DNA from: Vicinamibacteria bacterium
Lineage (GTDB): Bacteria; Acidobacteriota; Vicinamibacteria; Marinacidobacterales; Marinacidobacteraceae
Length of the DNA: 64,000 nt
Assembly: GCA_964291235.2 (NCBI GenBank)
Contig: OZ219816.1
Span: 512,001-576,000, forward strand
Direction of reading: 5' to 3'
Part shown: positions 1 through 64,000 of the stretch, in pieces
How positions within the stretch are numbered: the stretch's first letter is position 1
How the letters are laid out: each line of letters opens with the position of its first letter
The notes under the pieces: generated by a model
Seen by the model: only the letters and a program-made list of their open reading frames with translations
The model's database searches: none
Told to the model about the DNA's origin: nothing
Program-made: the position numbers and the translations under genes

Positions 1-166
1 TGTGCCCGGCGATGGGATACGCGAGCCGCCGGCGCTCCCACGGCTTCAGGCTGACGACTTCGCCGCCCTGACCCTTGACGATCCCCTCCACCCGCTCGAC
101 CACCGCGAGGGAAGCCGCGTCATCGAGGGTTGGATCCAGGATGAACATGAACTCGTAGCCGTTCAC
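1..166 (-). CDS. rpsF: 30S ribosomal protein S6 (5' part, runs off the window edge)
   Basis: Manual translation from GTG at 166: MNGYEFMFILDPTLDD...VERVEGIVKGQGGEVV...WERRRLAYPI, the typical S6 N-terminus. Lies downstream of rplY-pth. Confidence 0.9.
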   Translation of the reverse strand, partial: MNGYEFMFILDPTLDDAASLAVVERVEGIVKGQGGEVVSLKPWERRRLAYPIAGH

Positions 167-293
167 AAGGGAGTCCGCCGGGGGCGGAGCCGTCGGTTGG
201 GGGCTCGACTGTACGCTCATTCGAGGCTGTCTCCAGCGTCACCTGTGACGCCATCCGCAAGGAAGGGTGCGGGGATTTGGGGACGGATCCGCA

Positions 294-896
294 TTACGCG
301 GCCGTCCGGTTGAACCGGTTCATGGCAGTCTCGATCCCATCACCGACTGCGGTTTCGATGGCCCGCGCCGCCCGCTCCAGCAGATCTTCCACCGAAGCGG
401 CCTCCTGGGGGGTGAAACGGGAGAGCACGAAATCAGCGGGGTCTTCTCCGGCCGGGGGCTTGCCAATACCGAGGCGCATCCTGGGGATCTCATTCGTTCC
501 AAGAGCGGCGAGGATGGACGCGAGTCCGTTGTGACCGCCATCGCTACCGCGCCGGCGGGTCCTGATCGCTCCCAGCGGGAGCGCATAGTCGTCACACACG
601 ATCAGGGTCGTCTCCGGCGACACGCCTTCGGTTTGCAGGAGGCGGCGCACCGGCCCCCCGCTCCGGTTCATGTACCCCATGGGTCGCAAGAGGGCGATGT
701 CCCGGCCGGCGATCTCCGTCTGGACGAGGAGCCCTCCGTCGAAGTGGCGAGGCTTCACCGATCGATCCTGAAGGAGCATGTCCACGGCGTCAAACCCGAT
801 GTTGTGCCGGGTTCCGGCGTAGCGGGCGCCCGGGTTTCCAAGTCCCACAACGAGCTGGACGGGAATCTGGGCGCGCGCCGAGGTCTCGTCCGGCAT
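294..896 (-). CDS. pth: Peptidyl-tRNA hydrolase
   Basis: LVVGLGNPG..YAGTRHNIGF, YMNRSG, GSDGGHNGLASI and RMRLGIG motifs. Start chosen at ATG 896; the ORF track extends to 983. Confidence 0.95.
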   Translation of the reverse strand: MPDETSARAQIPVQLVVGLGNPGARYAGTRHNIGFDAVDMLLQDRSVKPRHFDGGLLVQTEIAGRDIALLRPMGYMNRSGGPVRRLLQTEGVSPETTLIVCDDYALPLGAIRTRRRGSDGGHNGLASILAALGTNEIPRMRLGIGKPPAGEDPADFVLSRFTPQEAASVEDLLERAARAIETAVGDGIETAMNRFNRTAA

Positions 897-1007
897 GCCC
901 GAATCGACAGGAATACGCGAAGGGGAATCGCTCACCGGACAAGCGGGCCACGACGCCAACGGGGAACGGAGACTGGACAACACGCTCGATCAGAAAGGTT
1001 CCGCCGA

Positions 1008-1619
1008 TCACTCTTCCGGCTCTTCACTCTCGTCTTCTTGCTCCTCGTCCTCCTCGGTTCCCTTCGGTGGGGAGACGTGGACGACGACCACCTCCCGATC
1101 CGTCGAGAGGCCGATCCCTTCCGGCAACTCGATGTTGCCCGCCCGCACGGTGTCGCCGTAGTCGAGCTCGCTGATCTCAAGCGACAGGAACTCCGGAATG
1201 TCGTGCGGCCGGCAGGTGACGGTGATGAACCGGGTGATGAAGTCGAGATGTCCGCCGCGCTTGACACCCTGGGATTCGCCCTCGAGGTGCACGGGGACGT
1301 GCCAGTCGGACGCCTTGTCCAGATCCACCCGCATCAGGTCTGCGTGCAACACCGAGTGATCGAGCGGGTGCAGTTGATAGTCGTGGATCATCACCTGTTC
1401 CGCGCTCTCCTGGCCATCGATCTCCAGGGAAAAGATGGTGTTCACACCGCGCCGCGAACGAACGATTTCGGTGACCTGCCGCGGGGAAACCGCGAGCGCA
1501 CGGGCGCCTCCGGCACCCCCATAGACGACGGCCGGAATCATCCCGCTCGCCCGAAGGCGGCGATTCGGCCCCTTGCCGACGGCGGTGCGGGAACTCGCGG
1601 GAATCGAGAGTTGAGACAT
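1008..1619 (-). CDS. rplY: 50S ribosomal protein L25/general stress protein Ctc
   Basis: GKGPNRRLRASGMIPAVVYG, QLHPL...LHADLMRV, GVKRGG, acidic tail. Adjacent to pth. Confidence 0.95.
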   Translation of the reverse strand: MSQLSIPASSRTAVGKGPNRRLRASGMIPAVVYGGAGGARALAVSPRQVTEIVRSRRGVNTIFSLEIDGQESAEQVMIHDYQLHPLDHSVLHADLMRVDLDKASDWHVPVHLEGESQGVKRGGHLDFITRFITVTCRPHDIPEFLSLEISELDYGDTVRAGNIELPEGIGLSTDREVVVVHVSPPKGTEEDEEQEDESEEPEE

Positions 1620-1802
1620 GGCAGTGTGCGTGGTGGGTTCTGGTGGGACAGGAGTGGATGGCGATCCGGGAACGGGAGGAGAAGACGCAGGAAGCGCCGC
1701 CCTCCAAGACTCTTCTCAGTGGCCCCGGGTGAGTGCGCCTGAAAAATCCGGTGGATGCCGCCGCAGCGTCATCCGCTCCTTACCGGCAATACAGGGCGCG
1801 GA

Positions 1803-1811
1803 AGTCTAGCA
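1803..1811 (-). promoter_or_regulatory. Candidate extended -10 promoter (TG-C-TAGACT) for rplY-pth-rpsF
   Basis: The minus strand reads TGCTAGACT about 185 nt upstream of the rplY start. Motif match only. Confidence 0.35.
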
Positions 1812-1994
1812 GTCGCGGGATGACCTCGCGCGCGAGGAAATCGCAGGCGGCGTCTCCGGCTGGCATCGTGTTCGGCCCGATTCGCGCCCGAACCCGGTGC
1901 GCGTCGGCGGGCCAGACCTGACCATGCTCACGGCCCCGGCAATGTCCCACCTGAGTAAAAGACACTGGCAGCGAACTCCGTTCGCTGCCGGCGT

Positions 1995-2020
1995 GTCCGG
2001 GGGGAAAGTGTGAAAGGGGG
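1995..2020 (-). repeat. Terminal fragment of the ~230-bp structured repeat, containing the attL core TGAAAGGGGG (2011-2020)
   Basis: GTCCGGGGGGAAAGTGTGAAAGGGGG matches the reverse complement of the repeat end at ~62414-62440 (G-run one base shorter). The rest of this copy is at 57963-58169. Confidence 0.8.
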
Positions 2021-2186
2021 TCCGCCACTGTAGCACCCGTAAACCATTGACTTCTCTGTGTTTACGGGAAACGATCCACTGCTCTGGCCCCCGGCACGGC
2101 CCCCCGCGCGGATGGCGTCTTGCGGGCAGTCTTAAGCCTGTGCGGGAACACCGGCGCACTCAACGAGCGTGTCGGCAGGGCCAAGC
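2021..2186 (+). promoter_or_regulatory. attL arm: inverted repeat CCCGTAAAC/GTTTACGGG, IHF-like site, and GGCCCCC direct repeats 12 bp apart
   Basis: TAAACCATTGAC at 2040-2051 resembles the IHF consensus YAANNNNTTGATW. GGCCCCC at 2086 and 2098. Homologous arm at 49763-49935. Confidence 0.6.
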
Positions 2187-2199
2187 TCTCTGCATCCGC

Positions 2200-2630
2200 G
2201 CCCAGCGACCGCGACCGAGAGCTGGCGAGTGCATCCGTGCGGGCGGCGTATCCTCGGTAGGTGTCTGGTCCCCACGATCTCCACGTCCATCAACTCTTGC
2301 CCCTTCTGTTGAGAGAGCACTTCGTCCTGAGCCATCTTTTCAGCTACGGCGGCCCGAAGAATCGTGTTGTCTCGGTACGCACTCCGCTTTCCAGTGATCT
2401 CGCCACGCTCGATCATTTCGCGCCGGATACTCTCGATACTGAGGTCTTTGTCATCGTCGAAGGCATCCCTCGTCAACCAGAGGTAGAGCGGCCCAAGAAC
2501 GCGGGAGTAGAGGAACATGGACCCGAACACGATAAGTTCCGCAATCTCTATCGGAACGTTCGTGGTGGCGAACAAGGCGCCTCCAGCCCATAATGCCGCC
2601 GCCCGGATCACGCGTCCGAGTCCACCGTCA
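2200..2630 (-). pseudogene. Hypothetical membrane-protein fragment
   Basis: Hydrophobic stretch (AAALWAGGALF...ELIVFGSMFLYSRVLGPLYLWL) followed by a charged helix within ORF 2132..2851. No clear start. Confidence 0.3.
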
Positions 2631-2771
2631 CGGTGACGATATCCACGTTGTGATACTTCTGGTGTCGGACCGTGCGGGCGTAGTGTTGCAGGAGACGAAG
2701 CGAAACGTCCTCGTCTCCTGGAATTCCTGCCGGGCCGACCAGGAGCGCCAGCCGATCCGACGCTGACCCGG

Positions 2772-2935
2772 ATGCTGCACCTGGCGGTGGTTGTGGACGC
2801 CTGCAGCCGGCGGGTGGTGGGTTGGGCGATGGCGCTGCATGCGCGGGCCACGCTGGTTCTGGAGGCCTTGGAGATGGCGCTCGAGCAACGGGGGCCCCAG
2901 GACGTGATCCACCACTCCGATCAGGGGTGTCAAGC
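2772..2935 (+). pseudogene. IS3-family transposase (rve) fragment
   Basis: LAVVVDACSRRVVGWAM...LEALEMAL...VIHHSDQGCQ. Confidence 0.85.
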
Positions 2936-3013
2936 CAGGTTCAAGTGTTCGTCGCAACGCTACTCTCGGGGTAACCGAATGTAGGAGTCAAGGGCTTCGG
3001 CAGGCGTCTTCCA
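2936..3013 (-). pseudogene. IS30-like transposase C-terminal remnant and end
   Basis: The minus strand reads WKTPAEALD..., then GTTGCGACGAACACTTGAACC, resembling IS30-family right ends. Confidence 0.5.
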
Positions 3014-3105
3014 ACTTCGAACAACAACTGCGAGAGCTGGAATGAACCGGCACTCCCACTGGTCCGATCAACTGGGGCAAGCTCAGAGGCCGGCGCTCTT
3101 GGAGT

Positions 3106-3950
3106 TGCCTTGGAGTCGCCTCAGTAAAACGGACACCTCACATTGCCTCAGAGGAGGTCCGCGATGGCAAACATAGGCCGCCAGTATCCGGCGGAGTATC
3201 GATGACGTCTGGTAGAGCTGGTCCGAGCGGGTCGGAGCCCGGAGGATCTGGCGCGCGAGTATGAGGCGAGCACGCGAGCGATTCGGCGTTGGGTTGCGGC
3301 GGCGGACCAGAAGGAGGGCCGCCGGGAGGACGGCTGGACGCGCGAGGAGCGGGTGGGGTTGCGGCGGCTGCATCAGGAGAACCGGCAGTTGAAGCGGGAG
3401 GTATTGTTCCTAAGAAAGCGGCGGCCTGGTTCGCTCGGGAGACCGAGTCGGGAGATATCGACTGATACGAGCGAGCCAGGCCGAGGTGGGAGTGAGCGCG
3501 ATGGCGCGCTTGCTGGGGGTATCGCGGAGCGGGTATTACGCGTGGCGCGATCGGGAGCCGAGCCGCCATGCGCAGGCGGACGAGCGGCTGAAGTCGGCCA
3601 TCAGGGCGGCGCACGCGGCGAGCCGTGGGACGTATGGCGCGCCGCAGATCCGGGCGGAGTTGGCGTCGGAGGGGCTTTGGGTGAGCCGGCGTCGGGTGGC
3701 GCGGCTGATGCGGGAGACGGGGATCTGCGGGGTGAGTCGCCGGCGCCGGGTGCGGACCACGATCCAGGACGTCGCGAGGTGTCCGGCGCCGGACCTGGTG
3801 AACCGGAACCTCGAGGCCGAGGCTCCGGATCAGTTGTGGGTGGCGGATATCACCTGCGTTCCGACGGCGACCCAGTGGTGGTATCTGGCGGTGGTGCTGG
3901 ACGCGTGCAGTCGGCGGGTAGTGGCCTGGGCGATGGCGCTGCACCTACGA
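3106..3950 (+). mobile_element. Degenerate IS3-family element (broken orfA, truncated orfB)
   Basis: Left-end-like TGGAGTCGCCTCAGTAAAACGGACA. orfA remnant ...LRRLHQENRQLKREVLFLRK. orfB ARLLGVSRSGYYAW..SRGTYGAPQI..PDLVNRN..PDQLWVADIT..WYLAVVLDACSRRVVAW, truncated. Confidence 0.85.
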
Positions 3951-3958
3951 ATGGACGC

Positions 3959-4430
3959 TCACCCACCAGCCATGCGCATCGGCCGGTGACGGCGTTGCTT
4001 CTTCTTGGTCGCAGCGGTCAGTGGCACACGAATCCGCTCGTAGAGCGCAAAGAGGCGCTCGACCCGCTCCCGTTCTGAGGAGAACTTGCGCGGTCTGTAG
4101 AGGCGGTCTACGGCACGGTCGAGCGCATGGTGGGCGCGGTGCCAATTCGGCGGCATAAGGTCCGGGTCATAAAGGTCAATGAGGGTGGCGTCTGGGTGGG
4201 CAACGCGGGCACCGAGTACGGCCTGGGCGAGGGGCTCCAGAACTGACAGGTCTATGGCGCGGCCGGGTGGCGGGAATGTGCTGTAGACAAGCCCGCTCGA
4301 ATACCGGTAGCGACTCTCCAATCGGCCTCCGACCGCCCGCATCCACGCCATGTGTATCGCGGAGGTAAGGAGAGCGAAACAGGCCGAGCGTGCCGTCCTC
4401 GACGACCAACAGCTTGTTGCTGGGAATCAG
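3959..4430 (-). pseudogene. MmeI-like (type IIL) restriction-modification enzyme, C-terminal fragment
   Basis: AWMRAVGGRLESRYRYS..LVYSTFP..AQAVLGARVAHPDATLIDLYDPDLMP..AHHALDRAVDRLY..ERVERLFALYE is the characteristic MmeI/YeeA C-terminus. The methyltransferase part is absent. Confidence 0.85.
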
Positions 4431-4587
4431 GCCGAACGCTTACAACGGTTGGTAACCGTTCGCGTCTGCCAGTGCCGCATTGGCTAGGAAACCGCACACC
4501 AGACGCGCCAGCGCACCGCGAATGGGGTGGCGCTCCCTCCGTGGGATAATCCGCAGTAGAATTCACTGCTCCAGCGAGAGGAGAACC

Positions 4588-5295
4588 GTGGCCGACTATG
4601 TCATCCGACTGACTGGAATCAGCAAGATGTTCTACACGGATGAGGTCGAAACCCACGCCCTAGCAGACGTGAACCTAAGCCTCGGTGTCGGGGATTACGT
4701 GGCGATCGCGGGGCCCTCCGGGTGCGGGAAATCCACCCTGCTTTCGATTCTCGGCCTGCTGGATTCGCCCAACGCGGGGGAGTAACTCCTGAACGGCCGC
4801 TCGGTGGCGAACCTGGACCTGACGGAGCGAGCCCGGATCCGTAACCGCGAAGTCGGATTCATCTTCCAGGCTTTCAACCTCATCGGTGATCTGACCGTGT
4901 ACGAGAATGTCGAGTTGCCGCTGGTCTACCGAGGGATGCCCGGGGCCGAGAGGAAACGGCGGACGGACGAAGCACTGGAGCGCGTCGGAATGTCATATCG
5001 CCGCAAGCATTTCCCTTCACAGCTCTCCGGAGGGCAGCAACAGCGGGTGGCGGTGGCCCGGGCGGTGGTCGGGGAGCCTTCCATCGTGCTCGCTGACGAA
5101 CCCACGGGCAACCTCGACTCTACGAACGGCACCGAGGTGATGGACATGCTGAACTCGCTGCATCAGGGAGGGGCGACCATCTGTATGGTCACGCACGACC
5201 CGCGTTACGCCGGCCGCGCGGAACGGACCGTCCACCTGTTCGACGGGCATGTCGTCGAGGCGGCGGAAAACGAAGAGACGGTGGCGGCCACCTAA
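4588..5295 (+). pseudogene. MacB/LolD-type ABC transporter ATP-binding protein with an in-frame TAA at 4783-4785
   Basis: Walker [37 protein letters not shown]. The two ORF-track pieces share one frame, separated by TAA where Tyr is expected (GE*LLNG). Confidence 0.9.
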
Positions 5296-5657
5296 CCACC
5301 GTCGGCGATGTATGGAAGTTCGCAATCTCCGCATCAGGCAAGCACCTCCCCGTCGTCGGACCGGGGTGGTGGACACCGTCCTCGCCGACGGTATTACTTT
5401 GGGCGGTTCAACAACCCACGTTCGCCCTACGGTCGAGGCCGATCGGTCCCGGCTCTGTGATCCGCGCCGATCTGACCGCGTCTGCGGGAACGTTGTGGCC
5501 GGGGTGGCGTTAGGCCGCGCGGAGGACACAGGCGGATGAGCAAGGACGGGAAGCCTGCCGACGGCTCGCCGCTCATCGAGCGGAGGTGGAAGAGGATGGT
5601 GAGTGAAGCGGTACACGGTGCGGGTGACCGTAGGAGATCCCCCGAGGCCCGGGACCG

Positions 5658-6428
5658 ATGTCGTTCATGACGCGCCGGCGCGCCATCTTCCTGGCCGTCC
5701 TGACGGTGCTGGTTGTCGTTGTCGCGTTCGCCGTGAACCGGTTCGGGCGCATCGCGCCGGTCGAGGTCGAGGTGAACGTGTCCGATGAGCCGGCGCCGAA
5801 ACCGAAAGCGGGTCCCGTGTCGGTTTCAGTGATGCGCGTTCCATTGGAAAACAGCCCCGACGAGGATGCGGAACCGGCGGACGAGACTCCAGCGGGCCGA
5901 CTGGTTGCGGCGGCTCGGGCCGGTGACGCCGCGAGGGTCGGGGAGCTTCTGGGCGAGGGGGCGCCTGCCGACGCGCGGAGCGGCGGGTTCCCCGCCATCC
6001 ACCGGGCGGCCGAGGCCAATTCGGTGGCGCTGCTGGAGATGCTTGTCGCTGCGGGCGCCGACCTGGAGGCGGCAGACCGTTCAGGTCACACGGCGCTCGC
6101 GCGCGCGGCCCTGTTTGGCCGTGCTGCCGCGGTCGCCTTCCTGTTGGAGTCGGGGGCGGACCCCAACGCCCATACGGAGCCAAACAATCAGACGCCGCTC
6201 CTCGCCCTCCTCTTTGGATGGTCGCTCGGCCAGTCTCCAAATCCGGCCGGGATCGAGGCGAATGAGGAAGAACGGCTGTCCGCGGCCCGCGCGCTCATGG
6301 CCGCGGGCGCGGACCCTCAGCTTGCTCCCGAACTGCTATCGCCAGCGATGATGGCGGAGAGCATCGGAGGCGAGATCCGCTCCTTGCTCCTGGGCGGCGC
6401 AACCGATCCGCCGCCGCACCCGCGCTGA
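5658..6428 (+). CDS. Membrane-anchored/secreted ankyrin-repeat protein
   Basis: N-terminal TM helix. Repeats GFPAIHRAAEANSVALLEMLVAAGADLEAAD, GHTALARAALFGRAAAVAFLLESGADPNA, QTPLLAL. Confidence 0.85.
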   Translation: MSFMTRRRAIFLAVLTVLVVVVAFAVNRFGRIAPVEVEVNVSDEPAPKPKAGPVSVSVMRVPLENSPDEDAEPADETPAGRLVAAARAGDAARVGELLGEGAPADARSGGFPAIHRAAEANSVALLEMLVAAGADLEAADRSGHTALARAALFGRAAAVAFLLESGADPNAHTEPNNQTPLLALLFGWSLGQSPNPAGIEANEEERLSAARALMAAGADPQLAPELLSPAMMAESIGGEIRSLLLGGATDPPPHPR

Positions 6429-6435
6429 GGCGCCC

Positions 6436-8865
6436 GTGCGCACAAGAGTCGCATTCATCAGCGCTTGGCGTTCGCTGACAGGTGCGCCAGGGAACACCGC
6501 GGCGGCGGTGCTGGCGCTCGCGGTCGCGGTCGGGGCCTTCCACACGGTCGGCGCCGTTTGGGAATCAGCGGTGGACCGCGCCCTCCCATATGACGATCCG
6601 GAAGAACTGATTGCCCTTCGTGCGGCCGGGGGGGAGCAGATGTTCAGCCGCTTCCTCTCCGACCGGGAGGCGGCCTTGCTACGGGAGCGCGCCGAGTCGT
6701 TCGTCTGGGTGGGGCATCTCTGGGGCGCGTCCATGATGCTTGGCGACCCCCCGATGCGATCGGTGACCGTGGAGGCCTTGGAACCGGGTTTCCTCGAGAT
6801 GCTCGGGGTGGCGCCAGCCCGTGGACGGCCTCTCCGACCCGAAGACCACGAAGGGGAAGCGAGAGCCACGCCGGGTCGGCCCTCGCTGCTGAGCCTGGAC
6901 CGGGGCCAGGCAGTCGTTTTGGTGAGCCACGGTTTCTGGAGGACCGCGCTCGGCGGGACGGCGGACGTGGTCGGAACGGAGATCGTGCTGGATCGCGAAC
7001 CGATGCGCGTCATCGGAGTTCTGCCGGAGGCATTCTTCACGCCCACCCTGGCCACCGAGATCTGGGTGCCGGCGCGTCGCCGGCAGGTCGCTACCGGCCC
7101 CGGCGGCAGCTCGCGTACCTCCCACGCCTACGGCCGCCTCCGGCCGGGGGTGACCCCGGCGGCAGCCACGGCTGAAGCCACCGCTCTGCTCACCGACGCG
7201 GGCTTCCGGCGCGAAGAAGAGCGCATCGAGGCAGTCCCGCTGGCGCGATCCCTCACGGCGTCGGTACGCCCGACGCTTGAGATCCTGCGTGCGGGAGCGC
7301 TGCTGTTGGTGCTGGCAGCCGCGATCAGCGTTTCGGGCCTGCGCCTCGCCCGATCCATCGCCGGTCGACGGGCGGCGGGCATCCGGCGGGCACTTGGGGG
7401 TTCCTTTCGTGACGAGTTCCTGGCCGCGCTCTTCCGCGTGACACTGTTGGCGGCGGCGGTGACCGCCGGAAGCGCGCTGCTCGCTGCCTGGGTCGTGCCG
7501 CTCCTCCGCCGGTACGGGGCGGACCTCCCGTTTGCGGCGGATTGGACCACCGGTCCAAGCGTGGCCGGGCAGGCCTTTCTTGTTGCGTTGCTGGCGTGCG
7601 CGGCGGCGGAGGCCGCGCCGCTCCTGAACACGCTCCGGGTTCGTCAACAGGTGGCGGGAATGGCGCGTTTCAGCGGCGCCCACCGGATGCGCGCCGTGTC
7701 TCCGACCCTTGCACTCGGGGTCGCGGCAGCTACCGCGATCCTGATCGCCACCGCGGTAATGGGTGGAAGCGCGGGGCGGCTGTTTGCCGGCCGTGGCGGC
7801 TATTCGGATGCGGGGCTCGCGCAGCTCACCATGGACTTCGGAGGCCGGGCCGCGGGCGCATCGCTTCCCCACAGCGAGAAGGTGGTGGTGCTGAATCGGC
7901 TGGTTGAACGCATCGAAGCCATCCCGGAAGTTGAGTCGGCGGCCTACGCGGACGCCCTGCCGGACGAGATGGGTGGTTCGTTCATGTTCACGAGCGCAGG
8001 CCCCGGCAGCCCCCGTGATCCAGACTCGGGACGTGCGACGCGGTCCGTCAGTCCTCGTCTCCTTTCCGTACTTGGCATCCCGCTCATTAGTGGTCGTGGA
8101 ATCACGGAGCAGGACACTCCCGAGTCCGAGCGGGTGGCGGTGGTTGACCGGTCGTACGCTCGCGCTGCCGGGCTTTCGGACCCGGTCGGCAAGATAGTTC
8201 AAATGGGCCCCTCGGAACAACGCGTGGTCGGGTTGGTTCCTGACCTCAGAGTCTTTCCGGACCGGTCGACGTTCCCCAGTGCGTACGTCCCGTTCGCGAT
8301 TCCTCCGGCCTTCCTCGGCAATCCCAAGGTAGAGATGGTTGCCCGGTTTCGAGATGGGCCAACACCCGAGCAGGTAGCGGCGCTCGGCCGTCTGCCGTCC
8401 GAGGTGGACGCTTCGATGCGTGTGACTGCTGCCGCTTCGGTTCGGGAACGTCGCATCCGGCTGCTGGGTGCGCCGCTGCTGGCCGGAGTGGCGCTCGGCA
8501 TTTTCGCCGTCGCCGGCCTGCTGCTCGCGGTCGTCGGCGGGATCGGCCACATCGCGGACTTCGTGGTTCGGGAATCCCATGCGACTGCGGTGCGAACCGC
8601 GCTGGGTGCCGATCCAGATCTGCTGGTGTGGGGCGCGTTCCGTTCGACGGCACTCGCCGCGGTGGTCGGTGTCGCGTTCGGGACCCTGTCCGGTTGGATG
8701 CTCTCGCGAGCCGTGGCGGCGCGGGTGCCGTGGATCGAGACCGGCGATCCGCTCTTCTACCTGGGGCCGGCGGCCCTTCTGTTGTTGCTGATGCTGGCCG
8801 CTTCGGCGATCGCTGGCCTCAGGACCCTGCGCGGCGATCCTTGGGCCGCACTCCGATCTTTGTAG
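6436..8865 (+). CDS. ADOP-type duplicated MacB/FtsX ABC permease
   Basis: 809 aa with two MacB_PCD+FtsX halves (LPYDDPEEL, VLVSHGFW, YGRLRPGVT, GIRRALG, GIPLISGR, AVRTALGA). Confidence 0.85.
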   Translation: MRTRVAFISAWRSLTGAPGNTAAAVLALAVAVGAFHTVGAVWESAVDRALPYDDPEELIALRAAGGEQMFSRFLSDREAALLRERAESFVWVGHLWGASMMLGDPPMRSVTVEALEPGFLEMLGVAPARGRPLRPEDHEGEARATPGRPSLLSLDRGQAVVLVSHGFWRTALGGTADVVGTEIVLDREPMRVIGVLPEAFFTPTLATEIWVPARRRQVATGPGGSSRTSHAYGRLRPGVTPAAATAEATALLTDAGFRREEERIEAVPLARSLTASVRPTLEILRAGALLLVLAAAISVSGLRLARSIAGRRAAGIRRALGGSFRDEFLAALFRVTLLAAAVTAGSALLAAWVVPLLRRYGADLPFAADWTTGPSVAGQAFLVALLACAAAEAAPLLNTLRVRQQVAGMARFSGAHRMRAVSPTLALGVAAATAILIATAVMGGSAGRLFAGRGGYSDAGLAQLTMDFGGRAAGASLPHSEKVVVLNRLVERIEAIPEVESAAYADALPDEMGGSFMFTSAGPGSPRDPDSGRATRSVSPRLLSVLGIPLISGRGITEQDTPESERVAVVDRSYARAAGLSDPVGKIVQMGPSEQRVVGLVPDLRVFPDRSTFPSAYVPFAIPPAFLGNPKVEMVARFRDGPTPEQVAALGRLPSEVDASMRVTAAASVRERRIRLLGAPLLAGVALGIFAVAGLLLAVVGGIGHIADFVVRESHATAVRTALGADPDLLVWGAFRSTALAAVVGVAFGTLSGWMLSRAVAARVPWIETGDPLFYLGPAALLLLLMLAASAIAGLRTLRGDPWAALRSL

Positions 8866-9069
8866 GCTGCCCGAGGGAGAGCGAGCCGAACTACGGCACC
8901 ACCGGCGCACCGTCTACCGGCGCTGGATCTTCCGCTTGGTCTTCGGCCTAACGCCGACCGCCGTAAGCGTTCGGTCGTGGGTGTATGTGGCGGTTCCTCC
9001 CTGCTTCGCACCGCTGCGGCGCATCCCAAGAGCGAGGGCGACACCGTCGAATTTGTGAGATGACGGGAC

Positions 9070-10305
9070 TCACTCGAAGTCGTTTTCGGTGGCGGACCAT
9101 CGCCAAACGGCGACGAGCCAAGCGAGGGTGAGGAACGCAAGTAACGCCGACGAGAGTACGATGGTCGGGGGGTGCAGGAGCCCAAGGGCAACACACCCGG
9201 CCGCCAAGACGACCATGGACATGGCCGTGGGAAGGTAGATCGTTCGGCGACGCCGCCAATCGGCAAGGGTTCTTACCATGGCTGCGATGGTCAAGAAGGC
9301 TACGGCAACCGAACCACCGAGCATCCACACGGCGACTTCGGGAGTTCTTCCGTCATGCGCATGCTCGATGACTGCGACCATGGTGGCACCGGCGGCGGTG
9401 ATCGCCATCGTCAACGGGAGGTGCAGCATCATCCAAACAGGCAGTCCATTCGGGCCAGCCAGGGGCAACCGACGCCCCACGAGGTCGAAGTAGATCCACC
9501 ACAGTCCGAATCCGATCCCCAAGGTCAGCATACCCGTGGCAACGGTCGCGAGGGTGCGCTCCGAGTTCGAGATGCCGTCCACGACGCCGACGACGACCTC
9601 GCCCAACACGATGATGGTGAAGAGGCCGAATCTCTCCACGAAGGAATCGGCGACTAAGGCGTCCTCGGACGAGGCGGCAGTCGCGCGTGAGACCACGAAG
9701 ACGCTGCACAGCCAGCCCAACACTACGGCTGTCCAAAGCCAGAACTGCACCGATGATGGAGCGAAGCTCGACGAGAGCATGGTGATCCCGGTGAGGAGAA
9801 CGACTACCACGTAGGCGAGGGACATGCGCCGGTTCTTCTCGTCTGTTCGCAGATGCACGCGGTACCAAAGCCATGCGAGGAGCGCGAAGAGCATCCCGTA
9901 GACAATCGAGAATTCATCGCGCCCGTGTTCCCCGTCGGCGGCGTACACGGCCATGAGGGCAATCAGCAGCATCTGGGCAAACGTGAATGTCCGGGTCCGT
10001 ATGTCATCCCGACCGTGAAGGTCGTGATGGGCTGTGCCGTTCACCCAAGCGATCCAGACGAGACTGAAAACCACGATGAACTCCCCGACGGCCTCCCAAC
10101 GCAGGTCGTCTGCCAGGTTGTGGGCCGCAGCGGCGATCAGCACGACATAGACGAGGTCGTAGAAGAGTTCGAGGAAGCTGACGCTCCGGTTCTCGACCGT
10201 CTCGCCATGTGTTCGTGGCGGCTGCCATAGTCGCTTCACGGCCCTGGTCAGTGACATCCTCTTCATCGCAGGTTCTCCAAGATCAATGGCGGATCGTTCG
10301 CTCAA
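9070..10305 (-). CDS. ltrA: Low temperature requirement protein A family membrane protein
   Basis: SFLELFYDLVYV and FVERFGLFTIIVLGE motifs, multiple TM segments. Confidence 0.9.
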   Translation of the reverse strand: MSERSAIDLGEPAMKRMSLTRAVKRLWQPPRTHGETVENRSVSFLELFYDLVYVVLIAAAAHNLADDLRWEAVGEFIVVFSLVWIAWVNGTAHHDLHGRDDIRTRTFTFAQMLLIALMAVYAADGEHGRDEFSIVYGMLFALLAWLWYRVHLRTDEKNRRMSLAYVVVVLLTGITMLSSSFAPSSVQFWLWTAVVLGWLCSVFVVSRATAASSEDALVADSFVERFGLFTIIVLGEVVVGVVDGISNSERTLATVATGMLTLGIGFGLWWIYFDLVGRRLPLAGPNGLPVWMMLHLPLTMAITAAGATMVAVIEHAHDGRTPEVAVWMLGGSVAVAFLTIAAMVRTLADWRRRRTIYLPTAMSMVVLAAGCVALGLLHPPTIVLSSALLAFLTLAWLVAVWRWSATENDFE

Positions 10306-10643
10306 GGCACTGGAAGATGGCCGCTAAAGCGCCCACCGCACAACATACAGGTGGCTCTCCCGACGCGGCGACGAACGCGATGCCGTAGATGGCGACGGCA
10401 GTTCTCCCGCCGCTCTATCGGCCGGTGGGCGGCGCGGGCAGTCCGCCGACCAATCCTCCTGATCCTCCTCGCGCAGCGCATGATCCGGGTCGATCCACCG
10501 CGGTTGGATCGGTCCAGCGAGGACGACACTCTTGTCGCGGGTTGATGCCTCGTGTCCGTTTGATCGCGCCGCCCATGCGGCGGTACCGTTCAGCGGTTGT
10601 GAGGGAAGGTGGACCGTTGAGTTGAATGGGAGGCCGCAGCCGC

Positions 10644-11146
10644 ATGACCGCACTGGACTACGCGCTTGAGTGGATCAAGGGGGAGTTGATCGAAGGGCGG
10701 TTGTCATCGGATTCGGGCTCGTTCCATTGGCTGGTGGCGGGCTCCTGCGGCAGTTGGAGGCCACTCCGGCAATGCATGCGCTGGTCCTGCCCGCGTTCGT
10801 CGCCGGGTCATTGATCGCCGCTGGCGGTGTCTCGATGGAGATCATAAACCTACGCCGCATTCGCGAATTCTCCGAGCGGTACGAGCTGGATCCGAACGGG
10901 TTCGTGGAGGGTGAGTTCCAACGGGTCCGAAGCTTCATGGGTTGGTTCCGCTACACAATCCTCGGCTCCTCGATTCTCATTGTCGGCGGACTGTCGGTCT
11001 TCCTGTTAGTCCGCGCGCCGATTGCTGGGGCGATCGGGCTGATGATGATCGTTCTGGGCGCGACCGGGCTCGTCGTCGACCACTTCTCGCGGTCACGCGC
11101 GAGCCGGTACCTTGAGCATCTCACCCTGCTTCGGGGTGACTCTTGA
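10644..11146 (+). pseudogene. Four-TM hypothetical membrane protein, apparently frameshifted near its 5' end
   Basis: MTALDYALEWIKGELIEG is in one frame; the hydrophobic body (AVVIGFGLVPL...) is in the frame of ORF 10670..11146. Confidence 0.5.
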
Positions 11147-11559
11147 TCGGCGCCAACACAGGAGCACCAGCCCAGACTACATGGGAATCGGTAGCCCGCG
11201 AGATCGGCGTGGATCCGGAAGCGCTCCGGGCGACCATCCGGCTGGTGCCCGACGTGGAATCGCTGGACCCTCCCCGAACCGTGGATGGGCCTCCGCTGCG
11301 GAACCTGCTGGCAGACGCGGGATCAACGGATCCGTGCGACGCCGCAGCGCGGGCGGAGGAGCGCAGCCGGATGAGGGTGGCGGTTTCCCATCTTCCGCCG
11401 CGCCTGCGGCATGTCGTGGAGCGACGCTACGGATTCGGCAGCTCGGGTGAGGCCAGCCTCACGGAGATCGGGCGCGAACTCCAGATCTCGGCGGAGAGGG
11501 TGCGCCAGCTCCAAGGCAAGGCGATGGTCATGCTCTCGCGCGAGCTTCGGCACGCCTGA
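11143..11559 (+). pseudogene. Sigma-70 regions 3-4 fragment, paralogous to 54971-55990
   Basis: VAREIGV...SLD...LPPRLRHVVERRYGF...SLTEIGRELQISAERVRQLQGKA. Region 2 is missing. Confidence 0.8.
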
Positions 11560-11764
11560 TCCCCCGGCCCGGCTTAGCACCGCCCGCGCGCCGTACTATC
11601 CCCATCCCCCCCCGGCCACGTTCTGCCTCACGCTCCGCTACAGCAGAAGCGACCAGATCGAAGGCCGGCGAACCATTGACACAACCCCCCTCTCTGGGGC
11701 AGGAGAGCACCGTCATACGGCCGGCGTGGCGCGGGGGTCATCGGCCAACGGCGAACCCAAGACC

Positions 11765-12000
11765 ATGGCCGCTGTGGACCTGCCCGGTGGACCCACCGCG
11801 CTCCTGGACCGGACGCGGGGGCATCTCGCCACCCATCTCGGCGGCGAACACCCCCTGACTCTCAGCGGCAGCACCGCGCTCATTGCCCGGCGGGAGCATC
11901 CGTGGACCCACGATCTGGACTTCTGCATCGAGGCCGGTCCCTACGCGCGGCTCCACGGGAACGAGTTACGACTTTCTCGGAGTCCCCTCGAGCATCAGGG
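11765..12000 (+). pseudogene. AbiEii-like nucleotidyltransferase fragment
   Basis: LTLSGSTALIARREHPWTHDLDF resembles the GGTAL..HR.S.D.DF motif, but is degenerate and truncated. Confidence 0.5.
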
Positions 12001-12031
12001 CACTGGACAATGAATGTGGTATTTTCGCCGC

Positions 12032-12283
12032 ATGAAGGCTATACAGGTCACTCTGGACGAGGATCTGCTCCACGATCTGGACGCCGACGAACGGGTTCGG
12101 CAGATTGGCCGGTCGGCGCTCTTGCGCCAGTTGGCGCGCGATTACATCCGCTGCGAGCGAGAACGCCGGATCGACGAGCAGTATGCGCGGGCCTACGGAG
12201 AGGGCCGCGGGATGGACGCCGAGTGGGAGGATTGGGAGGACAGCGGCGACTGGCCGTCCGACACCCACGAGGGTGGGAAGTGA
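12032..12283 (+). CDS. Ribbon-helix-helix antitoxin
   Basis: MKAIQVTLDEDLLHDLD...GRSALLRQL, acidic tail, GTGA overlap with the toxin. Confidence 0.8.
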   Translation: MKAIQVTLDEDLLHDLDADERVRQIGRSALLRQLARDYIRCERERRIDEQYARAYGEGRGMDAEWEDWEDSGDWPSDTHEGGK

Positions 12284-12636
12284 TTCGGCGAATCCGCCGC
12301 GGCGACATCCGGTCCTATCCCCGGGACACGGGAGACGGGCAGCGGCTCGTGGTGGTGCTCGCCCGTAACGGAGCGATCCCGTTCCTGCGGGGCATCATGG
12401 TGGCTCCGGTGACGACGACCATCCGCGGGTTGCCCTCGGAGGTGAAGCTCGGTGAGAACTTTGGGCTTGAAGCACCAGCGGCGCTGAATCTGGACGCTGT
12501 GATGACAGTATCGCCCTCAATGCTGGGAGAGGCCCTCGGCCGCCTCGGGGCCGGCGAACTCGACAAGGTCTGTGCGGCTCTGCAGGTCGCCCTCGGCTGC
12601 GAGCCGGAAGCCTGTGGCGGGCGGTGGCGGGCCTGA
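12280..12636 (+). CDS. PemK/MazF-family endoribonuclease toxin
   Basis: IRRGDI...RLVVVL...VAPVTTTIRGLPSEV.L...GL....ALNLD...LGRL...VCAALQVALGC. The GTG start overlaps the antitoxin stop. Confidence 0.85.
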   Translation: MIRRIRRGDIRSYPRDTGDGQRLVVVLARNGAIPFLRGIMVAPVTTTIRGLPSEVKLGENFGLEAPAALNLDAVMTVSPSMLGEALGRLGAGELDKVCAALQVALGCEPEACGGRWRA

Positions 12637-12851
12637 CGGATGAGGACCCATCGACGCGCCGGAACACGGCTTGTCGAACCGGCGGCAGCCCGGCGGTGAC
12701 CGGCCACTAGGTGTGTAAACCCACCAGGTTGTTCAGTGGCAGGTTGAGAGATTGGATGGGGGGTTGGTAGTTCAAGCTGGCGTGGGGGCGGTGCCAGTTG
12801 TATCGATGCAACCAGAGGGGCAAGTGAGCGGGGTCGCCGTGCATACGTCCG

Positions 12852-13075
12852 TTAGAATTGGCCCTGCGTCCGCATCTCGCCAAGTTCGTCGTGCTGGTGG
12901 CCTCCGGCCTCGCGAGTCAGGTTCCGTGCGTCCGGACGTTCGCCACCATCTCCAGCCGAAGCAATGCCCCGTCGTTCAAGACCGCATCCGACACGAACTC
13001 CCGCCCATAGAAAGAGTTCTTCCGGATGTAGCGGATCGGACGCTTCACCTTCCCCTTCGTCTGCGGCCAGCACCC
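12852..13075 (-). pseudogene. IS21-family transposase (IstA) fragment
   Basis: PQTKGKVKRPIRYIRKNSFYGREF...LN...VANVRTHGT. An additional IS-end-like relic probably lies at 12710-12850. Confidence 0.8.
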
Positions 13076-13117
13076 AACTCTTGTAGATGTCCAAGCCGAG
13101 GAGGCTGACGGAATATC

Positions 13118-14326
13118 ATGACCCATCCGACGCGTTGTCTTGTCTTTCGTCCGGCGAACGCATTCGTCCGTGTTCTCGGGCTCGTCTTGGTGGCCGCGGT
13201 GTCCGGGCTCGCGGCCCCTTCTGAAGCAGCACAGCGGTCTCGGGATCGCCCGGTCATTCACTTCGTGGCCTCTGGCGGGTTCGTGTTCTCCGCCGCGCGC
13301 ATCACAGTGGACGTTCGGCTCGAGCAGGGAGCGCGGCTGAACGTCACCCTCACCTCTCCCTCCGGAGCCAGCGAGACCCTCCCGATGGACCGCGACGAAG
13401 AGCGCCATTCATGGACGGGTCAATTGGACCAGGCCGGCACCTGGCGGGCGGAAGCCACGGTGAGCGGAGTGGGCTCTCCGCAGTCGGCAAGTGCCGCCGT
13501 TTCCCTCGACGAAGGTGCGCCGACCTGCTCGCTGACGATCAGCGCGCCCGAGCAAGCGACCCACTATCTCACCGCCGAGTTCGCAGTGAACAGTTGCGAC
13601 GCCAGCGCCACCACCGGCGAGATTGCGACCCGCTACATCACCGTTCTTCAGGACGGGGTGCAGATCTCGACCCTTGACGCCAGCAACCAGTGCGAACGCC
13701 GGTTCATCCTCCCGGGGGACGGGAACTACGAGGCCACCGTGACCGTCGCGGACGATCGAGGCGTCACCGCTACCTGCAGCAGCGCTGACGTCGGCGTGGA
13801 CGCTCTCCGCACGCGTATGTGGCCTTCGGTTGATCTGGGCGGCGGCCTTTACCGCGCCAAGCGTCCCGACATCGCGTCCGCGGATCCGTCCAGTCTGCTG
13901 GCCGGCGGCGCCGGGGCGCTCACGATCGCGCACCGGCCGGCCGAGGTGCGGACCCGCACCCTCATGTTGCGCGTTGCGGGCGGGCTCGCCCATAACCGCT
14001 GGGGGGGGTCGTCGTTTGACGTGATCCTCACCCAGCAGACCGAGGGAGGGTTCTTCGGGGCCGGCGCGGGGTTCTGGGCGCCGGGCGATCCGGACATCAT
14101 GGACGCCGGGATCTTCGCCACCGCGGGGTTCAACCTGCCCATCTACTACCAGGCCGGCCGGACGCAGGTCTTCACTGAGTTGCGCCTGTTCGCCAGGCAG
14201 GTTACGGAGGTACAGGACAACTTCTCCGGGGTGGTGGGCATCCGGTTCAACCTGCGGCCCACCCACAAGATCCGAGCGCGTCCGCGAAGAGGTGCCAGCG
14301 GGTCAAGACCCGCTGATCGACGGTAG
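13118..14326 (+). CDS. Secreted protein with Ig-like/PKD-like beta domains and a C-terminal beta-barrel-like region
   Basis: Signal peptide (..LAAPSEA), GTWRAEATV and GNYEATVTVADDRG Ig-like strands, amphipathic C-terminal strands ending GIRFNL. Confidence 0.55.
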   Translation: MTHPTRCLVFRPANAFVRVLGLVLVAAVSGLAAPSEAAQRSRDRPVIHFVASGGFVFSAARITVDVRLEQGARLNVTLTSPSGASETLPMDRDEERHSWTGQLDQAGTWRAEATVSGVGSPQSASAAVSLDEGAPTCSLTISAPEQATHYLTAEFAVNSCDASATTGEIATRYITVLQDGVQISTLDASNQCERRFILPGDGNYEATVTVADDRGVTATCSSADVGVDALRTRMWPSVDLGGGLYRAKRPDIASADPSSLLAGGAGALTIAHRPAEVRTRTLMLRVAGGLAHNRWGGSSFDVILTQQTEGGFFGAGAGFWAPGDPDIMDAGIFATAGFNLPIYYQAGRTQVFTELRLFARQVTEVQDNFSGVVGIRFNLRPTHKIRARPRRGASGSRPADRR

Positions 14327-14928
14327 CGGCGGCTGGTTCTCCTGCGTTCGCTGTTGGCGCTTCGGTCTCGCATCGCGGGTGTTCCGCCGGGTTCAACTGC
14401 GGGGCTCTGGCGAACCTAGAACAGCCTGAAGTGCCCCCGCACGGCGGGGTCCGGAATCGTGAGCCCCACCCCGGGGGAGCAGAAAACAGGAACAACTCTC
14501 AGAATGCCTCTCCGGCGCGCGGCAATACTTATGCGCGCCGGAGGCTGCGCGAATTCCCCGAGAGTCATGAGCTGGTTCCAGAGTTCAACGCGTTGGAGTA
14601 TCCTCTGTTCACACGCTTTGCTAGGTTCCCCGTCCCCTCCGGGCATGCATCGGCATGGTGAGCCGGACCACCAAGCGCGATTTGCCTTACGACGACTGGC
14701 ACCTACCGGCACCACCGAACGCAACCCGTGAACGCCTACCCGTCGCGCCGCCATCGGAACCACTACCGCTGCGAAGAGGAGCTGGCCGTCCGCGGCGATC
14801 ACCTCATGTCATCCGGTCGGGAATCGGAGGGCCACCGACAATGCACCTGACACGGCCGGAGGCCGCGGCGTCCCATTTGGGACACACTCTGGAGAGCTAG
14901 CGTTGTTGCAAGGGGAGGCGACCGCGTA

Positions 14929-17900
14929 ATGAAGATGACTCTTTGGGTCTTGGGGTTCCTGATGGCACCCTCGCTCATCGCTGCCCAGGATGGCGGCATA
15001 TCGGGCACGGTGACGGACTTTGGCGGCGGAGCGCTGCCCGGGGTGACGGTCGAGGTGTCCGGTCCGGCACTGGCCGGCCCGCAGGTAGCGGTGACCGACC
15101 GCCGCGGAGCGTTCGCGCTGGCGGAGTTGCCTCCCGGCGACTACGTCGTCACCTTCGCCCTCGCCGGATTCGAGCAACTGGAGCGCGAGGTGGAGCTGGC
15201 CGCGGGGGCCACCGCGACGGTTGACGCGGAACTACAGCTCGGCGGGCTCTTCGAGGAAGTCACCGTGTCGGTGACCGGCACCGCCATCGAGGCGCCCGCC
15301 ATCAACATGCCGCACGCCGTGACGGTGGTCAGCCGCGAGACCCTGGAGCAGCAGGGAAGCACGCAGCTCGTGGATCTCTTCCGGAACCTGACGGTCAGCC
15401 ACGGCGTGGTCGGCGAACGGAACAGTTGGTACAACTCGAACCAGCCGGCGACCCTCACCGAGAACGTGGCCAACGTCAACCTGCGGGGCCTGGGCGCGTC
15501 GCGGACCCTCGTGCTCATCAACGGCCGGCGCCAGGTGCCGGTCCCGGCGCGCCTGATCGGCGGGCGCTTCGTGGACGTGAACACGATCCCCTCGATCGCC
15601 GTAGGCCGGCTCGAGGTGCTGAAGGAGGGCGCGTCGGCGACCTACGGTTCGGACGCGGTCGGCGGGGTCGCCAACTTCGTGACCCGCAGCGACTTCCGGG
15701 GCTTCGAGATCAACGTCGCGCACGACTACTTCGACGGCGGGGGCGACACCTCCGTCGCCGGCATCTGGGGATTCGACATGGGTTCCTCCAGCGCCGTCTT
15801 CTCCATGGAGCGGGTCGGCCGCCAGGAGCTGCAGATGTCGGAGCGGCCCTGGACGCTCGACCGCCTCAGCGAGTACCCCCCGGGGACCCGCGGGGGCTGG
15901 TCGAGCCTGGGCAACCCCGGGAACCTTCGCGGTGGGCGCGCCGGCGCCGTGGACCGCCGATGTCTTCGATCCCCGCTGCACCGATTTCGGCGGTATCGAC
16001 GAAGGCTGGACCTGCCGGTTCCGCTACGCCCCGTACGACAACCTGATTGACGAGTAGCAACAGACCCGCGCGTTCGCCGAGATCAACGGTCCCCTGGGCG
16101 AAGGGATCGAGTACCACATCGAGGGACTGTGGGCCGACGCCGTCATCCCGAACTGGTACACGACTCCGTCGTATCCACCGTTCCCGCTCACCAGCACGAC
16201 GGTCATGGAGGTCGGGGCCGACCATCCGGGCCGCCAGGCGTTTTGCGCCGTTTACGGCGGGGACCCGAAGGCCGATCCGAACGGCGCCTGCCTGGAAGGC
16301 TCCCCCTGGTACCTCAACGGCCGCCCGTACGGGAACTCTGGGCCCGGGCGCCGGCTGCGCCGCGAGTCGCGCACCCAGCGCGTCGCGGGTTCGCTGCACG
16401 GCGAGTTCATGGCGGGCGAACGGGACCTCCACTGGGACGCCGGCGTCAGCTACTCGCGGGCGCAGGGCAACCTGAACCTGCCGGCGGTCTATACGGACCG
16501 GATCTTCCGCGCCTTCCGCGGCTTCGGCGGCCCCAACTGCGGTGTGGGGGTGCAGGCGGACCACACCTCACCGGCGGGCATGACGCTCGGGCCGCTGGGC
16601 GGCGCGGTGGCCGGCCAGGGTCCCTGCATGTACTACAACCCCTTCAGCAACGCGGTCCAGTTCTCCGATCAGCCGGGATCGATCCTCGAGAACACCGCCA
16701 ACCCGGATTACGTCGCCGCACTGGCCAACTCCGAGGACCTGCGGCTGTGGCTCAACGAGGAAGTGGACCTGTTCAGCACCTCGGACATGTTCGTGGCCGA
16801 TCTCACGCTGAGCGGCAACCTCGTCGAGGATGTGGCCGACTTCGCCATCGGGTACCAGTACCGCCGGATGGAGGCCAATGGCAACCCGAACGACCCCGGA
16901 GACGTGACCGTCAACCCCTGTCAGGTGGCGGGCGACACGACCTGCGCGCCGGGGAGGCGGTTCGGGCCCTACCTGTTCACGAACGTCCACCGGCCCTACG
17001 ACGCGAGCCAGCAGGTGCAGCGGATGTTCGGTGAGCTGGCGGTCAAGGTCGGCTCCCGTCTCGACACCCAACTCGCCGCCAACTACGAGTTCTACAACGT
17101 CGCCGGCAGCCGGGTGGACAGCTTCGACCCGAAGATCGGCTGGCGCTTCCAGGCGGCCGAGAACCAGGACTTCTCGCTGTCCTTCCGCGGCTCGGCGCAG
17201 ACGACCTTCAGGACTCCCTCGCTCGACGACCTGAACACCAGCCCGCTGACGACCCTCGAATGGATCTCGGAGACCGGCGCCTACCAGGCGGTGGACCGCT
17301 TCGGGCGCACGGATCTGCTCCCGGAGCGGGCGTTCACCTACAACGCCGGCGTCGTCCTGTTCCTCGCCGGGGGCGTGGAAGCGACGGTGGACTACTGGAC
17401 CTACGACTTCGAGAACGTGATCGGGTCCATGCCCTACGACTCGATCTCGAGCCTCTACGCGGGCGGCGACGAGGCCACCCGGAACGCGGTGGCGCCGTTC
17501 ATCATCTGTCCCGGCGGCCGGGCCTCGGAACTGGCGATGGCGGACCGCTGCGACGCGCAGAACCTCCAGCGCATCCAGATCGACCTGGTGAACTGGCCGG
17601 GACTCACCACCTCGGGGATCGACACCCACCTGGCGGCCCGCACCGACGCGGGGCCGGGACAGCTCTCGCTCAGTTGGGATTCCACCTACACGCTCCGCTA
17701 CGACACCAGGGAGCTGCTGCTCGAGGGCACCGACCTGGTGCTCCGCGAGGAAGAGGAGGCCGCCGGTTTCCTGAACTTCGCGCACCCGATCGCGGTGCCC
17801 CTGCCCCGCTGGAAGAGCCGCTGGTCGGGCGCCTACGCCTGGGATCAATTCCGGCTGGCGAGCTACGTGAACTACATCTCGTCCTACGAGGATCAGGGGG

Positions 17901-18121
17901 ACGACGAGATCGTGCCCCTCATCGAGCCGTTCCTCACCTGGGACGTGAGCCTCCTGTGGCGCGGTCCCGGCGGGGTGAACCTCACGGTCTACGGGATGAA
18001 CCTGACCGGGCGGGTTCCCCCGTGGGTCAACATCGAACAGGCCTTCGACGGCTTCACCCACGACGCGAAGGGACGCCGGATCAAGGCGGCGCTGAGCTGG
18101 CGGTTCGGGAGCTGGCGGTAA
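14929..18121 (+). pseudogene. TonB-dependent receptor, disrupted by a frameshift at ~15920 and an in-frame TAG at 16055-16057
   Basis: Carboxypeptidase-regulatory N-domain (ISGTVTD..GALPGVTV), plug (VNLRGLGASRTLVLINGRR, LEVLKEGASATYGSDAVGGVANF), barrel ending LSWRF. Confidence 0.9.
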
Positions 18122-18564
18122 GCTGGCCATCGCTCGCGGCAGGATACTCACCGACGCTAAGCGCGGCGTAGAATGGCCTACCCGGCGAGTTCGATCGCGG
18201 AGCGTTGCAAATGAGTATCAATCCTGCTGATCGTGCCGCTCCCGAACGTGCCGCAATGGGCAGTTCGCTCGAATCCTGCGGGATGTTCGAGGGGTCCGAT
18301 TTCATCGGCATGGGACCGGAGAGTGTGAACCGAGTGCGGCGACGCACCTCCATTCTCCGAGGCCATCTACCGCGTCCGAGTCGCACCCAGATCGCAATCC
18401 CCCCTCGCGTCACGGGCACTGAGGTCGGCGATCCCGGCAGACGAGACAGCGACAGACGATAGGGCACCACAGGGGAGCCTGAGCGCACCACACCACCGCC
18501 CGGGGGTGGCACGCGGACGTGCCGACTCAGCCGACTTGCAGGTTCGTTGAAAGGCGGCGATTGT

Positions 18565-19383
18565 TCAACCGAACGTACGACGAAGCACGAATTCGTAGAT
18601 CCCGTCGCCGAACCATTTCCGGATGAAGAGCATCGGTCGCGCTGCCGCGCCTTTGACGTAGCGCCGTCGCGGTTTGGCGGTCGTCACTGCCTCAATGAAC
18701 ACGCGGGCGAGAACCTCGGCGTCGGTGCCGCGGTTTGCGGCTTTGGGATCGGACATCATGGTGAAGAAGCGATCGAGTTGCGCCTGATACGCGGAGCCCG
18801 CGTAGTACTTCTGGAGCCCGCCTCCCAGGACCTGCCCGAATTCAGTCCGAATGAGACCCGGCTGGATGAGAACGACCTGAATATTGAAGGGCGCGGTCTC
18901 GATCCGCAGGCAGTCTGACCAACCTTCCAAAGCGTGCTTGGTCGCGTGATACCAAGCCCCGAAGGGAGTGAATATCCGCCCGCCCATGGACGATGTGTTG
19001 ATGATCCGTCCGGAGCCCTGTGCTCGCATGTGCGGCAGGACCAAACAAGTGAGGTGGGCGAGGCCGAAGAGGTTTACCTCGAACTGATACCTCGCGTCCT
19101 CAAGCGGGATATCCTCGACCGGCCCGTAGAGGCCGAAGCCGGCGTTGTTGATCAGCACGTCGATGCGGCCCTCCCCGTCGATGATCCGGGCCACCGCCCG
19201 TTCGTTGTCTTCGGGCTGGGTGACATCCATTGCGACCGAGATGATTCCCTCTGCGGAAAGGGCCTGCATGCGGTCCAGCCGGCGGGCACCGGCGTAAACG
19301 CGGTGGCCGGCGCGGGCGAGGACTATTGCGGCTTCACGGCCCATCCCAGACGAAGCCCCAGTGATCAGGATGGTCTTGCTCAT
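18565..19383 (-). CDS. Short-chain dehydrogenase/reductase
   Basis: TGASSGMG, NNAG, YHATK. Confidence 0.95.
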   Translation of the reverse strand: MSKTILITGASSGMGREAAIVLARAGHRVYAGARRLDRMQALSAEGIISVAMDVTQPEDNERAVARIIDGEGRIDVLINNAGFGLYGPVEDIPLEDARYQFEVNLFGLAHLTCLVLPHMRAQGSGRIINTSSMGGRIFTPFGAWYHATKHALEGWSDCLRIETAPFNIQVVLIQPGLIRTEFGQVLGGGLQKYYAGSAYQAQLDRFFTMMSDPKAANRGTDAEVLARVFIEAVTTAKPRRRYVKGAAARPMLFIRKWFGDGIYEFVLRRTFG

Positions 19384-19740
19384 AGGATGGGTCCTTTCCC
19401 GCGCTTTCAGTCCGGGTGAGGCAGTCGCGAACCTCGGCCCGGGGGTTTGCGGGCTAGGATTCGGGTGCGCGTGGTCATCCAGTGAGGCTCAGGGCGGCGA
19501 ACGGAACGCCAGTCTGTGAGACTGTCGAAACAATCGCGCGGGCCAACTCGGGATTAACTCCGGCTTGGACGCCGCGCTCGGCGATGGCGGCGGCATCGAT
19601 AAGCCATCAGGATCTCCTACGCTGGAGTGTATCGGAGGGGTTACGACAATCCTACCCTTGTGCGAACCCTCTGCCCCGTCGTCCCGAGTGCTCCTTGAGG
19701 GCTTCGGGCAACAAGCCACTGTCGATGGGATGTCATGAAG

Positions 19741-19960
19741 TCACGAGGCAGGGAGGATGACGTACACGACGGGCAGCAACGTGTCTAGAACCGCGCTGGA
19801 CCATGCATACACTCGCCTCCCCTGCTCGCCGTAGCCCTCCATCGCGGCGACGACCTCCGGGTAGGTGTATCCCGCCTTCACGTCGAGCATTTCACCCCCG
19901 TTGGGCAGGGCGGGGAACACAGCGAGGAGGGGCACGAGCACCGCTACCAGCGCGGCACTG
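19741..19960 (-). pseudogene. Membrane-protein fragment
   Basis: MLDVKAGYTYPEVVAAMEGYGEQGRRVYAW..LDTLLPVVY. Truncated at both ends near the left edge of the conjugation module. Confidence 0.4.
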
Positions 19961-20200
19961 AGCGGTGCCGGCAGCGTAGACCGCCAGGAAGTGGTCGAAA
20001 GGTTCGCCGGTGCGCCCGTCTCCACGGTGCCAGACGCGCCCGCCGGGCAGCGCGGCAAACAGCAACGGCCAGGCGGCGGCGCTCGCGAGCATGGTTGCCA
20101 GGTCGGAGTCGGGGTTGCTCCAGGCTGCGACCAGCGCGGCCCAGCCGACCAGGACGCAGGCGACCGAGACCGCGAGCAGGTAGACGGCGGGGCGGGTCAA
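19892..20200 (-). CDS. Small hypothetical membrane protein coupled to virB11
   Basis: The TTG start overlaps the virB11 stop. Two hydrophobic segments; the C-terminus may be chimeric. Confidence 0.35.
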   Translation of the reverse strand: MTRPAVYLLAVSVACVLVGWAALVAAWSNPDSDLATMLASAAAWPLLFAALPGGRVWHRGDGRTGEPFDHFLAVYAAGTAQCRAGSGARAPPRCVPRPAQRG

Positions 20201-21177
20201 GGTCCGGTCGGCGCGCCCGCTGCGGCGTCCTCGATGGTCCAGCTGTTGTCCTCGACCTGCCACCCGCGGACGTAGATCCCGTTCTCGACGACGCGGCGGC
20301 CGCGGATGCGGGCGGTGTGGAGGACGAGGGCGATGCCGTCCACGACGCTGCGGCAGACGACTTCCCAGGGAAGGGCGTCCCGGGCCGCCATGGCGCAGCT
20401 CGCGAGCCGGGAGAGGGCGGAGACGGCCGTGTTGGCGTGGATGGTGGTGAGGCTGCCGCCGTGGCCGGTGTTCAGGGCCTGCAGGAGGTCGGCGGCCTCG
20501 GCGCCGCGGATCTCGCCGACCACGATGTGGTCGGGCCGATGCCGGAGCGAGTGCTTCACGAGGCTCCGGACGGTGACGGGCCGGGTGTGCGTGTCCGCCG
20601 TGTCCGCTTCGCGGGCTTCGAAGCGCACGGTGTTTGGCTGCTCGATGCGCAGTTCCAGGGTGTCCTCGATCGAGACGATGCGCTCGTCCGGCGGGAGCAG
20701 CCCGATGAGGGCGTTGACGACGGTTGTCTTGCCGGTTCCGGTGCCTCCGGAGACGAGGATGTTGCGGCGGGCGGCCAGGGTCTTTCTGGCGGCCGTCATG
20801 AGAGCAGGGGGCAGCGAGCCGGCGCTGACGAGGTCCTCCGCGGTGAAGGCGCGCTTGCCGAAGCGGCGGATGGTGATGGCGACGTGGGGCGACGCCGGCG
20901 GGACGCAGATGGCGACGCGGGAGCCGTCCTCGAGGCGCGCATCGATGGTGGGCGAGACCTTGGGATCCAGCCCGAGCGGGCGGGCGATGTGGATGGCCGC
21001 CCGCTCGAGGGTGTCCCTGTCGAGCTTCGGGGCGTCGGCGGGGCGGAGACCCTGCCCTGTCCGCTCGACCCAGACGTTGTGCGGGCCGTTGATCATGAGT
21101 TCGGAGACGGCCATGTCGGCGAGGATGTCCTCGAGCCCGGGCAGGAACGGGCTGAGCCGGTCGATCCCGGTGCTCAT
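20197..21177 (-). CDS. virB11: VirB11/TrbB/CpaF-family secretion ATPase
   Basis: SELMING, IDARLEDGSRV, ITIRRF, GGTGTGKTT, IEDTLEL, LRHRPDHIVVGEIRG, LNTGHGGSLTTIHA. ATGA overlap with the coupling-protein stop. Confidence 0.9.
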   Translation of the reverse strand: MSTGIDRLSPFLPGLEDILADMAVSELMINGPHNVWVERTGQGLRPADAPKLDRDTLERAAIHIARPLGLDPKVSPTIDARLEDGSRVAICVPPASPHVAITIRRFGKRAFTAEDLVSAGSLPPALMTAARKTLAARRNILVSGGTGTGKTTVVNALIGLLPPDERIVSIEDTLELRIEQPNTVRFEAREADTADTHTRPVTVRSLVKHSLRHRPDHIVVGEIRGAEAADLLQALNTGHGGSLTTIHANTAVSALSRLASCAMAARDALPWEVVCRSVVDGIALVLHTARIRGRRVVENGIYVRGWQVEDNSWTIEDAAAGAPTGP

Positions 21178-23510
21178 ATCTGGCCGGCGGCGCGGGCGCG
21201 CCAGTAGGGGCGGTCGCGGGGGAGGTAGTGCGGCTTGAGATAGGCCCGGGTGGCGGGAAGCGCCTGGGCGCCGTCGTAGGCGAGCACGATGGCCTGGCAG
21301 TTCTCGAGAAGCGTGAACTGGCGGGCGTGGAACATCGGCTCGCGCTGCTCGCGGTAGGACTTCGAGGTTCCCAGCGTGCCCTTCGCGCCGCCGGCGCGGG
21401 CGGTGATCAGGGAGAAGCCGGGCTTGGCGGATTCGGTGAAGGAGTAGGACGGCGAGAGCCGCAGGATCTTCCCGCACATGTTGGAGGCGAGTTCGGCGCT
21501 GCTGTCGTCGCTGAGGGAGAGGAAGATCTTGGTCCGGAGCGTCTGCAGGAGGGTGCGCCAAGCGTCCTGCCCGGGAAGCACCGATTTGAGGGAACTGATG
21601 GACTGGGTGGCGACGATGGGGATGACGCGGCACTGGCGGGTGAGCGCGAAGGCTTTCTCGTCGCCTGAGGGGTCGTCTTCGCCGACGGAGGCAAAGGACT
21701 GGTATTCGTCGCAGAGGAAAACCGCGGGCCGCACGTAGCGGTTGGGGTGCAGCTTCATGGCGGCGGGCCGCTTGAGGAGACCCTGGAGCCAGGCGTTCTT
21801 GAGCATGACGCCGATGGTGCGGGCGAGGGCGGGGTTGGCCCCGGCCGGCATGTTGAGCGCCACGACCTTGCCGTCCTCGGCGAGCTTCTCGACCGGCGGG
21901 AGCGGCTGCAGGAGTGCGGCGCCGGTGGACGGCGGGGTTCCGGGGGGCGGCGGCGGCAGGTCCGCGGGCGGCGGGGTGCGCGGCCGGGGCCGGTCCGGAC
22001 AGAAGACGCGGGCGACCTCTGGGAGGTCGAACATGGAGAGGAAGACGGAGACGCCCTCGACGATGGAGGTGCGGAGCTTGGGGTCGAGCTGGAGCCAGTC
22101 GTGCTCGTACCAGCGCTGGATGGCGTCGATGCGGAGGGCGTGCTCGGAGCGCGGGCGCTCGGGTGGGTTGTCGACCGTGAACGGCACGCCCAGCGCCGTG
22201 AGCGTGTCCGCGAGCTCCTGGTCGGCGGGTGTGCGCATCCGGTCCTGGCCGGTCTCGGTCCAGGTGCGCCCCTTCTTGAGCTTGCTGTGGTTGAAGAGAT
22301 CGTGGGTCCTGACCAGAACGTCGTTGACGGGGGGCGGGTCGCTGAAGGAGCGCGCCCGCGCGAGCTTCTTGCCGATGAGTTCGGTGTCGATCGCGCAGTG
22401 GTAGAGGTCGCGGAACGTGCACCAGCGCTCGGGGAGGGCGCGGTGCAGCTCGATGAGCCAGCGGATGAGGTTGGTGTATGCCTGCTGCCAGAAGGGCTCC
22501 TTGGACTTGCCGAAGAGCTGGTTGAGGAGGGTGGCGACGGTGTAGGCGAGGGAGTAGCTGTCCATGTCGGACGCGAGCGGGTTCCACTGCCAGCGTCCGC
22601 CGATGCCGAGTTCGAGGTAGTCGTCGGGCCGGCCGGCCTGTTCCAGGACGGCGCGGATGTCGTGGCAGAAGTCGCCCTTGACTTCGAGGACGAGTCCGGC
22701 CGCGCGGCGGGCGGGATCGTCGGCCTGCCAGGAGAGGAGCTGGTCGGCGAAGGGGCGCATGCAGGCGGAGGTCTTGCCGGTGCCGACGGCCCCGAAGATG
22801 GCGATGCCGGTGAAGAGGCCGCGTTCGGGCAGGGTGAGCCACTCCGGCCCGGTGGTCTCCCGGGCCTCGGTGGGGTGGTGGAGTTCTCCGACCACGAGAG
22901 AGGGGGCGGGGTCCTGGGGGCCATTGGGCCAGGGGGGCAGGACGCCGCGCCCGGGGAGGCGGCGGCCCGCCGGGGAATCGAGCCAGAGGCGGCGGATGCT
23001 GGTGGCGACGAGCAGCCCCCCGCCGGCGACGACGGCGGGAGCCACGAGGAACCACCCGCGGATGACGTTGTAGAAGACGGGGTCCTCGAGGGCGATGAGG
23101 TCGAGGAGGGGCACCTCGCCGGGCGCGGGGAAAGAGCGGGAGAGGATGGACCAGGCGAGCGCCGCGAGGCCGAGGACGATGGCGACGACGGTGCGCCAGC
23201 TGAGGAGCCGGCCGAACGATGCCTCGGAGTTGCGTAGGCGCAAAACCGCCCACGAGAAAGACCCTGCCAGCGCGCGACGGAGGTCGGGTCCCAGCCAGAA
23301 TGCGAGCAGGGTGAGGGAGAAGGCCCCGAGGGCGGGGCCGGCGTAGAACCAGGCCCGGAGGATCTGGTAGCCGGCGGGATCCTTGAGCGCGATGAGGTCG
23401 AGGAGAGGGACGGCGCCCTCCGTCGGGAAGCCGCCCTGGCGGACCGTGACGAGGAGCGCCAGGAGCGCGGCGGCCGCCGGAAAAAGGAAGCGTGGCGAGG
23501 AGAGCGTCAT
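21174..23510 (-). CDS. Type IV coupling protein (TraD/VirD4-like)
   Basis: N-terminal TM segments (with a duplicated VPLLDLIAL.DP motif), Walker A GAVGTGKTS, Walker B FLCDEYQ, VATQSISSL. Confidence 0.85.
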   Translation of the reverse strand: MTLSSPRFLFPAAAALLALLVTVRQGGFPTEGAVPLLDLIALKDPAGYQILRAWFYAGPALGAFSLTLLAFWLGPDLRRALAGSFSWAVLRLRNSEASFGRLLSWRTVVAIVLGLAALAWSILSRSFPAPGEVPLLDLIALEDPVFYNVIRGWFLVAPAVVAGGGLLVATSIRRLWLDSPAGRRLPGRGVLPPWPNGPQDPAPSLVVGELHHPTEARETTGPEWLTLPERGLFTGIAIFGAVGTGKTSACMRPFADQLLSWQADDPARRAAGLVLEVKGDFCHDIRAVLEQAGRPDDYLELGIGGRWQWNPLASDMDSYSLAYTVATLLNQLFGKSKEPFWQQAYTNLIRWLIELHRALPERWCTFRDLYHCAIDTELIGKKLARARSFSDPPPVNDVLVRTHDLFNHSKLKKGRTWTETGQDRMRTPADQELADTLTALGVPFTVDNPPERPRSEHALRIDAIQRWYEHDWLQLDPKLRTSIVEGVSVFLSMFDLPEVARVFCPDRPRPRTPPPADLPPPPPGTPPSTGAALLQPLPPVEKLAEDGKVVALNMPAGANPALARTIGVMLKNAWLQGLLKRPAAMKLHPNRYVRPAVFLCDEYQSFASVGEDDPSGDEKAFALTRQCRVIPIVATQSISSLKSVLPGQDAWRTLLQTLRTKIFLSLSDDSSAELASNMCGKILRLSPSYSFTESAKPGFSLITARAGGAKGTLGTSKSYREQREPMFHARQFTLLENCQAIVLAYDGAQALPATRAYLKPHYLPRDRPYWRARAAGQI

Positions 23511-23729
23511 GGGAGCGGCCCGCTCGGGCATGCGTAAACGACGAGGGGCACGGCCCCCGCCAGGACAAGCGCCTTGGCGACGAGATGTCGCAAGGTTCTC
23601 ATCGCCTTCCCGCAGGGATCAGTGCGTCACGAGTGACGGCTGGGAGCGACCCGGACACGGAAGAAGGCACGCATAACGCGGCCCGATTCCGTGCCGCATT
23701 TCCTGTGGAAATGGGGGGGTCGCTCCCTT

Positions 23730-23871
23730 CCCCGCCTGCCCGCTGAAATGCGGGCAGGCGGGGCGGTCCCAAAGGGACCGAACCACGACGGCGAGAACGA
23801 GAATCGGGCGAGTTGTGGTGCATCACGCGGCGCGTGATGAGACGCATAACGAGGGGTGGTGCTCGTTATGC
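23730..23871. repeat. Cluster of inverted repeats in the intergenic region upstream of the coupling protein
   Basis: 14-bp IR at 23730-23763, GGTCCC-AAA-GGGACC at 23765-23779, CATCACGCG/CGCGTGATG at 23821-23839, GCATAACGAG/CTCGTTATGC at 23844-23871. Confidence 0.75.
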
Positions 23872-23942
23872 AAGGCGAGACGACCCGTCGCTCGTCCGCG
23901 GGAGGGCGGTGAGCGGTGAGGCTTCAGCCGTCACGGGCCTGA

Positions 23943-24212
23943 TCACGCATCGTTGTCGTCCGCGGGGGAATCCGCGGCGGCGTTGAGTTCGGCGAGCGCA
24001 CGGTGTGTGTCGTGCGCGAGCAGAGCGAGGTGCGGCAGGTCGTTGATGCCGAAGCTGGAGCGGCTGCGCCAGCCGTCCTCGGTCTTGTAGAGGCGCGAGA
24101 AGGTGGCCGAGTGGAACGTGTTCTCGTCGGCCTCGTTGCGCCAGATGGCGGCGCGGCAGGTGCCGACCCGGAGTTCGTCGACGGGCGGTGCGTTGTTCGT
24201 GCTGGTGGTCAT
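23943..24212 (-). CDS. Small putative ssDNA-binding-like protein
   Basis: PVDELRVG..RAAIWRNE....HSATFSRLYK...WRS..SFG.NDL with an acidic tail, a pattern seen in small mobile-element proteins. GGAGG RBS. Function is inferred. Confidence 0.55.
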   Translation of the reverse strand: MTTSTNNAPPVDELRVGTCRAAIWRNEADENTFHSATFSRLYKTEDGWRSRSSFGINDLPHLALLAHDTHRALAELNAAADSPADDNDA

Positions 24213-24239
24213 GGAAGCCTCCTCGGGGGGCGTCAGGGG

Positions 24240-24740
24240 TCATGGGCGGAAGTTGAGCCGTTCGACCAGGTCGATGCCGTGGGCCACGTAGAACAGGAAG
24301 GCCTTTTCGACCTGGGGGTCGGTGGGCGGTGCGCAGGTCGGGATGGCGCAGAACTGCAGGAGGCGCACGGTGACGGTGGGCTCGTTGGAGTCGTCGAACC
24401 AAACGGTGAAGCCGCGCCGCGATCCACGGGTCGGCCTGACCGTCTCCAGGAGCGGGCCGCGGAAGGGCAGGGCCGAGTACTTCTCGAGCCAGTGCCGGGC
24501 GCGGACCCAGACGGTGCGGACGCACTCCGGGTGCTCTTCGGTGTCGCATGTGACCGAGTTGGTCACGTCGGCTTGCCGCAGCGCGGCGTCGATCGCATCC
24601 TCGTCCGAGTGGCCGACCAGCGGGAGTGGCGCGACGGCGTTGTTCAGCGCGTCGCAGGATGCGAAGGACAAGAGGGAGATGAGCAGGACGCACCCGACAA
24701 ATGGAACGGGGCGCTGGCTCGTGAGGAACGGAAGGGGCAT
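24240..24740 (-). CDS. Hypothetical exported protein/lipoprotein
   Basis: Hydrophobic leader ending FASC, two further Cys pairs, in the operon. Confidence 0.55.
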   Translation of the reverse strand: MPLPFLTSQRPVPFVGCVLLISLLSFASCDALNNAVAPLPLVGHSDEDAIDAALRQADVTNSVTCDTEEHPECVRTVWVRARHWLEKYSALPFRGPLLETVRPTRGSRRGFTVWFDDSNEPTVTVRLLQFCAIPTCAPPTDPQVEKAFLFYVAHGIDLVERLNFRP

Positions 24741-24749
24741 GGCTGCGGC

Positions 24750-25721
24750 TTACGGGAGGGTGATGGAGTCGGGGGCGAGGCGCTGCGCGACGTGTGTGGA
24801 GCCGCTGTCGATCGCGGAACCGCTTGGGGCGGCGGCATCGGTGCGTTCCTCGATGCTGAGCACGGCTTCGGCGGCGGCGTTGACGCCGCCCCACGTATCG
24901 AGGATCCGCCAGTTGCGGGTCTCGCGGGCGCGCTGGACGTCGTCCAAGAGTTGCTGCTCCTCGGCAGATAGTTCCTGCGCGGCGGGCGGTGGCCCGCACC
25001 ACCTGGCGAGCTTCCTCCCGGTCGATCGGGCCTGGCCCGCGGTGCGGGTGACGGCGACGACGCGGACGGTGCGGCCGTCGCGGCGGAGGGCGTTCCAGAG
25101 GGACTGGTGGCCCTCGCCCCAGTAGTCGAGTTGGTTGATGTCCGCGCTGCTGGCGACGGTGTAGACGAAGGTGGCGGAACGCTCGTCGGCGGCGATCGGC
25201 AGCTTGACGGCGAAATAGCGGACGGTGGGCCTAACCGCGCCCTTGAAGATGCGCTGGGGAAGATGCGCCAGCGGAATGCCGAGCCCGGTGAAGTGGGCGA
25301 CTTTTTCCTGCTCGGTGGGAAGCCAGGGCAGTTTTGTGTGCTCGGTGACGTAGTCGAGGGAGAGCAGGCGTCGGAAGAGCAGGCCGGGGGACCCGCGGCG
25401 GCGGTGGCGGACGTGCTCGATGCCGAGGGCGCGGTAGATGGGCCGCGCGGAGACGTGACAGAGATGTTCGGACGCGGTGCCCCGGTCGGGGGCAAGGGGC
25501 TGTTCGGACGCGGCGCCGGCGTCGATGAGACGCTGGACGAAACGGAGTCCCGTTGTTTGGTGGCATTGGCGGTGGGCCGCGTATTGCGAGCGAAGAAACA
25601 CGCCGCTGTGGAGGCAGACGAGGGCGAGCCAGGTGGCGTCGCGCCCCGTCCAGCCGAGCGGCTGCAGCGCGGCCTCACGGCCGGCCAGGTGGGGGATGAC
25701 GGGGTCGGGTCTGGCGGTCAC
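24750..25721 (-). CDS. Conserved hypothetical ICE protein (winged-helix-like N-terminus)
   Basis: The GTG start overlaps the upstream stop. LGWTGRDATWLALVCLHSGVFLRSQY, IYRALG..RHRR, RLLSLDYV, WLPTEQEKVAHF, RYF..KLP. Confidence 0.7.
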   Translation of the reverse strand: MTARPDPVIPHLAGREAALQPLGWTGRDATWLALVCLHSGVFLRSQYAAHRQCHQTTGLRFVQRLIDAGAASEQPLAPDRGTASEHLCHVSARPIYRALGIEHVRHRRRGSPGLLFRRLLSLDYVTEHTKLPWLPTEQEKVAHFTGLGIPLAHLPQRIFKGAVRPTVRYFAVKLPIAADERSATFVYTVASSADINQLDYWGEGHQSLWNALRRDGRTVRVVAVTRTAGQARSTGRKLARWCGPPPAAQELSAEEQQLLDDVQRARETRNWRILDTWGGVNAAAEAVLSIEERTDAAAPSGSAIDSGSTHVAQRLAPDSITLP

Positions 25722-27118
25722 GGATCGTTTCCGCCTCCCAGGAGGCTGCGGTCGAGGTCCGCGCGGGGCAGGGCGTCGGAGTAGATGGCGCGGTCGCCGT
25801 CGAGGGGCGATCGGCGGCAGCGGTAGAGAACGGTACGGGGCGTCTGGCGGGCGGCGTGCCAGCCGGTGTCGGACTGGAGCTTGCCGCCGAGTTCGCGGAC
25901 CGCGCAGTCGGCGAACACGCTGCGCAGGGTGCGGTCGGCGCGGGTGAGGAAGAGGGTGTCGCCGGGGAAGGCGACGTGGTTGACATACAGCGAGCCGCCC
26001 GGCGCGAGGCGGGAGCGGACGAGGCGGTAGAACTCGACAGTGAGGAGGTGCCGGGGAATGGAGCGCCAGTTCGAGAAGGCATCGGCCACGATGGCGTCCC
26101 ACTCTGCGGGGTCGTCCCGGAGGAAGGCGCGCGCATCGCGGGCGTGGAAGGTTCCGGCGGCGCCGTCCGGGACCTGGAGGAAGCGGGCGGCGATGCGCTG
26201 CTGGGCCGGGTCGACGTCGATGAAGACCGGCTTGATGGGACAGGGGGCGCCCTGTCCGAGGGTCATGCCGGCGGCGCCGAGGACGAGGACGCGCGTTTCG
26301 CGGGCCTCGCAGAGGGTGGTTTCGAGGAGTTCGACGTAGGCCCAACCCGTGCCGTGCCGATCGTGGCCCGAGGCGCGCTGGTTATTGACTTCGAGCGCCG
26401 ACCGGCCCTCGGGGAGGGGGGTGATCCGGTAGTCGGCGTAGGCGTTGCGCTCGACGTAGGTCGTCGCTTCGAGGTAGAGGTCGAACGAAAGGAGGGCGGC
26501 GACTGCAGCGGTGGCGAGCGCGTATCCGGTGGCGACGCGGCGGGATGCGAGGGCGGCGGCGGCGAGGAGGCCTGCGCAGAGGATGAGGGCGGAGGCGGCC
26601 GTGCCGAGAAAGCGCAGGAGGAGGAAGGTGGTCGCCAGGGCTCCGGCGACGTTGCCGACGGTGGACAGGGCGAAGACGCGGCCGGCGGTGGCAGAGCGCT
26701 CGGCGGGAGGCGCACAGGCGTGGGCCAGGAGGACGGATTCGGCGAGAAGCCAGCCGATGGGGGCGATGCCGACAACGGCGTAGAAGCCGGCCTGGGCGAG
26801 CGGGGGCAGGGGCAGGCCGAAGGCGAGGAGGATGGCGGGCTCGGAGAGCCAGAAGGCGGCCAGCGCCGCCGCGAGCGCCAGCCGGAACGCGAGCCGCGGG
26901 CGAGGGTCGCCATCCTCGGCGAGGCGGCCGCCGCGGCGGTAGCCGCCGGCGAGGGCGGCCAGGTAGGCGGCGAGGAGCACGGTGGTGACGTCGACCGAAG
27001 TACCCGCCCAGGGGGCGATACGCCGCAGTGCGAGGATCTCCGTCCCGAGCGAGGCGTAGCCTTCCGCGAACAGCACGACGCTGAGGGCGAAGGGGCGCAG
27101 CGCAGGGGGGCGCGTCAT
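25718..27118 (-). CDS. Fused membrane domain / spermidine-synthase-like SAM-dependent transferase
   Basis: About seven TM helices (EILALRRIAPWAGTS, GRVFALSTVGNVAGA), then VLVLGAAGMTL, IDVDP, DARAFL, DAIVADAFS..IPRHLLTVEFY..L.PGG. Confidence 0.85.
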   Translation of the reverse strand: MTRPPALRPFALSVVLFAEGYASLGTEILALRRIAPWAGTSVDVTTVLLAAYLAALAGGYRRGGRLAEDGDPRPRLAFRLALAAALAAFWLSEPAILLAFGLPLPPLAQAGFYAVVGIAPIGWLLAESVLLAHACAPPAERSATAGRVFALSTVGNVAGALATTFLLLRFLGTAASALILCAGLLAAAALASRRVATGYALATAAVAALLSFDLYLEATTYVERNAYADYRITPLPEGRSALEVNNQRASGHDRHGTGWAYVELLETTLCEARETRVLVLGAAGMTLGQGAPCPIKPVFIDVDPAQQRIAARFLQVPDGAAGTFHARDARAFLRDDPAEWDAIVADAFSNWRSIPRHLLTVEFYRLVRSRLAPGGSLYVNHVAFPGDTLFLTRADRTLRSVFADCAVRELGGKLQSDTGWHAARQTPRTVLYRCRRSPLDGDRAIYSDALPRADLDRSLLGGGNDP

Positions 27119-27408
27119 GGCCGGAGGGAGGATTGCGGGAGGCCGTATGCATCGTGCGTACGCATACGGTATGTATCGTGTGTATGCATGCGGTGCATAC
27201 GGTGTGCGCGGCCGGAGGAGATGACTTCGAAGGTCGGGGGCCAGGCTGTGGGGCGGGCGTCCGCGGGTGGCGCGCCGCAGTCTCGTGCCAGGACGTTGGG
27301 GTACGAGACGATCCACAGGAGCATCGCGAGGAGCAGCACGAGCAAGAACATGTGGAGGGGGATTTCGTTGTCGAGGCGGTCCCGGCGGCAATGGCGGCAG
27401 TACGTCAT
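27115..27408 (-). CDS. Small TM protein with CxxC and a His-rich repetitive tail
   Basis: ATGA overlaps at both ends. MTYCRHC..TM helix..HRMHRMHTHDTYRMRTHDAY. Confidence 0.45.
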   Translation of the reverse strand: MTYCRHCRRDRLDNEIPLHMFLLVLLLAMLLWIVSYPNVLARDCGAPPADARPTAWPPTFEVISSGRAHRMHRMHTHDTYRMRTHDAYGLPQSSLRP

Positions 27409-28070
27409 TCGAAGGCGGCGGCGCGATCGGCCTGCAGGTAGGTGATGACGAGTCCCATGGGGTTGGAGGGGAGGAGTTCGGGCGGGACCTGGTCGAGGAA
27501 GGTGAACTGGAGGCTGATGGTCCAGCGTTCGCGCGTGGTTGCCTGGCCGCGCTCGAGGGTTACGAGGTCGAAGTCGGCGGTTGCCGCGTGGGGCGGCTCC
27601 GGGTTCGGGTTGATCCGGAGCACGACGCCCTCGACCTGGAGTTCGGCGGCCGTGATGCCGGCAGCCATTTGGGCGACGGCGTCGCTGTCGGCGCGGAAGG
27701 CGGCGTTCGCCAGGTCGCTGCTCAGGAAGTTCAGGGACCGGGCCCAGGACGTCTCGACCGTGGCCCGGCGGCGCGAGTAGAAGTCGGAGAGCCACTGGTT
27801 GAGGAAGTACTTGGTGGTGGGGTCGAGGGGGTCGGCCTGGGCTTCGACGGCCTCGTAGGCGAGGGCCTCGGCGCGGCCGACCTCGTCGACGCGGATGACG
27901 ATGGGCTTGGGCAGCTCCACGGCGGAGAGGCGCACGACGGCAACGAGGAGCAGTACGGCGAATCCGCCGAGGGCCAGGAGCCAGAGGCGGAGGAAGCGGT
28001 TGCTGGCGACCTGCTCGGCCCAGATCTCGGCGAACTCCCTGCCGGGGTCTGGCTTCTTCCGGCGTGCCAT
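27405..28070 (-). CDS. virB8: VirB8/TrbF-like protein
   Basis: Single TM, KPIVIRVDEVGRA, C-terminal NPMGLVIT. Confidence 0.85.
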   Translation of the reverse strand: MARRKKPDPGREFAEIWAEQVASNRFLRLWLLALGGFAVLLLVAVVRLSAVELPKPIVIRVDEVGRAEALAYEAVEAQADPLDPTTKYFLNQWLSDFYSRRRATVETSWARSLNFLSSDLANAAFRADSDAVAQMAAGITAAELQVEGVVLRINPNPEPPHAATADFDLVTLERGQATTRERWTISLQFTFLDQVPPELLPSNPMGLVITYLQADRAAAFE

Positions 28071-28082
28071 GGCCGGTTCTCC

Positions 28083-29213
28083 CTACTTGCCCTTGCCGGC
28101 GACGGCGGCGATCTTCCCTGCGCCGCCGGTGGCGAGCATGAGGCCGGTAGTGGCCATGCCGGCGACGTTCATGCCGCCGCCGCCGGCGCCGCTGACGAGG
28201 GAGCTGGCGATCTCTCCGACCTTGGTGGAGGACAGGACCGCGGCGACGGCGAGAGGGACGATCCCGATGAACCAGGCGGCGGACCAGCCGAGGCTCGAGA
28301 AGTCGATGGTCGCGTTGATGAAGGTGTTGACGTAGGCCAGCGCGATGGAGGACCAGACGTAGAGCATGGCGCCGGCGACGGCGCTGTAGAGGCTGTAGAC
28401 GAAGAGGGAGCGGAGCCAGCCCCAGAAGAGGAAGGAGAGGGGCTGGAAGATGAAGAAGGGGACGAAGACGGGCCCGACGTAGATCAGGATGTTGATGACG
28501 ACGAGGGCGTAGAGGACCTGGGCGTAGGCGAAGCAGAAGACGAGGATGAGGAGCACGCAGAAGAGCGGCAGGACGACGGCGGTGACGGAGAGGGTGTAGA
28601 GCGTGCCGCCGCCGCCCGTGATCAGGCTCCAGAGGGTCTGGGCGTCCCAGACGGCGGTGAGGTGGTTGCTGATGTTCTCGATGAGGTTCGTGAACGCCTC
28701 GAACATCTGGGCGGGCACGGACTCGACGAAGGTCTGGCTGATGAAGTTGCCGCCCGCCGGGATGATCATGGGGAACGGCATGCCGACGCCGGGGATCGGG
28801 GTTGCGTAGGTCTGCAGGATCCAGAGGGGGATGATGATGTTGAGGATCAGCCGGAAGAGGTCCCAGGAGCTCCAGCCGCCTCCGCCGAAAGCGATGCGGA
28901 GGCCGGTCCAGGAGATGAGGATCACGGCGAGGCCGCGCCAGAGGGCCATGCCGGTGGCCTGGAGGGGCGAGCCGCCGGCCGCCGTGAAGATGTCGCTGAG
29001 GATCGTGTTCAGGAGCCCCATGTGGTCGGTGAGCTGGTCGACCGGGATGGTGGCGGGCAGGGCCGGGTTCGGCAGCTGTGCCGGCGGTGGCTGCCCCAGG
29101 ACGAGGCTCGGGGCCAGCAGAAGCAGCCCGGCCAGGAGCAGGCGTCGAACGGTCACCGGTGGTGAAGGCATGGAGCTCAGCCGGCTGGCGATTGCTTCGC
29201 GTGCGGACGGCAT
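28083..29213 (-). CDS. virB6: VirB6/TrbL-like polytopic membrane protein
   Basis: Multiple TMs, VGPVFVPFFIFQPLSFLFWGWL, Gly/Ala-rich tail. Confidence 0.85.
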   Translation of the reverse strand: MPSAREAIASRLSSMPSPPVTVRRLLLAGLLLLAPSLVLGQPPPAQLPNPALPATIPVDQLTDHMGLLNTILSDIFTAAGGSPLQATGMALWRGLAVILISWTGLRIAFGGGGWSSWDLFRLILNIIIPLWILQTYATPIPGVGMPFPMIIPAGGNFISQTFVESVPAQMFEAFTNLIENISNHLTAVWDAQTLWSLITGGGGTLYTLSVTAVVLPLFCVLLILVFCFAYAQVLYALVVINILIYVGPVFVPFFIFQPLSFLFWGWLRSLFVYSLYSAVAGAMLYVWSSIALAYVNTFINATIDFSSLGWSAAWFIGIVPLAVAAVLSSTKVGEIASSLVSGAGGGGMNVAGMATTGLMLATGGAGKIAAVAGKGK

Positions 29214-29285
29214 GCGCCTTCGGCATGCAACTCGTGCATACCGTGCATATGCATACCGTTCATACGGCGAGGAGCGGCCCGATCG

Positions 29286-30207
29286 TCACCGGGGCCCGTA
29301 GCTGGTGGGCAGGAGCAGGCCCCGGCCCATCGAGGACGCGTTGGCCTGGAGCCAGGTGGTGGTGGCTTCGGCCTGGGTCCGGGCGGTTGTGTGTGCGCCG
29401 GCCCAGTCCGTCAGGGCCTCGCGCCGGTCGCGTTCGGCCTCGTGGCTGTCCTGGATTTCGCGGATTGCCTGGAGGGCGAGCAGCTGGTTGGTCGCGACCT
29501 GGAGTTCGGCCTGGGTGAGTTGCGCGGCGAGGACGGCCTGCTGCAGCGCGGTGCCGGAGAGGTTCGTCTGGCTCCGGAGGGTGGCGATGGAGGTCTGGGT
29601 GTCCGCGAGCTGCGCCGCGAGTTCCCGGGCGGCATCGAGGGCCGCGTAGTCGGCGGCGAGCCGCCGTTCGGCGGTGTCGCGGTTCGCGCGCCAGTCCCTG
29701 ACGGCTCTTTGCCGCGTGGCGGGGTCGTTCGGGAAGAGCGCCCGGATATCGGCCACTCGGACATCGTCGACCGCGCCGAGCGCGTCGCGCCAGACCGTCG
29801 TGAGGTCGGCGCCCTGCGGGTCGGTGAGTTCGAGGAACTCCCGGGCGAGCAGGCGCGTGCCAGCATCGCGGAAGGCGGTGGTCCAGGCCGGGGGCGCGAT
29901 GTGCTTGAGGAGTTCCGCCGGTTCGGAGGAGAGCTGCTCGAACGACTGGGGCAACGCGGCGCTTGCCAAGGTCCCGAGCGCCTCCTGTCCGGGCCCGGTT
30001 GATCTCCTCGCTGATCTTCTGGCTATTGAGCGTCCGGACGCCGTTCACCGCGGCGACGACGGCGGCCATGTCGAGTGAGCCACTCAGGGCGTTGACGGCG
30101 GAGACCACAGCGGAAAAACTGGAGGCCTTCAGGTCGGGGGCCGGAACGAGGAGGAGGGCGGGGACGAGGAGGAGAACGAGGCTCCAGCGGAGGGCGGTGC
30201 GGATCAT
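29286..30207 (-). pseudogene. VirB5/TrbJ-like secreted helical protein, frameshifted at ~29987
   Basis: The signal peptide is in the frame of ORF 29260..30207 and the coiled-coil body (GTALQQAVLAAQL..QLLALQA) in the frame of 29286..29969. Removing one base gives INRARQEALGTLAS. Located upstream of virB6. Confidence 0.6.
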
Positions 30208-31484
30208 GGGAGGCTCCTGCGGTTGGACGGGAAGAGGGCGTCGCTGGTGAACCAGATCCGGAGCCGGTGGCCGGCCCGGATCGTCACGGTGGGGAGGCGG
30301 TTGAGGAAGCGGCGCATGACCTGGAGTCCGCTTTCGGACGTGCCCTGGGCGACGCCGCTGCGGTAGCCGGCGAGTCCGCCGGCGTAGGGGTTGCCGCCGA
30401 GGGCGGCGAAGCCGCTCATGAGGCCGACGGCGCCGGCGGCGAGGAAGGTCGAGAAGTAGTGCCGGTCGACCTGGTCCTTGAGGGCGCCCTCGCCGAGCTG
30501 GTTGAGTCCCTGGAACTGCAGGGCCACGTGCGTTCCGTCGGGCAGGATGACGCGGTGGAAGCCGACGGCGAGCCGCTCCTGGTCCTGCCCGCGGACGGGC
30601 TGCGCGGTGCCGATGAAGCGGCTGCCGCGGGGGATCAGGATGCGCTGCCGGTCCGTGCTGTAGAAGGGCACGGCGACGGTGGCGAGGACGGGCGAGGGGA
30701 AGTCCCCGCTGAGCTGGGTGACGAGCACGGCCTCGACGAGGGAGCCCTCGTAGATGCGTTCCCAGCCGGGCGGGTCGCGGGGGAGGGAGAAGCGGGGAGG
30801 GTTGTCGTAGTCGGGGAGGTTGTTGGAATCGGGCAGCGGGACATCGAGGGTCCCTGGAGCGGGTGTGTATCCCGATGGATCGGCGCGCGGGAGGGCCTCC
30901 GGCCCGGGGAGGGCGCCGCCCATCGCGTCTGTGGGCGCCGAAGGCGCGGCGGGCGCCGGCGTGTGGAGGCCGGGGACGGCTCCGGAGTCATCCGGGGGCG
31001 CGGCGTCCGCGCCGCGGTGGCTCTGCGCGACCGGCGAGGTCCGGAGCGACCGCAGTTGGCGCTCCATCTCTTCGAGGCGGATCGCCTGCCGCAGTTGGTG
31101 TTCCTCGGGGGTGAGCGCCTCCCCGGTGTCGGGGTCCACCGGAGGCGGACGGCCGGGGTCCGGATCTCCGGAGGCCGCCATTCCGGCGGCCTGCAGGCGG
31201 AGCTGCTGGTCGGCTTCGCGCTGCTCGGCCTGGGCGCGGAGGCGCGCCTGCAGTTCCTGTTCGCGGATCCGCCGCGGCAGCGCGTCGCCGGCGGCGGGGT
31301 TGATGATTGGCTCGTCCGCGCCGGCGGCGCTGTCAGCGTCCTGCTCCGGGTCGTCGGAGCTCAGGGAGACGCTGAGGATGAGGGCGAGGAGGAGGACGGT
31401 GATGAGGAGCACGCCGACCTTCCCGACGATGTTGGCGGGGAGCGCCCCGGCGGGCTTGGACACGAGCCGTTTCCAGGTGGACAT
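30204..31484 (-). CDS. virB10: VirB10/TrbI-like protein
   Basis: TM, Pro-rich linker, EGSLVEAVLVTQLSGD, ILIPRGSRFIG, DQVDRHY, PTVTIRAGHRLRI. Confidence 0.9.
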   Translation of the reverse strand: MSTWKRLVSKPAGALPANIVGKVGVLLITVLLLALILSVSLSSDDPEQDADSAAGADEPIINPAAGDALPRRIREQELQARLRAQAEQREADQQLRLQAAGMAASGDPDPGRPPPVDPDTGEALTPEEHQLRQAIRLEEMERQLRSLRTSPVAQSHRGADAAPPDDSGAVPGLHTPAPAAPSAPTDAMGGALPGPEALPRADPSGYTPAPGTLDVPLPDSNNLPDYDNPPRFSLPRDPPGWERIYEGSLVEAVLVTQLSGDFPSPVLATVAVPFYSTDRQRILIPRGSRFIGTAQPVRGQDQERLAVGFHRVILPDGTHVALQFQGLNQLGEGALKDQVDRHYFSTFLAAGAVGLMSGFAALGGNPYAGGLAGYRSGVAQGTSESGLQVMRRFLNRLPTVTIRAGHRLRIWFTSDALFPSNRRSLP

Positions 31485-31492
31485 GAGGGTTG

Positions 31493-31795
31493 TCAGCCCG
31501 GCAGGGGCGCGAAGAGAGCCTCGGGAGAAGCCCGGAGCACCGGCTGCTCGGGGAAATGGCCCGGGAACGGCCCGAAAACGGCCTCTCTCGCCGTTTTCGG
31601 GGTCCGCGCGGGCCGGACATCGTCCGGACGGCCGCGCCGTCCTGAGGCGCGGTTTGGGGCTGACGACGCGGCGGCGCGCGCGGCGCGCGCGAGAATCGGG
31701 TCCGAAGGCTGGCGTTCTCCGGGCGGTCCGGCGGACCGGCCGTCTCCGCGAGGGGGCATCCCCGAGCGGCGGGGGGAGCGGAACGCGATGTTCAC
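31493..31795 (-). CDS. Possible small low-complexity ORF between virB9 and virB10
   Basis: The GTG start overlaps the virB9 TGA and the ORF ends 8 bp before virB10. No motif; may be non-coding. Confidence 0.25.
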   Translation of the reverse strand: MNIAFRSPRRSGMPPRGDGRSAGPPGERQPSDPILARAARAAASSAPNRASGRRGRPDDVRPARTPKTAREAVFGPFPGHFPEQPVLRASPEALFAPLPG

Positions 31796-32682
31796 GGCAG
31801 CGGGTCCGGGGGCGTGAAGCGCCAGCGGGCGCGTTCGTCGCCTAGCTGGAGCCAGCCTTCGCCGATGATGCGCCGGACGACGTAGAGGCCGGTCTCGGTG
31901 AGGTCGTAGGGCACCAGCGAGGGCTCGCCGTCCTTGCGCTCGTAGAGCGCGGCGGACTCCGGGGCGCGGCTCCGGAGGTAGGTGAACTGGCCGTCGTGCC
32001 ACATCGCCTCGACCAGGAAGGGCCACTCGCGGGCCTTCCGGTCGAGGGTGTAGGGGAACTCGATCCGGAGCGGGTAGGCCGCCCGGTAGGCGTCGATCTC
32101 CTCGGCGGCGGCCTCCCGGGCCGCGTGCACCTGCTCGTCGGCCGCGGTCCGGATGGCCTGGAGTTCGGCGCGGGCCTGGGTGGCCATGGCCTGGTAGGAC
32201 TGGACCCGGGAGCGGGCGACGAAGGCCGGCTGGTGCGCGCCGCGCGCGCTCGGGGCCGGCAGGCCCGTGGAGTCGTCGATGGGCGCGGAGCTGTCGAAAC
32301 GGACCACGAGATGGGGCTCCTCGGCGCCGGACTCGGCGACGAGGAACGAGTAGATCCGGCCGGACTCGCAGACAAGGGCGATGTTCGTCGCGGCGTCGTC
32401 GGCGATGGGCTTCAGGAACGCGACGTTGGCGCTGCCGGACAGGTGCCAGTACTCGGCGTCGCCCACCACGAAGTCGAGGATGGTCTCGTGCGCCGGGAGG
32501 GTGATGACGGTGGTGTGGCGGACGCGCGTCCGGAGCTGCCAGACGGTGTCCTCGGGCGTGTCGTCGAGCCGGAGGATGTGCCCGTCCTGGGGCGCGGCGA
32601 GTGGCGCGAGCCCCTGGCAGAGCAGGAAGACGAGCAGGAAGAGGAGAAGGCGGGGCGGGACCTGGGGGAAGCCGGGGATCAT
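31792..32682 (-). CDS. virB9: VirB9/TrbG-like protein
   Basis: Signal peptide, TTVITLP..ETILDFVVGD..W, AFLKP, TNIAL..SGRIYSF, MWHDGQFTYL, PSLVPY. Confidence 0.85.
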   Translation of the reverse strand: MIPGFPQVPPRLLLFLLVFLLCQGLAPLAAPQDGHILRLDDTPEDTVWQLRTRVRHTTVITLPAHETILDFVVGDAEYWHLSGSANVAFLKPIADDAATNIALVCESGRIYSFLVAESGAEEPHLVVRFDSSAPIDDSTGLPAPSARGAHQPAFVARSRVQSYQAMATQARAELQAIRTAADEQVHAAREAAAEEIDAYRAAYPLRIEFPYTLDRKAREWPFLVEAMWHDGQFTYLRSRAPESAALYERKDGEPSLVPYDLTETGLYVVRRIIGEGWLQLGDERARWRFTPPDPLP

Positions 32683-35114
32683 GCGGGGCGCTCCATCTGG
32701 CGGGCGAGGGCGGCGAGGCCGCCGGTGAGGCCGTGCGCCGCGACCGCTTCGGCGCGCCGCTCGGCGTCGGTGGGGGAGGACGTGTAGAGCCAGTAGCTCT
32801 CGGGGTCCACGTGGAGCCGGAGCACGCCGGCGGCCTGCGAGCGCCGCAGGTAGAGCTCCTGCTTGGGGACGAGCTGGCGGATGGTGGCCATCTCCGTCTC
32901 GTTGAGGCGGAAGATCTCGCCGACCTGGTCGGGCAGGTCGGGGTTGGCCAGGAACAGTTTCGTCGGCATGGACTCGAGGAGCCCCTTGGCCGCCGGGGTG
33001 GCGGTCACGTCGATCGCCGACTGGGTGGCGAGGACGAGGGCGGCGTTGCGCTTGCGCCAGGTCTTCGCGGCCTCCGCGAGGTAGGCGAGGATGGCGGGGT
33101 CCTTGAGGTACCGCCAGGCCTCGTCGACGACCATCAGCTTGACGCGGGCGGCCTCGGCCGGGTTGTCGAGGGCGAGGCGCATGCGCTCGAGGAGGTAGAA
33201 GAGCGCGGCCTCGCAGAGATCCTCGTGCTCGGCGGCGCCCGCGAGGTCGATGACCTGCCAGTCCTGGAGCTGGAGTTCGTCGGCGCCGGGGTTGTCGAAA
33301 TAGGCGGCCCAGGCCCCGTTGCCGTGCCAGCGGCTCATCGCGGGCCACATCGCTTTCGGAAGCGAGGAGACGAAGGCGGAGAGCGAGCGCTGGGACTCCG
33401 GGAAGGCGTAGAGGTCCTCGACGCGGCTCCGGAGCTCCGACGGATCCCGTCCGCTGAGCTGGTAGCCGCCGATCTTGAGCAGGCGGGTGATCCAGCCGGT
33501 GAGGAACTGGAAGGTGCGCTCACCGGGCGGCAGGGAGAAGGGCTTGAGGGCGAGCGCGCCGTCGGCGCGCTCGGGCGCGAGCTGCAGGTAGCCGCCGCCC
33601 AGGAACTGGGTGAGCCACCGGTAGCTGCCGCCGAGGTCCAGGATGAGGACCCGCGGCTGGTACTGGAGGGCCTGGACGAGCAGGAAGTTGAGCGTGAAGC
33701 TCTTGCCCGCGCCGGTGGCCCCGAGGATGAGCGTGTGGCCGACGTCGGCCCCCGCGAAGAGGTCGTAGTGGTACGAGGTCTTCCAGGGCGTCTCGAAGGT
33801 GGCGAGCGCCGGCCGGGAGAGGTGCTTGCTGGTCCGGTGGCCGCGCGGAGGCCCGAAGAGCGGGGCGAGGCAGGCCGCGACGCCGGCGCTCGCGAAGACG
33901 GAGCGGATCTGGCGCTTCCGCGGCATCGCGGGCATGCGGGCGAACCAGCTGGCGAGCTGCCCGTAGCCCTCGCGGATGAGCTTCGCGTCGCACCCGGCGA
34001 AGATCCGGCGCAGTTCGGCGTCCAGCCGCTCGGTCTCCGCCAGCGGGCCGTGCAGCGCGACGGTCAGCGACACGTCGCCGTAGCCGACGCCGTCGGCCTC
34101 CAGTTCGACCAGGGCGCCCCCGAGACGGTCCGCCTCGGCGTCGGCGGCCGCATCGACCATGGCGGAGGCCGTGCCTTCGGTGTCCTGCATGTGCGCCGAC
34201 ATCGAGTAGCGCTTCGAGAAGTAGTGGCGCTGCGCGCTCCGGATCTTCCGCCGGGCGGCCTCGAGGGCGTAGGGACGCCACTCGAGCGAGAGCGTGAACC
34301 GCGCCTCCATGCGGGCGAGTTCGTAGAGGAGGTTGGCGCGGGCGGTCGCCGGCGGCGAGAGCAGCGAGTAGAGGATGACGGGCTCGCCGTCCAGCCGGAG
34401 GTGCCGGCGCTCGGCCTCGAGTTCGGAGAGCGGCAGCCGCCAGTTCAGGGCGCTGGGGGCGGCGTTGCCCTGCCACTCCAGGCCGGGGCGGTTGACGAGT
34501 TCGCTGAGGAAGGGGGTGGCCTCCGCCGCCGGCAGCAGCCGGAGCGGCGTGACCTCGTTGGTGAGCGCGGCCGAGGCCTCGACGAGCTGGCGGAAGCGGG
34601 TGGCGGCCTGGCGCACCTCGGCGAGCAGGTAGACGGACTCGTGGGGGTTGCGGCGGGCGCGGAGCCAGTTGCGCGCCGACTCGACGAGCCAGTGGCCGCC
34701 CCGGGGGCCGGTGCGGCCCGCCGGCTCGAGCCGGGGGTTGTGGCTCCAGACGACGAACGTCCGGAGGTCGTGGATCCGGGAGAGGAGGAAGTCGCGCCGG
34801 TTGCTCTGGGACAGGGCGGCGACGCCGTCAAGGCCGTTGACCTCCGGCAGGACGCCGGGCCGCCGGAGCAGGTAGAAGTAGAGGCGGGTATCGGTATCGA
34901 GGGAGGAGAGCAGGCGCTGCCAGCGGTTGAGGATCCGGTCGAGCTGCTCGGGGGTGCGGCCGTCCAGGACGGCGGGCTCCAGTTCGGCGGCCGCCAGGAG
35001 CTCGCCGGCGCGGGTGATGCAGAAGGGGTGCTCCTTCAGCCAGCCCCAGTAGGGCAGCTCGTCGGCGAGCGCGCCCGCCGCGGCGAAGTCCTGCTGCTCG
35101 GCCTTGAGGTTCAT
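32679..35114 (-). CDS. virB4: VirB4/TrbE-like ATPase
   Basis: GHTLILGATGAGKSF, VVDEAWRYL, KTWRKRNAALVLATQS. 811 aa from ATG 35114. Confidence 0.95.
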   Translation of the reverse strand: MNLKAEQQDFAAAGALADELPYWGWLKEHPFCITRAGELLAAAELEPAVLDGRTPEQLDRILNRWQRLLSSLDTDTRLYFYLLRRPGVLPEVNGLDGVAALSQSNRRDFLLSRIHDLRTFVVWSHNPRLEPAGRTGPRGGHWLVESARNWLRARRNPHESVYLLAEVRQAATRFRQLVEASAALTNEVTPLRLLPAAEATPFLSELVNRPGLEWQGNAAPSALNWRLPLSELEAERRHLRLDGEPVILYSLLSPPATARANLLYELARMEARFTLSLEWRPYALEAARRKIRSAQRHYFSKRYSMSAHMQDTEGTASAMVDAAADAEADRLGGALVELEADGVGYGDVSLTVALHGPLAETERLDAELRRIFAGCDAKLIREGYGQLASWFARMPAMPRKRQIRSVFASAGVAACLAPLFGPPRGHRTSKHLSRPALATFETPWKTSYHYDLFAGADVGHTLILGATGAGKSFTLNFLLVQALQYQPRVLILDLGGSYRWLTQFLGGGYLQLAPERADGALALKPFSLPPGERTFQFLTGWITRLLKIGGYQLSGRDPSELRSRVEDLYAFPESQRSLSAFVSSLPKAMWPAMSRWHGNGAWAAYFDNPGADELQLQDWQVIDLAGAAEHEDLCEAALFYLLERMRLALDNPAEAARVKLMVVDEAWRYLKDPAILAYLAEAAKTWRKRNAALVLATQSAIDVTATPAAKGLLESMPTKLFLANPDLPDQVGEIFRLNETEMATIRQLVPKQELYLRRSQAAGVLRLHVDPESYWLYTSSPTDAERRAEAVAAHGLTGGLAALARQMERPA

Positions 35115-35404
35115 TACTCGAGGAGGTCGAGGTGCCAACGGGCCGGCTTGCCGGCGTCGTAGCGGGTGTGCGTCTCGGCGCTCGCCTTGACGATGGAGAG
35201 CATGTTGGGGTCCTCGCGCCAGGCGAGCAGACCGAGGCCGTAGAGGACGAGGAAGATCACGCCGCCGGTGAGGAGCGAGTTGATGGCGTTCCACATCGCC
35301 ATGCCCAGGGTGCCGGCGAGCAGGAACCACCGCCTCTCGACGCCCATGATGGTGAGCGGCCGGCTCAGGGCGGGGTGGCCGTGCCAGGCGCGCCTGCCGG
35401 TCAC
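35114..35404 (-). CDS. virB3: VirB3/TrbD-like protein
   Basis: ALSRPLTIMGVERR, two TMs, DP motif. Its stop overlaps the virB4 start. Confidence 0.85.
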   Translation of the reverse strand: MTGRRAWHGHPALSRPLTIMGVERRWFLLAGTLGMAMWNAINSLLTGGVIFLVLYGLGLLAWREDPNMLSIVKASAETHTRYDAGKPARWHLDLLE

Positions 35405-35490
35405 GGCTCAGCGCCGACCGTATGCACGGTCAATACCGGATGTCGTCATACGATGCATACGAGCACTAGTCCCTGTTGGCGGTGGGCGCT

Positions 35491-35787
35491 CTAGGTGAAC
35501 CAGTCCAGGAAGTTGCCCGCGGCCATCGTCATGCCGAGGCCGAAGATGATCCCGGCGATCGCCTTCTTGGAGCCGCCCTCCCCGAAGGCGAACATCAGCC
35601 CGCCGATCACGATCGCGATGAGCGACAGGCCGCGCGCGATCGGGCCGGTGAAGGCGGTCTGGATGACGTTGACCGCGTTTTCCCAGGGGCTGGTGCCCGC
35701 CTTCCCGGCAAACGCCGTGCCCGGGACGAGCATGGCGGCAGCCGCCAGGGTCAGGAAAACGAAGAGACGTGAGGGGATGCGCTTCAT
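35491..35787 (-). CDS. virB2: VirB2/TrbC-like pilin
   Basis: Signal peptide, SPWE....TGPIA..LSLIAIVIGGLMFAFGEGG. GGAGG RBS. Confidence 0.9.
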   Translation of the reverse strand: MKRIPSRLFVFLTLAAAAMLVPGTAFAGKAGTSPWENAVNVIQTAFTGPIARGLSLIAIVIGGLMFAFGEGGSKKAIAGIIFGLGMTMAAGNFLDWFT

Positions 35788-35809
35788 GGCAGGGACCTCC
35801 TGGTCTGGA

Positions 35810-36127
35810 CTATTCGGTGAAGTCGCCCTGCTCCTGTTCGGCAAGGCGGCGGGAAAGCTCGGGATCGCCGTCGCCGCGGCGCACCGAGCGCTCCGCGAGG
35901 TCGACCTTCCGGCCGATGTCGTAGAGGCCCAGGCTCCGCAGGATCCCCGCGGCGGCGACGACGGCGGCGAGGAACGCGCTCCCCGCGTAGGCGGTGACCG
36001 GCCACCAGTACTCGGTGACGATGACCCGCCGGTAGGGGGCCAGATAATCAAAGTGCGACGCCGCGAAGAAGACGACGGCGGCCGTGAGGGCGACGCCGAC
36101 GCCGAGGCTGATCTTCCAGGGATGCAC
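35810..36127 (-). CDS. Hypothetical two-TM protein
   Basis: Two hydrophobic helices, charged C-terminus, in the operon. Confidence 0.6.
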   Translation of the reverse strand: MHPWKISLGVGVALTAAVVFFAASHFDYLAPYRRVIVTEYWWPVTAYAGSAFLAAVVAAAGILRSLGLYDIGRKVDLAERSVRRGDGDPELSRRLAEQEQGDFTE

Positions 36128-36128
36128 G

Positions 36129-37031
36129 TCAGATCTCCATGAGTTCCGGCGGCCGCGGGTCGCGCCCGCTGCCCCCCCGCTGTGGTCTTGCCGCCTCCCG
36201 GAACGCCTTCGCGACCTTCGCGATCATCCGCCCGGCCTTGCCGTTCGCGCCGTGGAGCGCGAACCCGGCGGCGGCCTTGGCCGCGACCGCGCCCGCGTTG
36301 TAGTGCTAGGTGGTGACCTCGATGTTCACCCGCCCGAACGTGTCGCGGCCGCCGGCATCGGCGGCGGCGTATTCGAGCTGCGCGTCCGGGAAGGACACCG
36401 CCCCCTCCGGAGTGTGGGGGAGTCCGAGTTCGGCGGCCGCGCGACGCCGTTCCTGGTCCGCGGCCTCGCGCCCCGCCCGGGCGCGGGCCCGTTCGCTCCG
36501 CCGCACCACGGCGCTCCGCAGCTCGGCGTCGAGCCGGACGCGGACCGCCGTGACGCCCTTCGCGGCGAGTTCCTCCCGGGCGGCCAGGACCGCGCGGTAG
36601 ACGGCGACGTCGTGCGCGAGGTTCTTGCGGCGTTCGATCCCGCTCCAGAAGCGCTGGTCCTCGGCGTAGCCGCGGTCGGCCGCGGCGTCCCCGGCCTCCC
36701 TCGCGCCTTTCGGGGTGGCGGCCAACACGGTGAAGGAGCCACCGTTGGGGCCGTCGGCCTGGTGCTCCGTCACGAGGCCCTCGCGCTTGAGCCGGTTGAT
36801 GCCGGCGCGCGCGGCGAAGGGGTGGCCGTCGAAGTGCACGTCCGCGATGTCCCGGTAGGCCACGGCGCGGTGCGCGCTGATGTCCGCGAGCGCGCCTTTC
36901 TCGCGCCGGACGCGGCCGCGGGACCCGCCCTCCCGGGTCCCCTGTTCCCGGCGGTGGCCCGAGCGCCGCAGTTCGCGGTCGCGGAGGACTTCCGGCCGGT
37001 CGGGGCGGCGGGGTTCGGGACGACGGCTCAT
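36129..37031 (-). pseudogene. Replication-relaxation (Replic_Relax)-like protein with an in-frame TAG at 36306-36308
   Basis: wHTH-like N-part (INRLKREGLV), LAHDVAV, FPDA....NIEV (PD-(D/E)xK-like). The frame continues past the TAG as HYNAGAVAAKAAAGF... to TGA 36129, 1 bp before the next start. Confidence 0.6.
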
Positions 37032-37040
37032 CGACGGGGA

Positions 37041-38036
37041 TCAGCGCCCGGGCGTCATCGCCGGCGCCTGGCGCTGGGCCACGGGGGGCGGAGGAGTCTG
37101 GGGAGCACGCTCGGGCGTCGCCCCATCGCGCGCGGCGCGCGCCTCGCGGGCGATGTCCCGTAGCTCGCCGCGGGCTGGCTTGATGAGGTTCCGCGCGATG
37201 CGGTGCCCCTCGGAGGCCGCCCGGTGCATCTCCCGCGGGTCCTCCCTAAGCGCCTTGAGCCAGGCCTGTTTGTGTTCGTCGCCGTGGTCGGGTTGATAAC
37301 CGATCCCCAGGCGGTCGCCAGCGGTCATGGTGGCGATCTCGACGCGGAGTTTTTCGCGGATGTGCCCGTCGCCGTCGAGACCCTCGCTGTGGGTCTGCTT
37401 GAAGGTCTCGCGGGCCATCCGGCTCTCATGTCCGGAGGCGTGCGCCATGTTCCGGAGCGCGGTGCTGTAGTAGTGCTCCGGGCTCCGGAACTGCTTCCGC
37501 TCGGGCAGGACCACCTGGTCGTGGTCCTTGCTGTAGTAGTTCTGGTCGCCGGGGGAGTGCTTGATCTCGACGGCGGAGGCGGCGATCACGGCGTCGGCGC
37601 CGCGGTGCGCCTGCCAGTCCGGACGCCGCGGCCGCCGGTCGAGCTTCAGGCCGCGCACCTGCTCCACGTTGTAGACGATGGAGGTGCGCCAGAGCGGCTT
37701 CTGCCCGTTGCGGTCGTCGCGGAAGAGGATCCGTTCGCCCGGGCCCTTCGGCGGCTGGCCGCCCGCCTTCTTGATCTGGGCGTTCGTGATCCAGCGGTTG
37801 TCGGTGAACCCGCGGTCCTGGCCGCGGCTGGCCAGGTAGAGCGCGTTGCCGCCGGTATAGGCGCGGCCGGTGACGGCGTTCCGGGGCAGGACGGGCTCAC
37901 CGGCCTTCGCTGCGCGCTGCCAGGGCGCGGTGCCGGCCTCCATCTGCCGGATGGCGGTCTCGGCGAACTTCCCGTAGTAGCGGCTGGGCGAGTCGATCGC
38001 GGGCTTCGGGGAGGGAGAGGTTTTGGCTTCAGCCAT
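37041..38036 (-). CDS. ardC: ArdC-like protein, copy lacking the HExxH motif
   Basis: GTAPWQR, RAYTGGNAL, DNRWIT, VYNVEQ, YYSTALRNMAHASGH..RM.R. Confidence 0.85.
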   Translation of the reverse strand: MAEAKTSPSPKPAIDSPSRYYGKFAETAIRQMEAGTAPWQRAAKAGEPVLPRNAVTGRAYTGGNALYLASRGQDRGFTDNRWITNAQIKKAGGQPPKGPGERILFRDDRNGQKPLWRTSIVYNVEQVRGLKLDRRPRRPDWQAHRGADAVIAASAVEIKHSPGDQNYYSKDHDQVVLPERKQFRSPEHYYSTALRNMAHASGHESRMARETFKQTHSEGLDGDGHIREKLRVEIATMTAGDRLGIGYQPDHGDEHKQAWLKALREDPREMHRAASEGHRIARNLIKPARGELRDIAREARAARDGATPERAPQTPPPPVAQRQAPAMTPGR

Positions 38037-38081
38037 GTTGGTTGCTCCTGGTTTGGGGATTCGGGGTTCGGTGTTGACTCT

Positions 38082-39155
38082 TCATCGTCCGGGCGTCAGG
38101 GCCGGCTGCTGGCGCGCGGGCGTGGGAGGCGTGATGCCCGGCACGCGCATCTCAGTTGCATCCGGAGGAGTCGGACCGTCGCGCCCGATCTGCTGGATGC
38201 GCTCCCTGGCGGGCTCCAGCAGATAACGGGAGATGCGTTCCGCTTCGGCAGCCGCGCGGTAGATCTCGCGAGGTTCGTCGGAAAGAGCCTTGATCCAGCT
38301 CTTGACGTACGCGGCGCTGTTGCCGTGCCCGTCACGGGGGAGGTGGCCAACGCCGATCCGCGCACCGGTCATCATGGCGCTGATCTCGGCGCGGAGTTCC
38401 TCGCGGGCGTAGGCGGGGCTGCCGAAACCGGCCTTGACGCCCTTGTGGAACGTCTGGCGGTCCAGCCGGCTTGCGTGGCCGGACGCGTGCGACAGCTCGT
38501 GGAGGGCGGTGGCGTAGTACTGCTCGGCACTCGGGAACTGGGCGCGCTCCGGAAGCACGATCTGGTCGGGCTTCGGGGCGTAGTAGGCGCGGTCGCCGGG
38601 CGAGTGCTTGATCGGGACGCTCGCGGCGTCGATTACGGCTTCGGCGGACTTGTGGGCCTGCCAGTCGGCCCCCGGGGCGTCGCGCGCCGGCAGGTCGAGG
38701 CCGCGCGCCTGCTCCACGTTGAACACCGTGTAGGTGCGGACGAACGCGCGGCCCTTGTCGTGGCGCTCGTAGACGGGCCGGCCGTCGCCATCGAGGACCT
38801 GGCGGCCTTGGCCGTCCTTCTTCGGCGAGATCTTCTTGGTGTCGAAGTACAGGATCTTTTCGCCGTGCTCGCCCTTCCTGACGTGGCCGCCGGCCTGGGC
38901 GATCTGGCGGAAGGTGGCCCACCGGTTGTCGGTGAACCCGCGCTCCTGCCCGGCGAGTGCGAGATATAGCGCGTTGCCGCCCGTGTACGGCTTGCCGCTG
39001 AAAGCGTTTTCGGGCATGAAACGCTCGCCGGGCTTCCACGGCTTCTGCCACGGGGCGGTTCCGGCCTCGATCTGCCGGACGATCGAGTCGGCGAACTGGC
39101 GGTGGTACTCGCCTACGCGGTCCTTGCTGGGAGCCTCGGTGCTGCCTAGGGCCAT
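38082..39155 (-). CDS. ardC: ArdC antirestriction protein (ssDNA-binding + zincin-like domain)
   Basis: GTAPWQKPW, YTGGN, RWATFRQ..GGHVRKGE, VFNVEQ, YYATALHELSHASGH, YAREELRAEI. Confidence 0.9.
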   Translation of the reverse strand: MALGSTEAPSKDRVGEYHRQFADSIVRQIEAGTAPWQKPWKPGERFMPENAFSGKPYTGGNALYLALAGQERGFTDNRWATFRQIAQAGGHVRKGEHGEKILYFDTKKISPKKDGQGRQVLDGDGRPVYERHDKGRAFVRTYTVFNVEQARGLDLPARDAPGADWQAHKSAEAVIDAASVPIKHSPGDRAYYAPKPDQIVLPERAQFPSAEQYYATALHELSHASGHASRLDRQTFHKGVKAGFGSPAYAREELRAEISAMMTGARIGVGHLPRDGHGNSAAYVKSWIKALSDEPREIYRAAAEAERISRYLLEPARERIQQIGRDGPTPPDATEMRVPGITPPTPARQQPALTPGR

Positions 39156-39172
39156 GTGGGTCTCTCCGCCCG

Positions 39173-39388
39173 TCAGGCACCGCCGCCGGGGGCGTGGTGA
39201 CCCGGTTCGGCGGCGAAGTCGTCGTTGGATGCCTGGCCGTCCTGATGCGCGGGATAGCCGAACGCCGCCGCGATCTCTTCGGGCGCGACAATGGGAAGGC
39301 TGCCGTCGAGGGAGCGCGCGAACTCCTCTTCGGTTTCGACGGAGAGGGCGCGTTCGCCGCCTTCGAGCGTGATTTCAGTGATGGCCAT
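39173..39388 (-). CDS. Small acidic hypothetical protein
   Basis: ATG 39388 with GGAGGA RBS. 71 aa, Asp/Glu-rich. Confidence 0.5.
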   Translation of the reverse strand: MAITEITLEGGERALSVETEEEFARSLDGSLPIVAPEEIAAAFGYPAHQDGQASNDDFAAEPGHHAPGGGA

Positions 39389-39402
39389 GGGTGGTCCTCC
39401 GG

Positions 39403-40359
39403 TCAGCGCGCCGGGACGGCGCGCGTTTGGGTGAGGCCGAGGGCCGCGCGTGCCTTGCGGACGGTGCGCTCGGCGTAGTCGCGGGGGTTGTGCTTGTCCT
39501 GGCGCGTCTTCTCGAGGTGAGCGACGAGGCACCGGGGCGAGGTCCCGCGACGGAGTTGGTCTTTGACGTAGGCCCAGTCCCGGTCGGATTGGGAGAGTCC
39601 GCGCCGGGCGGTGTTCCTGGCGCGGCGGACGGGCGCGGTTTTCTCCGGTGGCGGCAGGTGCGCGAACAGTTCCGGCCGGACCGGGCCGCCGTCGTGCGGG
39701 GTCCAGACGACCGCGGCGTCGTCGCGTTCGGGCTTCTTGTTGCGGAAGCCCGGGAGTCGCATCACGCGGGCCACGTCGGCGACCGAGGAATCGCCGCCGT
39801 AGTGGCCAGCGAGTCTCCGCATGGCGTTCTCGGCGGCGTCGGGGGTCCAGGCCCCCGGGTCGGTGTGCCAGACGATCTGGTAGTTCTGGCGGGAAGAGCG
39901 AATGACGGCTGCCGGAGAGGGAAGCTGGCCGGCGTTCACGTCCGCGAGTACCCGCCGGAGGGAGTCGGGGCCGGTCTTGTCCAGGTCGAGCTGGAGGCGG
40001 CGCACTTCGAGCACGTCGGCCTTTTCGCGCGACTGGGTTTTCGGCCGAATGGGATTCATGGACACGAAGATGTCGTGCCCTGTCGCATTCCGGTGGCGCA
40101 GGAACCGCTGATAGCCGGGACGTGTGGCCGCGCGCGCCGTCACGACGCGCTGTTCTACTTTCGGGTCCGGCCCGTGCCGGCCGACCGCGACGATGGCCAG
40201 CCGGTCGTCGGGCTGGTAGAGGGCGTTGAGGTAATCCACCGCAGGATTCGCCCTACGAGGGGACACGGGCGGACCCTTGGGGATTCCGTCGGCGGCGTCT
40301 GCTGGCATGACTCGCGTGCGATGGCGAACTCGAACCCGAAAGGAAGCGGTGCCGGTCAT
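39403..40359 (-). CDS. RepB-type DNA primase domain protein
   Basis: IFVSMNP, LQLDLD, IRSSRQNYQIVW, GGD..ADVARVMRLPGFRNKK, C-terminal SQSDRDW..DYAERTV.KA. Confidence 0.85.
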   Translation of the reverse strand: MTGTASFRVRVRHRTRVMPADAADGIPKGPPVSPRRANPAVDYLNALYQPDDRLAIVAVGRHGPDPKVEQRVVTARAATRPGYQRFLRHRNATGHDIFVSMNPIRPKTQSREKADVLEVRRLQLDLDKTGPDSLRRVLADVNAGQLPSPAAVIRSSRQNYQIVWHTDPGAWTPDAAENAMRRLAGHYGGDSSVADVARVMRLPGFRNKKPERDDAAVVWTPHDGGPVRPELFAHLPPPEKTAPVRRARNTARRGLSQSDRDWAYVKDQLRRGTSPRCLVAHLEKTRQDKHNPRDYAERTVRKARAALGLTQTRAVPAR

Positions 40360-40619
40360 TCGCGAGGCCGACCTGGGACGGGCGGCGATACGTGAGCGGT
40401 GTCGGCGGACCGGCCGATCTCTCCTCTCGCCCGCGGGCGCCCGGCCAGCCAGGCGGCGAGTTCGTGTTCAGGCCAGCGGACGGCCCGCGGCCCGACGCGG
40501 ATTGGGACGGGAAACAGTCCCTTGCGCATCAGGCGATAGATCGTTGAGCGGCCGATCTGGCAGTAGCGCTCCACGTCAACGCGGCGAAGCAAGCGTTCGT
40601 GTGTGGTCATCTCGGGCAC
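40356..40619 (-). CDS. alpA: AlpA-family regulator / excisionase
   Basis: LLRRVDVERYCQIGRSTIYRLMRKGLFPVPIRVGPRAVRW...AWL. Confidence 0.9.
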   Translation of the reverse strand: MPEMTTHERLLRRVDVERYCQIGRSTIYRLMRKGLFPVPIRVGPRAVRWPEHELAAWLAGRPRARGEIGRSADTAHVSPPVPGRPRE

Positions 40620-40678
40620 TTCCCCCTGCTGGAGAGAGCCCGAACGATGCTGAGTGGCCCCAGGCGAGCGTTACCAGC

Positions 40679-41359
40679 CTATCCGTGGATAGACTGGCAA
40701 TTGACGGTTGAGTGCGCTTTCGGCGGCCAGCACTCCCATGGGGCCGGGAGTTGCGGGTCCTGCGTTTTCGCCGAGTGGATCGCGTCCTTCACAGCGTTCT
40801 CGCTCTTGTCGAGTTCGTCCGCGATCACGTAGTAGGCCGCCATCCTCCCCAGCCCAAGATTGACGAGGACGCCGAACGTGTATGCGATCCACAGGTTTCG
40901 GGCGTCCTTCGCGTAGTGGGGTTGCCCCCGGTTGCCGCGCATCTGGACCGGCTTGGACCATGTTCCCCGGCGCACCGCGATGTCCCAGTCCGCGAGCATG
41001 GCGGGCCACCAGCGGCGCTCTTCCTGAATCCGGATCGCGATTTCGTTCAGGGCTGTCCAGTAGTCGAGGTCGTGTTGGCTGGCGCCGATCATATTGCGGA
41101 GCTTCTCCGTCTGGCGCGCCGCGCCCCACTCCTCACGCATCGCGAACCAGTTCCGAGCCTCCCGCGGACCCCGTGGGGGAATGTCCGATAGGTCCTCCCC
41201 GGAGAGCAGGTACCGCACGACATAGCGGGCCTCTTCCTCGGCGTCTACCCTGTCCAGCCCCTCGCAGAGGAGGGCATTGTGCTCGTGCGGCGTTACTGGT
41301 TTTCCCCGGAGCGACTGCCGGATTGCGCGCATCCATCGGGCCCTGCGTTCTTCGTTCAT
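40679..41359 (-). CDS. Hypothetical protein upstream of alpA
   Basis: Open 226-codon frame with a C-terminal HTH-like segment (VIADELDKSENAVKDAI). Confidence 0.55.
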   Translation of the reverse strand: MNEERRARWMRAIRQSLRGKPVTPHEHNALLCEGLDRVDAEEEARYVVRYLLSGEDLSDIPPRGPREARNWFAMREEWGAARQTEKLRNMIGASQHDLDYWTALNEIAIRIQEERRWWPAMLADWDIAVRRGTWSKPVQMRGNRGQPHYAKDARNLWIAYTFGVLVNLGLGRMAAYYVIADELDKSENAVKDAIHSAKTQDPQLPAPWECWPPKAHSTVNCQSIHG

Positions 41360-42672
41360 GGCGCTTCCCGTCCTTGCCCTCGGGTGCCGTGAGCCAGCTG
41401 GGGCGCTCGGGACCAAGAAGTTGACGAGCGCGGTCGCCCCGACTAGGCTCGGAGAGCGTAGTCGGGGCGGTAGGGCAGATCTGCTCTGCGCTAGGCTTGG
41501 GTGCCGGAGGGACGGTGAGCGGAATCGAAGGCACGACGTTTTGGTGGCATCGGAGTGTCCTCAAGAAGGCCCACCGGAAGACCACTGGCTTCTAGCCCGA
41601 GGGCAAGCTATCGAGGTCTATACGACGTTCAAGGAAGAGCTCAAGTGGCCGTCAGCCGCTACGGGAAGGAGCCGTACATGGTCCGGCATGTCAGGCAGAC
41701 TCCTACCGTGCTTCCAAGCAGCAGCAGGATGCCCTACGAACAAGCGGTTCGGTTGGGCTATTACTCACGCGGTGAACTGCAGGCCAAGGCTGCTACCGTT
41801 GTTGTGTCGGTAGGGCTTCAGGATCTGACCTTCTCCGACTACGCGGCCGTGGAGAAGGAGGGCGTCTAGTCATAAGCCAACATCAGGCAATTAGTGCATC
41901 GAGCGTGCCGATGGTTGGCATCTTGGCAACACCCGCGATACCCGACTTCAGGCTGCACGGGTTAGTGTTTTTCGTCGACGCGCAACTTGAAGCTGGCCTC
42001 CCGTACACGGCAATGGTCGCTAACGTCTGCCTCGCTGATCCGACGGTCCGCTACCGTGGCAGATCTCGCCGCGTGGCGCTGGAGGCTAAGTTGAATTGCC
42101 TAGGTGTGCACGCAGCAGTTGTTGATCCGAGCCCTCTTTCCGAGGTTTGTTCGTGTAGGCAACCAATCAAGTTCGCGGGGGATCCGCGTGAGAATCGACA
42201 GCTATTCCAGCCTCATGCCGGGAAATCGGAGCACCGGGCTCGCCGCGTCCCGAAGGAAGGGCTTCCGGTTGTGGCAGCGCCCAACGTGACGGCGGTCAGG
42301 CTGTCCGGAGGCATCAAGCTAACGTCTTGGACCATCCTGCAGCACATCTGATGTGGCTTCCGACCACTGAGCGTTGCGGTTCTTGGTTGCCAAGATGATG
42401 AACAGTTGGCCATGGCACGCCGATCTGTCATAGAGCAGTGGGTGACGTCCCGGATCGGAGCCGAGATCGACCGACCGAACGGTGCTCACCGGATGAACTG
42501 GTGAAGGATCGTGTGGTTCGGAACCCCGGGAGGAGCCGTTCCATTGTTTGGAGGTGTGCCGGTAGTCGGGGCGCTATCCCAGTCGATCCACTGACAGCCC
42601 GTCGAGTGCGTAGCTGAAGGCGTACTCGCGAACTTCTCTCCTGTTAGCAGCGGGTACGACCCGCGGTGCCGG

Positions 42673-44814
42673 TCACCGGTCCGCAGTGTCGAGTCGTCTG
42701 AAGTGACGAACGTACGCCTGGTACCGATCCCGAATCTGATGCACGTATTTCTTTACCTCCGAGCCGCGTACGTAACCATACACGGACCGATTGGAATACC
42801 GGGACTCGCTAAGCTTGACCATTGCCTCCTCGACGTTGCCGAACCACTTTGACGGGTCGAGCCCTAACGAGCTAGCCAGACGCCCGGCGTCCCGTACGTG
42901 GCCGTACCCTGCGTTATAGGCGGCCAGCGCGAACCAAAGTTGTTCGCCCGGCGGAAGGTTGGCGAAGCGTGCACGGCACCAGGCGAGATACCGCACCCCC
43001 GCTTCAATCCCCACCCGGGGGTCCGCGAGCTGCGTCGGGTCCATTCCCAAGTCACGGGCTGTGCGGGGCAGAACCTGTAGTAAGCCTAGCGCTCCTGCAA
43101 AGCTGACAACTCCGGGATCGAACCCGCTTTCCTGGTACATCTGGGCCACGAGCAGACGCCAGTCGAAGCCTTCCGCCTCGGCTATTGTCCTGACGAGGCC
43201 ATCGAACTGCGAAAGCTGGCGCCCGATAACGCGATGCGCGCGCCTGGTCTGCTCAGCGCGACGGTCTGCGAAATACTTGTTGTAGAGAAGGTTGAATTCC
43301 CGCCCGCGGTAGCCGGCATCGAGGAAGGCATCCAACTGCCGTTTCAGGTCATTCCTCTCGGGACCGACCGCCCAAACGAGTGGCACCGGGGCCCCAAGGC
43401 CAAAACCTAGGATCAGCCTCGGATCGAAGCCCGCCTCCAGTTGAGCCCGGTGGCGCTCGATGAGAGTCACCTCCAGGTCGCCGTCTGCCACTCCTCCCAG
43501 AATCCTTTCGCTGGACAGATCCGCTTCCTCGACGATGAAGGCTCCGTCCAACGCGGACAGCGCCGTGGCGTAACCCGCCCCTCGGGGAACAGTCACGGTT
43601 CGGCCCGCCAAGTCAGCCGGCGTCTTGATCGACTCTCCGGTCGACACGAAGATCTCAGAAGCCTCAAGATACGGGCGGGTGAAGAGCACGCCTTGATCGG
43701 ATCGCTGGGCGGTGGCAACCCACTCGGCAGCGACCAGATCTCCTCGCCCGGCGACAAGTTCATCGATCAGTTCCGTGTGATTTCCCGCGACGACCACAGA
43801 AAGGTCTAATCCGTGGGCACTTGCGAACATCCTCACCAACTCGTACTGGAACCCAAGCTGTTCTCCACGCCATAGGTAGTACGTCGACGGCGAACTGAGC
43901 GTCAGCATTCGCAATTGGCCGGAGGCGCGGATGGCGTCCCAGTCACGCGGGCCGTCGCCGACGTCGTAAACGGTGTGGCGTTCCGTCAGAAAGCGGTCGA
44001 GAGCGAACCGCAGATCGGGGTTTTCCGGGCGCACCGCCCAGGCGAGCTGGCGCAACTCGGGTAGTTCGCGCAGCTTGTGGATCTCCGGACTGCTTCGGAC
44101 CACGATGCGCGCGGCGGCCTCGTCCATGATCGTGGCCTCGAACGCGCCTGCCTCTATGAGTTCTTGGATGCCCTGATGGTCCGCGTCAACGGGAACGGCT
44201 GCGCGGGGCGCGTCTGGATAGTGCGTGGCGAGACTCGCCTCGTAGGCCGACCCCGGGATGACCCCGAAGCGCCCTAGCGAGCGCCCGATCACCCATTCGC
44301 GGGAGATCGTGAGCGGGATGGTGAAGGCGACCCGCGTCCGGCGCGGCTCGGTGACCGTCAGCGTTGCCGTTGCAACGTCGGCGCGGCCCGCTTCCAGGGC
44401 GGTGATTAGGCCCTCAATAGTCGGTAGCACGGTCCATTCCGCCCGCAGTCCTTGGCGCTCAGCGAATTGCTGTGCGAGAAGGAGATAGTTCTCTTCCGGC
44501 AGGCCCTGCGATGGCAAGGTTGTGAACTCCTCGGGACCCAAGCGAGCGAAACGAATGATCCCGCGCTCACGGATTGTCGGCCAATCGTCCCGCGTGCCCG
44601 TTGACACGTCGAAAGGGGTCACATCCGAATCCATGGGCCGACACCCGACAAGCAATAGCAGCGTCACAGCGGCGAACGCTGCGGGGCGGCGGCTATTGGA
44701 AAGTGGAACTGCGGCGCGCTCCGAACTCGGCTCGACGGATGCGGTCCCTAGGCAACAGGAACGGAATCGGTGTATCACGTCCCGTAACGATAGGTGTTCG
44801 CCGCAACAGGGCAC
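42673..44814 (-). CDS. mltF: MltF-like lytic transglycosylase (two periplasmic-binding domains + SLT domain), start uncertain
   Basis: Lipobox LVGC, DW..IR..G.LR repeats, DWRLLVAQMYQESGFDP..SFAGALGLLQV, ALAAYNAGYGHVRDA. Confidence 0.85.
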   Translation of the reverse strand: MPCCGEHLSLRDVIHRFRSCCLGTASVEPSSERAAVPLSNSRRPAAFAAVTLLLLVGCRPMDSDVTPFDVSTGTRDDWPTIRERGIIRFARLGPEEFTTLPSQGLPEENYLLLAQQFAERQGLRAEWTVLPTIEGLITALEAGRADVATATLTVTEPRRTRVAFTIPLTISREWVIGRSLGRFGVIPGSAYEASLATHYPDAPRAAVPVDADHQGIQELIEAGAFEATIMDEAAARIVVRSSPEIHKLRELPELRQLAWAVRPENPDLRFALDRFLTERHTVYDVGDGPRDWDAIRASGQLRMLTLSSPSTYYLWRGEQLGFQYELVRMFASAHGLDLSVVVAGNHTELIDELVAGRGDLVAAEWVATAQRSDQGVLFTRPYLEASEIFVSTGESIKTPADLAGRTVTVPRGAGYATALSALDGAFIVEEADLSSERILGGVADGDLEVTLIERHRAQLEAGFDPRLILGFGLGAPVPLVWAVGPERNDLKRQLDAFLDAGYRGREFNLLYNKYFADRRAEQTRRAHRVIGRQLSQFDGLVRTIAEAEGFDWRLLVAQMYQESGFDPGVVSFAGALGLLQVLPRTARDLGMDPTQLADPRVGIEAGVRYLAWCRARFANLPPGEQLWFALAAYNAGYGHVRDAGRLASSLGLDPSKWFGNVEEAMVKLSESRYSNRSVYGYVRGSEVKKYVHQIRDRYQAYVRHFRRLDTADR

Positions 44815-45132
44815 ATGGGCCAGCCGCCAGTCTAAACCGTCAGCATACGACTGAACAACGTGCCGAGTTTACACATCCAGTGTCGGTGGTGCGTCAGTTT
44901 AGCTGACGCACCACCCGCGAAGGCGTTCCTCAATCCAGGCCGCGTATTCCCCGCGAAGAGGGGCAGAGCTTCAGAAATCCGTCTCTCCGAGATCGAACCC
45001 TCGCCACGGCATCCCGCTTGCGCCGCCCGATGTTTACAAACGCGACGCAGAGATGTCAAATGCAGACGTAGCAACCTCGCAGCCCGGCTAGGGCGGCTCT
45101 GCCCTCTTCGCTCTCCCAACCAGGTACGTGGC

Positions 45133-45222
45133 TCACTGCTCCATGAGCGTCCAGCGCCGCTCGAACAGATCCGTCCGCCGGTAGGCCGCCTCGATGCTTG
45201 TCTTGTGGTCACATGAGTTAGG
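45133..45222 (-). pseudogene. Tyrosine integrase 3' remnant (subfamily B)
   Basis: IEAAYRRTDLFERRWTLMEQ*. Confidence 0.8.
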
Positions 45223-45277
45223 GATCTTGATTGGTACTGTCATTTTGGCTGCCGAGTTCGGGTCGGTGCAGGGCTCC

Positions 45278-45886
45278 ATGAGCACCGGGACCTCGTGGTG
45301 TCGGCATGCGGTCGCCTGCATGTCGTTCGCCACAGCGCTGTTGTTCCCTTCCTCCGCGTGCGAGCCGGCCGGAGATAACGGCGCGAGTGTTGCGGTGGCA
45401 CGGCGTGAGACTGCCCCGGACGACGGCGCTCCCCCGGGAAGTGTTCCCGCAACAGGTCCGGTCATCGCCGTGTCGGCGGACAGGAGTCCGGGAGGGTTGC
45501 TGGTGGAGGCCGGCGCGCAGCTTGCGGCGCTGGACCAGAACGGAAACTCCGGCCTGACCAACGCCGCTCTCTTTGGAAACGCCGAGGCGGTAACGCTCCT
45601 GGTGAGCGAGGGCACCGACCCGAACGCCCATTCGGAACCGAATAGCCTCACACCGCTGCAAGCCATCTGTCGGGGTGAGCGATGGGCCTTTCGGGCCGGA
45701 ACCGAGGTTCGTTGCGAAGGAAGAGGAACGGTACACGGCAGCCTGGGTGCTCATCCACGCCGGAGGCGATCCGCACTTCTCTCCCGAGGGTCCTGCCATG
45801 CGTCGTGCTCGCGGAAGGCATCGGCGGTGCAATTGGGCGGTTGTACGCCGGGAAATCGACCAATCGCCGAACAGGGGCGGCGCTAG
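45278..45886 (+). pseudogene. Degenerate ankyrin-repeat protein, paralogous to 5658-6428
   Basis: LLVEAGAQLAALD..GNSGLTNAALFGNAEAVTLLVSEGTDPNAHSEPNSLTPL versus AALFGRAAAVAFLLESGADPNAHTEPNNQTPL. The frame is lost afterwards. Confidence 0.7.
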
Positions 45887-46019
45887 CTCTCTGCTGTCCG
45901 AGTCCTCTCGAAGCCCGTCAAAACGGAACCCCGATCCTGCCGGGAGACGAGCTTGTGCCGCGTTGCCGGTCGCGACCTGAGCCCCCGACCGAGTCCGCCT
46001 TAGCGGCTCAAGAACAATC

Positions 46020-46220
46020 CCTAGAACTCCAAGAGAGCCCGCCGCCGCTCGAACAGATCCGTGCTGCGTTAGGCCGCATCGGTGGCGTTCGTGCTCATGT
46101 GCGCCAGCGCCAGTTTACAGACCTCGCGCGGCGCGCCGGAACACTCTGCCGCCCAATCCCGAAAGCTCGAACGGAACCCGTGCGGGACCGCCCCGATCCC
46201 CAGATCTCGGACCAGCTTGG
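46020..46220 (-). pseudogene. Tyrosine integrase 3' remnant (subfamily B)
   Basis: GIGAVPHGFRSSFRDWAAECSGAPREVCKLALAH..AA*RSTDLFERRRAL. Confidence 0.8.
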
Positions 46221-46658
46221 CGCGAGTCCCCCGACGAACGTAAAGCAGCCTATCGGGCGATAGGCGATAAACTTGGGGCTCTCCGGCCGTCTAGCGAGCG
46301 ACCTGCCTTCCGAGTCCCCAACCCCGGTGAGGAATGCGGCTAGCCACCTGATCCCGGAAGGAGGAAAGGAGACATGACGAAGGAGTGCGGGTCCCCGCTC
46401 TTTCGCGAGACTCAAAGACCCTTGGGGGAAACGGATCGCCAAAGGGACTACGGCAGGCAAGCCGTGCTCTCGCCCACGCCGCGTCGCTAACATGCGCCAC
46501 CCGGGGCCTCAGCGGCACTTCTTGCGCGCACGGTGCCCGTCCCGGCTTGAGATAATCGACGGTTATGAGGATGCCGTTCGCGGAATCGGGACGGCAACTC
46601 GCGGGAGACTAGCGCCAGCGATGCCGCACTCGTGGAACGATGTGGAGGCCAGTCCGTG

Positions 46659-47765
46659 ATGTCGGTTGGGCGACGGTCGCTCGCTGCAACCTTTATCCTC
46701 GCGACCCTTTCCCCGTCCGGATTTACCGGCTGTTGGTATCCCGAAGCCCCGAAGGAGTTGACGGCGGTCTCGTGGGGTGGCTATTACACCGAGGCGAGTG
46801 CGGAGGCGTACTACCGGCCGTTCGAAGAGAGCACTGGATTCACGGTTCGGCAGTTGACGTACAGCGGCGGGCTCGACGAGATTCGGGAACAGGTCACCTC
46901 CGGCGACATCGAGTGGGATGTCGTGGACCTAGAGATCTTCGACGCGGTCCGTGGCTGCAACGAAGGATTGCTGGAGCCGATCCCCTGGGTGATGTTGGCG
47001 CCCGCCGCGAACGGCACGCTGCCGGAGGAAGACTTCCTGGAGGACACGACGACGGAGTGCGGTGTAGGCGCTTCGGTGTACTCGACGATCTACGCATACG
47101 ACGGGGAGCGTTTCCCCCGTGAGAAGCCCACCACAGTTGCCGACTTCTTCGACGTTACGCGCTTCCCGGGGCGGCGCGGCATGCGACGCTCGCCTCAGGT
47201 AAATCTGGAGTTTGCCCTGATGGCTGACGACGTCCCGCCAGCGCGGGTGTACGATGCGCTCCGGACGCCAGCCGGTCAGGAGAGGGCATTTCGCAAGCTG
47301 GACGGCCTGCGCGATCACATCCGCTGGTGGGTGGAAGCGGACGATCCGGTTGAGATGCTCGCCGCCGGAGAGGTCGCGATGACGACCTCGTTCAACGGCC
47401 GGATGTTTCACGCCCGGTTTGTGCAGGGACACCAATTCACCATCGTCTGGCGCGGCCAGGTGGTGGACATCGGCCAGCAGGGGATTGTTCGCGGCACGCC
47501 GCGGCTCGCACAGGCGTTCCGGTTCGTGCGCCTCGGCTCCTCGGCTGAGGCCATCGCGACGCTCTCGCGCCACACGGCGTACAGCCCTTCGCGTAAGTCG
47601 GCGCTGCCGCTGGTAACCACGCACGTCGAGTCGGGGGTGGAGCTCGGGCCGCACCTGCCGGGCGCGCCCGAGAACATGGAGCACGCGCTTCGCAGCGACT
47701 GGCGCTGGTGGAGCGACAACTTCGACGAGATGAACGACCGGTTCCAAAGGTGGCTCGATAGGTAG
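46659..47765 (+). CDS. Orphan ABC transporter substrate-binding protein (PotD/PotF-like)
   Basis: VSWGG.Y, WDVVD, DFFDVTRFPGRRGMR, LEFALMADDV, NGR. No permease nearby. Confidence 0.85.
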   Translation: MSVGRRSLAATFILATLSPSGFTGCWYPEAPKELTAVSWGGYYTEASAEAYYRPFEESTGFTVRQLTYSGGLDEIREQVTSGDIEWDVVDLEIFDAVRGCNEGLLEPIPWVMLAPAANGTLPEEDFLEDTTTECGVGASVYSTIYAYDGERFPREKPTTVADFFDVTRFPGRRGMRRSPQVNLEFALMADDVPPARVYDALRTPAGQERAFRKLDGLRDHIRWWVEADDPVEMLAAGEVAMTTSFNGRMFHARFVQGHQFTIVWRGQVVDIGQQGIVRGTPRLAQAFRFVRLGSSAEAIATLSRHTAYSPSRKSALPLVTTHVESGVELGPHLPGAPENMEHALRSDWRWWSDNFDEMNDRFQRWLDR

Positions 47766-47839
47766 CGAGATCCGTATCGAAGCCGAACGGTTCGCGCCGC
47801 GCTCGCGTCCGTTCTGACGCTCCCACCTCGATAGAGTCC

Positions 47840-48035
47840 TCAAGAAGGCGTCTCGGCAAGGAACGCAGCCCACTGCTCCATGAGCGCCCGCCGCCGCGCG
47901 AACAGGTCTGTCCGCCGATAGACGGCCTCGATGGCGTTCGCGTGCATGTGGGCCAGCGCCAGCTCGCACCCCTCCCGCGGGGCGTCGGACCACTCCGCCG
48001 CCCAGTCACGGAAGCTCGACCGGAACCCGTTTCAC
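47840..48035 (-). pseudogene. Tyrosine integrase 3' remnant (subfamily B)
   Basis: GFRSSFRDWAAEWSDAPREGCELALAH..AIEAVYRRTDLFARRRALMEQWAAFL. Confidence 0.85.
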
Positions 48036-48245
48036 GGACCCCTCAGCACGACTCGTCGGAAGGAGCCGCAGCCGCTCGAAGCGCGCGGGGCGGACCCTGC
48101 CGCCGAGCCCGATCGGCTCCATACGGCCATGTGGCCACCTGTTCCCCTAAATCACCGCGATGTGGCAAATCAAAGTATGATATGATGCTACTCTGGTGCC
48201 TATGCATCGCCCACTCCCAAAGTCCACGACGGCCCGAGCGAGATC

Positions 48246-48635
48246 GTGCGCACCGTAGTCCCGAAGGCCATGGGGGGCCGCCCAGGCAGCATCTCCATGA
48301 CAACGCTGGTCGTCCCCCACCGCTGCGACGGCGGCCCGGATCGCGTGGCCTTGGCGCTCGGGCTCAAGCAGTCTGGTTCGGAGTGGATTGGCGACTGTCC
48401 CGCGTGCGAGGGCTCTGAGGCGTTGGCAATCCGGGCGTCCCGCGAAGACCACCCCGAGCATTGCGTTTGCGTCTGCCAAGGAGCGTGCGTGGAGCCGACT
48501 GCCCTCCGCAACGCCCTTTCCCAAGCCCTCGGTCCGGATTCTCCCGCCCTCCCGGAGAGCAACAACGAGAGCAACAACGGAATCGCTGCCGAACACGTGA
48601 ATTTCGGCGGAGCGCTTCCCCGCAAACGCGACTGA
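48246..48635 (+). pseudogene. Primase zinc-binding-domain-like fragment
   Basis: LGLKQSGSEWIGDCPACEG...C.C..QGAC resembles P4-alpha-type primase zinc ribbons. No catalytic domain follows. Confidence 0.5.
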
Positions 48636-48726
48636 GCCGAATCCCGGGAGGGCGTGCGTTCCACGCTTGGGTTGAGTCCGTGCGATCATCGAGTCTGAAC
48701 GCGCGGACGACGCCTCGGGGTCAGCC

Positions 48727-49764
48727 TCACGCCCCGACGTATTCCCCCCAAGCGTCCATCACCGGCCTGCGCTCATCGAACAGATCGGTCCGCCGATAAG
48801 CGCCTTCGGCGCCCTGGACGGCATGGGCCAGCGCGGCCTCCGCCAGCATCGGCGCGTTCCCCTGCTCGGCGCTCCAATCGCTGAACGTCGAGCGGAACCC
48901 GTGAACCGTCGCACGCTCGCCCACGCCCGCCGACCACAGCGCGTTCGTCAGCGCCATGTCCTTCAACTCCCGATCCCCCGAATGCCCGGGGAACACCAGT
49001 TCGCACCCCTTCCGGCTCCGCAACCGGCGGGCGCGCTCCAGGACCGCGACCGCCTCCGGACTCAGGGGAACGCGATGCTCCTTCCCGGCCTTCATACGCT
49101 CGCCGGGAAGCGTCCAGGTGCGGTTCTCCAAATCGACCTCCGACCAGCGCGCCTCCCGGGCCTCGCCGCTGCCCGCCGCCGTCAGGATCAGGAACCGGAG
49201 GCAGAGGCGGACCGCCGCCCGCGATCGCGACCCCTCCACCTTCGCCAGCAGTTCGCGCACCTCGGCGTGCGGCAGGGCGCGATGGCTCTTCGGACGGCGC
49301 CGCCGTTGCGGGAGGGCTCCCTCGATCGCCTCGCCCGCCACGTTCCGCTCGACGAACTCCCGCGCCTGCGCCCAGCCCAGCACGGTACGGATCTGCTGGC
49401 GCACCCGCTGGGCGGTGGTCGGCTTCCGATTCCACAGGTCGTCCTGGAAGAGCACCCGGAGCACGTCATCCCCGCGGATGGCGTCCACGCGCATCGGTCC
49501 GAGCGCGGGGAAGACATACCGCGCAAGCGTCCTCTCCCACACCCGGGCGTGCCCGTCGCCCCGCCAGTTCGCCCTCCGCTCCGCCAGCGTCCGCTCCGCC
49601 GCCTCCGAAAACGTGGGGGCGGCCCCGCGGCGGCGCTCCGCGATGGGGTCCTTCCCTTCCCACAGGGCGCGGCGGTTCTGGAGCGCGGCCATGCGGGCCT
49701 CGGCGAGCGGCACCAGGTCGAGGGGTCCGATGGTGATGTCCCGGCGGACCCCGTTGACAGTCAA
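48727..49764 (-). pseudogene. P4-type tyrosine integrase, 5'-truncated, catalytic Arg changed to Gly
   Basis: Near-identical to 56631-57779 up to ...GTCAAG, then diverges. TAAGSGE versus TAARSGE. Confidence 0.9.
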
Positions 49765-49935
49765 GGGGGTCCGCGCCGGTCGCACTCGTGACCCATTGAC
49801 TCCCTTGCGTTTACGGAGATCGATCCGCTGCGCCGGCCCCCGCCGCGGCCCCCCGCGCGGATGGGGGCTTACGGGGAGTTTTCAGCCTGCGCGGGAACTC
49901 TGACGCACTCTACGGGTAGGCGGACAGGGCCGAGC
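49763..49935 (+). repeat. Second attL-like arm, homologous to 2014-2186
   Basis: AAGGGGGTCCGC..CCATTGACT..GTTTACGG..CGATCC..GGCCCCC..GGCCCCCCGCGCGGATGG..AGCCTG.GCGGGAAC..CGCACTC..CAGGGCC.AGC occur colinearly in both arms. Confidence 0.85.
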
Positions 49936-50143
49936 ATTCAGCACCCGCGTCCAACGCCCACGACCGAGAGCTGGCCCCGGCTCACGTGAACACGAAGCGC
50001 ATCAAAGGTGGCTCTTCGGCGGGCGGACCAGGCCGCCACCGGCTTCACGGAGGCCCTCCACCTCCCCAACGCCGGGGGAGGCCAATGAGGTCCTGACCGG
50101 CCTGGGTGAGGTGTCGGCTGTGCAGTGCAGGACGGTCGCGCCC

Positions 50144-50968
50144 TCAATCGAGTCCCATCGCGCTGACCTTACGGAACACGCGGTCTGGAAGAAGCCGCTT
50201 CAGGACGCCAATGATCTTGCCGTCCCGGGTCGGATGGTAGCGGACGGGCTTCCGCTTCATGTGCACCAGCCGGTACACGGACGACGCCACCTCGACCGGG
50301 TCGACTGCGTTCGCCTGGAACTTCTTCGTAGCCGTTTCGATCGCGGGGATCATCCGGCGCATATAGGCGTCGTAGTCGCCGATCGGCACTTCCCGCGAGT
50401 TCGTCATGTGTGCGGCGAACTCCGTCTTCATCCCGCCCACCTCAAACACCGTCGCATCGATCCCCTGGCTCGCAAGCTCCCACTTGACCGTCTCGGTGAA
50501 CCCGGTCATCGCGAACTTGCTCGCGCAATAGGCGCTCTGCAGCGGAATGCCGAACAGCCCGGCCAGCGACGTGACGTTGACGATGAACCCCGAGCGCTGG
50601 GCGCGCATCACCGGCAGCACCGCACGCATCACCTCCAAGTGGCCGAAGAAGTTCGTCTCAAAGGCTCGGCGGAAGCTCTCGTCCGCGGTCTCCTCAAATG
50701 CCACCAGCCCGCCATAGCCGACATTGTTGAACAGCACGTCGATCCGGCCGAACGTCGCCACCGTCTCCTCGACTGCCGCCCGAACCGTCTCCGGGCGGGT
50801 AACATCCAGCTCGAAGACGCCGACGTTGTGCATGTCGGAAAACACGCCACCCTTGGTGGTATCACGCATCGTGGCGGCGACATTCCAGCCGTCGCGCCCT
50901 GCGAAATACTCGGCGACGGCCCTGCCGAGCCCTGCCGAACCGCCCGTCACGAGAATGGTCTTGCTCAT
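50144..50968 (-). CDS. Short-chain dehydrogenase/reductase
   Basis: MSKTILVTGGSAGLG, NNVG, YCASK. Confidence 0.95.
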   Translation of the reverse strand: MSKTILVTGGSAGLGRAVAEYFAGRDGWNVAATMRDTTKGGVFSDMHNVGVFELDVTRPETVRAAVEETVATFGRIDVLFNNVGYGGLVAFEETADESFRRAFETNFFGHLEVMRAVLPVMRAQRSGFIVNVTSLAGLFGIPLQSAYCASKFAMTGFTETVKWELASQGIDATVFEVGGMKTEFAAHMTNSREVPIGDYDAYMRRMIPAIETATKKFQANAVDPVEVASSVYRLVHMKRKPVRYHPTRDGKIIGVLKRLLPDRVFRKVSAMGLD

Positions 50969-51200
50969 CCGCCTTTGTCCCCCACTTCGGGCCGTGTTCG
51001 AGTTCATTGAAGGATGGTGCAACAACTCGGCGGGGTCACTCCGCGCTGCGCGCGGACTCCACACCGCCCATAGGAGAGTCGCATCGCTGGACCCGAGTGC
51101 CCTCGATCTGCGAGAACTGCCTGGACCGCATCAATCAGCTCACGTCACCATCGGAACGGCCTAAAGAAGGCGCAGTCCGGCGCGATGATATGGCCGGGAA

Positions 51201-52161
51201 TCAGTTGCGGACTCGGTCCCCGACCTGGATGCCGGCCCCGATGGTCACGGTGCCGACGGACGAAACGTCGTCCACTTCGTCAATGCGTACCTGACCCAGA
51301 TCCTCCGTGACCTCACGGAGGACCGCGCCGGTCGCCGGATCGGTGACTGTTCGCGTAACCCGCATGACCCTCAGCGTGTCGCCGACCTCAACGCCCGCCG
51401 CCGAACCCACGTTGAGGATCAGGGTGGCGCCATCCACATCGGCCACCAGGCCGTTCACCGGGACGACCGGGGCGACCCGCGCGGTGATCCGGTTGGAGGA
51501 CCGAACGAGCTGTCCCGACAACTGGTTGATGGCGGCCTCGGTCGCTTCGCCGAGGATGGTTTCGCGATAGCCGCTGCTGTTCATGGAGATCCGAGCCCAG
51601 CCGAGCGGCGTGCCTCCTCCGGCCGCGAGCAGCATCCCGGAGCGGTCCGAGCTGCCTTCACCCTCGCCGGCCGCCAGGATTTCGGCGGTGTCCGTGTTCA
51701 CCATCCGCGCGGTCAACTGGACCGCCGCCTTGCCGCTCTGCCGACCGACCCGGTCCACGAGTCCTCGCGTCAGCCGCCTCAGGCCACCGACGCTCCGGCC
51801 TTCCCGTTCCGTGCCGAACTGCGTGACGCTGCCGATGATGATGGCGTCCACACCCAGAATCCTGCCGATCGCCGCCGCCGACATCGGGTCGGCCCGGTCG
51901 CTGTTGGAAAAGTTCTGTTCGCGCAGGATCGCGTCGAGTCGGGTCCGTTCGATCACGCTATAGGTGCCGTCCCTCACCAGCTCTTCGACCAGCATGTCCG
52001 CGATCCCCCCCCCCAATGTCCCACTCTCCCTCCCACCATCTCGAGATGCTCGCGAACTCGAAATCGAGCACCGCCACCCGACTCCGGTTCTGAGCGAGGC
52101 TCACTGCGGAACCGAGCGTGAGCGCCAACAGGATGCATCCAATCGTCTTCGTTCGCTTCAT
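51201..52161 (-). pseudogene. CsgG/HfaB-family exported protein, frameshifted in a G10 tract (52005-52014)
   Basis: Signal peptide and RVAVLDF are in one frame; GIADMLV..L...YSVIER..LDAILREQ..IGRILGVDAIIIGSVTQFG is in another. G9 restores the frame. Confidence 0.85.
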
Positions 52162-52369
52162 CAGGCTACCTCCGTGGGCGCCTCCGACCGCGTGCCGAAT
52201 CTGCGCGAGCCCGAGCGGGCCGCGCCCGCGCACCGAACGCGCCGGAGCCAACATTGAGGATACGACAAGTCCGCAGGCAATGCACACGGCGCTCCGGCCG
52301 CGGGCGGCGGGGCGCCACGTCAGTCCCGGATCGTATCCCTCCCGCACACCCCGCCGGGCATGAACGGCG

Positions 52370-52854
52370 GCCCGGAGCGCCCGTTCGGAGCGGCGAGGTT
52401 GGCGGGGCGCGATGGAACGAGATGGACCTTGCGGGACGGGAATGGCGCATTCCGCCCGAGCAGATGAAGACGGGACGGTAGCACCGGGTTCCGCTGTCCT
52501 GGAGGGCGCTGACGGTCCTGCAGGAGTCTCAGGCGCTCGCGGACGGCTCCGGGGTGGTGTTTCCCCTCGGCCCGCGGCGGGCCGCTCCACGAGGGGGCGA
52601 TCTCGAAGCTGGTCCGGAGGCTGAAGATCGGTGCGGTGCCGCACGGGTTCCGTTCGAGCTTCCGTGACTGGGCGGCGGAGTGCTCGGATGCGCCGCGTGA
52701 AGTGTGCGAACTGGCGCTGGCTCACGTGAACATCAACGCCGTCGAGGCGGCCTGCCGGCGCACGGATCTGTTCGAGCGACGGCGGGCGCTCATGGAACAA
52801 TGGGCCGCGTTCCTGGCTGGGACCGAAGGCGCGGAACCGAGGCTCGCCGGATGA
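52370..52854 (+). pseudogene. Tyrosine integrase C-terminal half (subfamily B), degenerate
   Basis: ARWNEMDL..REWRIP.EQMKTGR*HRVPLS...AVPHGFRSSFRDWAAE...ACRRTDLFERRRALMEQWA. Confidence 0.85.
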
Positions 52855-52949
52855 CCACAGCAGCGCCTCCGTGTGCCCTGCTGACGACTGTCATCAGGGC
52901 CACTTCGGCCGCGGGAACAGCCTTCGCGCCGGAAGGCCACTTGGGGTTA

Positions 52950-53113
52950 GGCCAGCCTACACAGTGTGAAACACTGGGCTCTGGCGAGGGGATGCTGCGC
53001 CCCCCTTCGAACCCCCGGCCTCTCGCGCCGCTGCCGTGGCAACGGCCGGACGGGGGCTCCGCCCCCGGACCCCCGCGGCGGTGCGCTCCTGGCAGAGCGG
53101 CGCACCGTTGTGG
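52950..53113 (-). repeat. ~165-bp repeat (oriT-like), inverted partner of 56186-56348
   Basis: Its reverse complement aligns with 56186-56348 along the whole length. Contains GGGGGCGGAGCCCCC and CAGTGTTTCACACTG hairpins. Confidence 0.85.
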
Positions 53114-53426
53114 TCCCCGCCCACCTCACACCGGCGGACCAGCTCGCCTCCGGCGAGGCGGAGGCCCTCCGGCTCCCCAACATCGAGGAGCCAGCCAACG
53201 AGGTCGAGAGCGGCGTCGTGGCCCCTTCCGCGGCCGGCGGGCATTACGGCGCTGCCGCGGGGACATAGGCGGCCCAAATTGCCGCGAATCGCGCGAGCCC
53301 GGAGCGATCGGAGCTTGCTATCCGACCGTCTGCGTGCCGCGTTTCACTCTCCTTCCCTCCGCCAGGTCAAGGAAGCCGACATTTGCCCCTTGAAAGATGT
53401 GCTCCGGCGTGTTGAACGTAATTGAC

Positions 53427-53825
53427 ATGAGACTACGACCCATCCACCTGACCGTGATTCCCCTGGCCGCGGTCGCAATTGCGCTGGCCTGTGACACTCC
53501 GGTGATCCCTCCGGCGGCTGGCCCCACGGGGGATGCTCCTACTGCTCCCGCTCCGGCACCAAACCACGCATCGCTGGAACTCGTCGGACCGGCCGGCCAG
53601 TCCGTGGCCGGCCATTCCGCACTCGGCCTCAAGGAGCACGTCGCTCTTCACGTTGGGCAGGCTCGTCGCATCGAGGAGGACTCCGACGCGCGCCTGCTCG
53701 CCGCGTTTCGCGGTGCCGGCGCCTCCGAGGAACAGCTCAAGCGGTGGCGCCTCGAAATGGAGGAGAGCCGGAGTCGGGACGCCAAGCACCTGCAGGCGCT
53801 GCTGACGGACATCCTGGAGCGTTGA
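53427..53825 (+). CDS. Hypothetical lipoprotein
   Basis: Lipoprotein signal ending IALAC, Pro-rich linker, helical C-terminus. Confidence 0.65.
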   Translation: MRLRPIHLTVIPLAAVAIALACDTPVIPPAAGPTGDAPTAPAPAPNHASLELVGPAGQSVAGHSALGLKEHVALHVGQARRIEEDSDARLLAAFRGAGASEEQLKRWRLEMEESRSRDAKHLQALLTDILER

Positions 53826-53871
53826 GGTGCCAAGTCCCGTGTTTCGAGGATCGACGGCGAAGGCAAGACAG

Positions 53872-54141
53872 ATGAACGCCGGTTCCCGACTTCTCCTCGC
53901 CATCACCTTCGTCATCATGCACGCGGTCATCGGGCTCGCCGGCGCGACCTGCTGCCTTGACCGCGTGCTGGAGAGGTACGACTACTGCATCGACAAGGCG
54001 GAATACGATGCCATCGTTGAAGCTCAGCGGTGCGGAATTACTGACAACGCGTGTCGGCAAAGAGCGCTCGACAGGCTAAACGAGCGGAAGGCGGAGTGCC
54101 GCCAGATTCGAGATCGAGAGATGAGAGAATGCAACATCTAG
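53872..54141 (+). CDS. Small secreted cysteine-rich protein 1
   Basis: Signal peptide ..LAGA|TCC; seven Cys; paralog immediately downstream. Confidence 0.75.
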   Translation: MNAGSRLLLAITFVIMHAVIGLAGATCCLDRVLERYDYCIDKAEYDAIVEAQRCGITDNACRQRALDRLNERKAECRQIRDREMRECNI

Positions 54142-54464
54142 TCCGTTTGCCCGATCGGCGTCGCGCGACGACGCCTCTTGCTTCGAGAGGTCTCGGCGTC
54201 TTCATCGTTTTCACCTTTGCCTTCATGCACGCTGTGGTCGTCTCTGCCGGTGCCACCTGTTGCATTGATGAGGCAATCGAGAGGGCCGACGCCTGCGAAG
54301 ATCAGGCGCAGGCGGACTCCCTTGCGGAGGCCGCGCGCTGCAAGCGGCGCATCCTTCCGCGCCGCATCGAACAATGCCTCCTGGAAGTGCACGCCCGGCA
54401 CCAGGAACGGAAGGACGAGTGCCGCCGGATTCGGGACGAGGAGATCTCCCAGTGCAATATCTAG
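54129..54464 (+). CDS. Small secreted cysteine-rich protein 2 (start uncertain: ATG 54129 or TTG 54147)
   Basis: Shares MHAV...AGATCC...ERK.ECR.IRD.E...CNI* with protein 1. Confidence 0.7.
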   Translation: MQHLVRLPDRRRATTPLASRGLGVFIVFTFAFMHAVVVSAGATCCIDEAIERADACEDQAQADSLAEAARCKRRILPRRIEQCLLEVHARHQERKDECRRIRDEEISQCNI

Positions 54465-54499
54465 GGTCACAACGGAAGGTTGCAGCGTTTAGCGGCGGG

Positions 54500-54895
54500 A
54501 TGGCTGTCGGCGTCTTCGCCTTCGTGCTCTTCGAAGGCGCTTCGGAAATCAGTGGAGTCCTTCCCGACGCCGTTGTTGCGGCGATTACGATGTTTGCGGG
54601 CACTCTGGTCGGCACCCTGGTTTGGTCGTCGATCGGCGGGTGGCTGAAGACACGGCCAGAGCCCCCCGTCCTCGTGAGCGCCGGCATCGGAGCCGTTCTC
54701 GCCGTTGGTTTGGCCGGCGCTTTTGCCATCGTCGTCCACAACTACTGGGGCGTTCTGTTAGGTGAACCGCTCGGGATTCTCCACGACGTTGGCTTTTGGC
54801 TCGCGATTTCCCTGTGGAACTCCATCGGCTACGGGTTGGCCGTCAGCCCGGCCGTGCGCGCCGAGACCACCTCTGTCTCGAAGCAGCCGAGCTGA
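54500..54895 (+). CDS. Four-TM hypothetical membrane protein (start uncertain)
   Basis: Four hydrophobic segments within ORF 54374..54895. Confidence 0.55.
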   Translation: MAVGVFAFVLFEGASEISGVLPDAVVAAITMFAGTLVGTLVWSSIGGWLKTRPEPPVLVSAGIGAVLAVGLAGAFAIVVHNYWGVLLGEPLGILHDVGFWLAISLWNSIGYGLAVSPAVRAETTSVSKQPS

Positions 54896-54970
54896 GTGCA
54901 TTCGGGCACAAAACATCCTTGTCTGATCCAGGGAAGGCGTTCCGGCCGGACGCTCCACGAAGAGGCTGTC

Positions 54971-55990
54971 ATGGCGACTCCGAACTCTGAGTGGGAACAC
55001 CCGGACCTCGCGTATGACGCGGAGGAACCCGGAGAAGAGCGTCTCTCGTCCGAAGCACGCGCACCGAGCGAAACGGACGCGGAGGCGCACGGGCAAGCCG
55101 ATCTGGATTTGATAGCGCTCTACGTCCGGGACGGGCGCCGGCATCGCCAGTTCCGCGGGAGTGAGCCCCGGCGGTGCCGACGCGCCCCGCGACCGGACGG
55201 GGCAACCGATCCGGATGGCATTTGCGCCGCCCCCCGCAAACAGTTCAACGGCGAGTTCGGCCGTGAGCGGATGGTCGAGAGCAACCTGGGCCTCGTCGTC
55301 ACTATCGCGAAGAGCTACCGGAACCTCGGACTGCCACTCGGCGACCTCATCCAGGAGGGCAACCTCGGACTCCTGCACGCGGCCCGTCGGTTCGAACCGA
55401 AGCCGGGCCGCAGTTTCTGCGCCTACGCCGCTGGGTGGATTCGCCAGACGATCTGCCGGGCGCTCTCCCAACAGTCGAGGACGATTCGTATTCCCTTACG
55501 CCGCCTTGAGCTCCGGCGGCACGCCTGCGAGGTGGAGGCACACGAGGAACAACGGTCTGGCAACGCGTGTTGCACGGGGGATAGACGCCCGCCCCACACG
55601 ACCGAATACGCAGCTCGAGAGCTGGGAGTCAGCGTCGAGCAACTGCGCTCCACGATCGTTCTGGTATCCGACATCGAGTCGCTCGACACGTCCCCCGCTA
55701 CGAACGGCCTCCCGTGGGTTCTGTCGCTTCCGGATCCCGGGTCCCCGGATCCGTGCGAGACCGCGGCCGGTACCGAGCAGTGGCGGCGTCTGCGCGTCGC
55801 CCTCTCTCACTTGCCGGAGCGCCTCCGACACCTCCTGGAGATGCGATTCGGCCTTGCGGACGGCCAAGAATCCAGCCTTGCCGAAATCGGACGGGCCCTC
55901 CACGTCAGCACGGAGCGGGCGCGGCAATTGCAGCAGCAGGCGCTCGACCGCCTCCGCCGCGACCCCGGGCTCCGGGGACCGCGCGTCTGA
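54971..55990 (+). CDS. RpoD/RpoS-like sigma-70 factor
   Basis: Region 2 MVESNLGLVVTIAKSY..GLPLGDLIQEGNLGL..A..RF...WIRQ.I.RAL..QSRTIRIP; region 4 SLAEIGRALHVSTERARQLQQQAL. Confidence 0.9.
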   Translation: MATPNSEWEHPDLAYDAEEPGEERLSSEARAPSETDAEAHGQADLDLIALYVRDGRRHRQFRGSEPRRCRRAPRPDGATDPDGICAAPRKQFNGEFGRERMVESNLGLVVTIAKSYRNLGLPLGDLIQEGNLGLLHAARRFEPKPGRSFCAYAAGWIRQTICRALSQQSRTIRIPLRRLELRRHACEVEAHEEQRSGNACCTGDRRPPHTTEYAARELGVSVEQLRSTIVLVSDIESLDTSPATNGLPWVLSLPDPGSPDPCETAAGTEQWRRLRVALSHLPERLRHLLEMRFGLADGQESSLAEIGRALHVSTERARQLQQQALDRLRRDPGLRGPRV

Positions 55991-56185
55991 CTCGCAGCCG
56001 GTCGTACTTCGAGGACTCCCCGTGCAAGAAAGACAGCGGTATCGCCGGATTGTGTGCGGCGGAGTAGTCCGGCCCCGCTCCCAGTTGTTGCCGATCATGT
56101 GGTGGACCCGGAACGGGTTCGCCGGGTCGCGGTACACCGGGGTGATCAGAGGGGGCCCGGTCCGCCCGCGCGAGGCGGTCAGCAG

Positions 56186-56348
56186 CCACAACGGTGCGCC
56201 GCTCCGCCAGGAGCGTACCGGTGCGGGGATCCGGGGGCGGAGCCCCCGTCCGCCCGGTGCTCCCGCAGCGGCTCGAAGGGCCGGGGGTTCGAAGGGGGGC
56301 GCGGCACCCCCTCGCCAGTCCCAGTGTTTAACACTGGGTATGCTGGCC
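56186..56348 (+). repeat. ~165-bp repeat (oriT-like), inverted partner of 52950-53113
   Basis: CCACAACGGTGCGCCGCTC...GGGGGTTCGAAGGGGGGCGC...CCCAGTGTTTAACACTGGGTATGCTGGCC. Confidence 0.85.
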
Positions 56349-56630
56349 CTCGTGCATAAGCACGTTAGCCAGCCTCTGGGATGGGGACCATCCCGGGACC
56401 TCGACAGCGCCGATGGCTCCTCACCGAGAAGCTGGCAGCTCGACGCGGCACCTCACCGATCCCGAGCTGACGAACCGGCCTCGAGATCGCCCCGTCAAAC
56501 AGCGGGCCGGTCTGCGCCGAGAGGGAATGCCGTCTCCGAGCCGGTGGCGAACGCTCTCGGCTCGCGGAGCACCGCGAGCGCCGCTGTGGACACTGGTAGC
56601 CGGTGGTCCCCGTAGCCTCCGGGTCGGTGT

Positions 56631-57779
56631 TTACGCCCCGATGTATTCCCCCCAAGCGTCCATCACCGACCTTCGCTCGTCGAACAGGTCGGTCCGCCGA
56701 TACGCGCCTTCGACGCCCTGGACCGTATGGGCCAGCGCCGCCTCCGCCAGCATCGGCGCGTTCCCCCGCTCGGCGCTCCAGTCGCTGAACGTCGAGCGGA
56801 ACCCGTGAACCGTCGCACGCTCGCCCACGCCCGCCGCCCACAGCGCGTTCGTCAGCGCCATGTCCTTCAACGCCCGATCCCCCGAACGTCCGGGGAACAC
56901 CAGCTCGCACCCCTTCCGGCTCCGCAACCGGCGGGCGCGCTCCAGGACCGCCACCGCCTCCGGACTCAGGGGAACGCGGTGCTCCTTCCCGGCCTTCATG
57001 CGCTCGCCGGGAAGCGTCCAGGTGCGCCTGTCCACGTCGATCTCCGACCAGCGCGCGCCCCGCGCCTCGCCGCTGCGCGCCGCCGTCAGGATCAGGAACC
57101 GGAGGCAGAGGCGCACCGCCGCCCGCGACCGCGACCCCTCCACCTTCGCCAGCAGTTCGCGCACCTCGGCGTGCGGCAGGGCGCGATGGCTCCTCGGACG
57201 GCGCCGCCGCTTCGGGAGGGCTCCCTCGATCGCCTCGCCCGCCACGTTCCGCTCGACGAACTCCCGCGCCTGCGCCCAGCCCAGCACGGTACGGATCTGC
57301 TGGCGCACCCGCTGGGCGGTGGTCGGCTTCCGATTCCACAGGTCGTCCTGGAAGAGCACCCGGAGCACGTCATCCCCGCGGATCGCGTCCACGCGCATCG
57401 GTCCGAGCGCGGGGAAGACATACCGCGCCAGCGTCCGCTCCCACGCCCGCGCGTACCCGTCGCCCCGCCAGTTCGCCCGGCGCTCCGCCAGCGTCCGCTC
57501 CGCCGCCTCCGAAAACGTCGGGACCGCCCCGCGGCGGCGCTCGGCGATGGGGTCCTTCCCCTCCCACAGGGCGCGGCGGTTCTGGAGGGCGACCATGCGG
57601 GCCTCGGCGAGCGGCACCAGGTCGAAGGGTCCGATGGTGATGTCGCGGCGGACGCCGTTGACGGTCAAGCGCTGGACCCACACTTTGGTGGCCCGAATCC
57701 GCAGGTAGAGGCCGCCGCCGGCGCAGTAGCGCCCGGGTTCCTTGAGGGCCTTGGCTCTCGCCGCCGTCATGTTCGCCAT
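56631..57779 (-). CDS. P4-type tyrosine integrase with arm-DNA-binding domain (intact)
   Basis: PGRY..GGGLYLRI..WVQR; catalytic residues R (TAARSGE), K (MKAGKEH), HGFR, LAH, Y (GAYRR). Adjacent to attR. Confidence 0.95.
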   Translation of the reverse strand: MANMTAARAKALKEPGRYCAGGGLYLRIRATKVWVQRLTVNGVRRDITIGPFDLVPLAEARMVALQNRRALWEGKDPIAERRRGAVPTFSEAAERTLAERRANWRGDGYARAWERTLARYVFPALGPMRVDAIRGDDVLRVLFQDDLWNRKPTTAQRVRQQIRTVLGWAQAREFVERNVAGEAIEGALPKRRRRPRSHRALPHAEVRELLAKVEGSRSRAAVRLCLRFLILTAARSGEARGARWSEIDVDRRTWTLPGERMKAGKEHRVPLSPEAVAVLERARRLRSRKGCELVFPGRSGDRALKDMALTNALWAAGVGERATVHGFRSTFSDWSAERGNAPMLAEAALAHTVQGVEGAYRRTDLFDERRSVMDAWGEYIGA

Positions 57780-57801
57780 ATTGCCGCCTCCGAGGTGACG
57801 A

Positions 57802-57972
57802 GGCCCCCCTATTGGCCCTCGCGATCGGCGGGAAGTGTAGCGCTTCGGCAGGACGGAAGCGGGCGGCACGGGAATCGGTATCAGGCTCTAATCCATTGGT
57901 GTTCTTGCACTATAGGCCCGTATATGGCCTTCTGGGAACATGCAGGAGCCATTCACTATGGATGAAAGGGGG
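57802..57972 (+). promoter_or_regulatory. attR arm and core (TGAAAGGGGG, 57963-57972)
   Basis: GGCCC(C/T)C at 57802 and 57814 (12-bp period, as in the left arm), IHF-like TAATCCATTGG at 57889, core identical to 2011-2020. Confidence 0.65.
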
Positions 57973-58169
57973 GCACCCCCCCTTTCACAAAAAGAAGGCG
58001 CTGATCGATCGGAACTCGCCGTAGCGCGCGCTGGGCGCGCAAGGGAGTTTCGATCCCGGCGCGAAGCGCCGGGCGGCCCCGGGAGGGGGCTTTCCCGAAT
58101 GTCCGCGCGACTCTTCCCGAACACGTCGGCGCGGCGGCCCCCTCCCGGGACCGCTCAGTGCGAGCCCGG
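57963..58169 (-). repeat. Structured ~230-bp repeat, copy interrupted by the island
   Basis: Its reverse complement aligns with 62208-62440 but lacks the terminal ~16 bp, which are found at 1995-2010. Confidence 0.9.
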
Positions 58170-58209
58170 TGGGGCCGGACGGCCCCACCGCCTCGCTTCG
58201 TGAGGGAGC

Positions 58210-61083
58210 TTAGAACTGGTAGCGCGCGCCGAGCTTGAAGGTGCGTGGCTCCAGGAAACCGATGACCCGGTTGTACGCGGAACCGGCGCGGATGATCTGG
58301 TTCAGGACCGGGTTGGAGTTCGTGACGTTGTAGGCGTCGAAGAACAACGACAGCTTGTCGCGATCCCAGAAGGACAGGTCCTTCTCGGCGCGGATGTCGA
58401 GGATGAGCACGTTGTCCGACCGCTCCGTCATGTCGGAAAGAGGGACCTGGTTCGTTCCCGCGGCGCCCGGAATCGAGACCGGCAGGATGGGTGCGTAGGC
58501 CCAGCCGCTCTGCGCCCGGTACTGGAAGGAGAGCGCCGCCCCGATATTGGGGATCTGGTAGCGGCCGATCGCCTTGAGGTTCCAGTTGGTGTGTTGCTGC
58601 TTGGTGCTCACGGCGGAGTTCCAGTTCAACCCGCTGCCCTGGATGCCGAGCGTCCAGGGGTCCGCCTGCGTGTCGGCGCTACCGCTGCTGCCGCAGCAGA
58701 CGAGCTCGTTCCGCCACTGGTAGTGGAAGCTGCCCTGCAGGAACAGCCCGCTGCGGAAGCGGCGACTGAGTCCCATCTCGATGTTGTCGTAGTCGTTCGA
58801 ATCGAGGCCCGCCGGACCGGCCTTGATCTGGTTGGCGGTCCCGGTGCCCTCCGGCGGCCGGGACAAGCTGGTCACCGACTGGCCGTTGATCGGGTTGACG
58901 GGGCAGGGGAAGATGCTGTCGCCGCAAAGGATCGCGTTGTTCAGCAGCGCGTCGAGGAGATCCACCCGGTAGGTGTCGAAGACATTCCGGTCCATCTTGC
59001 GCACAAAGGAAAGGCGCAGGCTGGTCTCCGGCATGATCTCGCTCTCGAGAGAGGCGGTGATCTCGTCGTAGTAGCGCTTCTTGCTGAAGTCTGTCGGGAC
59101 GCCGCCCTCGACCCGCCCCACGGGCAGTCCGGTGCCGGACGACTGACTCAGCAGATCTCCGAGTTCGTTCTGGCCGTCGTAGATCCCGTTCCCGTTAGGG
59201 TCTAGGAACTGGAAGATGACCTGCTGACGGGAGGCCGGGTTCGCGCTCTGGAAGCCGTCCGGGCCCACGTTGTGGGTATAACGGCTCGCCGAGGCCTTGA
59301 CGACCGTCCGCCCCTCGCCGGTCACGTCGTAGGTGACGGCGAAACGGGGGTAGAAATCGGTCCAGGTGAAGATGTCCTTTTCCGGAATGGAAACCCCGCT
59401 CAGGAAGAACTCGGGAAACGCGGGCGCAAGATCCGCCGAGTTGTAGTAGCCGAACTGGTGGGCGACGCGGACCCCGGCGGTGATCGTCACTCGTGGATTG
59501 AGCTGCCAGGTGTCCTGGGCGAAGAAGTGCAGGTTGGCGTCCCGGGTGTCTGACACGGCCGTCGGGGTGTTGACGAAGAGAATCTCCGAGGTCCCCATCG
59601 GATTGGTTGCCGAGACGAGGCTCGAACGGTCCCGGTACTGGATGGATCCCGAGGCGTCGTTCGAGAAAAAGAGCCGCGCGTCCTCCATGTAGTCCACCCC
59701 GAACTTGAGGTCATGGCTGCCGCCCGCGTCCGGGACGTAGTAGTTCAGGATGCCGACGAACTGCGGCCGCTCCTTGTCGTAGGTGAACGGCCACACGCCC
59801 GCTCCCGTACGCCGGGAGGTGTCCACGTCGAACCGTGGTGGGCTGGTGCCCGGGTCCACCGCCGGCACCATCGGCCAGGTGACCCCGTAGTACATGGCCT
59901 TGACGTTCGAGAAGGCCCGGTCGGACCAGACCCGCTGCCACTCGGCCTTGTGGACCCACGTCCAGGAATCCTGGGCAAGCCGCACGTCGGTGGAGTTCAA
60001 CGCGTTGATACCGCGGTTGGGCCGGTTCTTGAGCCCCCACTGGCTGTAGCCGATCAGCTCGTCCTTCTCGGAGAGGGCCATGTTGACCTTGGTGTAGTAG
60101 TTCCGAAGGACCGCCTCTTCCTGGATCACCTCGGGGTCGAGGCCGGAGATCGCCCGGTGGGTCAGGTTGTTGTTGTAGGCGAGGAAGAACCAGGCCTTGT
60201 CCCTCCATAGCGGGCCGCCCACGTCGGCGTGCGCCTCCCAGTAGGTGAGCATGTGGTTCGTGCCGGCGCCCCGGCCCTCGAGCTCGGAGGTCAGGTTGTC
60301 GCCCACGAAGCCTTCGCCGAGGAAGTCCCCGTAAAGCAGCGCCGAGACGTCGTTACCGCCCGTCTTGATGTCCATCACGATCGTGTTTCCGGCCCAGGCG
60401 TTTTCGACGTCGGCGCCGGCGTTCGAGATGTTGAACTGGTTGACGGTCAGGCTGTCCATGTAGAAGCCGAAACCGCCGGTGCTGAAGTTGGAATCCACGC
60501 CGTCAATGATGATGCGGTTCTGGTTCCGGAGCCCGAAGGCGTCGAACCCGGACTGCTGGGCCTTGTGGGAGCCCGCCACGTCGAAGCCGCGCATCCGGAT
60601 GCCCGGCGTGAGCGCCAGCATGGCGTGCGGATCGGTGGAGTTCGGAACCTCCAGGATCGCGGTGTCGTCGAAGGTGCCCCCGAAACGGCTGGACTTCACG
60701 TCCACCACCGGGGATTCGCCGGTAACGGTCACCGTCTCGGCGACCGCGGCCACGGAGAGCGTCTGGTTCACCGTAAACGTCTGACCGGTGACGACGGTCA
60801 CGTCTTCGCGAACCACCGTGCCGAACCCGCCCAGTTCGAAGGTCATGGTGTAGCTGCCCGCCGGCAGCCCCTGGAATCGGAAGGAGCCGTCCACGTCGGT
60901 AACCGCAACGCGGCTTCCGAGCAATGCGTCCGATTCGAGGGTCACGGTGACCCCCGGAAGGACGAGTCCCTGTTCGTCCTGGGCGGCTCCGTCGAGACGC
61001 CCGGCGGTGATCTGCGCCGCGAGCGACGCCGGAATCACCAGCAGTGCGGCGACCGTCAGCGATCGCAGCAGAATCCGTGTCAT
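58210..61083 (-). CDS. TonB-dependent receptor (Oar-like, carboxypeptidase-regulatory N-domain)
   Basis: Signal peptide, LPGVTVT, ETVTVTGESPVVD, GGPLWRDKAWFF, AQDTWQ, PRFAVTYD, terminal PRTFKLGARYQF. Confidence 0.9.
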   Translation of the reverse strand: MTRILLRSLTVAALLVIPASLAAQITAGRLDGAAQDEQGLVLPGVTVTLESDALLGSRVAVTDVDGSFRFQGLPAGSYTMTFELGGFGTVVREDVTVVTGQTFTVNQTLSVAAVAETVTVTGESPVVDVKSSRFGGTFDDTAILEVPNSTDPHAMLALTPGIRMRGFDVAGSHKAQQSGFDAFGLRNQNRIIIDGVDSNFSTGGFGFYMDSLTVNQFNISNAGADVENAWAGNTIVMDIKTGGNDVSALLYGDFLGEGFVGDNLTSELEGRGAGTNHMLTYWEAHADVGGPLWRDKAWFFLAYNNNLTHRAISGLDPEVIQEEAVLRNYYTKVNMALSEKDELIGYSQWGLKNRPNRGINALNSTDVRLAQDSWTWVHKAEWQRVWSDRAFSNVKAMYYGVTWPMVPAVDPGTSPPRFDVDTSRRTGAGVWPFTYDKERPQFVGILNYYVPDAGGSHDLKFGVDYMEDARLFFSNDASGSIQYRDRSSLVSATNPMGTSEILFVNTPTAVSDTRDANLHFFAQDTWQLNPRVTITAGVRVAHQFGYYNSADLAPAFPEFFLSGVSIPEKDIFTWTDFYPRFAVTYDVTGEGRTVVKASASRYTHNVGPDGFQSANPASRQQVIFQFLDPNGNGIYDGQNELGDLLSQSSGTGLPVGRVEGGVPTDFSKKRYYDEITASLESEIMPETSLRLSFVRKMDRNVFDTYRVDLLDALLNNAILCGDSIFPCPVNPINGQSVTSLSRPPEGTGTANQIKAGPAGLDSNDYDNIEMGLSRRFRSGLFLQGSFHYQWRNELVCCGSSGSADTQADPWTLGIQGSGLNWNSAVSTKQQHTNWNLKAIGRYQIPNIGAALSFQYRAQSGWAYAPILPVSIPGAAGTNQVPLSDMTERSDNVLILDIRAEKDLSFWDRDKLSLFFDAYNVTNSNPVLNQIIRAGSAYNRVIGFLEPRTFKLGARYQF

Positions 61084-61332
61084 GGGCAAGACCCTCCTTG
61101 ACGAGAGGCGATTTGGTTCGGGACTCTATGGGAGAACCCGAACCTAGGTTGAACCGCAAGTCCCGCACCAGCTTGCCTTGGCTGGAGTGATGGTCCAACT
61201 CATTGAAAAAACAGACTTTTCCTGTCAGCTTGACGATGTAAGGCTTCTTTTCTCCAAGAAGCCGAATTTCAATTCGGGTTCCCGTACCCGGATTGGCGGC
61301 GCCCGAGCGCGCGAACCCACATAATTCCCGCC

Positions 61333-62172
61333 ATGAGAGAGCGCAGCGCGTCCCTCGAACTTCGAAGCCGTCTCGCTGTCGCTCGACGCATCGATCCGGA
61401 CGGTGAGATACGGGCGCGGGTCGGATTCTTGAGGGCCTATCTGGTCGCCAGCGGGCAACGGGCGTTGTGGCTCGCCGTCTCCGGTGGGGTGGACTCGGCG
61501 CTCACCGGGAAGCTGTGCTCGCTCGCGGTCGCCGCCGCCAACCGCGACGGTGGGGCCTATCGTTTCCTGGCGGTGCGGCTCCCCTTCGGAAGGCAGCGCG
61601 ACGCCGCCGACGCAAACCGGGTCCTGCATTGGATCGAACCCTCGGAAGCGGTGAGGGTGAACGTCGAAAAAGCCGTGCGGGCCCTTGAGTCATCGCTCCC
61701 CAGAGCCTCGCTGGCAGCGGCCTCGGAAGCCTCCCGGGACTACGCACGGGGGAACACCAAGGCCCGGATGCGGATGGCGGTGCAGTACCACCTCGCGAAT
61801 CTGGCCGGCGGATTGGTCGTGGGCACGGATCACTCGGCCGAGGCGCTGGTCGGATTCTTCACCAAGTACGGAGACGGGGGGGTGGATGTCTGCCCCCTGT
61901 TCGGCCTCAGCAAACGCCAGGTGCGCGAGCTGGCAAGCCATCTCGGAGCGCCGGAGAAGATCGTCAACAAGGTGCCGACCGCCGATCTCGAGGATTTGCG
62001 GCCGGGGCTCCCCGACGAAGACGCGCTGGGGATCTCCTACCAGCAGATCGACGACTATCTGGAGGGGCTTCCGATCCCCGTCGAAGTCGCGGATCGGATC
62101 GACGCGCTCTACCGCGCCACCGAGCACAAGCGGCGCTCTCCGGTGGTCCCGCTCGACACCTGGTGGAAATAA
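61333..62172 (+). CDS. nadE: NH3-dependent NAD+ synthetase
   Basis: SGGVDS, GNTKARMRM, VVGTDHSAE..GFFTKYGDG, KVPTADLE, TEHKR. Confidence 0.95.
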   Translation: MRERSASLELRSRLAVARRIDPDGEIRARVGFLRAYLVASGQRALWLAVSGGVDSALTGKLCSLAVAAANRDGGAYRFLAVRLPFGRQRDAADANRVLHWIEPSEAVRVNVEKAVRALESSLPRASLAAASEASRDYARGNTKARMRMAVQYHLANLAGGLVVGTDHSAEALVGFFTKYGDGGVDVCPLFGLSKRQVRELASHLGAPEKIVNKVPTADLEDLRPGLPDEDALGISYQQIDDYLEGLPIPVEVADRIDALYRATEHKRRSPVVPLDTWWK

Positions 62173-62207
62173 GCGACGGAGGCCCTTCCCCAGTTCACCG
62201 CACCAAT

Positions 62208-62440
62208 AGGAGCGCCGGCCTCGCACTGAGCGGCCCCGGGGGGGGGCCGCCGTGTGGATGTTGAGAGGGAGAGTCGTGGAGGCATCGGGGAAGGCCCCCT
62301 CCCGGGACCGCCCGGCGCTTCGCGCCGGGATCGCAACTCCCTTGCGCGCCGGGGGCGCGCGGCGGCGAGTTCCGATCCATCAGCGCCTTCTTCTTGTGAA
62401 AGGGGGGGCTGCCCCCCCTTTCACACTTTCCCCCCCGGAC
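62208..62440 (+). repeat. Structured ~230-bp repeat, intact copy 1
   Basis: Near-identical to 62462-62687. Hairpins include CCCGGCGCTTCGCGCCGGG and GTGAAAGGGGGGG-CTG-CCCCCCCTTTCAC. Confidence 0.95.
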
Positions 62441-62461
62441 CGAGGAGTAGGAGCGCCGGCC

Positions 62462-62687
62462 AGGAGCGCCGGCCTCGCACTGAGCGGCCCCGGGGGGGGC
62501 CGCCGTGTGGATGTTGAGAGGGAGAGTCGTGGAGGCATCGGGGAAGGCCCCCTCCCGGGACCGCCCGGCGCTTCGCGCCGGGATCGCAACTCCCTTGCGC
62601 GCCGGAGGCGCGCTGCGGCGAGTTCCGATCCATCAGCGCCTTTTTCTTGTGAAAGGGGGGGCAGCCCCCCTTTCACACTTTCCCCCC
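62462..62687 (+). repeat. Structured ~230-bp repeat, intact copy 2 (tandem, 254-bp period)
   Basis: Direct repeat of copy 1. AGGAGCGCCGGCC is duplicated at the junction (62449-62461 and 62462-62474). Confidence 0.95.
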
Positions 62688-62831
62688 GCGTGGGGTGGCG
62701 CACAGGCAAGGGAACGCCGATCTCCAGATCGGCACCCGCCCGCGCAGCGGGCGGAACCGCGCCTCGCTCCCCAGCCCCACAGCCCGCCGGCAAGGGAGCG
62801 CCGGCCGGCATCGCGGCCGCGGGCTCAGCTC

Positions 62832-63437
62832 TTACGCCTGCTGGAGCAGGTAGGTCCCCAAGCCCGCCGCGACCACGCGGTCGTTGTCCTCGACCACCTC
62901 GATGCGGCAGGAAACCAGGGTGCGCCCCTTGCGCACGACCTCGCCGATCGCCAGGAGATCGCCCTGGACGACGCCCAGGATGTTCACCTTGTATTCCACC
63001 AGGCGAATCCCCACGCCCGGGGCAACGGATGCCGCCGCCAGATGCCCGGCCGCGACGCAGAGCGTGCCGATCACGCCCCCCTCGAGCGGCCCGGGCTCGG
63101 TGTTTCGGGTTTCGCCCGGAAGATGGACCCGCGAGACGCCGTTGTCGGCGTAGTCCACCCGCAGCCCGGTCTGGCCGGCCAGGGGGGCACTGTCCAGTTC
63201 CTTCTGCAGGCGCCGGCGCAGCGTCATGCGTTCTCGTCCGTAACCACTGTCAGCCGGTTCGGCTTCGTTCAGGGCGACCGGCTCGAACTCCCGGACCGGA
63301 TCGGGTCCGCTGGTTGGAGCCGCTGCCTCGACTGCGCCGCGCCGGCGGGCATGAAAGGACTCGGAGGGCGTCCGCGTCGCCCGACGGGGAGAACTTTCCG
63401 CTGGCGGGGCGGGTGACGCGGTGCCGGAATCGCTCAC
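62832..63437 (-). CDS. PaaI-family hotdog-fold thioesterase (start uncertain, possibly ~63228)
   Basis: N..GPLEGGVIGTL..AAG, VEYKVNIL, GEVVRKGRTL. Confidence 0.75.
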   Translation of the reverse strand: MSDSGTASPAPPAESSPRRATRTPSESFHARRRGAVEAAAPTSGPDPVREFEPVALNEAEPADSGYGRERMTLRRRLQKELDSAPLAGQTGLRVDYADNGVSRVHLPGETRNTEPGPLEGGVIGTLCVAAGHLAAASVAPGVGIRLVEYKVNILGVVQGDLLAIGEVVRKGRTLVSCRIEVVEDNDRVVAAGLGTYLLQQA

Positions 63438-63637
63438 CGGATGCGTTCCTCTCGATGTGAGGTCCGAATCCTCGCGGTCTCCGAATCGGCAATGGCAACG
63501 CCGAGCGAGTCACGGGAACGGAATACAACCGGAAGCCGAAGCCGCCGACCGGCGACGAGTATCACCTAACCGGCCATGTTACCACCGGGATACCGTTCCG
63601 ACGCGTAACATTCCGGTTTCTCGACCGGGAAGAGTCC

Positions 63638-64000
63638 ATGAAGCAGAACACCAGCGCCGCGTTCGATGTCGTGGTCATCGGGAGTGGCCCGGGGGGCTAC
63701 GTAGCCGCCCTCAAGGCCCGGAGTGCGGGATTGCGGACGGCGATCGTGGAGAAGGACGCGCGTTTCGGCGGCACCTGCCTTCACGTCGGCTGCATTCCGA
63801 GCAAGGTGTTCCTGCACACCGCCGAACTCCTCGACGAAATCCGCTCAGCCGGCAAATTCGGAGTGAACGTCGCGGAACCGGCACTGGACTGGAAGGGACT
63901 CACCCGGCGCAGCCGCCGGGTGATCGCCAAACTGGCGGGCGGGGTGTCCCTCCTGCTGAAGCGTGCCGGGGTCGAGACCGTTCGGGGGTTCGGCAGGCTC
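63638..64000 (+). CDS. lpdA: Dihydrolipoyl dehydrogenase (5' part)
   Basis: Manual translation: FDVVVIGSGPGGYVAA...VEKD..GGTCLHVGCIPSK. Confidence 0.9.
   Translation, partial: MKQNTSAAFDVVVIGSGPGGYVAALKARSAGLRTAIVEKDARFGGTCLHVGCIPSKVFLHTAELLDEIRSAGKFGVNVAEPALDWKGLTRRSRRVIAKLAGGVSLLLKRAGVETVRGFGRL

Follow-up and report, generated by a model that had tools for sequence, protein, structure and literature searches.

Background

According to the Islander report (PMC4383910), integration of genomic islands usually targets tRNA or tmRNA genes. Members of the IS3 and IS110 families (ISPsy8, ISPa11, ISPpu9 and ISPpu10) are described as targeting REP elements (PMC1525189), and the Nf filamentous prophages of Neisseria as integrating at dRS3 repeats, which number hundreds of copies and at which the sites vary between genomes (PMC7058167). 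Composite or accreted islands have been described as tandem ICE/CIME arrays and as tandem integration of SGI1 (PMC2297512, PMC8978831).

Here we analyzed a 64,000-nt stretch of DNA from a Vicinamibacteria bacterium (the window; genome G000). With a probability of about 0.8, a clade of P4-type integrases from one uncultured Acidobacteriota genus integrates islands into a dispersed repeat, at a core in its hairpin, and the window carries two such elements fused into one island (island 1). Like the P4-type integrases of tRNA and tmRNA genes, this one has a three-domain architecture, lies beside one site and goes with a short duplicated core and tandem accretion; unlike theirs, its apparent target is no gene, but the hairpin arm of a repeat in tens of copies. 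The REP-targeting insertion sequences, as reported, share with it a multicopy extragenic palindromic repeat as specific insertion target; those are however small IS with DDE or DEDD transposases, whereas the present islands are 6-56 kb long, have attL, attR and a duplicated 10-bp core, and go with an arm-binding tyrosine integrase. The Nf prophages likewise are mobile elements integrating at a short multicopy repeat, but they are filamentous phages, and dRS3 in its published description is a 20-bp unit outside any larger structured element. Their recombinase is a Piv/IS110-like transposase. Integron integrases at attC and XerCD in CTX phage integration are tyrosine recombinases on hairpin substrates, and have in common with the present case the enzyme class and a palindromic, hairpin-forming multicopy target; what sets the present case apart is an arm-binding P4-type integrase and a hairpin whose sequence is conserved. 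As in the composite islands described, related elements stand head to tail at one site with the internal site lost, which locks the pair together; here, in contrast, the deletion at the internal junction extends into the integrase gene itself.

Integrase and borders of island 1

An intact P4-type tyrosine integrase is encoded on the minus strand at 56631..57782, in a frame open to 57869 (gene coordinates throughout are from GC3-based ORF picking, not from a gene caller). Translation probably begins at the ATG at 57782, some 180 nt inward of the right core, and the protein is full length, as the first-pass annotation had it in placing an intact integrase just inside the right junction. The protein matches Arm-DNA-bind_3 (PF13356, 4.7e-14), Phage_int_M (PF22022, 6.3e-19) and Phage_integrase (PF00589, 5.8e-18), all above cut-offs, and thus has the domain composition of the P4 type. 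The translation contains the putative catalytic motifs ..AARSGEA.., ..HGFRST.. and ..GAYRR.., in which we take ARSGE, HGFR and AY to hold the box I Arg, the His-x-x-Arg and the nucleophilic Tyr (expected about 35 residues after the latter). Between gene and core lies the integrase-proximal arm (P arm; 57783..57962, minus strand, about 180 nt), whose position is conserved: the distance from core to integrase start was 181-183 nt in all 20 loci of other genomes.

The 10-base core TGAAAGGGGG is found on the plus strand at both island ends, at 2011..2020 (attL side) and 57963..57972 (attR side). The window has seven occurrences, whereas shuffles give an expectation of 0.12 (none of 100 shuffles reached seven), and each of the seven lies either at one of the two borders of the island or in a hairpin arm of a repeat copy. 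The earlier observation that copies of these 10 bases bound 2011-57972 is confirmed. Sequence reading and blastn identified the 3' tail of a split repeat, GTCCGGGGGGAAAGTG, outside the left core (1995..2010, minus strand), and the rest of the repeat outside the right core (57973..58169, minus strand; query 8-216, 85%), comprising the loop, the second arm of the hairpin (57978-57987) and a body of ~190 nt. On contig C2 the two pieces, 513995-514020 (query 207-233) and 569963-570169 (query 8-216), overlap by precisely the 10-base core.

The repeat and its distribution

Two intact copies of the repeat, a long-form one at 62208..62440 and a second in tandem at 62462..62687, were found by blastn on the plus strand, in the orientation opposite to that of the split copy. 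The structured repeat is roughly 140-230 nt long; blastn against the whole of G000 gave 49 matches, 29 of them full cores, and about 40 copies are island-free. The 151-nt core of the copy at 62208..62440 folds at -48.6 kcal/mol (z = -4.2). In the alignment of the 29 full copies, 97.9% of cells at the 37 predicted pairs were paired, and 14 of these pairs carried compensatory changes, while the terminal hairpin, a perfect hairpin of 13-14 bp one arm of which is the putative target, was conserved in sequence without covariation. Many dispersed copies and a conserved secondary structure together make the repeat REP/MITE-like. It was matched in 15/15 genomes of the genus and in two of 12 other genomes of the family. 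Rfam gave no match above the gathering score (the best was Clostridiales-2, with 21.9 bits vs 58.6, E = 0.089), and the single match in G000 to Y1_Tnp, the transposase type of RAYTs (C1:16598-16834, 33 bits), does not adjoin any repeat copy.

The repeat hairpin as probable integration target

A second island of G000 (island 2; C2:1672849-1681048, 8.2 kb) interrupts a different repeat copy, again at the 10-base core. It shares homologous ends with island 1, and the two integrases are 97% identical. Ten of 14 relatives have the two flanks of island 2 side by side. G003 carries at the orthologous locus an intact, island-free repeat (body about 82% identical) between the same flanking genes, and the attL-side alignment stops and the attR-side alignment starts on the same CCCCCTTTCA.

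We surveyed 23 junctions, defined as loci beside integrases of at least 90% identity (20 in other genomes, two in G000 and one metagenome contig). The typical order, repeat body, 5' arm, loop, CCCCCTTTCA and P arm, was found in 21 of them (18/20, 2/2 and the metagenome contig, respectively). The exceptions were L072, on the opposite hairpin arm, and L080, in a non-repeat, island-like flank; hence 21 of 22 repeat-borne junctions were on the same arm. Since the L080 insertion lies in non-repeat, non-hairpin DNA with the core, the 10-bp core alone can apparently suffice at times. The flanks of 22 junctions formed 20 clusters, two flank pairs being orthologous, so homologous integrases do lie at split repeats in at least 20 flanking contexts, a check that the first-pass annotation had proposed; the junctions are not fully independent, because all genomes are metagenome-assembled and from one genus. 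Moreover, 19 exact occurrences of an attL-type 23-mer (repeat tail, core, TCCGC) are spread over 8 of 16 genomes of the genus, seven of them in G007, and complete elements with both junction types were found in G014 (12,671 bp) and G001 (8,227 bp). At the loci L007 and L008 the P arms are nearly identical whereas the repeat bodies and the flanks differ, which shows that the repeat body is not part of the island. By ARAGORN, no tRNA lies within 3 kb of either repeat-targeting integrase of G000. Island 2, the intact repeat of G003 and the 21 junctions thus support what had been proposed from the window, that the hairpin of a dispersed repeat probably serves this integrase clade as attB, with many sites.

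The clade appears to have changed its target, since the next-closest clades are found beside tRNA-Ser or tRNA-Ala: integrases 52-61% identical adjoined one of these in 12/12 fetched loci, and both own paralogs in G000 do likewise. P4-type integrases usually have an attB in the 3' portion of a gene for tRNA or tmRNA, a trait on which membership does not depend; the repeat-targeting integrases lack it and have the repeat as flank. Sequence comparison alone thus documents the anatomy of the elements, their predicted target, insertion precision and site multiplicity, and the contrast with tRNA-targeting sister clades.

Island and ICE tyrosine integrases are usually tied to one conserved gene, mostly of tRNA, and so to one or few sites per genome. 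What is new here is that a clade with tRNA-Ser- or tRNA-Ala-using nearest relatives would have moved to a genus-specific repeat in tens of copies, which provides many equivalent sites and lets elements co-reside, as with the attL-type junctions of G007. Such a multicopy target would allow several co-resident elements, neutral (harmless) intergenic insertion and element accretion, and large rearrangements could arise from scattered sites that are homologous or recombinogenic. The case illustrates how the specificity of an integrase shifts in nature and connects two types of selfish DNA, namely a dispersed repeat and the islands exploiting it. The system is also a candidate for a multi-site landing pad.

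Island 1 is a composite of two elements

The 56 kb had been taken for one element, but two elements are fused there head to tail, the inner integrase being truncated. Element A (2021..49765) is ICE-like and carries cargo; its distal arm (2021..2147, plus strand), conserved among elements, shares 86% identity with the distal end of island 2, and a second copy of this arm, 95.5% identical, is at 49770-49896. By Pfam, element A has a minus-strand conjugation block at 21174..35404, with genes for a T4CP-like protein with TrwB/TraG-D_C domains (21174-23531), VirB8 (27405-28070), VirB6/TrbL (28083-29213), TrbI/VirB10 (30204-31484), a VirB4-like ATPase (32679-35330) and VirB3 (35114-35404), and, on the same strand, two ArdC-like genes (37041-38036 and 38082-39155) and a RepB-type primase (39403-40359). 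Among the 46 island ORFs sent to Pfam no relaxase family was found, several large ORFs (25718-27391, 16205-18121) being without any family, and Pfam gave no excisionase among the ORFs tested. At the right end of element A, an integrase gene without about its first 67 residues (48712..49765, minus strand) aligns by tblastn over residues 68-412 at 94% identity and matches the Pfam arm domain from profile position 40. The internal junction at 49763..49769 (plus strand; GTTGACAGTCAAGGGGGTCCGCG, with the core remnant AAGGGGG) links it directly to the distal arm of element B. The latter (49770..57962) is an 8.2-kb island with the intact integrase, both ends of which are about 95% identical to island 2; Pfam identified in it an SDR gene (50144-51064), a CsgG-like gene (51201-52016) and a sigma-70-like gene (54896-55990). 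Thus element A has the type IV secretion genes and coupling protein of an ICE, but neither a functional integrase of its own nor a full set of attachment sites. As its integrase lacks about 67 N-terminal residues and the right site is deleted, any movement would have to be that of the composite.

We propose that the integrase clade would catalyze site-specific integration of 6-13 kb islands and of at least one ICE-like element. The target would be the 10-bp core CCCCCTTTCA in the 3' arm of the terminal hairpin, duplicated on integration with the integrase gene about 180 nt away on the hairpin-loop side; because the hairpin is almost perfectly palindromic, the core is present in the other arm as well, which would be used occasionally. 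A deletion would then have removed the attachment site of the ICE-like element and the first ~67 integrase codons, fusing the ICE-like part to the 8.2-kb element and leaving only the outer sites and the outer integrase intact. What we infer is that the island 1 integrase is the catalyst, where within the 10 bp the strands are exchanged, and how island 1 arose.

Flanks of island 1

The left flank (flank A; C2:493115-514020) contains rplY, for ribosomal protein L25/CTC (1008..1619, minus strand; Pfam Ribosomal_L25p and Ribosomal_TL5_C), and the right flank a gene for a TonB-dependent-receptor-like outer membrane protein (TBDR; 58210..61089, minus strand; Pfam CarboxypepD_reg and OMP_b-brl_4). 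In relatives, the TBDR-side region is variable and rich in repeats and islands. The empty allele predicted earlier, TBDR and rplY joined through one repeat, was absent: the rplY flank leads to a different gene (gene B) in 14 of 15 relatives, and the TBDR has no repeat beside it in any of 14. The first-pass annotation had named such a result as refuting its reading, and for island 1 itself a simple insertion does not explain the flanks. Flank A is present a second time at the end of contig C1, followed there by an intact repeat and then gene B. The joined flanks of island 1, read in the first-pass annotation as one repeat, are indeed two halves of the repeat, but the halves are from different loci; they appear to stem from separate repeat copies at the rplY-side and the TBDR-side locus.

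Alternative explanations

That the repeat half beside the integrase is carried by the island, the true target being a short C-rich tail with no pre-existing repeat, would fit the ~130 nt of repeat body at every integrase-proximal junction, the flanks diverging only past it. We consider this highly improbable, as it is contradicted by the intact repeat of G003 between the same flanking genes, by the near-identical islands of L007 and L008 with their different bodies and by the island-free copies in G000. There is next to no chance that the association is a by-product of repeats and islands both gathering in variable regions, such as the TBDR side, with a chance match of 10 bp: the exact core stands 181-183 nt from the integrase start, the breakpoint is on the same base at all 20 loci, the motif has a chance expectation of 0.12 per window, and the empty site in G003 is base-precise. 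Recognition of the folded hairpin (a cruciform or conjugative ssDNA) in the manner of attC, and not of duplex sequence, seems very unlikely: the perfect hairpin, the use of both arms (L072) and an ICE-like carrier are consistent with it, since ICE-like elements transfer as single strands, while conservation of the hairpin in sequence without covariation is what sequence recognition predicts, arm-binding domains are typical of duplex attP systems, one arm prevails at repeat-borne junctions (21/22) and L080 is an insertion in core-containing DNA that forms no hairpin.

For the mismatched half-repeats of island 1, we tentatively favor, at slightly less than even odds, an element residing at different repeat copies across the cells of the population, both states having been threaded by the assembler; duplication is another candidate. 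Rather unlikely, in our view, is a recombination (integrase-mediated at repeat-borne sites, or homologous between resident elements) that joined the rplY-side and TBDR-side repeats, with the intervening ~1.3-Mb arc (contig C1) excised or relocated. In G004, G008, G014, G001 and G009, flank A and the TBDR have the same orientation and are separated by 1.5-1.8 Mb, a distance close to the length of C1, and the two ends of C2 are neighbors in 5/5 relatives, so that C2 behaves as a closed 2.1-Mb circle. Weak hints from three public runs point the same way: beyond the core, the flank A contig continues for 5-9 nt with island-type sequence (TCCGC..), and it resembles the island contigs in depth. However, none of the listed contigs bridges the junction (31 letters on each side), and the end of C1 reads flank A, intact repeat and gene B, with the 6 kb of flank A nearest the repeat clean, which indicates that reads with the ancestral junction exist. 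Furthermore, the arms of cumulative GC skew are balanced (about 1.68 and 1.71 Mb) only with C1 between flank A and the TBDR, and C2 alone would have no skew minimum, the skew being weak. A broader reading, distinctly unlikely, is that the integrase reads the hairpin as a structure (either arm) and, with about 40 equivalent sites in the genome, also recombines repeat copies, the window being a two-site join across ~1.3 Mb; if true, a third of the chromosome would have been excised or relocated in a symbiont lineage.

Reading of the sequence also showed a terminator-like hairpin, GGCAGCGAAC..GTTCGCTGCC, at 1967..1989. This same hairpin often accompanies the 3' tail of the repeat, as at island 2 and at attL junctions in G014, G001 and G010.

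Attachment site and target repeat

The 10-bp core TGAAAGGGGG (read as CCCCCTTTCA in the other orientation) is present at 2011-2020 and 57963-57972, the two borders of the segment 2011-57972 (island 1). Immediately before 2011, 16 bases form the 3' tail of a structured intergenic repeat, and the ~200 bases to the right of 57972 are the loop, the other arm and the body of the same repeat. In the whole source genome (3.45 Mb in two contigs, C1 and C2, with the window at C2:512001-576000), blastn returned 49 matches to the repeat, with the split copy at island 1 as two pieces whose overlap was exactly the 10 bases, confirming the first-pass annotation, which had placed the core at both borders with the repeat halves outside. 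Within the window TGAAAGGGGG occurred seven times (0.12 expected; 0 of 100 shuffles reached seven), and all seven were island borders or hairpin arms of repeat copies. Two intact copies, at 62208-62440 and 62462-62687, are oriented opposite to the split one.

Alignment of 29 full core copies of the repeat from the source genome revealed three features common to all: a hairpin (CCGGCGC..GCGCCGG), a longer helix around a GC hairpin, and the terminal hairpin (TGTGAAAGGGGGG-loop-CCCCCCTTTCACA), after which comes CTTTCCCCCC. Over 37 predicted pairs, 97.9% of the alignment cells were paired, and both-sided changes were found in 14 pairs, almost all of them in the body helices; the terminal hairpin was conserved in sequence. 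The 151-nt repeat core folded at -48.6 kcal/mol (z = -4.2). All 15 genus genomes compared (15 of 15) had matches to the repeat, against only 2 of 12 from elsewhere in the family. Rfam assigned no family to the repeat in a search of 57800-63000 at E up to 1, and the search for a RAYT gave one partial Y1_Tnp match in the source genome, not adjoining a repeat copy. These genomes hold several repeat families: a different ~200-nt family, far more abundant, was found at 3013-3230 of L040 (contig C172 of genome G002) and at over 60 places in the source genome, and a short repeat, GGGAACGCCGATCTCCAGATCGGCA, lies at 62709-62733.

A second island with an empty site

The blastn matches in the source genome include a second repeat copy cut at the same place (C2:1672724-1672848 and C2:1681049-1681070), with 8.2 kb between the halves (island 2, C2:1672849-1681048). 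The ends of island 2 are homologous to those of island 1, CCCCCTTTCA is present at both of its junctions, and its integrase (412 residues) is 97% identical to that of the window. Both islands are inserted in the 3' hairpin arm in the repeat's own orientation, with the integrase end towards the loop. The flanks of island 2 are adjacent in 10 of 14 same-genus genomes, and in one of these relatives, G003, an intact repeat copy lies between them: the attL-side alignment (repeat tail and core) stops, and the attR-side alignment (core, loop and repeat body) starts, on the same CCCCCTTTCA. Island 2 is thus a base-precise insertion into a resident repeat, in which the 10-bp core was duplicated.

Integrase junctions in other genomes

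Of 15 other genomes of the genus, 10 have integrases at least 90% identical, and none of the other genera searched does (61 genomes). At all 20 such loci fetched from the named genome collection, the exact CCCCCTTTCA stood 181-183 nt before the integrase start, and at 18 of them it was preceded by the loop, 5' arm and body of the repeat. At L072 the repeat tail precedes the core, which places the element in the opposite arm, and at L080 the core is preceded by non-repeat, island-like DNA. Once two loci of the source genome and a metagenome contig (L275) were added, 21 of 23 junctions were in the same arm; this tally is without L089, which has just integrase residues 40-306, and L092, which has just the C-terminal part, because both are missing the 5' side. 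Together with island 2 and the empty site in G003, this proportion supports the central proposal of the first-pass annotation, that the integrase uses the repeat as attB.

The 22 junctions with enough flank fell into 20 different flank clusters, and thus different repeat copies were used. Moreover the island arms of L007 and L008 are nearly the same but their repeat bodies differ, so the repeat body is chromosomal rather than island DNA. The exact 23-mer of repeat tail, core and TCCGC had 19 copies in 8 of 16 genus genomes (seven of them in G007). Complete elements with both junction types measured 12,671 bp (G014) and 8,227 bp (G001), and elements of about 9 kb and 6 kb in G010 are implied from coordinates only; for the opposite-arm element, in G001, an exact 16-mer search for the other end found nothing nearby. 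Apart from the one full junction, metagenome contigs yielded three integrase copies that are truncated or partial (L276, L277 and L279), and the circular form was absent among those searched. In viral contigs the best integrase relative was 43% identical, so that no phage or attP form could be read. At 1380-1540 of L276, an integrase of the clade is truncated near residue 70 and fused to its own integrase-proximal (P) arm, by a deletion other than that in the window.

Integrase relatives and known systems

The window integrase carries the Pfam domains Arm-DNA-bind_3, Phage_int_M and Phage_integrase, and its translation contains what we take to be the expected catalytic motifs of a tyrosine integrase. 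Members of the next clades (52-61% identity) had tRNA-Ser (cga, gga, gct, tga) or tRNA-Ala as their immediate neighbor at 12 of 12 fetched loci. Both paralogs of these clades in the source genome likewise adjoin tRNA-Ser or tRNA-Ala, one of them marking a ~36-kb element that has a 12-bp repeat of the tRNA-Ser 3' end on either side. Therefore the repeat-targeting clade represents a shift of specificity within an ordinary tRNA-targeting family. The 12-bp tRNA-Ser core, CACCCTCTCCGC, was compared with CCCCCTTTCA by eye: both are pyrimidine-rich, and the match was too weak to use.

Multicopy palindromic repeats serve as targets of IS elements at REP sequences (PMC1525189) and of Nf prophages at the repeat dRS3 (PMC7058167); both systems use recombinases of kinds other than the tyrosine integrase here. 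Island tyrosine integrases are described as targeting tRNA/tmRNA genes or single protein genes. A full-text literature search of the main articles of non-subscription journals turned up these REP-targeting IS elements and dRS3-targeting phages, and no island, ICE or tyrosine integrase whose attB lies in a multicopy repeat.

A third clade of integrases (43-48% identical) numbers many copies per genome, with no tRNA beside them; G012 has up to 30 integrase matches, all clades together. In the source genome its members are at C2:233155-234282, C2:761362-762486 and C2:1593152-1594288, and a short hairpin, GCCGACCTCCGGTCGGC, adjoins two of the three. This clade leaves isolated ~90-200-nt copies of its own integrase 3' end, four of which are inside island 1 (45114-45206, 46027-46206, 47849-48030 and 52621-52823). 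It may target either a different repeat or, in resident elements, the 3' end of their integrase.

Composite make-up of island 1

The 56 kb had been described as a single island, a description that did not hold up: it comprises two elements. From 2021 to ~49765 extends an ICE-like element encoding a coupling protein, VirB3, a VirB4-like ATPase, VirB6, VirB8, VirB10, two ArdC genes and a RepB-type primase, with cargo that includes an ankyrin-repeat protein (5658-6428), transporter parts and dehydrogenases; among the island ORFs tested with Pfam, no relaxase or excisionase was detected. Its integrase (48712-49765) is without about 67 N-terminal residues and at GTCAAGGGGGTCCGCG runs straight into a second copy of the arm distal to the integrase. 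The second element (49770 to 57962; 8.2 kb) matches island 2 at ~95% identity at each end and has the intact integrase. The inner attachment site has been lost in a deletion, which leaves the outer pair alone.

The small elements share a conserved cargo gene, sigma-70-like with regions 2 and 4 (54896-55990; L001:4752-5771). IS3-like transposase fragments (rve, HTH_21) lie at 2757-2933 and 3486-3989, and the 177-bp piece has ~90% identical copies at four other places in the source genome. The conjugation block of island 1 (19962-38065) is found twice more there, at 95-97% and about 80% identity (C2:1316352-1335487 and C1:1216670-1235498); the C1 copy is within a ~36-kb element at tRNA-Ser(cga) whose limits are marked by CACCCTCTCCGC, at C1:1206099-1206110 and C1:1242452-1242463.

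History of island 1

The history of island 1 is more complicated than a simple insertion. An empty allele joining the TonB-dependent-receptor-like gene (TBDR) on the right, through the repeat, to the rplY-side DNA on the left (flank A) had been predicted, and relatives did not bear this out: in 14 of 15 same-genus genomes flank A is followed by another gene, B, with the repeat in between in two (G008 and G011), and the repeat is next to the TBDR in 0 of 14. In three of the five relatives listed, a TPR-like gene with no match in the source genome is located at the TBDR. In five relatives, furthermore, flank A and the TBDR share one orientation and are separated by 1.5-1.8 Mb. We conclude that the two half-repeats of island 1 derive from two different repeat copies.

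In the source genome flank A (20.9 kb, C2:493115-514020) occurs again at the very end of C1 (C1:1323458-1344352), where an intact repeat and then gene B follow. A genuine duplication of flank A is improbable in our assessment. Between the two copies there are 48 mismatches and 91 single-base gaps, confined to the 70% furthest from the repeat, and these differences interrupt long ORFs in the C1 copy only. Such a pattern is typical where coverage thins out at a contig end, yet the 6 kb adjoining the repeat is free of differences and the A-repeat-B junction is clean. In five of five relatives the DNA across the C2 boundary of the duplication is contiguous, so this boundary is just where C1 stops. 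In relatives the two ends of C2 are adjacent, which makes C2 behave like a circle that A-island-TBDR closes, and the C1 start corresponds there to a variable zone rich in islands, 55-175 kb from the TBDR. Cumulative GC skew, a weak signal, gave balanced arms (about 1.7 Mb each) only with C1 between A and the TBDR; the C2 minimum coincides with the island junction (the positions noted in C2 are about 500 kb and 1.34 Mb), and C1 has a minimum of its own at ~940 kb.

Real recombination may have joined the two repeat sites, an explanation we regard as rather unlikely, though less so than duplication. We favor, at a probability of roughly 45%, the reading that the element occupies different repeat copies in different cells and that the assembler mixed these states; if true, it would be evidence of recent movement between repeat copies. 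In four public runs aligned to window 1-6000, all contigs were short and broke at the repeat: among the listed pieces none bridged 2020/2021 with 31 letters on both sides, and none of the 24 loose ends listed, out of 165, was at 2020. In three public runs, the contig over flank A continues past the core with 5-9 nt of island-type letters, and its depth is similar to that of island contigs. Two viral-metagenome runs gave small shares only, and X1, one of the two, yielded on flank A only short pieces of a related sequence. The TBDR gene (58200-60200) of G002 is 96% identical to that of the window versus only 79.5% for flank A (300-2010) in the same genome, a mosaic similarity that suggests gene exchange or a mixed bin.
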